A DNA stretch of 36,147 nucleotides from a virus (lineage: Duplodnaviria > Caudoviricetes). Below the pieces are notes generated by a model. That model did no database searches. It worked only from the letters and a program-made list of their open reading frames with translations, and had not been told where the DNA came from. Below, in pieces: positions 1 to 36,147 of the stretch. The number at the start of each line of letters is the position of its first letter. Within the stretch, counting starts at the first letter, position 1. Made by a program: the position numbers and the translations under genes. The stretch spans positions 1-36,147 of the IMG/VR virus record IMGVR_UViG_3300044858_003222. One strand, written 5' to 3'.

Positions 1-371
1 AGCTCCCCATAATGTGCGATGTACTTATCTTCGGAAATAAGGGAATCCCCAAAAGCTTTAAGTAAATTGTCTAGGTCTGGTTTTGATTGGTGTAGCATCC
101 CGTGGTGTTGTTTCTTCTTTTTCTTAGACCAAGATGCCGGTACTGGTATGAAGAATGTAATTGATGCTCCTTGAGGTGGCATGACAAAGGATTTTGTTTT
201 TGCTTCTGCTAGTAAATCTACTTTGTATTGATTGTACTTTTCTAATCTCAAAAGTCTGCTTAATCCAGATGGCCTTAGTTTCTCTCTTGGTATCCTGAAA
301 AATATTGAATCTCCTTGTGTTGCTCTAACGTGTGTCTGTGGTGTGATGTTTAGTATTACTTTCTGTTTCAT
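1..371 (-). CDS. rusA: RusA-family Holliday junction resolvase (3' end runs off the window)
   Basis: Own translation from ATG at 371: MKQKVILNITPQTHVRATQG...FFIPVPASWSKKKKK...HQSKPDLDNLLKAFGDSLISEDKYI. KPDxDNxxKxxxD and the following ED match the RusA catalytic motifs. Not in the ORF track. Confidence 0.85.
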   Translation of the reverse strand, partial: MKQKVILNITPQTHVRATQGDSIFFRIPREKLRPSGLSRLLRLEKYNQYKVDLLAEAKTKSFVMPPQGASITFFIPVPASWSKKKKKQHHGMLHQSKPDLDNLLKAFGDSLISEDKYIAHYGE

Positions 372-378
372 AGAAATA

Positions 379-416
379 AAAAATGCTACTTTCGGTTAAG
401 ATTGTAGCATATTTTT
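379..416 (-). terminator. Probable intrinsic terminator after the 437..730 gene
   Basis: Inverted repeat ATGCTAC...GTAGCAT flanked by A and T runs. Confidence 0.55.
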
Positions 417-436
417 AATTAATTTAATTATATGTA

Positions 437-730
437 TTATGACTTCTTATGTCTGTTTGCAAAATTTCTAGCAGACTCTACACTCCTGAATCCCCAAGCT
501 CTCAATGCCAAAGCTTTCCTAGTTGGCTCTCCATTGGGTTTTTTCATTGGTCCTTTCATGCCTGCAAATCTTGCTGCAAAAGATACACGCCTTGGATTAG
601 TTCCTGATTTTACAGGAGCTTTTAGATTACCGCCGGTTTCTCTGTTGTAAGAATCTCTACCTTTTTGATTAAGGCCTCCTTTCTCATTTTTCCCTTCACT
701 TCTTGTCCAAGCTGGCGTTCTGTGTATCAT
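437..730 (-). CDS. Small basic conserved phage protein (DUF6321-like)
   Basis: GGLNQKGRDSYNRETGGNLKAP...RRVSFAARFAGMKGPMK...PTRKALALRAW resembles a family I recall from environmental phages; function unknown. Confidence 0.7.
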   Translation of the reverse strand: MIHRTPAWTRSEGKNEKGGLNQKGRDSYNRETGGNLKAPVKSGTNPRRVSFAARFAGMKGPMKKPNGEPTRKALALRAWGFRSVESARNFANRHKKS

Positions 731-864
731 TTCTTCTCCTCTTTTTTTATTTTCTTTTCCTGCTCTAACATTTCCTTAGTTGGCTTCTTTCCACTACCTG
801 ATTTGGCGCGGATATTATTCCATAGGCTATTTACAACTCCGAGTTTATTTAATTTTCCTTTCAT
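727..864 (-). CDS. Small basic protein, 45 aa
   Basis: Own translation MKGKLNKLGVVNSLWNNIRAKSGSGKKPTKEMLEQEKKIKKEEKK; its stop overlaps the next start (ATGA). Below the ORF-track cutoff. Confidence 0.7.
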   Translation of the reverse strand: MKGKLNKLGVVNSLWNNIRAKSGSGKKPTKEMLEQEKKIKKEEKK

Positions 865-934
865 GTTACTAAGTTAATCAATTATTCAATACCAATTATC
901 AACAATTTATAAACATTTATTGTTAGTAAATTTA

Positions 935-1687
935 TTATATCTTGCCGATATTGAAGTTTTTGTGTGTATCTTCTAGCTCAACTAGGTATTCTCTTGCTTT
1001 TTCTACCTTGTTTTGTATCTTCATTATCTCATGCTCATCTCTTTCTACCTTAAATAGAAGAACTCTCTCCGGAATATCAATGTCATCAAAGGTCATGTTG
1101 AATGTAATCTTAGCTGATTCTTTGATAAATTCAGGACTTTCTTCTGATATTACATCCATTTTCTTCAATAGGTAGTATTTTTCCTGCTCAATTATGCTAT
1201 CTGGTGTGTTTACTAAGCAATATGCGATATATGCCTGTTCTGCATTTGTAAGCCACATATAGGACATTAGCTGCCAATAGTATACATTATCCAATTTATC
1301 AGGAATGTTGCCTAAAAACGTCCATAAATCGTAACTAGACTTAATGTCTGTGATTACATCTGCGTTGGTTATACTTTCTCCTTCAAAAATATCCGGCAAT
1401 CCTGTAATAAAATCGTTTTTAATTCGTTCTTCATTCTTTTGCAGGTGCTTTTTAAGGTATCTTGATAGCAAATCAATTGAGCTTTCTTCTACTTCTACTC
1501 CTTTTCTCATTTGTTTTGTCTGAATATCTCTTTTTCTACCGTATTTTTCTGCAATATATACGTCTAATAGGTGCGATTTTGCAGTTTTTGATAATTCTCC
1601 GGCATCTTTTGCTGCTTTTGATTGTGGTTCTGTCATTAAATATCCAACAGAACTAGAGCGAATAAGTGTTTTAGTAAAGTCTATCAT
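935..1687 (-). CDS. YqaJ/lambda-exonuclease-like recombination nuclease
   Basis: R-SS at the N-terminus, MRKGVEVE, GLPD...DIKSS (PD-(D/E)XK core), YYWQLMSYMWL. Confidence 0.8.
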   Translation of the reverse strand: MIDFTKTLIRSSSVGYLMTEPQSKAAKDAGELSKTAKSHLLDVYIAEKYGRKRDIQTKQMRKGVEVEESSIDLLSRYLKKHLQKNEERIKNDFITGLPDIFEGESITNADVITDIKSSYDLWTFLGNIPDKLDNVYYWQLMSYMWLTNAEQAYIAYCLVNTPDSIIEQEKYYLLKKMDVISEESPEFIKESAKITFNMTFDDIDIPERVLLFKVERDEHEIMKIQNKVEKAREYLVELEDTHKNFNIGKI

Positions 1688-1688
1688 G

Positions 1689-2306
1689 TTATTTAGCGTT
1701 TAAGGTTTTAAGTTTTTGGTCGTAATGTTCTTTTAGCGATTTGGGAATCACAAATTGGTATGTTCTTAACTCATCTACACTGTTGCAGTCATCTATTAGT
1801 AGCTTATATCTTTGTTCTGCACGGTCAGGAGCTTCTTTTTCTATTACAATTGTAGGCAAATCGGCTTCTTCTGTTCCTCTGTTTAATCCTCCACCAAATA
1901 GCTTACCAATTTTCCTGCAAGCATTTTTAAATGCCATTGTAGAACACTTTGGTGTAGCTAATGATAAAAGTTTCATTGAGTTTACATACTCAGTTGCTGT
2001 CCCTGTTTGCGTGTATTGTTTGTTACCGCTACTATAAAAAAGCTTTACAGTTTGTGTTACTGATACTCCGTTTTTATCTTGACAAATAACTGGAGAAAAA
2101 ATTATTTCATAGTGCCAGTCGTCAAACACTTTGCTACAAAGGTTTTCAAGCAACTCTACTTCATTAAATTCATACTCAGTTTCGTTTGAAATAGATTTTT
2201 TTGTTTTAATCCATTCCTTTGGTTGTTCTATGTTGCACAGTTCTCTAAATGTGGATGCGTTTGCAATGGAAGGTTCTACCAATTGCAGTAGTTCTTTGGT
2301 TGTCAT
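1689..2306 (-). CDS. Rad52/Sak-like single-strand annealing protein
   Basis: VFDDWHYEI, TMAFKNACRKIGKLFGGGLNR pattern; directly upstream of the exonuclease, as in phage two-gene recombination modules. Confidence 0.6.
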   Translation of the reverse strand: MTTKELLQLVEPSIANASTFRELCNIEQPKEWIKTKKSISNETEYEFNEVELLENLCSKVFDDWHYEIIFSPVICQDKNGVSVTQTVKLFYSSGNKQYTQTGTATEYVNSMKLLSLATPKCSTMAFKNACRKIGKLFGGGLNRGTEEADLPTIVIEKEAPDRAEQRYKLLIDDCNSVDELRTYQFVIPKSLKEHYDQKLKTLNAK

Positions 2307-2323
2307 TAGTTAAGGCCTTTTAG

Positions 2324-2521
2324 TTATTTTACTCTTGATACGTGGGTCGTTGCATCAACAGACTTAATTTTAAAAATCTTGTCTTTGTGTTCTTCTTTTC
2401 TTTTAAGATTAGACACCATAACCATTACAGATGTGTATGGGTTTTCTAATAGTAAACTTTCTCCTACTTGCAGTTCTGATACCTTGCTTGATACCGAATC
2501 TGGACTAATGTTTCTTGCCAT
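2324..2521 (-). CDS. Hypothetical protein, possibly DNA-binding
   Basis: 65-aa ORF with an A-rich leader and a TACCTTTG promoter box upstream. Confidence 0.65.
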   Translation of the reverse strand: MARNISPDSVSSKVSELQVGESLLLENPYTSVMVMVSNLKRKEEHKDKIFKIKSVDATTHVSRVK

Positions 2522-2543
2522 TGTGTTTTGTTTTAATTTAGAA

Positions 2544-2551
2544 CAAAGGTA
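2544..2551 (-). promoter_or_regulatory. Bacteroidota-type -7 promoter box for the recombination operon
   Basis: TACCTTTG matches TAnnTTTG, 22 nt upstream of the ATG at 2521. Confidence 0.6.
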
Positions 2552-2585
2552 TATTAATTAATTTAATTAAAAAAATAAATTTAAT

Positions 2586-2649
2586 AAAAAGCCCCCATAT
2601 AAAATATATACAGGGGCATAATGACCATAACTAAACCTTATTGCTAAGG
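2586..2649 (-). ncRNA. Candidate small RNA cassette 1
   Basis: TATATTTG box at 2650..2657 (minus), then hairpin CCTTA-GCAA-TAAGG, then TTTAGTTATGGTCATTAT, then terminator GCCCC...GGGGCTTTTT; no plausible ORF. Confidence 0.55.
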
Positions 2650-2697
2650 CAAATATAATGAAAATACCTTTTAACTTTTGATTAACAAACGAGATAT

Positions 2698-2705
2698 TAC
2701 TTTTG
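2698..2705 (+). promoter_or_regulatory. Bacteroidota-type -7 promoter box
   Basis: TACTTTTG with TTTG at 2677..2680; ATG at 2725. Confidence 0.6.
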
Positions 2706-2724
2706 CACTATAAAATTTAAAACA

Positions 2725-2898
2725 ATGAATGAAACTTTTGACACTTGCGTTTACATTTTGAAAAATATTGCTTATATACTCGGTGTTACTTACGAGGAAA
2801 TAAATGTATGGATATTCTGTATTATTTGGCCAATTTTAACTATTTGGCTAGCTTATATGGCTTTTGGGAAAAAAATAAAAAGAAAAATTATTTCTTAG
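2725..2898 (+). CDS. Small membrane protein, 57 aa
   Basis: Own translation MNETFDTCVYILKNIAYILGVTYEEINVWIFCIIWPILTIWLAYMAFGKKIKRKIIS; transmembrane segment plus basic tail; own promoter and A-rich leader. Not in the ORF track. Confidence 0.75.
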   Translation: MNETFDTCVYILKNIAYILGVTYEEINVWIFCIIWPILTIWLAYMAFGKKIKRKIIS

Positions 2899-3901
2899 GT
2901 TTTCCTGTTTTTTCATCAAAGTATATTCTTCCGTAAATTTTTTGAGGAGAAACAAATCCTGCTTTTGCAAATTTACCAAGAGCGGTAGATAATAGGTTTG
3001 TATTTTCTCCGGAAGTTCCACTTGTTGGGTCTACATCCCAAACGTCTGAATAGCTAAGATATGTGCCATCTTTATCTTTTTTAACACCAAGAGTTCCTTG
3101 TCCAAGACCGGGAACTTTCATCACATAACCCCCCTTTCCTTTTTCATAAGGAAGGCCTGATTCTGTTAATAATTTTTCCAAATCGGCTTCTGAACGTATT
3201 CCGGATTCTAGAATTTTTCTACCCTGTTCTGTTTGGGTAAACATGTTATTTAAGATGTCACTTTCAATGGCTTTTGACTTCATGTATTTTGAGCCCTTCT
3301 GCGCACCGATTGATGGCTTATATTCCGATGGTTCAAGAGTGTTATATTGCTGTGGTTTATTAGCAAACATATTTAACAAATCTATCCTTGTTCTTGCTTC
3401 ATTAGAAGGCTGTCCGGTGTATGGGTCAACTCCTTCTTTTGCGGCCATTTCAGTCAAAAGTCTATTCGGTTCTTTCTTACCAAGAGCAGTATTTACTGCA
3501 CGACCATACCAAGGCATTTCTTCTCCTGTTTGCACATCAACATCATCATAACTATATGGATTTATGTTTTCGGAAAGATTACTTAAAGCCTTTCTAGTTA
3601 ATAAAGATTCTTGATAAAATGGACCGCTGATAGGGTTCGTAAGAGCCTCATTTGTCATTATATCAGCAAAAATATTTGCCGCTTTACCAAGCATTTTTTT
3701 GCCAAACGCTGGTTCTTCTTTTTGTTTTTTCTTTGGCTTTTGAGCCTCTTGCTGAGATACTTGCTGAGATATTTTTGATAACAATGCATTGCTAGCCGCA
3801 TCTTCCCCTTCTTGCAAAAACGGCAATCTACTAGCCGGCGAATTTAAATTTCTAAATCCACCATAAGATTTAAAAGGAGGCTGTGTTATACCAAGCAGCA
3901 T
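2888..3901 (-). CDS. Hypothetical protein, 337 aa
   Basis: Long ORF with a consensus promoter; low-complexity N-terminus, globular-looking C-terminus (LSYSDVWDVDP...KIYGRIYFD). Confidence 0.8.
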   Translation of the reverse strand: MLLGITQPPFKSYGGFRNLNSPASRLPFLQEGEDAASNALLSKISQQVSQQEAQKPKKKQKEEPAFGKKMLGKAANIFADIMTNEALTNPISGPFYQESLLTRKALSNLSENINPYSYDDVDVQTGEEMPWYGRAVNTALGKKEPNRLLTEMAAKEGVDPYTGQPSNEARTRIDLLNMFANKPQQYNTLEPSEYKPSIGAQKGSKYMKSKAIESDILNNMFTQTEQGRKILESGIRSEADLEKLLTESGLPYEKGKGGYVMKVPGLGQGTLGVKKDKDGTYLSYSDVWDVDPTSGTSGENTNLLSTALGKFAKAGFVSPQKIYGRIYFDEKTGKPKK

Positions 3902-3915
3902 TGTTTCAGTTTTTA

Positions 3916-3945
3916 CAAATATACCACAAAATCACAGATTCACAA
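3916..3945 (-). promoter_or_regulatory. Consensus Bacteroidota promoter TTG-N19-TATATTTG
   Basis: Minus strand: TTG at 3943..3945, 19-nt spacer, TATATTTG at 3916..3923; ATG at 3901. Confidence 0.7.
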
Positions 3946-4340
3946 CCGCCCCAAACGAAAAAAAACACCAAAAACCCAAAAAAAAATTTTGAAAATCTGA
4001 CAATTAATTTAATTAATGAACACGAAGCGAAACGCGCTTGGACACGGAGGGGGTGACGTTTTAAAACGGGGGGTGTCGTTTCCTTCGGGCAAATGGCAAA
4101 GCCAGAGCCAGAGGGGTAGGGGTTTCCGTTTTCAGTTTCATTTCGGGCATGTGTTGGGCTTAGTAGCTTAACGGGTTGGGGGGTCTGGCAATACATTGGC
4201 GGTGGTTGGCTGTTTTAGGTATGTTTTAGGGTGGTTGGTAGTGTGTGTAGGGGGGTAATATCATTTTGAAAAAATAGGGGCCTTAATGGGCTTTATTTTG
4301 AATATTTTGATTTTAGGTTTAAATATGGGCTATTTTTAAG
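3946..4340. other. Non-coding, G-rich, strand-asymmetric region (possible packaging/terminus or origin region)
   Basis: C/A-rich up to ~3985, G/T-rich with many G-runs over 4040..4285; perfect palindrome CGTTTTAAAACG at 4057..4068. Confidence 0.5.
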
Positions 4341-4400
4341 CTAATTAAGTTAATTTTATAGACATAATTAACTTAATTTTATTAAAATATTTTTCAGAAT

Positions 4401-4478
4401 CGTAACATTTTTTTGTTTTTATCGTAACAAATCGTAACTTAGCGTAACAAAACGTAACAAATCGTAACAAATCGTAAC
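4401..4478 (+). repeat. CGTAAC repeat array with exact 10-bp phasing
   Basis: CGTAAC starts at 4401, 4423, 4433, 4443, 4453, 4463 and 4473. Confidence 0.95.
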
Positions 4479-4480
4479 AC

Positions 4481-4750
4481 ATGATAAAGAAGAAAGAAAA
4501 CTGCAAATATTGCGGTGAAAAAATGGAAAGCAGAACTGCTAAAAAAAGTTTTTGTTCTGAAAAATGTAGAGTGTATTTTAACAGGGAGTCTAAGTGCTCA
4601 AAAACCCTACTTGAAATTATAGATACCACTGGAGAACCTAATATCTTAGCTAATTTACCCATCAAAGAAGTGGGTAATAAAAAACAAATGCCTAAAGGAC
4701 TCAGTATTCAAGAACGTATAGAATGGTTAGAAGAAAATGAGAAACTATAA
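4481..4750 (+). CDS. Zinc-finger protein (CxxC...FCSxxC)
   Basis: CKYCGE...KKSFCSEKCR; ATG lies 2 nt after the repeat array. Confidence 0.7.
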   Translation: MIKKKENCKYCGEKMESRTAKKSFCSEKCRVYFNRESKCSKTLLEIIDTTGEPNILANLPIKEVGNKKQMPKGLSIQERIEWLEENEKL

Positions 4751-4925
4751 TTTAAGATGCAATTACGAACAATTAGTGGTTAAGCTATCGCTAATTGCAA
4801 ACGAAAAGGTCAAAAACCTAAAATACTTATCAGACTACCAGCTTCTTTGCAGGCTTAATGAGCTTTTGGTAGGTTTAAATCTAATACCGTTTACGGAAGA
4901 AGAATTAGAAATGGACCTTGTATAA
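4737..4925 (+). CDS. Hypothetical protein
   Basis: Overlaps the previous gene and ends at a bidirectional-looking hairpin. Confidence 0.55.
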   Translation: MRNYNLRCNYEQLVVKLSLIANEKVKNLKYLSDYQLLCRLNELLVGLNLIPFTEEELEMDLV

Positions 4926-4993
4926 AAAAGCCCCCATTAAGAATAATAGGGGCCCTAACTAAATCAAACCAAAAAACACACATGAGAACTGTG
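4924..4993 (-). ncRNA. Candidate small RNA cassette 2, antisense to the start region of gene 10412..10693
   Basis: Promoter-like TAATTTTA at 4994..5001 (minus); terminator GCCCCTATTA-TTCT-TAATGGGGGC-TTTTTT at 4924..4953; 4956..4973 is identical to 10389..10406 and 4978..4985 to 10408..10415. Confidence 0.6.
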
Positions 4994-5029
4994 TAAAATT
5001 ATATTATTTTTTTGGTTTTTGATATATTT

Positions 5030-5560
5030 TTAGTTTAATACTAAATCTTTTCTGGTAAAATTTTCTTTTAATTTAATTACTAAGTCTAAATATATATCCC
5101 TAAACTGTTCGTTTGTATTAATTAAATCGTCAAATGACTTACATCCATACATCACAGTAGTGTGGTCGTACTTCCTTGTTTTACTTGTGGCTATTGTTTG
5201 ACCTATGGCTGCAAACCCATTACCCATTATTCTAGCTAACTTAAAGTATATAAATCTATAATTAACAATTTCACGATTACGGCTCCCATTTGCAAGTCTA
5301 GCAATATCATTACCAAATTTTTCATTACCAAATTTTTCTTTCATTACACTATCTATAAACTCTCTTAACATTAAAATTGGAATCTTTGGTATATCAGAAC
5401 TCTCATCTATCATTGTTAATACCTGTGGCTCATAACCAATCTTTTCCTTAAATTCTTTTTTAAACTTCTCAATAATCTTTGCCTCCAATCTTCTTTTGTA
5501 AAGCAATGTTTCTGTTTCAACTTCTGGTCTTTCTAAATACTCGTTTAACTCTAAGCTCAT
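5030..5560 (-). CDS. Protein with a DnaA C-terminal (domain IV)-like HTH
   Basis: RNREIVNYRFIYFKLAR...IGQTI...DHTTVMYGCK resembles DnaA R.R.I...R.IAMYL.R...IG..F..RDHTTV.HA; no AAA+ domain. Confidence 0.7.
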   Translation of the reverse strand: MSLELNEYLERPEVETETLLYKRRLEAKIIEKFKKEFKEKIGYEPQVLTMIDESSDIPKIPILMLREFIDSVMKEKFGNEKFGNDIARLANGSRNREIVNYRFIYFKLARIMGNGFAAIGQTIATSKTRKYDHTTVMYGCKSFDDLINTNEQFRDIYLDLVIKLKENFTRKDLVLN

Positions 5561-6099
5561 TTTTCAAATTTTTTCTTTACTAAATTTAATTTATGCCTGT
5601 ATTCTATTATTAAAGATTTTAATTCATCTCTTGTTGGTTTTGAAACTTGCCTAGCTTCTTCTTGTAAATACTCTACAATACCCGGTTCTTCTTCTTCTAA
5701 CTTACTCCTATACACATCAATGTTTCCTGATAGAAAACAATTATCATATTCTGATTGTGGCCGGCAATTTTGAGGAAGCCATCTTGTTGCGTAATTTTTC
5801 CTGCTTATAAAATGTCCACATTGAGCATCTTGCCATCTCATTAACTTTCCAGATGTATAACAAGCGACTATCCCCTCTTTGTTTGCGTATTTACATCTTA
5901 TATACTGGCTAAATACTGCATCTAAATCTTCAACTAAATGTGAAACACTTTCATCGTGCTGCTGTTCTTCATATTTCTCAACTCTTTTAGATGTGCTTTT
6001 TACTGTTGCGCATTGCTTGCACATTTTTTTAGAAAAATGATAATCTAAAACACCACAGGATATACAAATCTTTTTTTTATTAATTATTGTACTTCTCAT
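5557..6099 (-). CDS. NinG/Rap-like nuclease
   Basis: LDAVFSQYIR, CYTSG, QCGHFISR...TRW...NCRPQ...N; additional N-terminal CxxC pairs. Confidence 0.75.
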   Translation of the reverse strand: MRSTIINKKKICISCGVLDYHFSKKMCKQCATVKSTSKRVEKYEEQQHDESVSHLVEDLDAVFSQYIRCKYANKEGIVACYTSGKLMRWQDAQCGHFISRKNYATRWLPQNCRPQSEYDNCFLSGNIDVYRSKLEEEEPGIVEYLQEEARQVSKPTRDELKSLIIEYRHKLNLVKKKFEK

Positions 6100-6458
6100 T
6101 TTTTAAATAATTGTATAATTGGTACTAAAAATCCTTTTGACGTATCATTATCTCCACCTTTTTTTAAATACATTCCATCTGCGTAATATTTTCTAAGTTT
6201 TGCTTTTAATATTTCAACTTCAAATATGATAGCAAACCCAACCTCGTCTATTTTATATACCCAATAATCAGCATCAGTAGTTGCTATACCTGATGGCTTA
6301 CCTCTTGATTCATACTCTATAAAAACATTACCAGTTTTATGTGTCATTCGGTCTGTTTTTACTTCAACTTTTTTACCCTTTGCAAATATTTCATTTACCC
6401 AATCCTCGCCTGATTCACCAAAGTTTAAATCATGAGTAAAACTTGAAGAATACTTCAT
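6096..6458 (-). CDS. Conserved phage protein, putative PD-(D/E)XK nuclease fold
   Basis: DLNFGESGE...VEVKTD...TGNVFIEYESRGKPSGIATTDADYW. Confidence 0.6.
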   Translation of the reverse strand: MKYSSSFTHDLNFGESGEDWVNEIFAKGKKVEVKTDRMTHKTGNVFIEYESRGKPSGIATTDADYWVYKIDEVGFAIIFEVEILKAKLRKYYADGMYLKKGGDNDTSKGFLVPIIQLFKK

Positions 6459-6695
6459 CTAATAAATACTTAAATTATTAATAATTTCTTCTTTTTGCTT
6501 ATCAGATAATTTTGGTAAAATATCTATTCCTCTGCCACAAATAACTATTTCTACTGAGTTTAATTCAACTTTAACATCATCTTCATTTTCATCATTAATC
6601 TCTTTTGCAGACCTTTTAATAATCTCAGTAAAATCAACAATCATTTCCATTTTTCCTGCGATTTCAAATAATTCATTTTTGTAATTAATTTCCAT
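6459..6695 (-). CDS. Hypothetical protein (start moved to ATG 6695)
   Basis: MEINYKNELF... preceded by an A-rich leader; the ORF track extends it to a TTG at 6716. Confidence 0.6.
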   Translation of the reverse strand: MEINYKNELFEIAGKMEMIVDFTEIIKRSAKEINDENEDDVKVELNSVEIVICGRGIDILPKLSDKQKEEIINNLSIY

Positions 6696-6708
6696 TTTAT
6701 TTTTTTTA

Positions 6709-6837
6709 TTAATCAATTTTTGTTACTTTACCATCTATATATCTATATTTACCGACAAATACTCCATCCCTATAAACTTCTATTATAAAGTCAAGAAGCT
6801 CTGCTAATTTGTAAATATTATCCCTATTTTCAATCAT
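6709..6837 (-). CDS. Small protein, 42 aa, probably on a leaderless mRNA
   Basis: Own translation MIENRDNIYKLAELLDFIIEVYRDGVFVGKYRYIDGKVTKID; ATG is 4 nt from the -7 box. Confidence 0.65.
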   Translation of the reverse strand: MIENRDNIYKLAELLDFIIEVYRDGVFVGKYRYIDGKVTKID

Positions 6838-6841
6838 AAAG

Positions 6842-6937
6842 CAAAAATAGTATAATTAAATTAATAAACAAATATTTTTTCATAAAAAATTTATTTATCT
6901 ACATTTTTGTAATTATGAAAAATTATTACTTACTTTG
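6842..6937. promoter_or_regulatory. Divergent promoter pair
   Basis: Minus: TTTG (6869..6872)-N19-TATTTTTG (6842..6849), a perfect consensus. Plus: TTTG (6906..6909)-N20-TTACTTTG (6930..6937), one mismatch. Confidence 0.65.
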
Positions 6938-6954
6938 CATAAATAACTATAAAC

Positions 6955-7143
6955 ATGGAACCAAGAAAAAACCTTACAGAGCTATTAAAAATAGCCTTAG
7001 ATGGCAGGACTAATAGGTGGCTTGCAAATAAAACGGGTATTCAGGAATCTGAAATATCAAGGATTGTGTCTGGTAGACTAATCCCAACAGAGAAGCAGCT
7101 AGAGAAGATAAGAGCTGCGTTTCCGTACCAAGTTAATTTCTAA
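6955..7143 (+). CDS. Cro/CI-type (XRE) HTH regulator
   Basis: TNRWLANKTGIQESEISRIVSGRLIPT. Confidence 0.85.
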   Translation: MEPRKNLTELLKIALDGRTNRWLANKTGIQESEISRIVSGRLIPTEKQLEKIRAAFPYQVNF

Positions 7144-7162
7144 ATACCTATAAAATATTGCA

Positions 7163-7930
7163 ATGGCAAAGGATGCTTATTATTTTTCACATGATAGTAA
7201 TTCTCAGGATGACCCTAAGTGTATGATACTTATTGACCAATTAGGGATGGAGGGTTATGGTATATTTTGGGCTTTAATTGAAAAATTAAGGAATGAAACT
7301 GACTATAGATTACCAATAGCTTTAACTGGAAGTTATGCTAAAAGATGGGGTACTTCTAAAGAAAAAGTAGAAACAGTTATAAAAAACTACGAATTATTTA
7401 CTGTAGATGATACACATTTTTTTTCCGAAAGATTATGTCGTTCCATGCAGAAAAAAACAGAATCTGCACGTAATGCGGCTAATTTAAGATGGTCTAATAA
7501 TATTGATAATCAATTAGCTAATGCAAACGCAATGCAAACGCATAGCAAGGGCAATGCAGTCGGTATGCGAAATGATGCTACTAAAGGAAAGGAAAGGAAA
7601 GGAAAAGAAAGTAAAGAAAAGGAAAGTAAAGAAAAGGAAATATTATACCGAGATAACATCAGTTTGTCAGAAAATGAAAATCAAAAGTTAATATCGGAGT
7701 ATGGACAAGATTTTATAGATGCTTGTTATGATTTACTATCTTCTTACAAAATTGAAAAATCTTACAAAACCAAGTCTGATTATTTAACCGTAAAAAGATG
7801 GGTTATTGATGCGGTTACCGAAAAAGGTAAAGTAAAACCAAAAACAATTAAATTAAATACTGATATTAAATTAAATCCTGAATTAGAGGAATATAAAAAA
7901 AGACAATCTGAATTAGGCCAATCTTTATAA
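7163..7930 (+). CDS. Replication initiator (DUF4373/Lin1244-like N-terminus, lambda O-like architecture)
   Basis: YYFSHDSNSQDDPK...GMEGYGIFWALIEKL; central repeat linker and KGKE run; directly upstream of the helicase. Confidence 0.75.
   Translation: MAKDAYYFSHDSNSQDDPKCMILIDQLGMEGYGIFWALIEKLRNETDYRLPIALTGSYAKRWGTSKEKVETVIKNYELFTVDDTHFFSERLCRSMQKKTESARNAANLRWSNNIDNQLANANAMQTHSKGNAVGMRNDATKGKERKGKESKEKESKEKEILYRDNISLSENENQKLISEYGQDFIDACYDLLSSYKIEKSYKTKSDYLTVKRWVIDAVTEKGKVKPKTIKLNTDIKLNPELEEYKKRQSELGQSL
7520..7640 (+). repeat. Putative origin: iteron-like repeats followed by a purine tract, inside the initiator gene
   Basis: AATGCAAACGC twice; ATGC/TAGC at 7521, 7532, 7543, 7554, 7565 and 7575; 7583..7640 is all purines except two T. 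Confidence 0.6.
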
Positions 7931-7939
7931 AATAAAACA

Positions 7940-9829
7940 ATGCAAGTAACAATATTCGAAAATATATTTTCAAAGAATCCATTTTACATTTCCGTAAATG
8001 ATGCTTTATCTAGAATATCTTCAGGTAAAAGTATGGCTTTGGTTAATGATATTCGTGCAACATTGGATAAAAGTAAATCTCAAAAATTAAAATCTAATTT
8101 ACCTAGCGTATGTTTTAGTGGAAAATTTGGAGCAGACAGAAAAGATGAACAAATTATTGAGCATAGTGGTTTTATTGTTCTTGATTTTGATGATGTTTTT
8201 AATTTGAGAGAAAAACAAACGGATATAATTTCAAAACCATTTGTTTACGCTTGTTGGGTAAGCCCATCTGGTAATGGATTAAAAGCGCTAGTTAAGATAG
8301 CTGATGGGAAAAAACACAGGGAGCATTTTCAATCACTTCAAGAAGTTTTTCCTGAAATAGATAAAAGTGGAATTAATCCAAGTCGTGTTTGCTACGAAAG
8401 TTACGATAAAGAAATTTACATTAATGAAAATGCGGAAGTTTTTACTAAAATAAAATCAGTAGAAAAAAAAATAGTAAAGCAAGATTCTAACGGAACAGAT
8501 TCTGAAAATTTTATTAAGATATTAAAATGGTTAACAAATAGAAACGATGCTTTTGTTAGTGGTGAAAGAAATATTTACATTTTTAAATTAGCATCCGCTT
8601 GTTGTCGTTTTGGTATTGAAGAAGATTCTGCAATTAATTTGATTTCATCAGAGTATACAGTTAGTAATGATTTTACTATGAGTGAAATGAGGAACGCAAT
8701 TAAGAGCGCTTATAGAGCTAGTCGTTCTAATTTCAATACAGCTACTTTACAAAAAGAAGTTTTAATAGATAATGTAACTAGAAGTGAAATAAATGTAAAA
8801 AAAGATTTTCAGGAGCATCAAGATGAGAATTATAGAGTTGAGGATGTTGTTTACGGTATTGATGTAAAAGAGAGGGCTTTACAGATTAATGAAAAAGGTT
8901 TTGAAAAGGTTATTGGTATAGGTGTACCTGAAATAGATTTTCATTTTAAACCAAAAAGAGGAGAGATTACATTGCTTACTGGTATCGGCAACTATGGAAA
9001 GAGTGCTTTTAAGAAATGGTATATACTAACTAGGATTTTATTGTTCGGAGAGAAGATAGCAACATTCTCACCAGAAGATACACCTGCCGAAGAATATTTT
9101 CATGATTATGTTGAAATGATTTTAGGATGCGAGTGCACTCCATATAATCCAAACAGGCCACCAAATAAAGTTTATGAAGCAGCTTATGATTTTGTATCAA
9201 AACATATATTCTACATAAGCGCTGAAATGCTATCACCAACTCCTCAATATGTAAAAGAAAAATTTTTAGAGTTAATTATACAAGAGAAAGTTGACTTTTG
9301 CTGTATTGACCCATTTAATCAGCTTACAAATGATTACAAAGGATTTGGCGGTAGAACCGATAAGTATTTAGAAACATTTTTAGCGGATTGTGCAAGGTTT
9401 GCTCAAAAGAATGATGTTTATTTTTGGATTATTGCGCATCCTAAATCAATGTTAAAAGATAAATCAGGAAACTATGAGTGCCCAGATGTTTTTGATATTG
9501 CAGATGGTGCAATGTGGAATAATAAGATGAATAATATTATGGTTTATCATAGACCGTTTGCTCAAATAGATACTAATAATCCATTAGCAGAAGTTCACTT
9601 TAAAAAGATAAAAAAGAAAAGTGTAGGCAAAAGAGGATTTATGACAATTGAGTATATATGGAATACTAGAAGATTTTTTGTTCAAGGTAGAGATATTATT
9701 CAGGATATTTTGAATAAAAGAAAATATGATTTTTGGAATAGCTGGAAAGGTAAACAAGCAACATTAGATTTGCCATCTAATTGGGATAATCAAGGTGTTG
9801 TAGATGATGTTAGTCAAATAGATTTTTAA
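7940..9829 (+). CDS. Primase-helicase fusion (BT4734/VirE-N-like primase domain, PriCT-like linker, SF4 DnaB/Twinkle-like helicase)
   Basis: LPSVCFSGKF, IVLDFD, VSPSGNGLK, GERN; Walker A TGIGNYGKS, Walker B CCIDPFN, IIAHP. Confidence 0.8.
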   Translation: MQVTIFENIFSKNPFYISVNDALSRISSGKSMALVNDIRATLDKSKSQKLKSNLPSVCFSGKFGADRKDEQIIEHSGFIVLDFDDVFNLREKQTDIISKPFVYACWVSPSGNGLKALVKIADGKKHREHFQSLQEVFPEIDKSGINPSRVCYESYDKEIYINENAEVFTKIKSVEKKIVKQDSNGTDSENFIKILKWLTNRNDAFVSGERNIYIFKLASACCRFGIEEDSAINLISSEYTVSNDFTMSEMRNAIKSAYRASRSNFNTATLQKEVLIDNVTRSEINVKKDFQEHQDENYRVEDVVYGIDVKERALQINEKGFEKVIGIGVPEIDFHFKPKRGEITLLTGIGNYGKSAFKKWYILTRILLFGEKIATFSPEDTPAEEYFHDYVEMILGCECTPYNPNRPPNKVYEAAYDFVSKHIFYISAEMLSPTPQYVKEKFLELIIQEKVDFCCIDPFNQLTNDYKGFGGRTDKYLETFLADCARFAQKNDVYFWIIAHPKSMLKDKSGNYECPDVFDIADGAMWNNKMNNIMVYHRPFAQIDTNNPLAEVHFKKIKKKSVGKRGFMTIEYIWNTRRFFVQGRDIIQDILNKRKYDFWNSWKGKQATLDLPSNWDNQGVVDDVSQIDF

Positions 9830-9849
9830 TAATAAAAAACAAAAAAACA

Positions 9850-10197
9850 ATGTTAAAGTTACAGTTAATCGGAAATTTAGGACAAGATGCAGTAGTCAAC
9901 AATGTTGGCGGTAAAAATGTAATTAATTTTTCAGTTGCGCACACGGAGAAGTATAAAAACTCCGAAAACAATGAAGTTTCAAAAACAACTTGGGTAAGCT
10001 GCGCTTATTGGTCTGAAAAAGTCAATTTAGCAAATTATTTAAAGAAAGGAACGCAAGTTTACTTAGAAGGCAAGCCAGAAGCCAAAACATACTCTAACAG
10101 TGCAAAAGAGGTCGTGCCTCAATTATCAGTTAGGGTTTCTGGGTTACAGTTACTTTCGGGTTCTAAATCTGAAAAAGAAGAAGAAGTTCCATTTTAA
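9850..10197 (+). CDS. ssb: Single-stranded DNA-binding protein
   Basis: LIGNLGQD, FSVA, YLKKGTQVYLEG and acidic tail EEEVPF. Confidence 0.95.
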   Translation: MLKLQLIGNLGQDAVVNNVGGKNVINFSVAHTEKYKNSENNEVSKTTWVSCAYWSEKVNLANYLKKGTQVYLEGKPEAKTYSNSAKEVVPQLSVRVSGLQLLSGSKSEKEEEVPF

Positions 10198-10268
10198 ATT
10201 AAATATTAATTAAATTAAAATTTTTAGTAGTTTTGTAAAAATGATTAATTTTATTAAAAATTAATTTT

Positions 10269-10391
10269 ATGGCAAAAGCTACAGGAAATTCAACAAAACT
10301 AAGCTTCGGGAAAAGAAAGGGCGGAAAAGCACAAAAAACACGAGGACCAAAACAAAAAGCCGTTTCTCAGTACCGAGGTCAAGGAAAATAA
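10269..10391 (+). CDS. Small basic protein, 40 aa, ending YRGQGK
   Basis: Own translation MAKATGNSTKLSFGKRKGGKAQKTRGPKQKAVSQYRGQGK; TAGTTTTG box at 10228..10235 upstream. Confidence 0.75.
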   Translation: MAKATGNSTKLSFGKRKGGKAQKTRGPKQKAVSQYRGQGK

Positions 10392-10411
10392 CTAAATCAA
10401 ACCAAATACAC

Positions 10412-10693
10412 ATGAACAAAAAATGCGCTTTAATTAAATCGTTATTGAAGGGTGACATCATCAACGTAAGTAATTCTATTAAACTTACCGGATATAGTAA
10501 TCCTGCTAGGGAAATACCAAGAGAAGTTGAAAAACCATTTGGTTGCGTTATTAGTAGGGTTAAGATGGAGGGTAGGGACCAATTTGGTAATTACGTTATG
10601 TGGTACGACTATCGTTTTAATCCTAGGATAGACGTTAATATAGCTGCAACTAAGAAAATGAAAGAATATTTAGAAAAAGAAACAGGTAGATAA
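10412..10693 (+). CDS. Hypothetical protein, possible winged-helix DNA-binding protein
   Basis: LLKGDIINVSNSIKLTGYSNPAREI...beta hairpin...DYRF. Confidence 0.6.
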   Translation: MNKKCALIKSLLKGDIINVSNSIKLTGYSNPAREIPREVEKPFGCVISRVKMEGRDQFGNYVMWYDYRFNPRIDVNIAATKKMKEYLEKETGR

Positions 10694-10972
10694 ATGGCTT
10701 TTAAATCAAGTAAAAATAATCCAAGACAGTATATAGGTAAAGCAGAGCTTATTGGGGAAATAGAAAAAGGGCTAACACATTTGGTTTATGATTGTTCTTT
10801 GGATTTAGAAGAACGAAAGAAAAAGGTTATTACATTAGATTCAGCAGCAGAAGTGGCGGCCCTATTAGGTGTTAAAATTGATTCTGTATTTAAAAACCGA
10901 AAGGTTGGTAAAAGAATCAAGGCTATAAATGGCAAATACTATGCGGTAAGGGTTTTAAATAATAAACAATGA
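10694..10972 (+). CDS. Hypothetical protein with an HTH-like segment
   Basis: SAAEVAALLGVKIDSVFK. Confidence 0.6.
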   Translation: MAFKSSKNNPRQYIGKAELIGEIEKGLTHLVYDCSLDLEERKKKVITLDSAAEVAALLGVKIDSVFKNRKVGKRIKAINGKYYAVRVLNNKQ

Positions 10973-11121
10973 ATGATATAAACAAAAAATATTACCAAAT
11001 GGGATTTTTTGCTGGCAAAGAGTATCAGAAAACCAAATTTAATATTTTATCATTTTTTTTAGGCATAGCCGTTTCTGCAACTATTAGTTGGATTGTTTTA
11101 TACTTATATTTTGTTTTATGA
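10969..11121 (+). CDS. Small membrane protein, 50 aa
   Basis: Own translation MNDINKKYYQMGFFAGKEYQKTKFNILSFFLGIAVSATISWIVLYLYFVL; ATGA overlaps at both ends. Confidence 0.75.
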   Translation: MNDINKKYYQMGFFAGKEYQKTKFNILSFFLGIAVSATISWIVLYLYFVL

Positions 11122-11336
11122 TACATGAATTTTCAACTCCTGTAAAAGTGCATACACCTCATGGCGCAGGTGAGTGTATCTTATTGATTGACTATGGATT
11201 AAATATAAATTCAGTTTGGCTAGTTAGGTTAAAGGGGGGTGTTGTTAAGCACTATTATTCGGAAGATATAAGGGTTTACGGAAACGCAATGAATGGCATG
11301 GGAGTTGATGTAGATATACCCCACAATTGGAAATAA
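11118..11336 (+). CDS. Hypothetical protein (start moved to ATG 11118)
   Basis: MIHEFSTPVKVHTPHGAG...; ATGA coupling with the previous gene. Confidence 0.7.
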   Translation: MIHEFSTPVKVHTPHGAGECILLIDYGLNINSVWLVRLKGGVVKHYYSEDIRVYGNAMNGMGVDVDIPHNWK

Positions 11337-11364
11337 ATTAGTAATTTTACAAAAATTAAATTAA

Positions 11365-11631
11365 ATGAAACAAAAATTCACACCATTGGGTAAAAGAGTT
11401 CTGGTTAAGCTAGATGCTCCTAAAGACAGAACGGACAGCGGTTTGTATTTACCCGAAACAGCTCAAAAAGACTTTATTACAGGAGTTGTAGAAATGGCCG
11501 GTAAAGAGGCTGAAAATGTATCAAAAGGAGATAAAATCATGTTTGCCAGCAGTGTGGGGGTTGACATTGAAGTCAATGGGCAGCAGTTTAGACTTATTCC
11601 TGATGAGCTTTATATTGACGCAATAATTTAA
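11365..11631 (+). CDS. groES: Co-chaperonin GroES
   Basis: PLGKRVLVK, TDSGLYLP, VSKGDKIMF, IDAII. Confidence 0.9.
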   Translation: MKQKFTPLGKRVLVKLDAPKDRTDSGLYLPETAQKDFITGVVEMAGKEAENVSKGDKIMFASSVGVDIEVNGQQFRLIPDELYIDAII

Positions 11632-11649
11632 TGATTTAACCCATTATTC

Positions 11650-11695
11650 AAAATGCCTTCAAAATTTTGGGGGCATTTTATTTTTATATCCTATA
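11650..11695 (+). terminator. Intrinsic terminator after groES
   Basis: AAAATGCCTTCAA...TTGGGGGCATTTT followed by a T-rich tail. Confidence 0.7.
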
Positions 11696-11718
11696 AAAAA
11701 CTTAATTTTATACCATCT

Positions 11719-12570
11719 ATGAGCGCACAACCGATAAACCATATTTTTCTTAATTTAGACAAGCCTATTCAAGATACAATCAAAATAGGTGATTTAGAGT
11801 TATACCTAGACGGTTCGTTTCGTCCTGAATGGAACGCAACAGTTGTTGGTGAAATAGCTGCATTGCCAGAAAACCCTAAAGGTGAATATGCTGAAACTGT
11901 TTCTAAATTAAAAGTTGGAGATAAAGTTTTATTTGATTATTCAGTAGTTGCTGAAAGAAAATTTGAATCAGATGGAGCTTATTTTACTGAGGTTACAAAA
12001 GATAGTCCTTATTATCAAAAATTTATTAATGGTAAGGGTGAGAAAATATTTATTGTAGCAATGCCGGGTAAAATTACTCATACTTGGTCTGGAACTTTTA
12101 GTGATAATCGTGGAAATTTTGTTCATGGATGCCAAGGTTCTGAAAGCGAATTAAGCAGGTGGAAATCTCAATTTAGTTTTGGAGAAACACAGCAGTTCTT
12201 TTTTACAAATCTTTTAGACACAGGAAATGGAGATGTATGGAAAGCTTCGTATAGAGATATTTATGCAAAGTTTGAAGGAGATGAATTAAAAACAGTTGGC
12301 GATAGAATTATTCTTGAACCAATAGATTTAGATATTCCAAAAGAAGTATTGACCCAAATGGGAATAGAGCTACCGCAAAGTACATTTAAAGCAAGACTTG
12401 GCGATAGAGCAAAAGTTATTTCAGCTCCAGAAGGTTCTGATTTAAAAGTAGGTGATGTTGTTGGATTTGAGGAGAAGTATTTGGAGAAGTACGAATACAA
12501 CGGTAAAAATTATTATTTAATAAAATCCCGGAGAGCTCTGGGAGTTTGGGAGGAAGAAAATGGCCTATAA
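11719..12570 (+). CDS. Protein with two GroES-like domains (start moved to ATG 11719)
   Basis: GEIAALP...LKVGDKVLFDY and DRIILEPI...GIELP...LKVGDVVGF...NGKNYYLIK; the upstream ATG at 11653 lies inside a terminator. Confidence 0.65.
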   Translation: MSAQPINHIFLNLDKPIQDTIKIGDLELYLDGSFRPEWNATVVGEIAALPENPKGEYAETVSKLKVGDKVLFDYSVVAERKFESDGAYFTEVTKDSPYYQKFINGKGEKIFIVAMPGKITHTWSGTFSDNRGNFVHGCQGSESELSRWKSQFSFGETQQFFFTNLLDTGNGDVWKASYRDIYAKFEGDELKTVGDRIILEPIDLDIPKEVLTQMGIELPQSTFKARLGDRAKVISAPEGSDLKVGDVVGFEEKYLEKYEYNGKNYYLIKSRRALGVWEEENGL

Positions 12571-13201
12571 TATAAATGACATATACAATCAAATGATATT
12601 CATTGTTCGTAAAGAACGTGGAGTTTTTGTGACTATACCTGAAGCTATGCAAACGCTAGATAATGCACAATTAGAAGCGGTTGAAGAATGGTTTTCAACT
12701 TATGGAACCACTCAAATAATTCATGATGCAATTAGGAAGCTAAGAGTTCAAAAGAGCTTTACTTCTGATTCAACAGGATTAGTAACATTTGATGCCGACT
12801 ATCTTCATCTTATTGGAGGTGCTTATACCGTAAGTGGTAGCACAATCAATAATGTTAGATTTTTAAATGAAGATGAGTTGGCGTTAGCGCTAAAAAGTCA
12901 GTTAAGACTAGTTTCAACTAGCAATCCTATAGCTATAGATGCATCAGTTGGTTTTAGATTGTATCCTGCTGCTACGCAGTCTGGATTTTATAATTATTTA
13001 AGAAGGCCGGCAACTCCTGTATTGGGTTTTACTCAAAGCGGAAGAAATATTACATACGACCCTAATACGAGTACTCAATTAGAGTTTACGGATGTTTATA
13101 TTAACAATATTATATCAAGAGCGTTGAAGTTTTGGGGCATTAATATGGCTGAACAAGATATTCAGCAATTCGCTCAAATTCAAACTCAAGAAACTAAATA
13201 A
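12560..13201 (+). CDS. Putative tail ring/adaptor protein
   Basis: NYLRRPATP...YDPNTSTQLEF...IISRALKFWGI; size and position fit crAss-like ring proteins. Confidence 0.55.
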   Translation: MAYNINDIYNQMIFIVRKERGVFVTIPEAMQTLDNAQLEAVEEWFSTYGTTQIIHDAIRKLRVQKSFTSDSTGLVTFDADYLHLIGGAYTVSGSTINNVRFLNEDELALALKSQLRLVSTSNPIAIDASVGFRLYPAATQSGFYNYLRRPATPVLGFTQSGRNITYDPNTSTQLEFTDVYINNIISRALKFWGINMAEQDIQQFAQIQTQETK

Positions 13202-13203
13202 AA

Positions 13204-13845
13204 ATGGCAGGCACTACTAAATATTTAATGGCTGAACAAATCTTAACAAGATTAGCCGGTGGTTATAGAGATAGCAACCAGCCCGTTCAAATGGAAGATG
13301 TAGTAAAGGCAATCGAGCAAGTTGTTAACGCAACTTTTCAAATGCAGTATTATTCAGCTACTTTACCTACAGGCGAAACTATTCCAGATAACTTAATGGT
13401 TGCTTTTTATGAAGATATTCCAGTAACAAGTTTTGGAGAAAAAGCAAAAGCCACATTACCTGTAATGCCAATATCGCTTCCTAGAAATATGGGCGTGTAT
13501 AGAGTTACTGATGAGAATGATAATGATTACATACCTGTTCCTTTAGGACAAGGTGCTTTAATAAAAGCAGATAAATTATTAAATGATTTACTAGGTAGCG
13601 TTTGGTATGAGTTAAGAAATTTTACTGTTGTTTTTTCAAAAGATATTACGCTTTTTGGGGTTACTACGGTAAATATGTACTTGGTTGTTATGGATATTTC
13701 ACTTTATTCAAACACGGACCCATTACCTATTCCTGCCGGAACTGAAGATGAAATAATAGAAAAAGTATTTGCCAAATTTGCAATAGTTACACCAGAAACT
13801 GGAATAGTAGATAATTATAGCGCAGCAACAAATAAAATTAATTAA
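13204..13845 (+). CDS. Putative tail ring/structural protein
   Basis: 213 aa, C-terminal DPLPIP...EDEII; lies between ring-like genes. Confidence 0.5.
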   Translation: MAGTTKYLMAEQILTRLAGGYRDSNQPVQMEDVVKAIEQVVNATFQMQYYSATLPTGETIPDNLMVAFYEDIPVTSFGEKAKATLPVMPISLPRNMGVYRVTDENDNDYIPVPLGQGALIKADKLLNDLLGSVWYELRNFTVVFSKDITLFGVTTVNMYLVVMDISLYSNTDPLPIPAGTEDEIIEKVFAKFAIVTPETGIVDNYSAATNKIN

Positions 13846-13847
13846 CA

Positions 13848-14636
13848 ATGACTACCGCATCCCTAGATTATATAGTAAAAAATTTCCTACTTAAAAAAGG
13901 ATACCCATTGCATTGGTATATGCAGTCTTTGGTTTACGCAGCAGATTGTTTACGTGATATTACGTTTGATGATTTGCGTGTAATTAATACAAAAATATTA
14001 CCTGTAGACCAAACAATTAATGCGGCTGAATTACCAAGTGATTATCAGGATTATGTAACAGTAGGTGTAATGGTTGGGCAAAGAATTAGACCATTGACTC
14101 CTACAAGCACGCTAAATCCTCTTATCAACTTGAACGAAAACCTGAATTTTGCAGAGCAACCTTGGAACGAAAACGTAACATCTTCGGATTCAAACTCTGC
14201 TCAATTATATTATGGCGCACTTCCTTATGCTCAATGGTTTACTGTAAGATACAATGATTATGGTGAAAATATTGGTAGAAGTTTTGGTTTTGGCGCAGGA
14301 CATCAAGAAGATACTTTCCAAATTTTTAAAGAAAGAAATCAGATTCAATTAGACCAAACATTTTCTGTTGAAAATATAGTTCTTCAGTATGTATCTGATG
14401 GACAGGAAGCTGATTCGGCTACTCAGATAGACCCATACGCTATAAAAACAATACAAGCTTATATTGGTTGGCAGACTAGAGAAAATAATAGAAATTATAA
14501 TATGGGCGAAAGACAAATGGCCCAAAACGAATACGTGCGTGAAAGAAAAATCCTTAGAGCTAGAAAAGCTGATTGGAGCGTTGAGAAAATTAAAAGAATT
14601 GTTCAAAAGAATAGTCAAGCATCTCCTAAATACTAA
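13848..14636 (+). CDS. Putative tail ring/tubular protein
   Basis: ELPSDYQDYV, IVLQYVSDG, AIKTIQAYI; directly upstream of the muzzle-like gene. Confidence 0.55.
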   Translation: MTTASLDYIVKNFLLKKGYPLHWYMQSLVYAADCLRDITFDDLRVINTKILPVDQTINAAELPSDYQDYVTVGVMVGQRIRPLTPTSTLNPLINLNENLNFAEQPWNENVTSSDSNSAQLYYGALPYAQWFTVRYNDYGENIGRSFGFGAGHQEDTFQIFKERNQIQLDQTFSVENIVLQYVSDGQEADSATQIDPYAIKTIQAYIGWQTRENNRNYNMGERQMAQNEYVRERKILRARKADWSVEKIKRIVQKNSQASPKY

Positions 14637-14640
14637 TTAG

Positions 14641-17600
14641 ATGATTAGAAGTAAAAAGATATTTACAGCAGGAGCGAATCAAGATGATTCGTTGCATTTA
14701 TTAGAAGATGCGCAATATTTAAGATTAATGAATGGTCGTGTTGGGGTAACTCAATATGGCCGTAATGCTAGGGTTGAAAATGTTCCGGGAACTACTTTAA
14801 TTTCACAAGCTGTATATCCTCCATACGGTACTAATATCTGTATTGGTAGTTGTATAGATACGGAAGGCCAAAGAATGTTATGGTTTATATGTAACACTTT
14901 TGGCGACCACGGTATTTATTGTTTTGATTTTGCAGCTAATCAAGTTTATGCTGTTATATACGATAGTCAGGTTCAAGAAGGGCTTAATTTTAATAAGAAT
15001 TACAGAATTGATAAAAACTGTAGAGTTATTAATGGTATTCTTTATTGGTCTGATAATTATAACGAGCCTAAAAAGATAAATATAGACAAGGGTATAAAAA
15101 CAAACCATGCAACTTATCCGACAGAGGAAACTGCTTATAATTTATATCCAAATGGTATACCATACACAACATTAACGATAATTCGCAGACCTCCTTTTTA
15201 TTCATTACAAGTAGCTAAATCAAATGATGCTACTTATAATAATAATTTTATTGAAAGGTCTGCTTTTCAAATGTGTTACTACTATGAGTTTGTGGATGAT
15301 GAAAAATCTAGGCTTTCTGCTTTTAGCGAATTGTTAAATTTTAATTCTCCTGATAGTAATGCTAATTATATAGCCGCAGAATTACCGTATTCTGAATATA
15401 TTGAAGATGAAATACAGAGGATTAATATATGCGCAAAAGATGTTTTAAATAATATAATATTTATAGTTAAAACATTTGATAAGGCAAATGCAAATGATTT
15501 AGCTGCCATAAATGCGCACAATGCAGGAACTGCACAATTGGCATTTGATTTTTATAATAATATAGCAGGCGCTAATTTAGATTCAAGTCAATCTAATATA
15601 CCTTTTGATTCTGTTCCTTTATTAACAAAAACATTAGAAACAGGAACAAGTAGACTGTTTATGGGTAATAACCTTTCTGGTTATGATACGCCTGTAGAAA
15701 CGAGCTTAACTATCCCGACTTCTACTACTACCGCACCAGCAAGTAATACATTTACTTCAGAGGTGACTAGCTATTATATACCTATTAAAAGAACTACATT
15801 CCCATTTGACACAACTGTAGAGGAGGTTAACTTTATGTATACTTCTTCTTACTTTAATAAAGTTCTTTATTATAACACATATAGAAATACACCTCCAGCT
15901 CTTATCCCCACCCCTTTAAATTTGGCGGATGTAACAATTGAGGATTATAATTTAACATTCTTCTTAAATAATTTTACGTCTACATATACTCCAAATACAA
16001 CAGGGTATGATTGGGATTACGCTAATTTGTCGGCAGCTTATACTTTGCCAAGAGGTTATTATATTCTTATAAATAATAATACTGGTCAATTTATCAGCCA
16101 AAATATATATAAAACAGGAGCTTCTTATAATATATCTATTGGTTTTTATGATAGATTTAGAAGAAAATGTGGTGTTGTAAGTGACTTTACTAATTACAAT
16201 ATACCTGAGTACTCTTTTGGGCAATCATCATTTGTTAGTTATTTGAATTGGGCTTTAAGTAATTCAAACGCTGTTAATGAGATACCTGATTGGGCATACT
16301 ATTATCAAATATTAAGTACCAAGAACTTAAATAGCACAGCCTTTTTGCAGGTTAAAATAGCAGGAGCACAGTATGCTACTCGTTCAACAAGTACAACTGA
16401 TTTAACGTATGGAAATACTTTTTCTAGTGCAACATACGCTGTTGGTTTAAATATATCTCCATTAAACTCAATTGGTATTGGTTATAATTATCAAGAGGGC
16501 GATATGGTAAAGGTTTATATATCATCAACGCCAACTATTAATTTAAGGATTATAGGTCAAGACGGTAATTATATACTTGTTGATGGTTACGATTTTGGAA
16601 CACTTAATGCAACAACTTCAAATTTCTTTATTGAGATATATACTCCTAAAAAGACATTTGTAAATGAACCATTCTTTGAAGTTTCTGATTGTTATGCAAT
16701 AACTAATCCGGGAACTGTATCAAGAGAGTATAGCACACTTGCTGGTCAAATAAGCGGAGATGTTTATACATTAGAAAGAACAGATACTTCATCTGCCTTG
16801 TATTATACTCAAAATATGTCACCTAACGATAGTATGTGGCAATTCTGGAATACAAATACAGGATGGCCTAATTTTATCACAACTTTGGGGCAAACTAGAA
16901 ATCAGCATGAAATAAGATACTCAAATGTTTACACGGCAGGGACTGCAAATAATGGATTAAGTACTTTTGAGGCATTAAACTTTAAAAGTGTACCATTAGG
17001 TACAGGTTCTATACAAAAGCTGCAACTTGCTTCTAAAACAACAGAGCAGGGTGTTATCATGCTTTCAATAGGCGCTTTCCAAACAGCATCTTGTTATTTA
17101 GGTGAGGTTCAATTAGTTGGTTCTTCATCTAATTCAGCTTTAGTTCAAGATAGTGCCGTAATTGGTACTATAAATGTGCTGAAAGGTATGTTTGGAACTA
17201 CAGCTCCAGAAACAGTTGTTGAATATTTGGGTAATATATTCTTCTATGACTTAAACAATGGTCAAGTTGTTCAATACAGCTCAAATGGCTTATTCCCTAT
17301 TAGTAGCTTTAAAATGGAGCGTTTATTTAAGAATTACGCAAAAGGATATTTAGCAGCTAATAATAATAATCTAGATAATATTAATGGATTCCACCATTTA
17401 CCTACATTTATAGACCCATTCCATAAGGAGTTTGGTATATCATTAGTAGGATTAACTTACGAGAACTATGCATCTACATTGCCTAGTTATGCTACGGTTC
17501 CATCTTATGCAAGCTCTATTATCAATAGATTTGACATATCGGATAATTTGGCTAAATCAGTAGTTTTTAACTTATCTGAGAATAAGTGGGTAAGTGATTA

Positions 17601-18096
17601 TCAATTTATGGGTGAGCAATATGAATATTTTGACAATAGGTTCTTTGGTTTCAAAAATGGTGCTCCTTATGAATTTAACACAAATACTTCCACGTGGAAC
17701 ACTTGGTTTGGTACTCAATATCCAGTTAGAGTTTGTTGGGTAGTAAATAAGCCATTAAGCGGATTAAAAGATATGTCTGAGATAGTTATGGAAAGTAGCG
17801 TAGCGCCTGATTTTACGGTGGTTTATACTACGTTACCTAATACCCAAATCACAGATTTGATAAATACTGATTATGTGAACCAAGAGGGCATATTGTATGC
17901 TAGATTGTTTAGGGATAGATTATCTCCAAACGCATCAGGTTCGGTTGACCAAAAGCTATTAAACGGGGATATAGTTATTTCACAAATACCTCAAATAATG
18001 GCTGAATTTCAACAGTATTCATCAATAATTTATATTAATTTTGTAGACGTAGGGTTTAACTTATCAAGAGGTCAAAATTTTATTTTGGTTGATTAG
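14641..18096 (+). CDS. Tail stabilization/nozzle (muzzle-like) protein
   Basis: FTAGANQDDS, LYWSDNYNEPKKINI, RLFMGN, IGFYDRFRR, YSSNGLFPIS; beta-rich, 1151 aa, similar in pattern to crAss-like muzzle proteins. Confidence 0.7.
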   Translation: MIRSKKIFTAGANQDDSLHLLEDAQYLRLMNGRVGVTQYGRNARVENVPGTTLISQAVYPPYGTNICIGSCIDTEGQRMLWFICNTFGDHGIYCFDFAANQVYAVIYDSQVQEGLNFNKNYRIDKNCRVINGILYWSDNYNEPKKINIDKGIKTNHATYPTEETAYNLYPNGIPYTTLTIIRRPPFYSLQVAKSNDATYNNNFIERSAFQMCYYYEFVDDEKSRLSAFSELLNFNSPDSNANYIAAELPYSEYIEDEIQRINICAKDVLNNIIFIVKTFDKANANDLAAINAHNAGTAQLAFDFYNNIAGANLDSSQSNIPFDSVPLLTKTLETGTSRLFMGNNLSGYDTPVETSLTIPTSTTTAPASNTFTSEVTSYYIPIKRTTFPFDTTVEEVNFMYTSSYFNKVLYYNTYRNTPPALIPTPLNLADVTIEDYNLTFFLNNFTSTYTPNTTGYDWDYANLSAAYTLPRGYYILINNNTGQFISQNIYKTGASYNISIGFYDRFRRKCGVVSDFTNYNIPEYSFGQSSFVSYLNWALSNSNAVNEIPDWAYYYQILSTKNLNSTAFLQVKIAGAQYATRSTSTTDLTYGNTFSSATYAVGLNISPLNSIGIGYNYQEGDMVKVYISSTPTINLRIIGQDGNYILVDGYDFGTLNATTSNFFIEIYTPKKTFVNEPFFEVSDCYAITNPGTVSREYSTLAGQISGDVYTLERTDTSSALYYTQNMSPNDSMWQFWNTNTGWPNFITTLGQTRNQHEIRYSNVYTAGTANNGLSTFEALNFKSVPLGTGSIQKLQLASKTTEQGVIMLSIGAFQTASCYLGEVQLVGSSSNSALVQDSAVIGTINVLKGMFGTTAPETVVEYLGNIFFYDLNNGQVVQYSSNGLFPISSFKMERLFKNYAKGYLAANNNNLDNINGFHHLPTFIDPFHKEFGISLVGLTYENYASTLPSYATVPSYASSIINRFDISDNLAKSVVFNLSENKWVSDYQFMGEQYEYFDNRFFGFKNGAPYEFNTNTSTWNTWFGTQYPVRVCWVVNKPLSGLKDMSEIVMESSVAPDFTVVYTTLPNTQITDLINTDYVNQEGILYARLFRDRLSPNASGSVDQKLLNGDIVISQIPQIMAEFQQYSSIIYINFVDVGFNLSRGQNFILVD

Positions 18097-18145
18097 TTAA
18101 ATTTGAAAAATAAATAGTAATTTTAAACATCTAAATTAGATATAT

Positions 18146-18751
18146 ATGGACCCGTTTATGATAGGAGGTGCTGTAACAAGCGGCCTTGGTGCTCTTGGTA
18201 AAGTTTTTGCAGGAATAAAGCAGAACAAACTTGCCAATCAAATCAATCCTTTTTTTCAGCAGTATCAAAAAAATCCATTAGCGCAGGAAAATTTAGCTGT
18301 AAATAAAAATATGTTCTATGGCCGTATGCCGGGAGCACAAAAAGCTGAATCTAATATCATGCAATTGCAGTCTAATCTATTTTCAAACGCACAAAGAGGG
18401 GCAACTGATGCTTCTCAGTTGATAGCTGTTGGTTCAGGATTGCAGGGTGGAACTAATGAAGCGTTTTCTAATTTAGCTGCTGCTGAAGGTCAAAGTAAAG
18501 CAGGTTTGCTTACTAATTTAGGTCAAGCATATAGAGGAGCTATTTCAGAAGGAGATAAGGCTTATGAAAGTATGGCTCAAAAATTTCAAATGGATAATCA
18601 AGCTAAGGCTGCTCTTAGACAATCTGGTATGCAGAATATATTTGGCGGTATTGGAGATATTGGAGCAGGAGCTATGCAATTTGGTATGCTAAAAAATCCA
18701 ACGAAATACGGAAATTTTTTATCTAAAACTGGTAGTGCATCTTTAGGATAA
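18146..18751 (+). CDS. Putative ejection/pilot protein
   Basis: Gly/Ala-rich hydrophobic ends and a Gln-rich helical middle; follows the nozzle gene. Confidence 0.55.
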   Translation: MDPFMIGGAVTSGLGALGKVFAGIKQNKLANQINPFFQQYQKNPLAQENLAVNKNMFYGRMPGAQKAESNIMQLQSNLFSNAQRGATDASQLIAVGSGLQGGTNEAFSNLAAAEGQSKAGLLTNLGQAYRGAISEGDKAYESMAQKFQMDNQAKAALRQSGMQNIFGGIGDIGAGAMQFGMLKNPTKYGNFLSKTGSASLG

Positions 18752-18774
18752 AAACTAAATCAAAAGGATAAATC

Positions 18775-20295
18775 ATGGCAGACGGATATAACAACGCAGA
18801 TTACGCATTTATTTTACCAAACTATTTCCCAGCTCCGGGTCAAGTTTTGCAATCAGCTATCGCTAGACAAGATAAGCAAGCTGAAATTGATTATGAAAAT
18901 CAAATGAGGGCAATGTTAGCCGCTCAAAAGAAAGCGGAAGATGATAGAATGAGGAATCTTGGTGTATTATCAAAAGAAACAGAATTTGGACCTCAATATG
19001 CTACTCCTGATTTACAAGTAAATTCAATAACTCAAAAAGAGTTACAAAGAATAAAAAATGAAGGATATCAATTAATCGGCAAAAGTCCAGAAGAATTTCA
19101 AAATTTGTTAAATTCAAAGGTTGCAAAGGTTGCTCAATGGAATAACATGGCAAAAACAGATGCCGCTAATATAAAAGAAAGACAAAAAGAAATAAATTCT
19201 ACATTCCGAAATATTGATATAAATAAAGCTAATTCTTTAGTATCAAAAAGTTTTTTAGAAAATTATACAGAACTAGACCCTGCAACGGGTGAATTGAAAA
19301 TAAAAGAAACTTCTTCAGTTGTTCCAAATAAAAATTATTTTGAGCAATTTGATAATCCAAAAAATTTGGCTTCAATAGTTACAGATGTAAGCCCCTTTTA
19401 CGGTTGGTTCCCAAAAGTTCAATCGTCACAAACTGGCGATAGTCAATCCGTTAGTAAAAATGGAGTGGTTAATAAGGAGTCGTGGACTGCTTATGTTACT
19501 CCATACACAAAGGTTGATTTTGATGAAAAAGGGAAACCTTTTATTTCTGTTACTTCTGTAAGTATGCCATATACTAACCCGGTAACCGGTAAAACAGAGT
19601 CAATGCCTATTGCCGATGATGCGTTGATGACTGATGTTATGGCCAAGCCAGATACAAAGATAGCCGCATATAAAGCATGGGAAGATGAAAAAGCTAAAAG
19701 AAAAGTTGATTATAAGGACCCTGCTATAGATGAGATTATGTTTAAGAATTTTATTTATAACACTGCTAACCGTCTTTTACCACATGAAGTTAAAACTCAA
19801 GAAGTTACTAAAGCACCTGTGATAAATGTTAGCACTGGAGATAAAGCTAAACAAATAGATTATGATTTTATAAACGGTGTTGCAAATGCAATGAAAAAGG
19901 GTGATGATACATCGTTAGATGGTCTTTTGGGTAAATTTTATGCATTAGGTGGAGGTAAAAATACGTATTCTGATACAAAGGTTGTTAGGGATAAATCAGG
20001 TAAACCATTAGAGTATTTACTTTATTTGAAAGACTCAGAAGGTACAGAATTACCAGACCCTGTTTCATTAAAACCAGATGATAAGAATTTATTAAATAAG
20101 ATAACAGGAATTTATCAGCGTCTTACTGGTAGTTCAAAAGGTGTAGAAGCAGAAGTAATAGAAACACCTGTTCCTAAGCCGGCTCCTAAAAAAGATAATA
20201 CGATTTCAGTTATTTTAGATGGTAAAATTGGAGAGATTCCTGAAAAAAATTGGGAAGCATTTAAGAAAAAATATCCAAACGCAAAAAGACAGTAA
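18775..20295 (+). CDS. Putative internal virion/ejection protein
   Basis: Helical N-terminus; lies between the pilot-like and giant genes. Confidence 0.45.
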   Translation: MADGYNNADYAFILPNYFPAPGQVLQSAIARQDKQAEIDYENQMRAMLAAQKKAEDDRMRNLGVLSKETEFGPQYATPDLQVNSITQKELQRIKNEGYQLIGKSPEEFQNLLNSKVAKVAQWNNMAKTDAANIKERQKEINSTFRNIDINKANSLVSKSFLENYTELDPATGELKIKETSSVVPNKNYFEQFDNPKNLASIVTDVSPFYGWFPKVQSSQTGDSQSVSKNGVVNKESWTAYVTPYTKVDFDEKGKPFISVTSVSMPYTNPVTGKTESMPIADDALMTDVMAKPDTKIAAYKAWEDEKAKRKVDYKDPAIDEIMFKNFIYNTANRLLPHEVKTQEVTKAPVINVSTGDKAKQIDYDFINGVANAMKKGDDTSLDGLLGKFYALGGGKNTYSDTKVVRDKSGKPLEYLLYLKDSEGTELPDPVSLKPDDKNLLNKITGIYQRLTGSSKGVEAEVIETPVPKPAPKKDNTISVILDGKIGEIPEKNWEAFKKKYPNAKRQ

Positions 20296-20297
20296 AA

Positions 20298-23200
20298 ATG
20301 GAAGATAACAGTTTTTTTTCTGAATCTGATGGTAATGTAGGTCAAAAACAAGAAAATCCTTTTCTTGAATTTGGTGGTAATATAAAACAAAAAGAAGATA
20401 ATCCATTTTCTGAATTTGGAGGTAGTTTAAAAAAAAAATCTACTCCTGTAGTATCTTCGGGTATACCATCACAATTACCAAGTCAGCCTGATTTTTTAAA
20501 GCAAGGAGCTTCATTAGCTGATAATAGTTTCTTAAAGGAGATTAGTAAATCTACTGCACAATCTGTTGGTCAACCATCTTCTAAGTCAAAATTACCATTA
20601 GAAGGCTTTAGTCAAAAGCAGATTGATTTGCTTAAGAAGGGAGTTGAAAAACCTGCTCAAAAAACGAGTGGCGGATTGATGATACCTACCAATTTGCCAA
20701 AGGAAGATGGGGAGGATAAGGATGAATGGAAGCTTAAAAATTTAGTTCAGAATGTATTTGCTAATTTTGAATTAGCAGGTACTAATTTATTAGCAGATGC
20801 TACTACATTAGTTAAAGACTTGTCTAAAAACCCTTATATTCCTGATGTATCTGCTGTGATGAAAGAAGCAGAAAAAAGTACAGGGAAGTCAATTCCTACT
20901 CCGTGGGAGTTAGACCCTCTTGGTGGTGTAATCAGAGGATTGCATGGTAATCAGGAAAGGATGAAAGAAGTTATTGCTAACAATCCTTTGCCAAATACAT
21001 TTTGGGGTAAGGCAGTGTCATCTGTTGCTAGTTTTGCTCCAGATATTGCAGCTACCGCATTATTGCCAGAAGCTAAATTAGCTCAAGGAGCAAGTTTTTT
21101 AACTAAAACGGGTAACTTATTATTAAATAATTTTACTAAATACATCACAACTAAGGAAGCTTTATCTGGATATGGGGAAGCTAGAAAAAAAGGTGAGGAT
21201 ATTGGAGAGGCTTCGTTAGAAGGCATAAAAGGAGCTGGTAGGGGCTTAAAAACAGGTGTTGAGCTTGCGATTCTTGGAGCAGGTAGTAATGTTGCTACCA
21301 AGTCGGTTATGAATAAGCTTGCACAGTATGGATTAGCGAATATGCCAACTAAAGAACTTGTTAATGCAGGTACAGACCTTCTTGCTTATAGTATAGCTAG
21401 TCCTTATGCTAATGCAGGATTAGAAGGTAGATTAGCTACTGCTGATGAAATTGCAAATGGGGCAGGTGTTGCTTTATTGTTTAGATTAAAAGGAGCAGCA
21501 GAAAATATTAAATCTAATGTAAAACTAAATAAGGCCTTAGAAGAAACCTTAGCAATGAAGCAAGGTGCTGCTGTTTCAAACTTTGTAGATGCTACACCTA
21601 AAAGTATTGTTGAAGTTTATAATTCAAAAGAAAGTGCCGATGAATTTCAATTAAGGGCATTAGCGGCTGCTAAAAAAGCAAGAGAAACTACGGATTTACA
21701 AAAGAAGGCAAAATATGTAGTTGAGGCTAGTACTCTTGTTAGGGCTGCTAATGTTAAGCAAGTTGCTGACATGGTTATTAATAACAGAGATGGATTTGCT
21801 GAATTGAAGGCAAGTGACTTACCTGAGAGTGCTAAAAACGAATTTTTACAAAAAGCTGAGGAAATAAATAAACTTCTAAATCCATTTGAAAAATCAAAGA
21901 CAGATTTAGATAATAAAATAAAAGAATCAGAAGATTTATTCTCTCAATTATCTCAACAGGCAGAACAATCTCAAGACCCAAATGAAAGAGCTCAACTTGA
22001 AGCTCAGGCAAGAGAAGCAAAAGATAGTGCAGAAAAATTTAGAAATGAATTAGCAGAAGTTAAGTTTAATCAAAATAGACCAGATGCTAATGCAGGGAAA
22101 GCTCCTGTAATGGAAGGAGAGGTTGCTCCTGCTGAAGTTAAAATTGGTGATAGTGTTCAATGGACATCTCAAGGCACAGACCAATTTACTGAACCAAGAA
22201 AAATAAAATCTATATCAGAAGATGGTAAATACGCTTTTGTAGAAGGTAGCGATACTGGTATACCTGTATCTGAATTATCAGTTACTGAAGTTAAACCAAC
22301 TGAAGTAAAGTCTGTAGAACAATTAAGAGCAGATGAGCAAGCTGAACTTGATTCTAAGATACCAAATGCAGAACAATACAGAGTAGATGGTAAGGTAGAT
22401 AGAAATAAATTAACGAATGAAGAAGATATAAAAGCTTTTGATGAAGTTTATAATAAATATGATAAGTTAATATCTCCTTTATTAGAGAAGCCAGCAGAAC
22501 AAAAGATAACGGTAGAATTGTTGTCATCTCAAGAGCCTCCTCAAAAAGAAGGAGAAACTATTGTTACATTAAGTGGTAAAACTGAATCGGAAAGAACTGC
22601 TTCTATTGAGCAAAGACAAAAAGATACTAAGGTTTCAGATAAAGTAGTGTCAGATAATGAAATAGTTCAAGCTGCTGAATCTTATTTTAAGAAAAGCGGA
22701 AACTATAAAAATAGCGCAGATGGGAGAGCTGAATTAAATAATTTAAGAATTAAGGCTAGGGAAAATGGCTTAACAATAGATACCGAAAGAGATGCTGTTA
22801 CAAAGTTAAATAAAGCAGGCAGACCTAGAAAGGTTCTTTACAATAATAAAGCTGATGGTGAAGCTGTTGTTGAGCCAAATGCTAAAACTTTAAGAGATAG
22901 GGATATAAATACTCAAAAAGTATATGAAGAACTTACGGATTCTGGAGTATTTTTAGATGTTGAATCTGGGTCTGGAAAAAGAATGAGTGCTTCTCAAATA
23001 GAGGCAGCTATTAAAGATATTAATGAAGGTATACCAAGCAAGCGTGCTAATAAGTATTTAGATGCTTTAGAAAAAGGTCTTGCAGAAGATGCCTTTCCTT
23101 TATACGATAAAGGTATGGGAGGGTTTGCTCCTAAATTAGTTGATATTAGAGCTCAATTGGGTGTTGAAAAAGAAATAGTCGGAGAGCCAATGGATGAGGT

Positions 23201-26200
23201 TGCATTGAATAAATTCTTAGATGAAGAATCAAAACTTACACCTGAAAAAGAACAAGACCTATTAGATAACGTAGAAAATTTACTTTATGAATACGAAACA
23301 ACAGAAGCAGGACCTGAAGGAAAGGTTCAACCAATTGAAGCCGGAGCAAAAGAAGGAGTTCCTTCAGAGGTTAAACCGTCTGAACCTACTAAAAGCGAAA
23401 GACAGGAAGCTAAACAAGAATTAAAACCTGTAAAAGAAAGTGCGGGAAAGCCAAAAGAAGAAGTTAAACCAACTGAATTTAAAGACTTTACGTCAAAAAG
23501 TGGTAATAAAGTTGTTGATGAAAAAGGTGAACCAAAAGTAGTATTTACTGGAACAAATGCAAATAAATTAAGTGATATTGATGCATTATATTTCGAAAAT
23601 GATAAGACTGTAAAAGAAAAACTATCAGATATGTCCCCACATTATCAAATATTTTTCACAGATAATAAGAACGAGGCAAAATCTTATGGTAAAAATACAT
23701 TTGAAGCAAATGTTTATATAAAAAATCCTGTTAAAAATAAAGCAGATTTAGTAAAAACAAAAAGTCAATTAATAAAAGAAGGATATGATGGATATATTTG
23801 GAAATCAGATGATGGCAGAACGCATTATATAGTATTTGACAAATCACAAATTCAAGAAGTTAAACCAACTGAGGTAAAAACAAAAGAAGAATACGAAAAA
23901 ATAAAATCTAATAAAAAGAAAAAGGATTTTGTAAGAAATAATCTACCTGAAGAATTTAAGCCATTGGCAGATGAATTAACAGAAGCCCAAATGTCTGAAA
24001 TAGTAGATAGTAATTTTGATTCAAAAACAATTAAAAATATACAAGATGCCATACAAAAGCAAAGCGCAGCAGAAGTACTTCAACCTAAACAGGAAGAAGT
24101 TGGAGGCACAGGGGGTGGACGTGAACGAGTGGAACAAGGAAAGCAAAGGGATGAGTCTACCGGAGAAGGCAAAGCCAAAGCCGCAGAAGAAACACAGCCC
24201 AAAGGTGCTAAGGAGGGCAAAGTAGAAGAACTTAAAACAAACGATAAATCAATCTTAAAAAGAATAACTGGTAGTGAAAATATATCAGATTCTGTAAAAG
24301 AGAAATTTAAAGATGATTTAAAATACGAAGTAAAAAGTAAAGAAGAAGCTAAAAGCATTGCTAAAAACATAATTAAAGAATATGGCACAGATGATGCTGT
24401 TACACTAGCTGAAGCTAATAAGTTTCATGGAGATGTAAATTCTTTTATATTTAGTGAAGCTATAAATGATACTTACATTAAAGAATCTGAGGCAAAAACA
24501 CCAGAGGAAAAATTAAAGTATGCTGAACAATGGGCTGATTACGCAATTAGATTTGATGAATCAGCTAGGTCTAAAGGTAGGTTTATATCTGCAATTTCTG
24601 ATTTCTACAAAAAATCACCTTTAGGTATAAAATTTGTAGAAAATGAAAGAAGAAACGAAGATTTTAAAAAATGGTATAAAGCCAAAGAGGGTTCATATAA
24701 AGAGGTGTTTGATGAATTGGTTCAAGACCCTAAGTTTAAATCTTTGATTGGTGAAGAAGTTCAAAAAGGATTAAAAGAAGAAAGAGCAGCTCAAAGACAA
24801 GCAAATAGAAAGAAGATTGAAGATTTTTTTGAAAATGCTAAATTAAAAGGCAATAATTTATACGCAGTACCTATTCCTCCTAAAGTTATTAATGGAGCAT
24901 TAGAAGTAATGAAACAATCTGTATTAGCAGGAGAAAGCGTAGTTTATGCTGTAAATAAAGCTATTGAGCACATATCTAAAGAAGTAAAAGATTGGGATAA
25001 GGAGAAGTTTAGAAAAGAATATGAAGCAAAATTATCTTCAATAGAGGGTAAAGCTGGTAAGAGAGAAAAAGAAGAACTTCCTGAAGATGCTAAAAATAGA
25101 ATACTTGATAAGTTTAGGAAAAAATTAAAAGGTCTTAAAGAAAGTCAAAAAGAGCAAGTAATTAGAAAATCATTTAAACAACTTGTTGAAAATGGAGCTT
25201 TAGAATATAATGACTTCAAAAAAATTATTTCTGAAACAATTGGATATGGTGAAATTACTCCAGAAGAAGCTGCAAAAATAACTAAGCTTGTTAATGATAT
25301 TAATTCAGTTGATGAATTAGCATCATCAATAAGAGATGAAGGGAATAGAACTGAGGCAAATTTATTAAAATACCAAAAAGCGAAAAAAGAAGCTGAAAAG
25401 TCAGCTACTGAATTAAATAAGATGGTATATAATAAGACTAATATATCTAATAGATTATTGTCTATTATGCAATTAAATACATTAGGTATACCTTCTTTGG
25501 TAAATAACCCTATTTTCAATATATGGAATCAGGCAACCGTAAGGTTCCCAAATGCTGTTTCTATGACAGTATTAGACCAGATTTTATATGGAGGAAGTAA
25601 AGTTTCTAATAAACTATTTGGAACAGTTATTTTATTACCAGAAAACAATGTACTTACTTCACAAAAAGAATTTTTTAAGAAAGGATTACAAGGAGGTAAA
25701 CTTTCAGCAGAACAATTATTTACAGGATTAACCAATAGGGATTATTTCCAAAAAGAAATATATAGCTCTCAGATTCATCCATTTACATCTATTAAGGATT
25801 TATGGGATTGGAAATTTAAAGGTAAGAATTTAACTCCGGCTCAGGTTGCCGACAAATCAATACAGGCGACAGTAGGTTTACCTGCTGAGATAGTAGCTAG
25901 GGCTTTGAATATTGGTGATAAACCTCAAAGATTTGCAGCAGAAGGTGCTCAGGCAGCAGTATTTGCTAAAAACCTTGGATTAAAAGATATTGATTATGAG
26001 TATTTCTTAGAATTTCCAAAAGAAGAAGCTTATCGAGCTTTTAAAAAACAAGGTTTTTCTGATGATGTTGCAATGAAAAAAGCAGAAGAAATACAAGAAA
26101 GAATTATTAAGCAAGGAGAAGAATCCACATTCCAGCAAGATAATTTATTAAATGATGCGGTAAATTCAGCATTTAAAGTATTCGGAACACCCGGTGAGAT

Positions 26201-27464
26201 TTTTAAGAAGTTTAATATGCCGTATCTTAAAATACCTTTAAATGCCTTTTGGTCTGTATATAATTTAGTTAATCCAGAAGTCGCTTTTTTACAATCTGCG
26301 GTATATGGAACAAAGGCTATAAAATCAGGTTCGTCATTAGATATTCAACAATCAAAAAAGTGGTTTGCTCATGGCGTTACAGGTATTGCATTAACTGGTA
26401 TTGCGGGTGCATTGGCTTCAAACGGAATAGTAAATTCTAATAATGCAGATGATACAACTAAAAAAGAGAGAATAGGAGAAAAAACCTATGAACAACAAAA
26501 TAGTATTAATGTAACTAAATTAAATGCATATTTAAGAGGTGAAAATCCTGATGATGTTAAAAATAGTTTAAATGTTGATTTAAAATGGTTTGGTAATGTT
26601 GGTAATATACTCAATGTAGAGTCAAGAAAGCTAGAAGAAATGACACCAGAGCAAAGAAAAAATGGTATGTCGTATATGGAAGATATGTTATCTAGTATGA
26701 AAATATCTAGCATGGAGTTAATAGAAAATGGAGTATTTTCAAATACATCTGGTTTGTTAACAGCAATAGATAAAGGTGGAAATTTTGCTGATGCCTATGT
26801 ATTGAATTTAATAAACATGGGAACAAATATTGTTCAACCTGCAATGTTTGCTCAAATGTCAAGAGCTGAATTGCCATACTACTCTCAGCAAAAAGCTGAT
26901 ACTTTTATGGAGCAATTGAAAAATAATTTACTCACTAGGTCATCGACATTAAGAGCTTTATCAGGAAAGTATCCTCCTTCTCAAATAGGAGTATGGGGAG
27001 ATAAGTTAGATAGAAAAGACAATATAGCAATGAAGCTGTTTGGAATAAGTTCTAATAACAATGATAATTTTGCACAACCCATATACAATGATTATAAAAA
27101 AACAGATAATACTGCATTTTTACCTCCATCAGTAAAACCAGAAGTTAATGGTTTTAAATTAAATACATCTGAGGCTAATAAATTAGAAATATTAGTTGGT
27201 CAAGCTAGAAAGAATTTAGTTGCCCCATTTGTAAATGATGGAGCTAAACTTAGCGGTTTTAAAGATAGGTATAGTAAATTATCTGAAGAAGATAAGGTAA
27301 AAGCATTGGGTATTATATATAAAATGGGATACCAAGTTGGAGAAAAGCAATTTACTGACTTATATCCGCAATTTTATAAATCAGATAAAAAAACACCTGA
27401 ACAAAAGAAAGAGTCTAAGGAAAGTTCAATTTTTAGAAAATCATTAAAAAAGTTTATTAGATGA
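20298..27464 (+). CDS. Giant internal virion (polyvalent/ejection) protein, 2388 aa
   Basis: N-terminal NPFxEFGG repeats, hydrophobic Gly/Ala segments, coiled coils, modular centre including an ART-PolyVal-like domain. Confidence 0.7.
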   Translation: MEDNSFFSESDGNVGQKQENPFLEFGGNIKQKEDNPFSEFGGSLKKKSTPVVSSGIPSQLPSQPDFLKQGASLADNSFLKEISKSTAQSVGQPSSKSKLPLEGFSQKQIDLLKKGVEKPAQKTSGGLMIPTNLPKEDGEDKDEWKLKNLVQNVFANFELAGTNLLADATTLVKDLSKNPYIPDVSAVMKEAEKSTGKSIPTPWELDPLGGVIRGLHGNQERMKEVIANNPLPNTFWGKAVSSVASFAPDIAATALLPEAKLAQGASFLTKTGNLLLNNFTKYITTKEALSGYGEARKKGEDIGEASLEGIKGAGRGLKTGVELAILGAGSNVATKSVMNKLAQYGLANMPTKELVNAGTDLLAYSIASPYANAGLEGRLATADEIANGAGVALLFRLKGAAENIKSNVKLNKALEETLAMKQGAAVSNFVDATPKSIVEVYNSKESADEFQLRALAAAKKARETTDLQKKAKYVVEASTLVRAANVKQVADMVINNRDGFAELKASDLPESAKNEFLQKAEEINKLLNPFEKSKTDLDNKIKESEDLFSQLSQQAEQSQDPNERAQLEAQAREAKDSAEKFRNELAEVKFNQNRPDANAGKAPVMEGEVAPAEVKIGDSVQWTSQGTDQFTEPRKIKSISEDGKYAFVEGSDTGIPVSELSVTEVKPTEVKSVEQLRADEQAELDSKIPNAEQYRVDGKVDRNKLTNEEDIKAFDEVYNKYDKLISPLLEKPAEQKITVELLSSQEPPQKEGETIVTLSGKTESERTASIEQRQKDTKVSDKVVSDNEIVQAAESYFKKSGNYKNSADGRAELNNLRIKARENGLTIDTERDAVTKLNKAGRPRKVLYNNKADGEAVVEPNAKTLRDRDINTQKVYEELTDSGVFLDVESGSGKRMSASQIEAAIKDINEGIPSKRANKYLDALEKGLAEDAFPLYDKGMGGFAPKLVDIRAQLGVEKEIVGEPMDEVALNKFLDEESKLTPEKEQDLLDNVENLLYEYETTEAGPEGKVQPIEAGAKEGVPSEVKPSEPTKSERQEAKQELKPVKESAGKPKEEVKPTEFKDFTSKSGNKVVDEKGEPKVVFTGTNANKLSDIDALYFENDKTVKEKLSDMSPHYQIFFTDNKNEAKSYGKNTFEANVYIKNPVKNKADLVKTKSQLIKEGYDGYIWKSDDGRTHYIVFDKSQIQEVKPTEVKTKEEYEKIKSNKKKKDFVRNNLPEEFKPLADELTEAQMSEIVDSNFDSKTIKNIQDAIQKQSAAEVLQPKQEEVGGTGGGRERVEQGKQRDESTGEGKAKAAEETQPKGAKEGKVEELKTNDKSILKRITGSENISDSVKEKFKDDLKYEVKSKEEAKSIAKNIIKEYGTDDAVTLAEANKFHGDVNSFIFSEAINDTYIKESEAKTPEEKLKYAEQWADYAIRFDESARSKGRFISAISDFYKKSPLGIKFVENERRNEDFKKWYKAKEGSYKEVFDELVQDPKFKSLIGEEVQKGLKEERAAQRQANRKKIEDFFENAKLKGNNLYAVPIPPKVINGALEVMKQSVLAGESVVYAVNKAIEHISKEVKDWDKEKFRKEYEAKLSSIEGKAGKREKEELPEDAKNRILDKFRKKLKGLKESQKEQVIRKSFKQLVENGALEYNDFKKIISETIGYGEITPEEAAKITKLVNDINSVDELASSIRDEGNRTEANLLKYQKAKKEAEKSATELNKMVYNKTNISNRLLSIMQLNTLGIPSLVNNPIFNIWNQATVRFPNAVSMTVLDQILYGGSKVSNKLFGTVILLPENNVLTSQKEFFKKGLQGGKLSAEQLFTGLTNRDYFQKEIYSSQIHPFTSIKDLWDWKFKGKNLTPAQVADKSIQATVGLPAEIVARALNIGDKPQRFAAEGAQAAVFAKNLGLKDIDYEYFLEFPKEEAYRAFKKQGFSDDVAMKKAEEIQERIIKQGEESTFQQDNLLNDAVNSAFKVFGTPGEIFKKFNMPYLKIPLNAFWSVYNLVNPEVAFLQSAVYGTKAIKSGSSLDIQQSKKWFAHGVTGIALTGIAGALASNGIVNSNNADDTTKKERIGEKTYEQQNSINVTKLNAYLRGENPDDVKNSLNVDLKWFGNVGNILNVESRKLEEMTPEQRKNGMSYMEDMLSSMKISSMELIENGVFSNTSGLLTAIDKGGNFADAYVLNLINMGTNIVQPAMFAQMSRAELPYYSQQKADTFMEQLKNNLLTRSSTLRALSGKYPPSQIGVWGDKLDRKDNIAMKLFGISSNNNDNFAQPIYNDYKKTDNTAFLPPSVKPEVNGFKLNTSEANKLEILVGQARKNLVAPFVNDGAKLSGFKDRYSKLSEEDKVKALGIIYKMGYQVGEKQFTDLYPQFYKSDKKTPEQKKESKESSIFRKSLKKFIR
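22287..23872 (+). repeat. Dispersed direct repeat GAAGTTAAACCAACTGA (encodes EVKPTE), three copies
   Basis: Copies at 22287..22303, 23460..23476 and 23856..23872. Confidence 0.9.
23287..23424 (+). CDS. Possible overprinted +1-frame ORF, 45 aa
   Basis: MNTKQQKQDLKERFNQLKPEQKKEFLQRLNRLNLLKAKDRKLNKN. Confidence 0.35.
   Translation: MNTKQQKQDLKERFNQLKPEQKKEFLQRLNRLNLLKAKDRKLNKN
24046..24225 (+). CDS. Overprinted +1-frame small basic protein (MPYKSKAQ...), 59 aa
   Basis: TAATTTTG box at 24011..24018, A-rich leader, N-terminus resembling stand-alone phage MP(F/Y)KSxAQ proteins. Confidence 0.65.
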   Translation: MPYKSKAQQKYFNLNRKKLEAQGVDVNEWNKESKGMSLPEKAKPKPQKKHSPKVLRRAK

Positions 27465-27682
27465 CGTTAGAAGATTTCAGAGAATTGACAGCAGGCCTTA
27501 ATGGTGACACAGAAATGTATATATTTGCAAATGACACACTATTCCCTATATGTATAGAGGATAGTGGTATTTTGGATTTAACTAATGATAATCATGAAAT
27601 TACGGTAATATCCCTAACGGCTTGTGACCATAATGAAGGAGGCAAGTATAAGGTAGGGTTGCCGGATATAATACTAAATTAA
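27461..27682 (+). CDS. Hypothetical acidic protein
   Basis: ATGA overlap with the giant gene. Confidence 0.65.
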   Translation: MTLEDFRELTAGLNGDTEMYIFANDTLFPICIEDSGILDLTNDNHEITVISLTACDHNEGGKYKVGLPDIILN

Positions 27683-27685
27683 CAC

Positions 27686-28036
27686 ATGGAAACAATTGAA
27701 GAACTAAAAAACACAATTAAAGATTTAGAAAAGAAATTACAGTATTCTGAATCTCAGAAAAATGTTTATGAGAATGGTGATGCCAAGCTATATTACGCTT
27801 TACAGCGAAAGATGAGCGAAATGGCTAACACGTTAAATAAACAAAACTTAGAGAATATTGACATTGATAGCAAGGATAGTAAGTCTTTTGATAGAATTAT
27901 TACTATACTTCAGAAGTGTGAAACAATATCATCTTCAGCTTCTGCGTTAGGTGCAATAGCCGGTGTTACAGGTGATGAGCAAAAAGACATTGCTAAGAAA
28001 CCATTTGTAGAAACCATTGCTGAAAGCAGAAAATAA
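27686..28036 (+). CDS. Helical protein, terminase small subunit candidate
   Basis: Position directly upstream of TerL is the only evidence for function. Confidence 0.4.
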   Translation: METIEELKNTIKDLEKKLQYSESQKNVYENGDAKLYYALQRKMSEMANTLNKQNLENIDIDSKDSKSFDRIITILQKCETISSSASALGAIAGVTGDEQKDIAKKPFVETIAESRK

Positions 28037-28039
28037 CCT

Positions 28040-30091
28040 ATGCTAGAAACCATAAAAATATATGGCACGGAAATTCAACTTCCGGAAAAGCCTGATGCGT
28101 CTGATATAGAAAATTGGGGTACAGATGACCCCAATGAACAGTATTGGAGAAGAAAAGAAATACCTGCATTTTTATCTCTTGTAGAATATGATGGTGATGG
28201 TAATGCGCTATTAAATGCAGAGCAAGCCGCTTATGCTAATAGAGAAGTTCTAAGATGCAAGAAAGGATTCTGGTTTTACAATAATGGTATTCCAACTTAC
28301 ATAACAGGTAAAAATTACTTTTATTTAAGCTTTTGGAAACTAGAGGATGATATATACCCTGATTATAGAGATACAGATAGAAGGTACTTTTTATTTTTGG
28401 ACCACTGGGAAAGAACCCCTTGGTGCTTAGGTATTGTAAGAGGTAAGAAAAGACGTGAGGGTGCTACTTCGGTAGCCACTTCTAACTTGGTTTATGAATG
28501 TATATTTTACAAGAATAGCTTCTGCGGTTTAACGAGTAAAACCCAAGTGGATGCTAAGGCTGCATTTACAAACATGGTTTCTTTTGGTTACAGGCAGTTG
28601 CCAGTATTTTTAAAACCAAAGCAATTAAATAATAAAGATAGCGTTAGTGAATTAGTATTTGCTCATAAATCAGTAGAGGTAAGGGGAGCTAAGGGAAGTA
28701 TAGTAGATACAGATACAGGACATAGGTCTAGGATTGATTATAGAGCCCCTTCTTTGAACTCTTATGACTCAGGACGACTAAGTAGAGGGTTATTTGATGA
28801 GGGTGGAAAATGGGCAAAAGAAAACCCTTTTTCTACATTTATATCAATCGTAAGTAAGACTCTTGTAAAGGGTGCTAAAAGGGTTGGATTTATAGAGTGT
28901 CCATCTACATCAAACTCAATGACAAGTGGTGGTGAGGAGTTTAAGAATGTATGGGATGGAGCAGACCATTTAAAATATCCAAAGACACCTAACCGATTGG
29001 TTAAATACTTTGCTCCGGCTTATGATGGATACTTAGGTTTTATTGACAAGTTTGGAATGAGTGTTATTAATGAGCCTACAGAAGAACAATATAAGTTTTT
29101 AGTTGAGTATTATGTTGGAGCTGGTGACTTGGATGAAAGTGATATAAGGCTAGGAGCTAAGAAGTATTTAGAGCAAAAGAGAAAGCAATTAGAAGGCGTA
29201 CAATTAGAAGAAGAAATAAGGATGAATCCTTTTGATGAAAGGGAAATGTTTATGCTTCGGAACAATAATTGTCACTTCGATGCCGTTGTATTGAATGACT
29301 TATATGAACTAGCAAAGGTGAACGAAAGTTCGGCTGTTGAATATGGCAACTATGTTTGGGAGGGTGGCATACCTTTTACAAAAGCTGTTTGGCATAAATG
29401 TGATGAAGAAAGCGCAAGATGGCATAGAGCTAAGGATTTTAAGACACCAGAAGAAACGTACGAGAAAAGAGGTAGCTTGTTTATACCAAAGAACTATGTT
29501 CAGTTTGTAAGTGCGGTTGACCCCTTTCAGAACTCAGTAGTTGAATCAGGAGAGGGCTCTAAGGCTAGTAGCTTTGTGATGAACAGGTATGATAAGGGAG
29601 ATAATGACCCGATATTCGACAGGATGCTGGTTTCAAAGTATCACGCTAGGCCTAAAATGGTAGAGCTTTTCCACATGGATATGGCTTTGCAATGCTTTGC
29701 ATACGGAGGTCAATTACTTGTGGAGGCTAAGATGGACGGAGGGTTAAGGAAGTTCTTTATAGATAATTACTTAGAAATGTTTCTAATGAAACTACCAAAT
29801 AAAGATACTTATGGCGTTGACCCTAATGCTGATAATAAGGCTTTAATGGTTAACTTATGGGAGCAGTACATACTTACAAGTGGTAAAGATGGAAAGATAA
29901 TATACCCTAATTTGATAGATGATAAGTATGATGGATTATTAAAGTTCAATGTTAATGATACAGAAGTATCGGATTTGGTAATGGGAGGCGGATGGACTTT
30001 ATTTGCAGATTATTATAAAAAGGTTAATTTAAAAAAAGTAGAAAATAAAACTAAGCTTTCTGATTTTTTTGCCATGAAACCAACACGCTAA
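28040..30091 (+). CDS. terL: Terminase large subunit (crAss-like type)
   Basis: GFWFYNNG.PTYITG, KKRREGAT (Walker A variant), GLFDEGGKW (Walker B), STSN, SAVDPF nuclease motif. Confidence 0.85.
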   Translation: MLETIKIYGTEIQLPEKPDASDIENWGTDDPNEQYWRRKEIPAFLSLVEYDGDGNALLNAEQAAYANREVLRCKKGFWFYNNGIPTYITGKNYFYLSFWKLEDDIYPDYRDTDRRYFLFLDHWERTPWCLGIVRGKKRREGATSVATSNLVYECIFYKNSFCGLTSKTQVDAKAAFTNMVSFGYRQLPVFLKPKQLNNKDSVSELVFAHKSVEVRGAKGSIVDTDTGHRSRIDYRAPSLNSYDSGRLSRGLFDEGGKWAKENPFSTFISIVSKTLVKGAKRVGFIECPSTSNSMTSGGEEFKNVWDGADHLKYPKTPNRLVKYFAPAYDGYLGFIDKFGMSVINEPTEEQYKFLVEYYVGAGDLDESDIRLGAKKYLEQKRKQLEGVQLEEEIRMNPFDEREMFMLRNNNCHFDAVVLNDLYELAKVNESSAVEYGNYVWEGGIPFTKAVWHKCDEESARWHRAKDFKTPEETYEKRGSLFIPKNYVQFVSAVDPFQNSVVESGEGSKASSFVMNRYDKGDNDPIFDRMLVSKYHARPKMVELFHMDMALQCFAYGGQLLVEAKMDGGLRKFFIDNYLEMFLMKLPNKDTYGVDPNADNKALMVNLWEQYILTSGKDGKIIYPNLIDDKYDGLLKFNVNDTEVSDLVMGGGWTLFADYYKKVNLKKVENKTKLSDFFAMKPTR

Positions 30092-30714
30092 TGTGGACAG
30101 ATTTTTTTGATAAAATACTCGTTATAAATCTACCAAGTAGGACAGATAGGTTATTGCAAATAGCTGAAGAACTTTATAAATGGGGTATACCATACGAATT
30201 GGTTAATGCAACCCCACACGAAAATGGAGCAGAAGGTTTAAGAATTACCGTAGAAAAGATATTCAGAGATGCGATTTCTAATAATTTAAAATCTGTTTTG
30301 ATATTTGAAGATGATGCAATGTTTGTAGATAGCTGTGGAAACCCTAATGACACTATGGAGCAAGTAGTAAAGCAATTGCCTCCTACTTGGCAGATATTGT
30401 ATTTAGGAGCTCAATGCACAAATGGGTTTAAGGCAAAGCCATCAAATAATTTACTTTTACTAGACATGGCATTTGCGACACACGCATGGGCTGTATCTCT
30501 TGATGGAATGAAGGAGATATTGGCAGCAGGATTAGAGGCTCCGATAGACAATTGCGTAGTAAAAACAGTCCAACCAAATGGACATACGTACATAACATAT
30601 CCATTACTTTGCACTCAAAGACCCGGATATAGCGACATAGGAAGAACCGAAATAAATTGGCAGCCTTTTATAGAGCAGCGATATTATCAAAAATTTTCTG
30701 AATCAAACCTTTAA
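30091..30714 (+). CDS. GT25-like glycosyltransferase
   Basis: VINLPSRTDR, LIFEDDA, WQILYLG, THAW, QRPGYSDI. Confidence 0.8.
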   Translation: MWTDFFDKILVINLPSRTDRLLQIAEELYKWGIPYELVNATPHENGAEGLRITVEKIFRDAISNNLKSVLIFEDDAMFVDSCGNPNDTMEQVVKQLPPTWQILYLGAQCTNGFKAKPSNNLLLLDMAFATHAWAVSLDGMKEILAAGLEAPIDNCVVKTVQPNGHTYITYPLLCTQRPGYSDIGRTEINWQPFIEQRYYQKFSESNL

Positions 30715-30716
30715 CA

Positions 30717-31412
30717 ATGCAACAGATAAGTATTTGTATCCCAACTTGGAATAGGGTAGAAATGACCCTAAATAGCTTTAAAAAAGTTTATGATGACGCT
30801 AGAATAGACACTATTGTAATAGTAGATGACGCTAGTGATATTGATGTGTATACTAGACTTAAAGAAGAATGTGATAAGTTAAGTAAGGTTAAGCTTTACC
30901 GAAATGTCACAAATCAAGATTGTTATGCCAACAAATTCGTAGCTGTTAGCTATTCACCAACAGATTATTGCATACTTTTAGATAGTGATAATCAAATAGA
31001 TGAAACATACATAGATAAGATATATTCTCAAACTTGGGATAAGAAAACAATATTAGCCCCTGATTTCGCAAAACCATTATTTGATTATACAGAATTTAGT
31101 GGGTTGACAATATCTAAGGATAATGTAGCAAAATATATGGATAGGCCGTTCTTTGCCACTTGCTTAAATTGCATGAACTATTTTGTTTCTGCAATGGATT
31201 ATGTAAAGGTTTGGGATGCAAATACGGACCCACATAGCTCAGATAGTATATATCAAAACATGAACTGGTTTAAATGGGGTAATAAAATGCACATAGTACC
31301 GGGTATGCAATACGAGCACTTGGTTCACGATGAATCACACTATAAGCTAAATTGTAACATAGACCCAGAATTTTATCAAAAAGTTGAAGAAGAACTGAGG
31401 AATATGAAATAA
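30717..31412 (+). CDS. GT2-family glycosyltransferase
   Basis: ISICIPTWNR, VIVDDASD, ILLDSDN. Confidence 0.85.
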   Translation: MQQISICIPTWNRVEMTLNSFKKVYDDARIDTIVIVDDASDIDVYTRLKEECDKLSKVKLYRNVTNQDCYANKFVAVSYSPTDYCILLDSDNQIDETYIDKIYSQTWDKKTILAPDFAKPLFDYTEFSGLTISKDNVAKYMDRPFFATCLNCMNYFVSAMDYVKVWDANTDPHSSDSIYQNMNWFKWGNKMHIVPGMQYEHLVHDESHYKLNCNIDPEFYQKVEEELRNMK

Positions 31413-31430
31413 ATTATTTATTTTAGTATC

Positions 31431-31537
31431 GCTTAATTCATAAATAAATGGTTAGTTGTTAAATAAGACATACCCCCGAAAACAAGACGTTCAAGCCCCC
31501 CTGCGTGAATTAAGCCGTCTTGTCGTAGGGGGCTTTT
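31431..31537 (+). ncRNA. Structured intergenic RNA or attenuator with terminator hairpin (cassette 3)
   Basis: 31431..31440 pairs with 31506..31515; 31482..31489 with 31516..31523; 31493..31505 with 31524..31535; ends in TTTT. Confidence 0.65.
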
Positions 31538-31541
31538 AATT

Positions 31542-32279
31542 ATGGTAACATTTACAAATGCTGGAAGAATGGGTAACTGGTGCTTTGAAGCAGCCACCGC
31601 TATAGCTTATGCATTAAAGCATGACCTAGATTTTACTGTGCCATCTCATAGCGACCATCCTAAATGGAATCCTATATATTGCTTACACTTGGTCAACCCG
31701 AATTATAATCCTAACTTAGAGAAGATTAATTTATGGGAAGGTAAACATAGTTATGAAGAACTACCTTTTAACGAAGAATGGAGAGATAAGAATATTTCAA
31801 TAGAAGGATATAGGCAAACGGCTAAATACTTTGACGAGTATAGAAACGAGATACTTTATTTATTTAATTTCCCATACAATAAGAAAGACGGATATGTTGC
31901 TTGCCATGTCCGTAGAGGAGATTATGTTCAATTAAGGGATAAGCACCCTGAAGTAAAAGTAGAATGGTATGAAAAAGCTATGGCTGAATTTCCGGGATAC
32001 AAGTTTAAATTCTTTTCTGATGACATTGAATGGTGTATGGAGAACTTTAAGCACAGAAATGATTGCGAATTTTCTGGTAATAGTGATGAGGTATCAGATT
32101 TATTAGAGATGAGCTGGTGTGAGCATCAGATATGTAGCCCTAGTACATTTAGTTGGTGGGGCGGATGGCTCAATAAAAATGAAAATAAAAAAGTTATATT
32201 TCCTACATTTTGGTTTAGTCCCGGATGGGATGGGTTAGATACTAGCGATATTGTTCCACCTTATTTTATAAAAATGTAA
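31542..32279 (+). CDS. GT11-family alpha-1,2-fucosyltransferase-like protein
   Basis: GRMGN, EGYRQ, HVRRGDY, FFSDDIEW, STFSWWGGWL. Confidence 0.9.
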   Translation: MVTFTNAGRMGNWCFEAATAIAYALKHDLDFTVPSHSDHPKWNPIYCLHLVNPNYNPNLEKINLWEGKHSYEELPFNEEWRDKNISIEGYRQTAKYFDEYRNEILYLFNFPYNKKDGYVACHVRRGDYVQLRDKHPEVKVEWYEKAMAEFPGYKFKFFSDDIEWCMENFKHRNDCEFSGNSDEVSDLLEMSWCEHQICSPSTFSWWGGWLNKNENKKVIFPTFWFSPGWDGLDTSDIVPPYFIKM

Positions 32280-32281
32280 TT

Positions 32282-32869
32282 ATGAGTGATTTTTTAATGT
32301 TTGATTTCCCGCACTTTTATCAAAGAATTGCAAAAGAACTTCCTGATGACTGTAAGGTATTAGAGTGTGGTGTTGCTGATGGCGACAGTGCTTTGTATTT
32401 AGCTCAAGAGTTGAATAGACTTGGAAAGAAGTTTAAGTTGTATATGGTAGACAATATGGATTATGGAAGATACCTTCAAATGAAGAAAATTTACGAAAAC
32501 ATAATCAAAAGTGGTTTAGGTGAATTTATAGAAGTGGTTCCGTTTGCAAGCCTAGAAGCTGCAAATTTATTTAATGATGGATACCTTGATTTTTGCTACA
32601 TAGATTCATCACATGAATATGAAGAAACTAAAAAAGAAATTAGAGCTTGGTATCCAAAAGTTAAAGATGAATGTATACTAGCAGGACATGATTATAATGC
32701 AGATGAAGTACGTAGAGCAGTTGAAGAAGTTGTTCCTAAAGTGTTTGTAAGAGATAATCTTGGTGATAGGAGCTTTAATCCTGAAAATGTATTGCAATCA
32801 GAAGATACTTTAAACAATTTTGGAGTATGGTTTTTTAAAAAACAATGGTATTTAAAACTAAATAAATAA
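32282..32869 (+). CDS. Class I SAM-dependent methyltransferase (Methyltransf_24-like)
   Basis: VLECGVADGDS, YIDSSHEYE, LAGHDY. Confidence 0.85.
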   Translation: MSDFLMFDFPHFYQRIAKELPDDCKVLECGVADGDSALYLAQELNRLGKKFKLYMVDNMDYGRYLQMKKIYENIIKSGLGEFIEVVPFASLEAANLFNDGYLDFCYIDSSHEYEETKKEIRAWYPKVKDECILAGHDYNADEVRRAVEEVVPKVFVRDNLGDRSFNPENVLQSEDTLNNFGVWFFKKQWYLKLNK

Positions 32870-32871
32870 AC

Positions 32872-33861
32872 ATGAAAACAGCATTAGTTTGTGGCGCAGG
32901 TGGATTTATTGGTAGCCACATGGTAAAAAGATTAAAGCAAGAAGGTTATTGGGTAAGAGGTGTTGATTTAAAGAAACCAGAATACTCAAAGTCCGAAGCA
33001 GACCATTTTGTAGTGGGTGATTTAAGGAATCCTGAACTTGTAAGCAGAGTTACATTTGGGCCTAATCAAAATGATATATATAATGAACACGGAGCTTTTG
33101 ATTTAGTTATTCAAATGGCTGCCGACATGGGCGGAGCTGGTTATATATTCACAGGCGATAATGATGCAAACGTAATGCATAATTCTGCATTGGTAAATTT
33201 AAACATGGTTTACTATTGCACTAGAAACAAAGTAAAGAAGATGTTGTTTTCATCTTCAGCTTGTGCATATCCAGAACATATTCAAGAAAGAGAAGATTGT
33301 GCTGCATTAAAAGAAAGCGATTGTTTCCCTGCAAATCCAGATTCACCTTATGGATGGGAAAAGATATTTAGCGAAATACTATTTGATTCATTTAGAAGAA
33401 ACTACGGGCTAGATGTTAGAATTTGTAGATTCCATAACATATTTGGTCCTGAATCATGTTACAATAATGGTAAAGAAAAAGCACCTGCTGCTGTATGTTA
33501 TAAAGTAGCTTCTGCTGAAGAAGGTGGTGAGATAGAAATATGGGGTGACGGAAAGCAAACAAGGTCTTTTCTTTTTATAGATGAGGCAGTAGATGGCGTA
33601 ATGAGGTTATTAGATAGTGATTATGTTCACCCTGTAAACATTGGTTCAAATGAAATGATTGCCATTAATGATTTAGCCAAAATGGTTATTGATATTTCTG
33701 GTAAAAATTTAAGTATAAAAAATGTAGAATCAAACGCTATTGGTGTTCGTGGTAGAAATTCTGATAATACATTGATAGAAGAAAAATTAGGATGGAAACC
33801 ATCAAGACCACTTCGTGAGGGAATAGAAAAATTGTATAACTGGATTAATCAAAAAGTATAA
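32872..33861 (+). CDS. GDP-mannose 3,5-epimerase-like NAD-dependent epimerase
   Basis: GAGGFIG, AADMGG.GYI, SSACAY, YGWEK, RFHNIFGP, EKAPAA, GVRGRNSDN. Confidence 0.85.
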   Translation: MKTALVCGAGGFIGSHMVKRLKQEGYWVRGVDLKKPEYSKSEADHFVVGDLRNPELVSRVTFGPNQNDIYNEHGAFDLVIQMAADMGGAGYIFTGDNDANVMHNSALVNLNMVYYCTRNKVKKMLFSSSACAYPEHIQEREDCAALKESDCFPANPDSPYGWEKIFSEILFDSFRRNYGLDVRICRFHNIFGPESCYNNGKEKAPAAVCYKVASAEEGGEIEIWGDGKQTRSFLFIDEAVDGVMRLLDSDYVHPVNIGSNEMIAINDLAKMVIDISGKNLSIKNVESNAIGVRGRNSDNTLIEEKLGWKPSRPLREGIEKLYNWINQKV

Positions 33862-33862
33862 T

Positions 33863-34486
33863 ATGTTAATACCATTAAAGCCCATAATTGAAAAATATAA
33901 TATTGAACTAAACGGAGTAGCCCATGTTGGTGCTCATTGGGCCGAAGAACATGATGACTATATTGATTGTGGATTAAAAGGCTTTTTGTACGTAGAGCCA
34001 ATTAAAGAAGCATTTGAAGTTTTAGTTCAAAGATTTGCAGGTGACTCTAATGTAAAATTAGAAAATGTTGCAATTGGTAGCAAATCAGATGTAGGGGTAA
34101 TGTGTGTAGATACAACTAATCAAGGGCAAAGCAATAGCTTGTTAGAACCATTTGTGCATTTAGAGCAGCACTCCGAAGTTATTTTTAATGGTGACCCACA
34201 AGTTGTTAAGATAGTAACATTAGATAGTATAGAGTTCCCTTCTTGGTATAATCTATTTATGGTTGATACTCAGGGCTATGAATTAGAAGTTTTAAAGGGG
34301 TCAGTGAAAGTATTGCCTCAATTTGATTTATTATACTTAGAAGTTAATAGACAGGAAACATACAAAGGTTGCCCTATGGTAGAAGAACTAGATGAGTTTC
34401 TTTTGCCTTTTGGATTTCACAGAGTAGAAACAAAGTGGGCTTCACATTATCACTCTTGGGGTGATGCAATTTGGATAAAAAAATAA
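33863..34486 (+). CDS. FkbM-family methyltransferase
   Basis: HVGAH, VEP, DTQGYELEVLKG, EVN, WGDA. Confidence 0.9.
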   Translation: MLIPLKPIIEKYNIELNGVAHVGAHWAEEHDDYIDCGLKGFLYVEPIKEAFEVLVQRFAGDSNVKLENVAIGSKSDVGVMCVDTTNQGQSNSLLEPFVHLEQHSEVIFNGDPQVVKIVTLDSIEFPSWYNLFMVDTQGYELEVLKGSVKVLPQFDLLYLEVNRQETYKGCPMVEELDEFLLPFGFHRVETKWASHYHSWGDAIWIKK

Positions 34487-34488
34487 TC

Positions 34489-35292
34489 ATGATAAATGTA
34501 CCTTCAGAATTTACACCAACAATAAATACGATTTATCCTTTTGAAAATCTTTTTATTTTTGAAGATTGGGTAACGAAGCAATATATACCTCAAACTGAAA
34601 GAGAGTATCTGCCAATACAATGGACCGCATACCATGTTAATAATAATTATGGTAATGATAAGCAAGCTATTGATAGGCTTCAAAAATATGTGGATAACCT
34701 GCCAAGAGATAAAAAGTATTGGACAATTTGCCAATATGATGACGGTATTATTATTGACCTGAAAGACTTAGATGTACTTCAATTCAGTATGAGTAAGAAG
34801 GTAGGCGTTGAAATACCACTTCTTTGTATGCCTCACTCTTTTGAATGGGATGGACGTAAGCGCAGATTCGCTTCGTTTATTGGTACGCATACGCACCCGG
34901 TAAGAGAGCACGTATTTAATATATTAAATCCGGATTACTATATATCAGATAGAGGTCATGATATAAACCAATTTTGTGATATTATATCAGAATCATTATT
35001 TGGATTGTGCCCCAGAGGTTATGGACTAAATAGCTTCAGAATAGCAGAATGTATGCAGTATTTAACCATACCAGTATATATATCTGATGAATTTGTAAAT
35101 CCTTTTGATTTAGATTTCAGGGAGTTTGGTATTATAATAGAAGAAAGGGACGCTGATAGGATTGAGCAGATTTTGGGCAGCATATCTTATTTGGAAATAG
35201 TTGATAAGCAAGAAAGAATAGGAGAAATATACAAAGAGTATTATACTTACGAAGGAGCTCTTAATAACATAATCAAGATTTTAGAGAAGTGA
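34489..35292 (+). CDS. Exostosin-like (GT47) glycosyltransferase (start moved to ATG 34489)
   Basis: ASFIG, FGLCPRGYGLNSFRIAE, IPVYISD. Confidence 0.8.
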   Translation: MINVPSEFTPTINTIYPFENLFIFEDWVTKQYIPQTEREYLPIQWTAYHVNNNYGNDKQAIDRLQKYVDNLPRDKKYWTICQYDDGIIIDLKDLDVLQFSMSKKVGVEIPLLCMPHSFEWDGRKRRFASFIGTHTHPVREHVFNILNPDYYISDRGHDINQFCDIISESLFGLCPRGYGLNSFRIAECMQYLTIPVYISDEFVNPFDLDFREFGIIIEERDADRIEQILGSISYLEIVDKQERIGEIYKEYYTYEGALNNIIKILEK

Positions 35293-35834
35293 AAATAGCA
35301 GTTATCCACAATTTTGATTCTCATGAAAGATTTGATAGGCTTATGCAGGAGTTTATTGGACAGGGTATAAAGAATTATCAGATATTCCCAGCTATCCATG
35401 ACCAATATTCTACCATGAAAGGTATCAATCTAGCTCATAAACAATGCGTTCAGTTTGCAAAAGATAATGGACTCAAGGAAATATGTATAATGGAGGATGA
35501 TGTTAGGTTTACAAATCCTAATAGTTTTAAGTATTTCTTAGAAAATAAGCCAAAAAATTTTGATATTTATTTAAGTGGGATATACATAGGAGAGATTTTA
35601 GAGGATAATTCTGTTAAATCATTTACTGGCTTTCATTGTTATATAGTTAATGAAAGATTTTATGATGAATATTTAAGCGTTCCTGATGATGAGCATATAG
35701 ATAGAGCATTGTCGAATTTGGGAAAATACTATGTTTGCAACCCATTTGCAGCCATACAATATAACGGATTTTCCTATAACACAAAGATGGATATGAATTA
35801 TGATGATTTGCTTAAAGGTCGTGAATTATATTAA
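35289..35834 (+). CDS. Second GT25-like glycosyltransferase
   Basis: GINLAH, IMEDDV, FDIYLSG, HCYIV, HIDR, AIQYNGFS. Confidence 0.75.
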   Translation: MKIAVIHNFDSHERFDRLMQEFIGQGIKNYQIFPAIHDQYSTMKGINLAHKQCVQFAKDNGLKEICIMEDDVRFTNPNSFKYFLENKPKNFDIYLSGIYIGEILEDNSVKSFTGFHCYIVNERFYDEYLSVPDDEHIDRALSNLGKYYVCNPFAAIQYNGFSYNTKMDMNYDDLLKGRELY

Positions 35835-35912
35835 ATTAATTTTTAAATAAATTATTTTGTATTTTTAACATAGTTTTAAGTATTTTTGGTTAATCTTAAA
35901 TTTAGCATAATA

Positions 35913-36147
35913 ATGCAGCAGCAAACAAATGATATTACCGAAATCTGGAAAGATATACAAGGGTATGAAGGTTGCTATAAAGTTAGTAACTTTGGTAATG
36001 TTATGGCGTTAAAAAGAGAGTATTCTTCTAATGGTTCAAAAAGATTTACCGAAGAAAAGATTTTGAAGAAAAGAATTAATAAAGATGGGTATTTAAATGC
36101 TGCATTAACATTAAAAGGTAAAAGAAAAGATATAAGTGTTCATAGGC
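35913..36147 (+). CDS. NUMOD4-domain HNH homing endonuclease (partial)
   Basis: Own translation MQQQTNDITEIWKDIQGYEGCYKVSNFGNV...DGY...VHR; promoter TTTG-N21-TATTTTTG at 35856..35888. Confidence 0.85.
   Translation, partial: MQQQTNDITEIWKDIQGYEGCYKVSNFGNVMALKREYSSNGSKRFTEEKILKKRINKDGYLNAALTLKGKRKDISVHR

What the first reader, a model, noticed from the sequence alone, without database searches (positions are those of the whole stretch)
2586..31537. Family of three promoter/short RNA/terminator cassettes with a shared TTAGTT core: candidate phage anti-translation-initiation sRNA system
Seen: three intergenic units (2586..2649 minus, 4924..4993 minus, 31431..31537 plus). Each begins just after a -7-like box (TATATTTG, TAATTTTA, TATTTTAG). 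Each has a U/G-rich middle containing TTAGTT (GGTTTAGTTA, GATTTAGTTA, GGTTAGTTG) and ends in GCCCC...GGGGGCTTTT. The complement AACTAA lies shortly before several start codons here (2306, 10412, 13204, 18775, 32872). Known: Bacteroidota initiate translation on A-rich leaders without Shine-Dalgarno sites. Inference: these are trans-acting sRNAs that occlude A/C-rich start regions of phage or host mRNAs. I know of no description of such a family but cannot search.
Basis: partly seen in the sequence, partly recalled or inferred. Interest (0 to 1): 0.8.

Follow-up and report, generated by a model that had tools for sequence, protein, structure and literature searches.

The report
Phage RNAs mirroring own start regions
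A freshwater virus that likely infects Bacteroidota bacteria carries two conserved short non-coding units, predicted to make ~65-70-base RNAs complementary to the start regions of its own genes, so they likely damp translation of a probable DNA-binding regulator and a probable recombination gene pair, while the third unit is likely a different element, a leader switch in front of sugar-modifying genes.

Summary
The three units are real: the hairpin-plus-U pattern occurs 3 times versus 0 in shuffles, and each unit is more conserved than its flanking genes. The shared TTAGTT core is not special (48 found, 48 expected), and they are not one family.

U2 (4924-4993) pairs over 27 nt with the start of ORF 10412, a predicted winged-helix protein (-34.6 versus about -18 to -21 kcal/mol for shuffles). 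In IMG/VR the motif occurs only at these two sites; one relative changes both sides together.

U1 has a canonical promoter box and pairs best with the leaders of the adjacent exonuclease and probable annealing-protein genes; support is moderate.

U3 has no target; its 5' word matches its own terminator loop, it sits 4 nt before a glycosyltransferase start, and it is likely a cis attenuator.

Relatives carry 62 similar cassettes in 16 clusters, enriched for anti-AUG and a UUCU terminator loop, mostly without a clear own-genome target. No RNA evidence was obtained. U1 and U2 would work like FopS/GibS but are not members. The scan reported both designs before on other DNA.

The parts
2650..2657 (-). 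U1 promoter -7 box TATATTTG (predicted)
   Evidence: invariant in 11 distinct relatives while the DNA upstream is about 65% identical; motif enriched before genes, 83 of 241 vs 8.8
2586..2649 (-). U1: predicted ~62-64-nt RNA; free 5' body (seed about 2625-2634), terminator stem 2591-2617, U run 2586-2590
   Evidence: fold; body 92% and hairpin 93% identical in relatives vs 83% for the next gene; stem kept in 10 of 10, no double-sided change
2306..2315 (-). U1 candidate site 1: leader and first base of ORF 1689-2306 (probable Rad52-like annealing protein)
   Evidence: 10-nt complement intact in 9 of 9 distinct relatives, one mismatch in the window; Rad52_Rad22 is a lead only, on 11% of one Atlas cluster
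1693..1721 (-). U1 candidate site 2: leader (-34 to -6) of exonuclease ORF 935-1687
   Evidence: best of 39 starts, -21.4 vs shuffles -14.6 +/- 1.3, 0 of 20; rank 3 of 2869 windows genome-wide; weakened without compensation in 3 of 9 relatives
4994..5001 (-). U2 box TAATTTTA: possible non-canonical promoter or processing site, 29 nt after the stop of ORF 5030-5560
   Evidence: invariant in 8 relatives; same box type in 6 of 16 cassette clusters; not enriched before genes
4924..4993 (-). U2: predicted ~68-70-nt RNA; anti-leader and anti-AUG about 4956-4986, terminator stem 4930-4953 with UUCU loop, U run 4924-4929
   Evidence: body 99% and hairpin 100% identical in 8 distinct relatives vs 86% and 81% for the flanking genes; seed opening cost 1.2 kcal/mol
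10389..10415 (+). U2 target site: -23 to +4 of ORF 10412, beginning at the stop codon of mini-ORF 10269-10391
   Evidence: duplex -34.6, best of 39 starts and of 2870 windows; paired change at 4965/10398 in L004
10412..10693 (+). U2 target gene: 93-aa predicted winged-helix protein
   Evidence: Atlas neighbours HTH_39, score 0.92-0.94; model pLDDT 93; Foldseek top rows are winged helices, all weak, E >= 0.013
5003..5032 (-). A-rich stretch that would mask the U2 seed in a read-through 3' UTR
   Evidence: fold; seed opening cost 13.0 vs 1.2 kcal/mol; does not covary with U2
31419..31426 (+). U3 box TATTTTAG (possible promoter)
   Evidence: an AT-rich box of like form directly precedes the GT11 start in relatives lacking U3; motif not enriched
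31431..31537 (+). U3: ~107-nt leader; word a 31431-31440 and word b 31483-31489 complement the terminator loop 31506-31523; stem 31495-31533; GT11 start at 31542
   Evidence: 10-nt loop complement in 0 of 2000 shuffles; 1 variable column of 111 in 7 relatives vs 59 of 303 and 71 of 299 in the flanks; absent from the 14 loci with 76-81% GT11 identity

Best explanation
U1 and U2 are conserved non-coding units predicted to give ~65-70-nt RNAs with a free U/G-rich 5' body and a terminator hairpin, which likely repress translation in trans by pairing over the leaders of the phage's own genes (U2 on the predicted winged-helix gene 10412, U1 on the probable annealing-protein and exonuclease pair), while U3 is likely a separate cis leader that would gate expression of the glycan genes. 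Shown: the sequences, their conservation and their complementarity. Inferred: transcription, RNA ends, pairing in the cell and repression. Steps: (1) host RNA polymerase fires at the U1 box; U2 comes from its own non-canonical box or is cut from the 3' UTR of ORF 5030-5560. (2) The GC hairpin ends and protects the RNA. (3) The open body covers the adenines at -3, -6, -12 and -13 that Bacteroidia use instead of a Shine-Dalgarno site (PMC9976891); U2 also covers the AUG. (4) As the RNA accumulates, output of these early genes would be capped or delayed. In U3, pairing of words a and b into the terminator loop would compete with or strain the terminator and so set read-through into GT11.
For: U2 and the 10412 leader share the only dispersed 18-mer outside coding or tandem repeats in the window. 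Duplex -34.6 vs shuffles -17.6 +/- 1.6 (0 of 12) and -21.2 +/- 2.1 (0 of 20). The IMG/VR scan found 20 sites on 11 contigs of one clade: both sites on all 9 contigs that span both, U2 only on 2 shorter ones. L004 changes G to A in U2 and C to T in the target; the swap costs 6 kcal/mol one way and leaves a G-U pair the other way. U1 cluster: cognate -20.1 vs non-cognate -10.0, best of 31. A second clade's cassette (cluster 4) also fits its own operon best, and the G004 cassette's top start is its own exonuclease (1 of 12 shuffles). Family-wide, 10 of 16 clusters have an anti-AUG vs 2.9 expected, and 5 clusters have members lying back-to-back with an opposite-strand gene, so those cannot be 3' UTRs. 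Precedent: FopS, ~65-70 nt, same architecture, blocks initiation in vitro (PMC11697453).
Against: No RNA data: the three RNA-labelled runs are contigs and show no discrete transcript. The U2 covariation is one event in one contig, and gene conversion between direct repeats could mimic it. The U2 box is not an enriched promoter motif, and U2-type cassettes follow a same-strand stop codon by 0-43 nt wherever an upstream gene was called. U2-like cassettes in G004-G011 and most other clusters have no outstanding own-genome target; only 2 of 14 clusters reach the top tenth in the cognate test, and none does for the primase start. The window's U1 has a mismatch in the seed for ORF 1689 and was not significant with the narrower start window (2 of 12; 15 of 40); I widened that window after seeing the exonuclease hit. 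The exonuclease pairing decays in 3 of 9 relatives. U3 has no covarying homolog.
Confidence: 0.6

Rival explanations
1. U2 is only the 3' UTR and terminator of the leftward operon. Its likeness to the 10412 leader is a duplicated translation start (the plus strand reads a 4-codon mini-ORF) kept alike by gene conversion, or it acts in cis on its own mRNA. U1 and U3 are plain terminators.
For: U2-type cassettes follow a same-strand gene closely; the box is not enriched; a cis hairpin with 5003-5032 is predicted; distant U2-like units lack targets.
Against: The body is 99% conserved against 81-86% for the coding flanks. The gene upstream differs between clades while box, body and hairpin persist. 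The poly-A length difference between the two copies is not homogenised in L004. U1 has a canonical invariant box, and divergent cassettes exist.
Confidence: 0.15
2. One reading: all three units are one sRNA family whose TTAGTT core broadly occludes A/C-rich starts of phage or host mRNAs.
For: U2 and U3 read backwards score as generic start regions with AUG (3.9% and 1.75% of shuffles); AACTAA is modestly enriched before starts; one GTDB match to the U2 motif is the start of a SusC-like gene; most relatives' cassettes lack a phage target, so host targets remain open; the window is about half a genome.
Against: TTAGTT is at chance level. U1's complement hit 2 of 251 host-family genomes vs 9 control hits. 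U3's hit 73 of 251 with the control ringing at a similar rate by inspection, and the 7 of 25 examined loci that open long ORFs are all different genes. U3 is longer, has its own loop complement and abuts a start codon.
Confidence: 0.12
3. The 18-bp repeat is a DNA operator for the winged-helix protein 10412, placed at its own leader and at the U2 locus.
For: The target gene encodes a predicted winged helix; the repeat occurs exactly twice per genome.
Against: The match extends over the AUG across a 3-nt bulge and its variants are G-U compatible. A 76%-identical homolog in L010-L012 has no such site. An operator need not change at both copies together.
Confidence: 0.08
4. The RNAs are decoys for a host RNA-binding protein, with the UUCU-capped hairpin or the U/G tract as the ligand, and pairing is incidental.
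For: UUCU loop in 10 of 16 clusters vs 1 of 67 other strong hairpin-plus-U sites, and that one is itself a cassette missed by the filter; many cassettes lack targets.
Against: It does not explain the 27-nt match and paired change of U2; U1's loop is not UUCU.
Confidence: 0.05

Closest known systems
FopS family of Bacteroides thetaiotaomicron (Rfam RF04319; PMC11697453, passages and section 8 read)
   Same: ~65-70 nt, single-stranded 5' seed plus intrinsic terminator, pairing at the translation initiation region in a phylum without SD use; one member is 3'-UTR-derived; a copy is reported in a phage
   Different: no match to the covariance model; FopS paralogs share one seed and repress host susC-type mRNAs, whereas these seeds differ between units and clades and the best targets are the phage's own genes
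GibS sRNA (PMC7366714, passages read)
   Same: long unstructured AU/GU-rich 5' seed spanning start codons; pairs without a protein in vitro
   Different: 145 nt, two seeds, chromosomal, metabolic targets; no Rfam hit here
Phage antisense RNAs sar (P22), OOP and aQ (lambda) (review PMC12197685, part 2 of 6 read); c4 of P1/P7 (recalled)
   Same: phage RNAs that repress the phage's own regulatory genes by base pairing
   Different: sar, OOP and aQ are encoded opposite their targets (recalled); U2 lies 5.4 kb away and pairs imperfectly in trans; Proteobacterial hosts
Guanidine-IV (GGAM-1) riboswitch (PMC7736828, passages read), for U3 only
   Same: 5' leader in which upstream sequence pairs into the loop of an intact terminator, just before a start codon
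   Different: no Rfam match, no guanidine-related gene downstream; U3's partner word is a 5' tail rather than a clear hairpin loop

Membership tests
FopS (RF04319) | Match to the family model at 56 bits | tested here: not met
   0 of 5 phage records over the cut-off, best 17.2 bits, no hit on a cassette; the control rang over the cut-off in 1 of 14 genomes;
FopS (RF04319) | ~65-70 nt, single-stranded 5' part plus terminator | tested here: met
   predicted for U1 and U2; family median 62 nt, a range bounded by my filter; not met by U3
FopS (RF04319) | Canonical sigma-ABfr promoter | tested here: inconclusive
   U1 box canonical and invariant; U2 and U3 boxes not enriched
FopS (RF04319) | Pairs at translation initiation regions | tested here: met
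   predicted only: strong for U2, moderate for U1
FopS (RF04319) | Multicopy paralogs sharing the R1 seed; susC-type host targets | tested here: not met
   U1-U3 share only a chance-level hexamer; no recurring host target
FopS (RF04319) | Binding to RbpB; expression as a discrete RNA | not testable with these tools
   contig data only
GibS | Rfam match; 145 nt; two seeds | tested here: not met
   no hit
cis-encoded phage antisense RNAs (sar, OOP, aQ) | Transcribed from the strand opposite the target | tested here: not met
   U2 is 5.4 kb from its site; U1 is 0.3 and 0.9 kb upstream on the same strand
Guanidine-IV riboswitch (U3) | Rfam match and guanidine-related downstream gene | tested here: not met
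   the downstream gene is GT11
Loop-pairing terminator leaders (uncatalogued; earlier scan notes), U3 | Upstream word complementary to the terminator loop, directly before a gene | tested here: met
   10 nt, 0 of 2000 shuffles
Loop-pairing terminator leaders (uncatalogued; earlier scan notes), U3 | Covariation of word and loop across relatives | tested here: inconclusive
   7 relatives nearly identical; the 3 other candidates among 57 big-loop sites are at the chance rate of 6%

The most novel reading that the evidence does not exclude
Bacteroidota podophages carry a reusable small-RNA scaffold (box, exchangeable ~30-nt guide, UUCU-capped terminator) whose guide is copied or retuned from translation leaders, read by one common host or phage protein, and used as an RNA-only programme to time their own early genes and to silence host or competing-phage genes.
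Probability: 0.2. Interest if true: 0.82.

Novelty: new variant of a known kind. Interest (0 to 1): 0.56.

Why it matters
Trans-acting sRNAs in Bacteroidota are described from Bacteroides chromosomes. Six keyword searches listed no paper on phage-encoded ones aimed at the phage's own leaders; these searches cover open-access text only. U2 and the 10412 leader give a small, exact pair with a natural compensatory allele, so a two-plasmid reporter can test directly how an RNA blocks initiation where there is no Shine-Dalgarno site. The UUCU terminator loop is a searchable mark for finding more. Interest is held down because the mechanism matches FopS/GibS, no transcript is shown, and most related cassettes have no identified target.

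Tried and rejected
Rfam: no hit at E <= 1 on the whole window; only sub-threshold terminator-like hits on short stretches; FopS model negative.

Reads: runs X18-X20 are contigs. X19 covers 2256-2514 exactly but neither unit; X20 (RNA label guessed) has a relative's piece over 2522-2662. This says nothing on expression. A second laying, to find more 4965/10398 variants, showed 40 of 404 differences and neither place.

No excess or recurring target was found.

Primase start as target of the plus-strand cassettes: suggested by L134 and L139, rejected by the cognate test, none of 10 clusters in the top tenth.

U3 as a trans RNA: no target among 39, 51 or 23 starts in three contigs. Homologs with other letters were not found; 7 of 14 pattern hits are the same clade and the other 7 look unrelated.

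The sigma-70 scan is not suited to this phylum (55 found vs 52.5 expected). No covariance model was built, because the three units do not align and close relatives are nearly invariant. Complex prediction was not used. FopS sequences in figures and supplements were not seen, so the comparison rests on the Rfam model.

Full report
Setting. The window is a whole 36,147-nt virus contig, about 53% complete. It holds recombination, replication, virion, terminase and glycan-modification genes. Its nearest cultured relatives are distant Flavobacterium and Cellulophaga phages (terminase 29%), and runs that hold it are mostly freshwater. Its SSB is closest to 13 of 301 sampled Bacteroidota genomes. A Bacteroidota host is inferred, not shown.

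Observation. The hairpin-plus-U pattern occurs 3 times against 0 in 100 shuffles. TTAGTT occurs 48 times against 48.25 expected, so it does not define a family. AACTAA before starts is only modestly enriched. Rfam has no match. All three units are more conserved than their flanking genes: U2 body 99% vs 81-86% in 8 relatives, U1 body 92% vs 83% in 11, and U3 1 variable column of 111 in 7.

U2. Its body is complementary to -23 to +4 of ORF 10412: 18 exact bases, a 3-base bulge, then the last leader bases and the AUG. It ranked first of 2870 genome windows (-34.1, mean -11.7, sd 3.5) and first of 39 starts, beyond all shuffles (0 of 12; 0 of 20), with both partners open. A scan of 2.9 million viral contigs found the motif at 20 sites on 11 contigs, only at U2 and at this leader; all 9 contigs that span both have both. 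GTDB gave 3 hits, 2 of them at long-ORF starts. In L004 both sides change together, and the cross pairs show a tolerated G-U route and a costly A-C route. This is one event; two more contigs carry the U2 allele but end before the target. The target leader was 99% identical in 8 relatives, second of 15 leaders compared. ORF 10412 models as a winged helix with weak structural matches. Against: the U2 box is not an enriched motif, U2-type units follow a same-strand gene closely, and U2-like units of other clades have no clear target. U2 may therefore be 3'-UTR-derived, and this target is clade-specific.

U1. It has the canonical box (83 of 241 vs 8.8), which stays fixed while the DNA upstream is replaced. 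It lies upstream of the operon 2324-1689-935. In the window its best start is the exonuclease leader (0 of 20 shuffles), after I widened the start window; with the narrower window it was not significant. In 9 of 9 distinct relatives a 10-nt seed matches the leader of ORF 1689; the window has one mismatch there, and the exonuclease pairing is weak in 3 of 9. The cluster fits its own clade's two leaders better than all 30 foreign sets. Support is moderate and rests on one clade.

U3. It has no target better than shuffles in three contigs. Its first 10 bases and a second 7-base word are complementary to 17 of the 18 bases of its own terminator loop (0 of 2000 shuffles reach 10). An alternative long hairpin uses the same bases. 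The GT11 start follows 4 nt after the U run. U3 is present in 7 close relatives and absent in the 14 loci with 76-81% GT11 identity, where an AT-rich box directly precedes the start. I read it as a cis attenuator-like leader; I took the class name from earlier scan notes after finding the complement myself. No covarying homolog was found. Its 5' part still scores as an anti-start sequence (1.75% of shuffles), so a dual role is not excluded.

Family. In 156 exonuclease loci and 21 whole contigs, a filter blind to targets found 62 distinct cassettes in 16 clusters. 10 of 16 carry an anti-AUG vs 2.9 expected. 10 of 16 have a member with a UUCU terminator loop vs 1 of 67 other strong hairpin-plus-U sites, many of which are not real terminators. 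5 clusters have members lying back-to-back with an opposite-strand gene. Cognate leaders beat foreign ones on average in 11 of 14 clusters, but clearly in only 2. The design is therefore widespread and the targets are mostly unknown. Host searches were negative.

Mechanism and comparison. Bacteroidia initiate on upstream adenines without SD pairing (PMC9976891, passages). FopS and GibS block such regions with long single-stranded seeds (PMC11697453, passages and section 8; PMC7366714, passages). U1 and U2 have the FopS anatomy and would work like it, but fail the membership test. Known phage antisense RNAs against phage regulators are reviewed in PMC12197685 (part 2 of 6 read). The U3 design recalls the loop-pairing terminator of guanidine-IV riboswitches (PMC7736828, passages). 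No transcript was shown. Six searches (listings only) gave no description of this phage system. The scan noted both designs in other genomes and nothing on this clade; those notes are not independent evidence.

Verdict. A real, conserved RNA-level feature with one strong predicted RNA-target pair, one moderate pair and one unit of another kind. New variant of a known kind; interest 0.56.

Noticed in passing
window 4423-4489: 10-nt tandem repeat (at least 5 copies) ending at the start of ORF 4481, beside a non-coding stretch with GC-rich patches (about 3900-4480); possible origin or terminus signal
   Followed up: no
window 4324-4779: A contig in run X1 skips this stretch, and relatives differ in gene content here; likely a variable gene slot
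   Followed up: no
window 10269-10391 (+): Conserved 40-aa basic mini-ORF (90-100% identity in relatives) whose stop codon is the first triplet of the U2 site; possible translational coupling to 10412
   Followed up: partly
window 11655-11679 (+): GC hairpin kept in G003, G006, G007 and G010 in front of the second GroES-like gene; the true start is probably 11719
   Followed up: no
window 20298-27464 (+): 2388-aa protein with an ADP-ribosyltransferase domain of the polyvalent-protein type (PF18760)
   Followed up: no
window 30091-35834 (+): Eight-gene glycan-modification cluster (glycosyltransferases, epimerase, methyltransferases) right after the terminase
   Followed up: no
window 2545-2570 (-), 10198-10260, 11331-11364, 35831-35864 (+): Recurrent AT-only motif ending in a -7-like box before genes; probably the phage's usual promoter form
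   Followed up: partly
G004:9353-9375 (L051): The box of the U2-like cassette is embedded in a terminator hairpin of the opposite strand
   Followed up: no
L289:1501-1524 (-): Polaribacter SusC-like gene (my reading of its N-terminus) whose leader nearly equals the U2 target motif; hints that the guide resembles susC leaders
   Followed up: partly

Follow-up and report, generated by a model that had tools for sequence, protein, structure and literature searches.

The C4 antisense RNA of phages P1 and P7 is a processed, structured RNA. It is phage encoded and controls a phage gene from a separate position, its target being the antirepressor of temperate phages (PMC8201110). Other short phage RNAs that run from a promoter to a terminator, namely, sar of P22 and OOP and aQ of lambda, also repress phage genes by pairing, with sar blocking translation initiation, but these overlap their targets in cis and are fully complementary to them (as described in PMC12197685, which includes a table of 38 uncharacterized phage sRNAs). 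SviR, from a Vibrio PLE satellite, is a trans-acting RNA of a mobile element with several targets, including that element's own transcripts, and is described in the context of satellite-versus-phage conflict in Proteobacteria (10.1101/2022.04.08.487710). PeSLs of T4-like phages are compact terminator/promoter units located in a variable phage region with duplicated intergenic sequence, and they are described as recombination points (PMC4122927). Finally, in Bacteroidota, where Shine-Dalgarno sequences are not used (PMC6847099) and which lack obvious Hfq and ProQ (PMC7366714), the chromosomal RNA GibS of Bacteroides thetaiotaomicron (~145 nt, with a 3'-end terminator) places a long single-stranded 5' part over the start codon region of mRNAs encoded elsewhere; its repression of host metabolic genes has been tested (PMC7366714), and mRNAs of this phylum are repressed when the RNA pairs over the start codon, although their translation makes no use of Shine-Dalgarno sequences (PMC7366714; PMC6847099).

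The window, by which we mean the whole stretch of DNA analyzed here, is a linear virus record of 36 kb that is 53% complete, has a GC content of 33%, and carries phage replication, recombination, and virion genes. It derives from an uncultured freshwater phage, probably of Bacteroidota, a host assignment based on its primase/helicase, which matches those of Flavobacterium, Cellulophaga, and Maribacter phages, all at <60% identity. At 11365 to 12570, two neighboring GroES-like genes (88 and 305 aa) lie ahead of the virion genes. Tandem 10-nt repeats (CGTAAC core; 4421 to 4482) immediately precede a zinc-finger-like gene at 4481; they are a possible operator or origin array, and similar repeats are found in relatives L017, L031, and L010.

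Between two convergent operons, the plus-strand one ending at 4925 and the minus-strand one at 5030, the window holds an element (Table 1) that we regard, with reasonable though far from complete confidence, as encoding a trans-acting antisense RNA with an ancestral target in the recombination operon and a stronger, lineage-specific target in a winged-helix gene. Judged from sequence comparisons, it is a real and conserved feature that probably represents a new trans-antisense RNA family of phages, with one target that is old and one that was gained later. The setting and the build resemble those of GibS, but where GibS is a long chromosomal RNA acting on host genes, the RNAs predicted here form a phage family of 52 to 70 nt that would act on phage genes and has no Rfam match. 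Within the window, there were no Rfam hits at gathering score, and the best subthreshold match of the element was Spot 42 (24 bits versus a cutoff of 80; E = 0.11). This lack of an Rfam match also separates the element from C4, as do its predicted targets (recombination operon and winged-helix gene) and the absence of a tyrosine integrase from all five near-complete relatives, the latter suggesting a lytic lifestyle as far as a search confined to tyrosine integrases can tell. Unlike sar, OOP, and aQ, the window element is not cis encoded: its predicted targets lie 2.6 and 5.4 kb away, on either strand, and the pairing is imperfect. SviR is comparable in acting in trans on several targets, transcripts of its own element among them. 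In contrast to what is described for PeSLs, the promoter-like box here faces the terminator and the spacer tracks the target sequence; when we looked for multiple full copies flanking variable gene cassettes, the element turned up once in full and once in part in this 53% complete record, and duplicated leaders are known from relatives. A literature search confined largely to open-access papers found no report of such RNAs in Bacteroidota phages.

Table 1. Coordinates (window numbering) of the predicted RNA gene, its candidate targets, and associated features
Feature	Position	Strand	Basis
Predicted 66-nt small RNA	4924..4989	-	Start inferred at 4989; fold and conservation
Intrinsic-terminator-like hairpin (4930-4953) with U6 tail (4924-4929)	4924..4953	-	Fold, invariance
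Single-stranded U/G-rich antisense stretch including anti-AUG, 35 nt	4955..4989	-	Folding, target scans
Bacteroidota -7-like promoter box TAATTTTA, followed by CA	4994..5001	-	Consensus TAnnTTTG
Arm predicted to fold back on antisense stretch in read-through from gene 5030-5560	5007..5023	-	Fold of 5030-4924
Further element built in this way: terminator (2591-2617) preceded by a short free stretch and, at 2650-2657, the TATATTTG box	2586..2657	-	
Target 1, lineage specific (predicted): Lys-rich stop codon, 20-nt leader, and winged-helix-like ATG	10389..10415	+	Match, energy
93-aa winged-helix-like protein (putative), accessory in phage group	10412..10693	+	Structure model, neighbors
Lys-rich ORF of 40 aa, ending with the stop codon at the head of the leader match	10269..10391	+	Gene calls
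Target 2, family-level position (predicted): leader and first codons of gene 1689-2306	2291..2317	-	Dimer folding
Rad52/Sak-like single-strand annealing protein (putative), upstream of exonuclease (935-1687)	1689..2306	-	Foldseek, Pfam
Conserved 65-aa gene ("MAR" gene), operon marker	2324..2521	-	Conservation

In the predicted RNA, the 5' 33 nt are unpaired and the 3' stem has a folding energy of -18.5 kcal/mol (z = -3.4 versus shuffles). Its U tract lies on the minus strand, exactly as the first-pass annotation had read the terminator, and the plus-strand ATG at 4982 indeed opens only a very short frame (ATG AGA ACT GTG TAA, i.e., MRTV-stop). A simple terminator scan of the window did not list this hairpin, and other lineages carry differing hairpin sequences at the same place. 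An RNAalifold consensus structure contained 0 pairs, because the alignment misregisters the stems, which were then folded singly. As for the start of the RNA, the primary promoter box of Flavobacterium is TAnnTTTG at -12 to -5 (PMC9723704), and applying this spacing to the TAATTTTA box, which deviates from the consensus at its last base (A rather than G), would make G4989 the first base. The sequence has no evident -33 TTTG; TAnTTTTACA is kept in all 13 aligned orthologous elements. A sigma-70 promoter scan, which is ill suited to this host group, remained at shuffle level. A plus-strand start-stop arrangement (NTG-TAA) spanning the promoter was dropped as an explanation, since L470 has CTG and the box accounts for the letters. 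A hydrophobic frame of 30 codons (4891 to 4983, minus strand), beginning with an AUG at base 7 of the predicted RNA, continues across the terminator. All 12 of 12 clade loci preserve the length of this frame, but its residues beyond the terminator vary freely, and its AUG is absent from distant groups A to C (see below); it is probably a shadow.

Transcription from this internal box is what we infer, and the same terminator also ends the NinG-DnaA-like operon (5030-5560 plus upstream), so that the antisense stretch might alternatively be the 3' untranslated end of that operon's mRNA, acting as the intact transcript, as a processed 3' fragment, or by read-through fold-back, with no separate small RNA. 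The noncanonical box fits such an arrangement, as does the group C element, which precedes the 65-aa gene by ~85 nt and shares its strand. However, when 5030-4924 is folded as a whole (-32.1 kcal/mol), positions 5007 to 5023 pair with the antisense stretch, and with this arm included in the longer transcript, predicted binding to the 10412 leader falls from -33.7 to -19.2 kcal/mol, a loss of ~14 kcal/mol. Since the long form would thus sequester the antisense part, since the box is conserved across lineages, and since in many family members the RNA and its target operon are on opposite strands, we hold an origin purely as a 3' untranslated region to be quite improbable; for 10412 in particular, fold-back is impossible because that target is on the other strand. 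On the reading with a separate small RNA, read-through transcripts would fold the antisense part away, and output would therefore depend on the internal promoter.

What had originally drawn attention to the element was a two-part match to the leader and start codon at 10412, and this match was borne out: 4956 to 4973 equals 10389 to 10406 (18 nt), and 4978 to 4985 equals 10408 to 10415 (8 nt). The 18-mer alone is weak evidence, close to chance level, since Markov simulations modeled on the window yielded an exact nontandem direct repeat of at least 18 nt in 14 of 150 and 17 of 150 runs. The composite 18-plus-8-nt match, in contrast, is above chance: when the 35-nt free part was shuffled 600 times with its dinucleotides preserved, the local alignment score never attained the observed 40 (maximum, 36). 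A further 12-nt match, reported upstream of 18775, is located where it was said to be (18753 to 18764), but it is at chance level: 209 of 600 shuffles had a 12-nt match somewhere in the window, and predicted binding reached only -14.4 kcal/mol, so 18775 was rejected as a target. Two sites had been absent from the first-pass annotation, namely, the complementary minus-strand site at 2291 to 2317 and the self-sequestering arm at 5007 to 5023.

Among 69 candidate starts of the window, 10412 ranked first in full dimer folding (-34.1 kcal/mol; z = -4.5; next best, -20.6 kcal/mol), and by a simpler duplex measure, it scored -34.6 kcal/mol, with none of the 690 starts from 10 other records doing better than -27.1; the leader itself is predicted to be unstructured. 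The model of the encoded 93-aa protein (pLDDT 93) shows three helices and a beta-hairpin. Its best matches were of TFIIE/MarR type in Foldseek (E = 0.013), the ArsR-type AntR in VIA-align (Z = 6.1; root mean square deviation, 3.5; 76 aligned residues), and HTH_39 clusters in Atlas (0.92). The structural neighbors are mostly winged-helix regulators and the topology fits, but the scores are modest, and we therefore speak of a winged-helix-like fold with a putative DNA-binding role. Homologues of the Lys-rich 40-aa ORF occur in other phages ahead of unrelated leaders and genes.

Conservation was assessed in 16 clade loci, with duplicate contigs (L003, L021, and refetches) dropped from site counts. 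Third codon positions of ten genes of the region differ from those of the window at 0.16 to 0.31 per site. The element (4924 to 5001), on the other hand, varies at 2 of 78 sites among 11 close loci (0.005 differences per site), with none of the 31 sites of 4924 to 4954 variable, and the adjoining 5002 to 5029 is less conserved (4 of 28 sites). Contigs of four further runs had no substitution in 4922 to 5005, whereas their flanks differ. The target 1 leader, 10389 to 10415, varies at 2 of 27 sites (0.017 per site; 13 loci), a conservation that is not unique to it, because the Lys-rich gene and its upstream spacer (10198 to 10391) are themselves low in diversity (0.027 to 0.036, about one-tenth of the neighbors' third positions); one other intergenic region is also low, at 0.016. 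The only variable antisense site, 4965, is the partner of 10398. Among the 10 records covering both positions, 9 are C/C, one (L004) is T/T, and none is mixed; a mixed pair of L004 RNA and window leader would lose a predicted ~6 kcal/mol. A joint change such as the first-pass annotation had looked to exists, but as one event, expected in about 1 of 10 cases by chance. Gene conversion could be an alternative source of it; the second leader change of L004 likewise shifts the leader toward the element sequence. L004 takes different sides in the trees of the two flanking genes, so that the element and leader loci recombine.

These data bear directly on whether the winged-helix match has any regulatory meaning. 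The RNA might be real and act on the recombination operon, with the match to 10412 being the by-product of a copied leader and with each copy kept for its own reason, i.e., RNA function on one side and an efficient A-rich leader on the other. Leader copying is a real process in this phage group, given that 15 of 694 real leaders from 11 of its records match another leader of the same record equally well. Identical or near-identical leaders are indeed found between unrelated genes of these phages, and the restriction of the match to one clade, the uniformly low diversity of the Lys-rich module, and the single joint change all fit a by-product. Nevertheless, if both RNAs coexist, a 26-bp duplex (-34 kcal/mol) over an unstructured leader is hard to avoid; moreover, the ATG insertion of the element, absent from groups A to C, is aligned with the target AUG, and the match persists through 16 to 31% synonymous divergence and through recombination between the two loci. 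We consequently judge a mere by-product unlikely. As a separate observation, differing accessory genes with identical or near-identical 35-nt leaders occur in L254 (G003), at L010:3326-3866, and in G010 and G011; from their sequences, this points to leader-mediated cassette exchange.

Elements with the box and hairpin kept, but with no ATG, were found at the same junction in distant groups A to D. Those of groups A to C have a GUUCU-like 5' end and lack the 3- to 5-nt insertion that supplies the anti-AUG in the window's clade. The winged-helix gene had no hit in groups B and C or in four further records that keep the element, and in other groups carrying that gene, its start ranked 30 of 45, 15 of 49, and 5 of 55, with an unrelated leader. 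As far as this distribution goes, the element is older than the winged-helix match. The trans-antisense control of 10412 proposed in the first-pass annotation is hence retained in part: the top-ranked pairing, the conservation of both partners, the one joint change, and the winged-helix-like fold agree with it, but the target is lineage specific, and the conserved target of the family is instead the gene following the 65-aa gene.

As a general motif, ACACATGAGAACTG was rejected, since among 96 distinct contexts, the element occurred in the window's clade only. Searches with terminator plus ACACATGA in other phages yielded several short-ORF elements with no clear cognate-target signal, several top scores being the element's own ORF, and were not used. 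A similar unit consisting of a reverse terminator, an AGGAG-type site, an ATG, a very short ORF, and a reverse -10-like box was seen in higher-GC phages (L161:717-762, L195:10001-10048, and L149:272-317); those of L161 and L195 look like the beginning of a gene of ~296 aa that the other strand encodes. A genome-collection scan gave 3 matches, none with the element.

Passes with a short target window (-35 to +15) left 7 of 8 elements and 12 of 14 loci without a clear cognate target, and the family target came to notice when orthologous starts were then listed. G001, G002, and G010 lack the 65-aa-gene region, and the pairing lies partly in codons 4 to 7. In the window, the gene following the 65-aa gene starts at 2306, and this start ranks 2 of 69 for the window RNA; the free part alone reaches -20.6 kcal/mol at the target site, leaving the terminator closed. 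The product of this gene matches human RAD52 in Foldseek (E = 1.3e-7), and of 12 homologues, 9 match Pfam Rad52_Rad22 with E values no higher than 0.1 (2.6e-4 at best), though the window protein itself does not; the adjacent exonuclease belongs to PHROG 5715. On these structural and profile matches, we take 1689 to 2306 to encode a Rad52-like annealing protein, with the exonuclease gene as its neighbor. Beyond the window's clade, the gene at this position encodes a ~120-aa protein that has only a C-terminal stretch in common with the annealing protein; neither this protein nor the element had a cultured relative in 50,697 phage records.

Across 16 element-record pairs, the start following the 65-aa gene ranks first in 7 and among the top 6 in 12 (full dimer folding). 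In group A, a 16-nt exact match runs into its ATG. Matches extend into the coding sequence and track a Val/Ile change, the free stretch of type 2 units (see below) being AAACCGTTAAC opposite a Val codon and AACCATTAAC opposite an Ile codon. The window and group A RNAs each prefer their own sites (-20.6 and -19.1 kcal/mol, versus -14.3 and -9.9 when exchanged). The position fails in L028/L010 (33 of 55) and ranks 13 to 25 in group B, where a 15-nt match is located just past the 65-aa stop codon, at least 70 nt from a start codon. When cognate pairs were compared with swapped pairs in 12 lineages (one locus per lineage), the double-centered advantage was -4.3 kcal/mol (permutation P = 5e-5, which overstates certainty because the target was picked after inspection and the lineages share ancestry). 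Six control genes, which share those same related lineages (6 to 12 per gene), gave P values of 0.17 to 0.99 in this test. The complementarity is thus lineage matched, and since it holds with the RNA on the same strand as the operon or on the opposite one, fold-back within one transcript cannot account for it. The exonuclease start was tried as a second family target and rejected (P = 0.17). For the window RNA, rank 3 of 69 goes to the start at 27686, which belongs to a 116-aa ORF immediately preceding the gene for the terminase large subunit, and an ORF starting similarly ranks first in three group B records; orthologues of the 27686 ORF gave a P value of 0.19 in the cognate test (7 lineages, none from group B).

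This pattern also has to be weighed against an element that is a mere terminator plus leader-like cassette, the matches being scars of cassette shuffling (compare the PeSLs of T4) that involve no RNA pairing. Duplicated leaders do exist in the phage group, the group B match lies away from a start codon, and A/C-rich leaders pair generically with U/G-rich tracts. Scars, however, would hardly be expected to leave cognate-specific complementarity at one gene position only and extending into the coding sequence, the free stretch is near invariant though a terminator needs none, and the promoter-like box points into the terminator. Overall, an element without RNA pairing strikes us as decidedly improbable, and we return to the trans-acting RNA.

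Additionally, the window contains a second element of the same build (Table 1), which has a perfect TATATTTG box and immediately precedes the 65-aa gene. Variation in the free stretch of this element is higher, at 15 of 75 sites in 2 loci. Among its predicted targets, the exonuclease start comes first and the 2306 start fourth of 69, and in G004, the 2306 orthologue ranks 1 of 92 for an element of this second type. Of 96 distinct hits to the TATATTTG-box pattern, 17 have a hairpin and tail; the scan put the number of stored stretches with the pattern at an estimated ~820. Most TATATTTG-type units with enough flanking sequence adjoin the same operon as the 65-aa gene.

In the mechanism that we propose, a promoter of its own would drive transcription of the 66-base RNA (minus strand, 4989 to 4924), and the unpaired U/G-rich half of this RNA would pair in trans with the start of the Rad52-like annealing mRNA (2306), the conserved target of the family. 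In the window's lineage, a further duplex of 26 bases would cover the whole leader of the winged-helix gene at 10412 together with its AUG, a second match probably gained by copying of a leader-like segment together with the ATG-bearing insertion in the element. Such pairing may occlude ribosome loading, as GibS does in Bacteroides, or may guide duplex cleavage, an alternative that would fit group B too. The likely role would be to damp early recombination and regulator proteins during lytic infection. More tentatively, with the odds in our view somewhat against it, we speculate that these RNAs constitute a widespread family in lytic Bacteroidota phages, acting as programmable translation switches that run from promoter to terminator and coevolve with the start of the recombination operon, and that leader copying wires in new genes, the window representing a capture of the winged-helix gene by a near-perfect 26-bp duplex.

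The gain of new targets by an sRNA is rarely caught in the act, and here, one phage family presents ancestral and derived targets, along with pairings short enough to test and alleles that are naturally compensatory. Phages known to control genes of their own by trans-antisense pairing are so far mainly temperate ones of enterobacteria; if the reading given here is true, such control would extend to apparently lytic phages of Bacteroidota.

Follow-up and report, generated by a model that had tools for sequence, protein, structure and literature searches.

Organization of the locus

The window, by which we mean the whole stretch of DNA analysed here, is a linear virus record of 36,147 bases that is about 53% complete. 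Its recognizable genes encode a primase/helicase, virion structural proteins, and a terminase. The genes for products of 213, 213, 262, 1151, 201, 506, and 2388 residues are arranged in an order similar to that of the structural block of the Flavobacterium phage elemoF_6-3D, and a Bacteroidota host of the window phage is therefore likely. Elsewhere in the window, a gene for 305 residues with two GroES-like stretches occupies positions 11653–12570, and a short tandem repeat of CGTAACAAAT-like units lies at positions 4410–4480, upstream of the ORF that begins at 4481.

The gene for 2388 residues (20298–27464, plus strand), hereafter the host gene, ends the 201/506/2388-residue trio that follows the virion structural genes. 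The single Pfam domain above cut-off in its product is ART-PolyVal (residues 1074–1188, E 1e-7; positions 23517–23861, plus strand). The domain is an optional insert located between the two nested genes described below; it is missing from four relatives (L003–L006) and is bypassed in one contig from an RNA run. Relatives of the host gene display modular swaps, and in L002, L003, and L005 the C-terminal half changes to an unrelated type directly after the stop codon of the nested gene. The polyvalent proteins described in PMC5512222 are giant modular phage proteins, which have been proposed to enter the cell together with the injected DNA. The host protein is likewise giant and modular, contains ART-PolyVal, and is encoded among virion genes, so that its gene position and this description point to a putative polyvalent-type ejection or cargo protein. 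Polyvalent proteins combine at least two domains of disparate activity, whereas one named domain was found in the window host. A text search of PMC5512222 turned up nothing on overlapping or nested genes.

The nested gene and its translation-initiation signal

The nested gene (24046–24225, plus strand) starts with an ATG at 24046, begins MPYKSKAQQKYFNLNRKKLEAQG, and ends with a TAG at 24225. Its frame is offset by +1 to the host ORF, which it overlaps from host residue 1250. The encoded protein of 59 residues belongs to the MP[FY]KSxAQ family, has a pI of 10.3, and contains 17 lysines and arginines (approximately 30%) and five aspartates and glutamates. The host-frame reading of the nested gene (24045–24224, plus strand; residues 1250–1309) is DAIQKQSAAEVLQPKQEEVGGTGGG, a low-complexity linker of glutamate, glycine, and glutamine with a net charge near zero. 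A first-pass annotation of this DNA had described a small gene lying wholly within the 2388-residue gene in the +1 frame, and the complete ORF of 59 codons across an open host frame bears this out. It is the longest of the 188 stop-free +1 stretches of the host gene, measuring 72 codons against 51 for the runner-up. The host frame stayed open in none of 1000 synonymous resamplings under host codon usage, which places the nested ORF far beyond chance. The host codons here had been called atypically GC-rich, and the GC indeed sits on host position 1 (0.63–0.68 compared with about 0.45), which is position 3 of the nested codons. The nested GC3 is 0.78, against 0.20–0.30 in four other genes of the window.

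The nested gene is preceded by a translation-initiation region of the Bacteroidota type (24029–24045, plus strand), with no Shine–Dalgarno sequence and with adenines at −3, −11, −12, and −13. Adenines at −11, −12, and −13 are present in 0.72–0.95 of nested copies versus 0.27–0.54 at the remaining +1 ATGs of these genes; for the adenine at −3 the fractions are 0.65–0.85 versus 0.36. A-3, A-12, and A-13 are initiation determinants in Flavobacterium johnsoniae according to PMC6847099. In two GC-richer hosts (L017 and L039) and in L281, purine runs resembling Shine–Dalgarno sequences take the place of the adenine peaks. By this signature, the nested gene has its own translation-initiation signal at the level of sequence.

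The first-pass annotation also gave the gene its own promoter. The elements it named are all present: the TAATTTTG box at 24011–24018, the 27-nt leader at 24019–24045, and the ATG at 24046. TAATTTTG matches TAnnTTTG, the −7 consensus of Bacteroidota primary-sigma promoters, at a distance of 27 nt from the ATG; the mean leader is 33 nt in the account of PMC6847099. ATAGTAATTTT, correctly said to recur before the gene at 18146, has exactly two occurrences, at 24007 and 18114. However, the box is confined to the lineage of the window, since it is found in three of 26 distinct sequences upstream of nested copies in giant genes and in none of 60 in scaffold genes, and the TAnnTTTG consensus is not enriched in the window (55 observed, 58.9 expected). 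An own promoter as a general feature of the arrangement was thus rejected, and the general element is the translation-initiation signature. The candidate promoter TAGTAATTTTG (24008–24018, plus strand), which fits the −7 consensus, is lineage-specific. The copy upstream of gene 18146 (18114–18124, plus strand) contains the core TAGTAATTTT, which is kept in the four relatives that extend this far. TAGTAATTTT occurs at 11339, 18115, and 24008, each time preceding a gene start (11365, 18146, and that of the nested gene), so TAATTTTG/TAGTAATTTT is a possible local late promoter of this lineage only. The three occurrences compare with 0.5 expected and were reached in two of 100 shuffles, for a motif picked post hoc.

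Selection acts on the nested frame

We compared the window with its six close relatives (L001–L006). Within nested codons 1–43, alleles are distributed over host positions 1, 2, and 3 in the ratio 14:7:2. In the remainder of the host gene the same seven sequences give 287:168:738 (chi-square p 1.4e-6), and in the 48 codons immediately upstream of the nested gene 5:2:14; all of these are counts of alleles, not of independent events. Fifteen of the 23 alleles in nested codons 1–43 are silent in the nested frame and two in the host frame. Conservation tracks the +1 frame and does not follow the host frame only, the pattern that would have spoken against a nested gene. The start codon, stop codon, and leader are intact in all seven sequences, and indels in the nested tail of L004 and L006 preserve both frames. 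What the host frame keeps across the overlap is freedom from stops, frame-keeping indels, and a tuned charge; its amino acids are not conserved. The shift in substitution pattern recurs in 16 disjoint pairs of the scaffold genes described below, with 64:44:37 inside the nested ORF against 477:272:1213 in the core; one further pair was skipped, as its members carry different subtypes.

Judged from its ORF, the selection on its frame, the constraint on the host frame, and its initiation signal, 24046–24225 has the features of a functional embedded gene, and we consider it very likely to be a working one. Three RNA runs (X1–X3, 5–7% of words) yielded scattered low-depth contigs of relatives that are uninformative on strand, start, or level, and no conclusion on expression or habitat was based on them.

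The overlap is recoded and its charge is tuned

The third codon positions of nested copies contain 0–5% T and 70–85% G or C, compared with 15–30% and 20–45% in free copies from AT-rich relatives. The avoidance of T removes stops from the host frame, of which there are none in nine nested copies and five to seven in 17 free AT-rich copies. In the same two sets, lysines are encoded by AAG in 49 of 70 and 38 of 145 cases, and the minus-one reading has a charge of −0.05 and +0.18, respectively. The host reading of the nested bases in the window contains 11 lysines and arginines and 12 aspartates and glutamates. When the overlap was resampled with the codon usage of the host gene itself and stops were forbidden (1000 draws per case), the expected charge of the window host reading was +0.24 (sd 0.05), whereas the observed value is −0.02, which none of the 1000 draws reached. 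The observed host charge lies below nearly all stop-free resamplings in each of 20 cases (fraction 0.012 or less). This G excess beyond stop removal, together with the charge shift, indicates that the small gene retains its amino acids and cedes its silent sites, and that the host gains a neutral-to-acidic linker. The first-pass wording of a captured gene that is simply read through by its host is therefore too narrow, both because the charge of the linker is tuned and because the hosts include scaffold genes.

The family has free and nested members

A word-indexed search yielded 53 homologues of 44–103 residues, every one beginning MPYKS, and a profile built from 30 free and nested members matched 4200 clusters at E 0.001 or better. 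Among the best 80 of 145 confirmed IMG/VR loci, 13 copies are nested and most of the others are free, which agrees with the statement of the first-pass annotation that MP(F/Y)KSxAQ proteins occur as free-standing phage genes. The nested copies lie in open frames of 867–3083 residues, invariably in the +1 frame, and come from the six close relatives and from four further types of host (L017; L019/21; L039; L073/74/77). The other nested hosts contain ddrB-ParB, ART-PolyVal, or Strawberry-notch helicase domains. Loci of high GC content in which the minus-one frame is long (L008, L084, and several of L281–L360) were excluded from the nested count, because long frames are common in such DNA. The minus-one frame of free copies has a mean of 4.9 stops over 41 codons and is free of stops in two of 64.

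Of the matches inspected in the genome collection, about 70 of 80 are free copies, found on contigs that are rich in GC and mostly bear the labels Acidobacteriota and Gemmatimonadota. Loci L288–L360, on GC-rich contigs of these and other labels, form a uniform free subfamily that begins MPFKS[KQ]AQRRKF... and has long tails of lysine, arginine, alanine, and proline. In long homologues the module is positioned at residue 1 (47 of 50), and KxA or E[SA] follows it in 37 of 50 long and 18 of 68 short homologues. In many proteins of at least 110 residues (P0056–P0202), the module forms an N-terminal cap, its partners are DUF5661, ParB-like, or cupin domains, and KxA/E[SA] often follows.

Searches of Pfam, PHROG, PDB sequences, and Foldseek with the nested protein gave no functional match, and the best PDB rows (E about 1) were dismissed as chance. 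The AlphaFold model of the nested protein has three short helices with a pLDDT of 66, too weak for interpretation. Seven of 30 family members match phrog_1375, of unknown function (best E 1.5e-5), and the window protein (P0001) does not. An Atlas cluster in which 15% of members carry DUF3008 (PF11450) scored 0.87, a lead below the 0.9 level, and the window protein has no Pfam match. Both PHROG 1375 and DUF3008 thus touch relatives of the window protein and not the protein itself.

Putative scaffold genes carry the nested gene in a shared slot

A DNA pattern that permits nesting matches about 1600 IMG/VR stretches. Among 80 loci with long flanks picked by this pattern, 16 copies are nested in frames of at least 1000 residues and 52 in a family of 340–445 residues; the total of 68 of 80 is inflated by design and is no measure of frequency. 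The 340–445-residue genes sit between the portal gene and the putative major capsid gene, the usual place of the head scaffold, and we regard them as putative head-scaffold genes. Nested copies start 24–66 codons into them, in the acidic N-terminus. To remove the bias of the pattern, scaffold genes were also selected by their C-terminal domain alone. The best 80 of 597, which were ranked by likeness to carriers and overlap the earlier set and so are not a random sample, include 28 with an intact and two with a truncated copy of the nested family, 25 with only an unrelated basic ORF of 39–64 residues in the identical slot and frame, and 25 with nothing. The cassette is thus optional, as 50 of the 80 scaffold genes lack the nested family. 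Truncated copies are those of L239, L263, and the second copy in Elemovirus.

The unrelated basic +1 ORFs in the slot of L201–L279 belong to the NKKKY family (21 of 80), the KFPxMSK family (four), and one other (L226); the slot of L219 holds two basic +1 ORFs. NKKKY is the commonest replacement and has no similarity to the nested family; its patterns match about 2700 IMG/VR stretches. In the best 80 NKKKY loci, the ORF always lies in an open host frame, which is at least 300 residues long in 75 and is cut by contig ends in five. Basic charge is the trait common to the four unrelated families that fill the scaffold slot.

The suggestion of the first-pass annotation that DAIQxQS linkers mark hidden genes held for all 20 distinct matches of DAIQxQS-like host motifs in the host-picked scaffold loci, a hidden gene being counted as an ATG with an ORF of at least 35 codons. 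In the cultured phage elemoF_6-3D (MT497071.1), one of two such motifs marks a qualifying ORF and the other a 10-codon remnant. The intact copy, of a divergent subtype, encodes 42 residues from an ATG at record position 52379 (L280:35253) and is nested at residue 1221 of a giant gene; only the host gene is annotated, and the elemo phage record bears the label 'structural protein'. The remnant lies at position 51983 (L280:34857), 396 nt upstream of the intact copy and in the same frame. The nested region recurs, with an identity of no less than 95%, in 68 Flavobacterium phage records, all of them Elemovirus. A tblastn search of GenBank phages with the 59-residue protein gave no match, and since the divergent Elemovirus copy exists, we attribute this to a sensitivity limit.

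Proposed origin and movement of the nested gene

For the subfamily of the window, 17 loci with free copies were checked. In 15 of them the copy lies 2–13 nt downstream of a giant gene, and every one of the 15 giant genes has BLAST matches to nested hosts. Seven loci (L016, L022, L023, L029, L037, L040, and L041) contain the giant gene in two parts with a ferritin-like gene in between. The first part ends in KC-x-x or RIC and the second begins with MGC or MANPC, a pattern suggestive of a cysteine bond joining the two parts of the split protein. In six of the seven split loci, the alignment of the second gene to the L003 host begins near residue 1088, at the end of the nested gene; it is preceded in the second gene by a 35-residue start module, which L003 seems to have before its nested gene. 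These alignments, with the caveat of their low identity (25–32%), suggest that the nested gene was inserted where two modules meet.

Nested and free copies interleave in an unrooted tree of 74 rows and 44 columns, with nine changes of state, at least three of which are forced by well-supported branches. None of 200 bootstrap trees has a single change, although the bootstrap had not settled, and several switches between the nested and free states are likely. Roughly five silent changes are needed to make a free copy nestable, and within one subfamily the nested copies reside in giant genes (L280) as well as in shorter hosts (L105/L150); these two findings fit a recoded cassette that was moved by recombination. 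The +1 frame is identical in unrelated hosts. A gene overprinted de novo would be younger and narrower in distribution than its host frame, which does not fit the 4200 clusters or the free copies whose other frame contains stops. The capture claimed by the first-pass annotation stands as far as a real nested gene is concerned, and its direction, from a free gene into a giant gene, is likely, though the tree is unrooted.

As in the overprinting described in PMC8227390, one stretch of DNA encodes two frames. In classical overprinting a de novo gene arises within an older one, whereas here the nested frame is widespread and conserved and the host frame is derived. Overlap through extension of a neighbouring gene has been modelled for partial overlaps in the text of PMC3887535.

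The cassettes may have formed from a lysine-rich gene which, when shifted back by one base, gives a GAA/GAG/GGA-rich sequence suited to a floppy linker. The silent loss of about five stops would turn such a unit into an in-frame cassette, which recombination could carry between sites where modules join in giant ejection genes and the acidic N-termini of scaffolds. Its minus-one reading would be a stop-free acidic linker, so that one DNA stretch would supply two opposite charges to one particle. That tailed phages of the Bacteroidota type swap portable dual-coding cassettes, made from several unrelated small basic genes, among scaffold and ejection slots is a proposition to which we give slightly less than an even chance.

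Possible function of the nested protein

Terminase, portal, or major head genes lie within two ORFs of free copies in 23 of 38 cases, a count for which 82 of 133 neighbours were scanned with no random-gene control. A role in the capsid is suggested by the strong basic charge common to the slot families, the head-gene neighbours, the nesting in virion genes, the N-terminal position of the module, and the motifs resembling head-protease sites that often follow it. KxA resembles sites cleaved by prohead proteases. Based on charge and gene context, the chances that the nested protein is small, binds DNA, and is packaged inside the head appear about even. Our reading of the system as a whole, in which the nested gene is selected in the +1 frame, is likely translated separately from the late message, and likely encodes a basic DNA-binding head protein, has a probability of roughly 0.6. 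Ribosomes would start internally at the A-rich leader, to which a local promoter possibly adds in this lineage only, and the product would neutralize charge or condense DNA in the head. The conserved aromatic core of the family (F12, W29, and LP), which suggests a specific partner, speaks against this role, and so do the free copies on contigs of soil bacteria, since a purely virion role would not explain chromosomal copies.

Two further readings accept a working gene and assign its product a different task. It could be an injected or cytoplasmic effector of takeover or counter-defence, as T4 IPI is, and not condense DNA. The hosts are of the polyvalent type for which PMC5512222 proposes injection with the DNA, the aromatic core exceeds the needs of a mere charge carrier, the cassette is optional and interchangeable, and the KxA/E[SA] after the module (37 of 50 long, 18 of 68 short) recalls the sites of prohead proteases, which in T4 and phiKZ are glutamate-directed in the description of PMC9026906. 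We nevertheless consider an effector unlikely, as our searches tied the nested family to no known group of defence or effector proteins and the trait shared by the four slot families is basic charge. Still less probable is an accessory of packaging or head assembly that binds the terminase, portal, or acidic scaffold and is absent from the mature particle. Such an accessory would account for the clustering of free copies near terminase and portal genes (23 of 38) and for the nesting in the acidic N-terminus of a gene between the portal and major capsid genes, but the family is also nested in or behind ejection-type genes remote from head genes, and unrelated families take its place.

The readings that dispense with a separate working gene are very improbable. 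Programmed frameshifting could reach the +1 ORF, so that the giant protein would be cut short and end in a basic tail, and the +1 frame is indeed open for 7–13 codons before the ATG in close relatives, some relatives being split into N- and C-genes. However, the ATG is kept while the host residue varies (D in 30 and N in 14 of 44, a result to which the search pattern contributes), initiation adenines are present upstream of it, the module is strictly N-terminal elsewhere, and the same gene begins 24–66 codons into scaffold genes. A fossil of a captured gene whose expression has ceased, or an ORF that is open by chance, would be in keeping with the decayed copies known elsewhere and deserves equally little credence: the substitution pattern flips within the ORF, the indels in L004 and L006 preserve both frames, and the start, stop, and leader are intact in all seven sequences.

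Among tailed phages, spanins are the best-known case of genes fully embedded out of frame, and such genes are usually seen as new ones over old ones. The closest precedent is the lambda Rz/Rz1 pair, as presented in PMC6139136, a small same-strand +1 gene inside a larger one over a flexible linker, which is also the arrangement found here. Spanin genes occur embedded, overlapped, and separated (PMC6139136), just as the nested family is free or nested. Rz/Rz1 is a fixed pair, whereas the nested family has unrelated hosts and other families fill its slot. PMC6139136 reports no spanin family that combines the embedded architecture with another one; in contrast, one subfamily here is both free and nested, and its nested frame is the older one. 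A spanin identity was rejected, as the nested protein, with no hydrophobic stretch and no cysteine, lacks membrane and lipoprotein features and its neighbours are virion and terminase genes with no lysis cassette. Another parallel is offered by the T4 internal head proteins IPI–III, which PMC9026906 describes as small, optional, variable, and expressed with head genes, and which as N-terminal modules are fused to diverse partners. The parallel is one of genetic behaviour and not of sequence, and the capsid location of the nested family is putative. A literature search outside most subscription journals found no account of the family or the arrangement.

If tailed phages do swap portable cassettes in this way, an entire unannotated layer of virion genes would be present in thousands of genomes of environmental phages and in at least one genus in culture. 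Gene callers miss nested copies of a family whose members number in the thousands, the copy in the cultured elemoF_6-3D included. On our reading, an old free-living family has become nested repeatedly in different hosts, with the host frame derived, and a simple codon rule connects the two: a lysine-rich gene gives a glutamate-rich minus-one reading. The natural series of free, nested, decayed, and replaced copies lets the emergence of long overlaps be tested.

A second nested gene in the host gene

A second nested ORF, likewise in the +1 frame, is located at positions 23287–23424 (plus strand). It is conserved in L003–L006, whereas the host residues across it change. It encodes a basic protein of 45 residues from an unrelated family (MNTKQQKQDL...). 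In L003–L006, after two rows outside the aligned range were dropped, eight alleles fall on host positions 1, 2, and 3 in the ratio 4:4:0; none of them is silent in the host frame and six are silent in the nested frame. A search for protein homologues of the product found none, and its support comes from the relatives alone. The host reading across this ORF is likewise charge-shifted. On these allele counts, 23287–23424 is also under +1-frame selection. L002 and L023 have ORFs resembling it at the corresponding position, where L016, L025, L028, and L029 have other basic ORFs.
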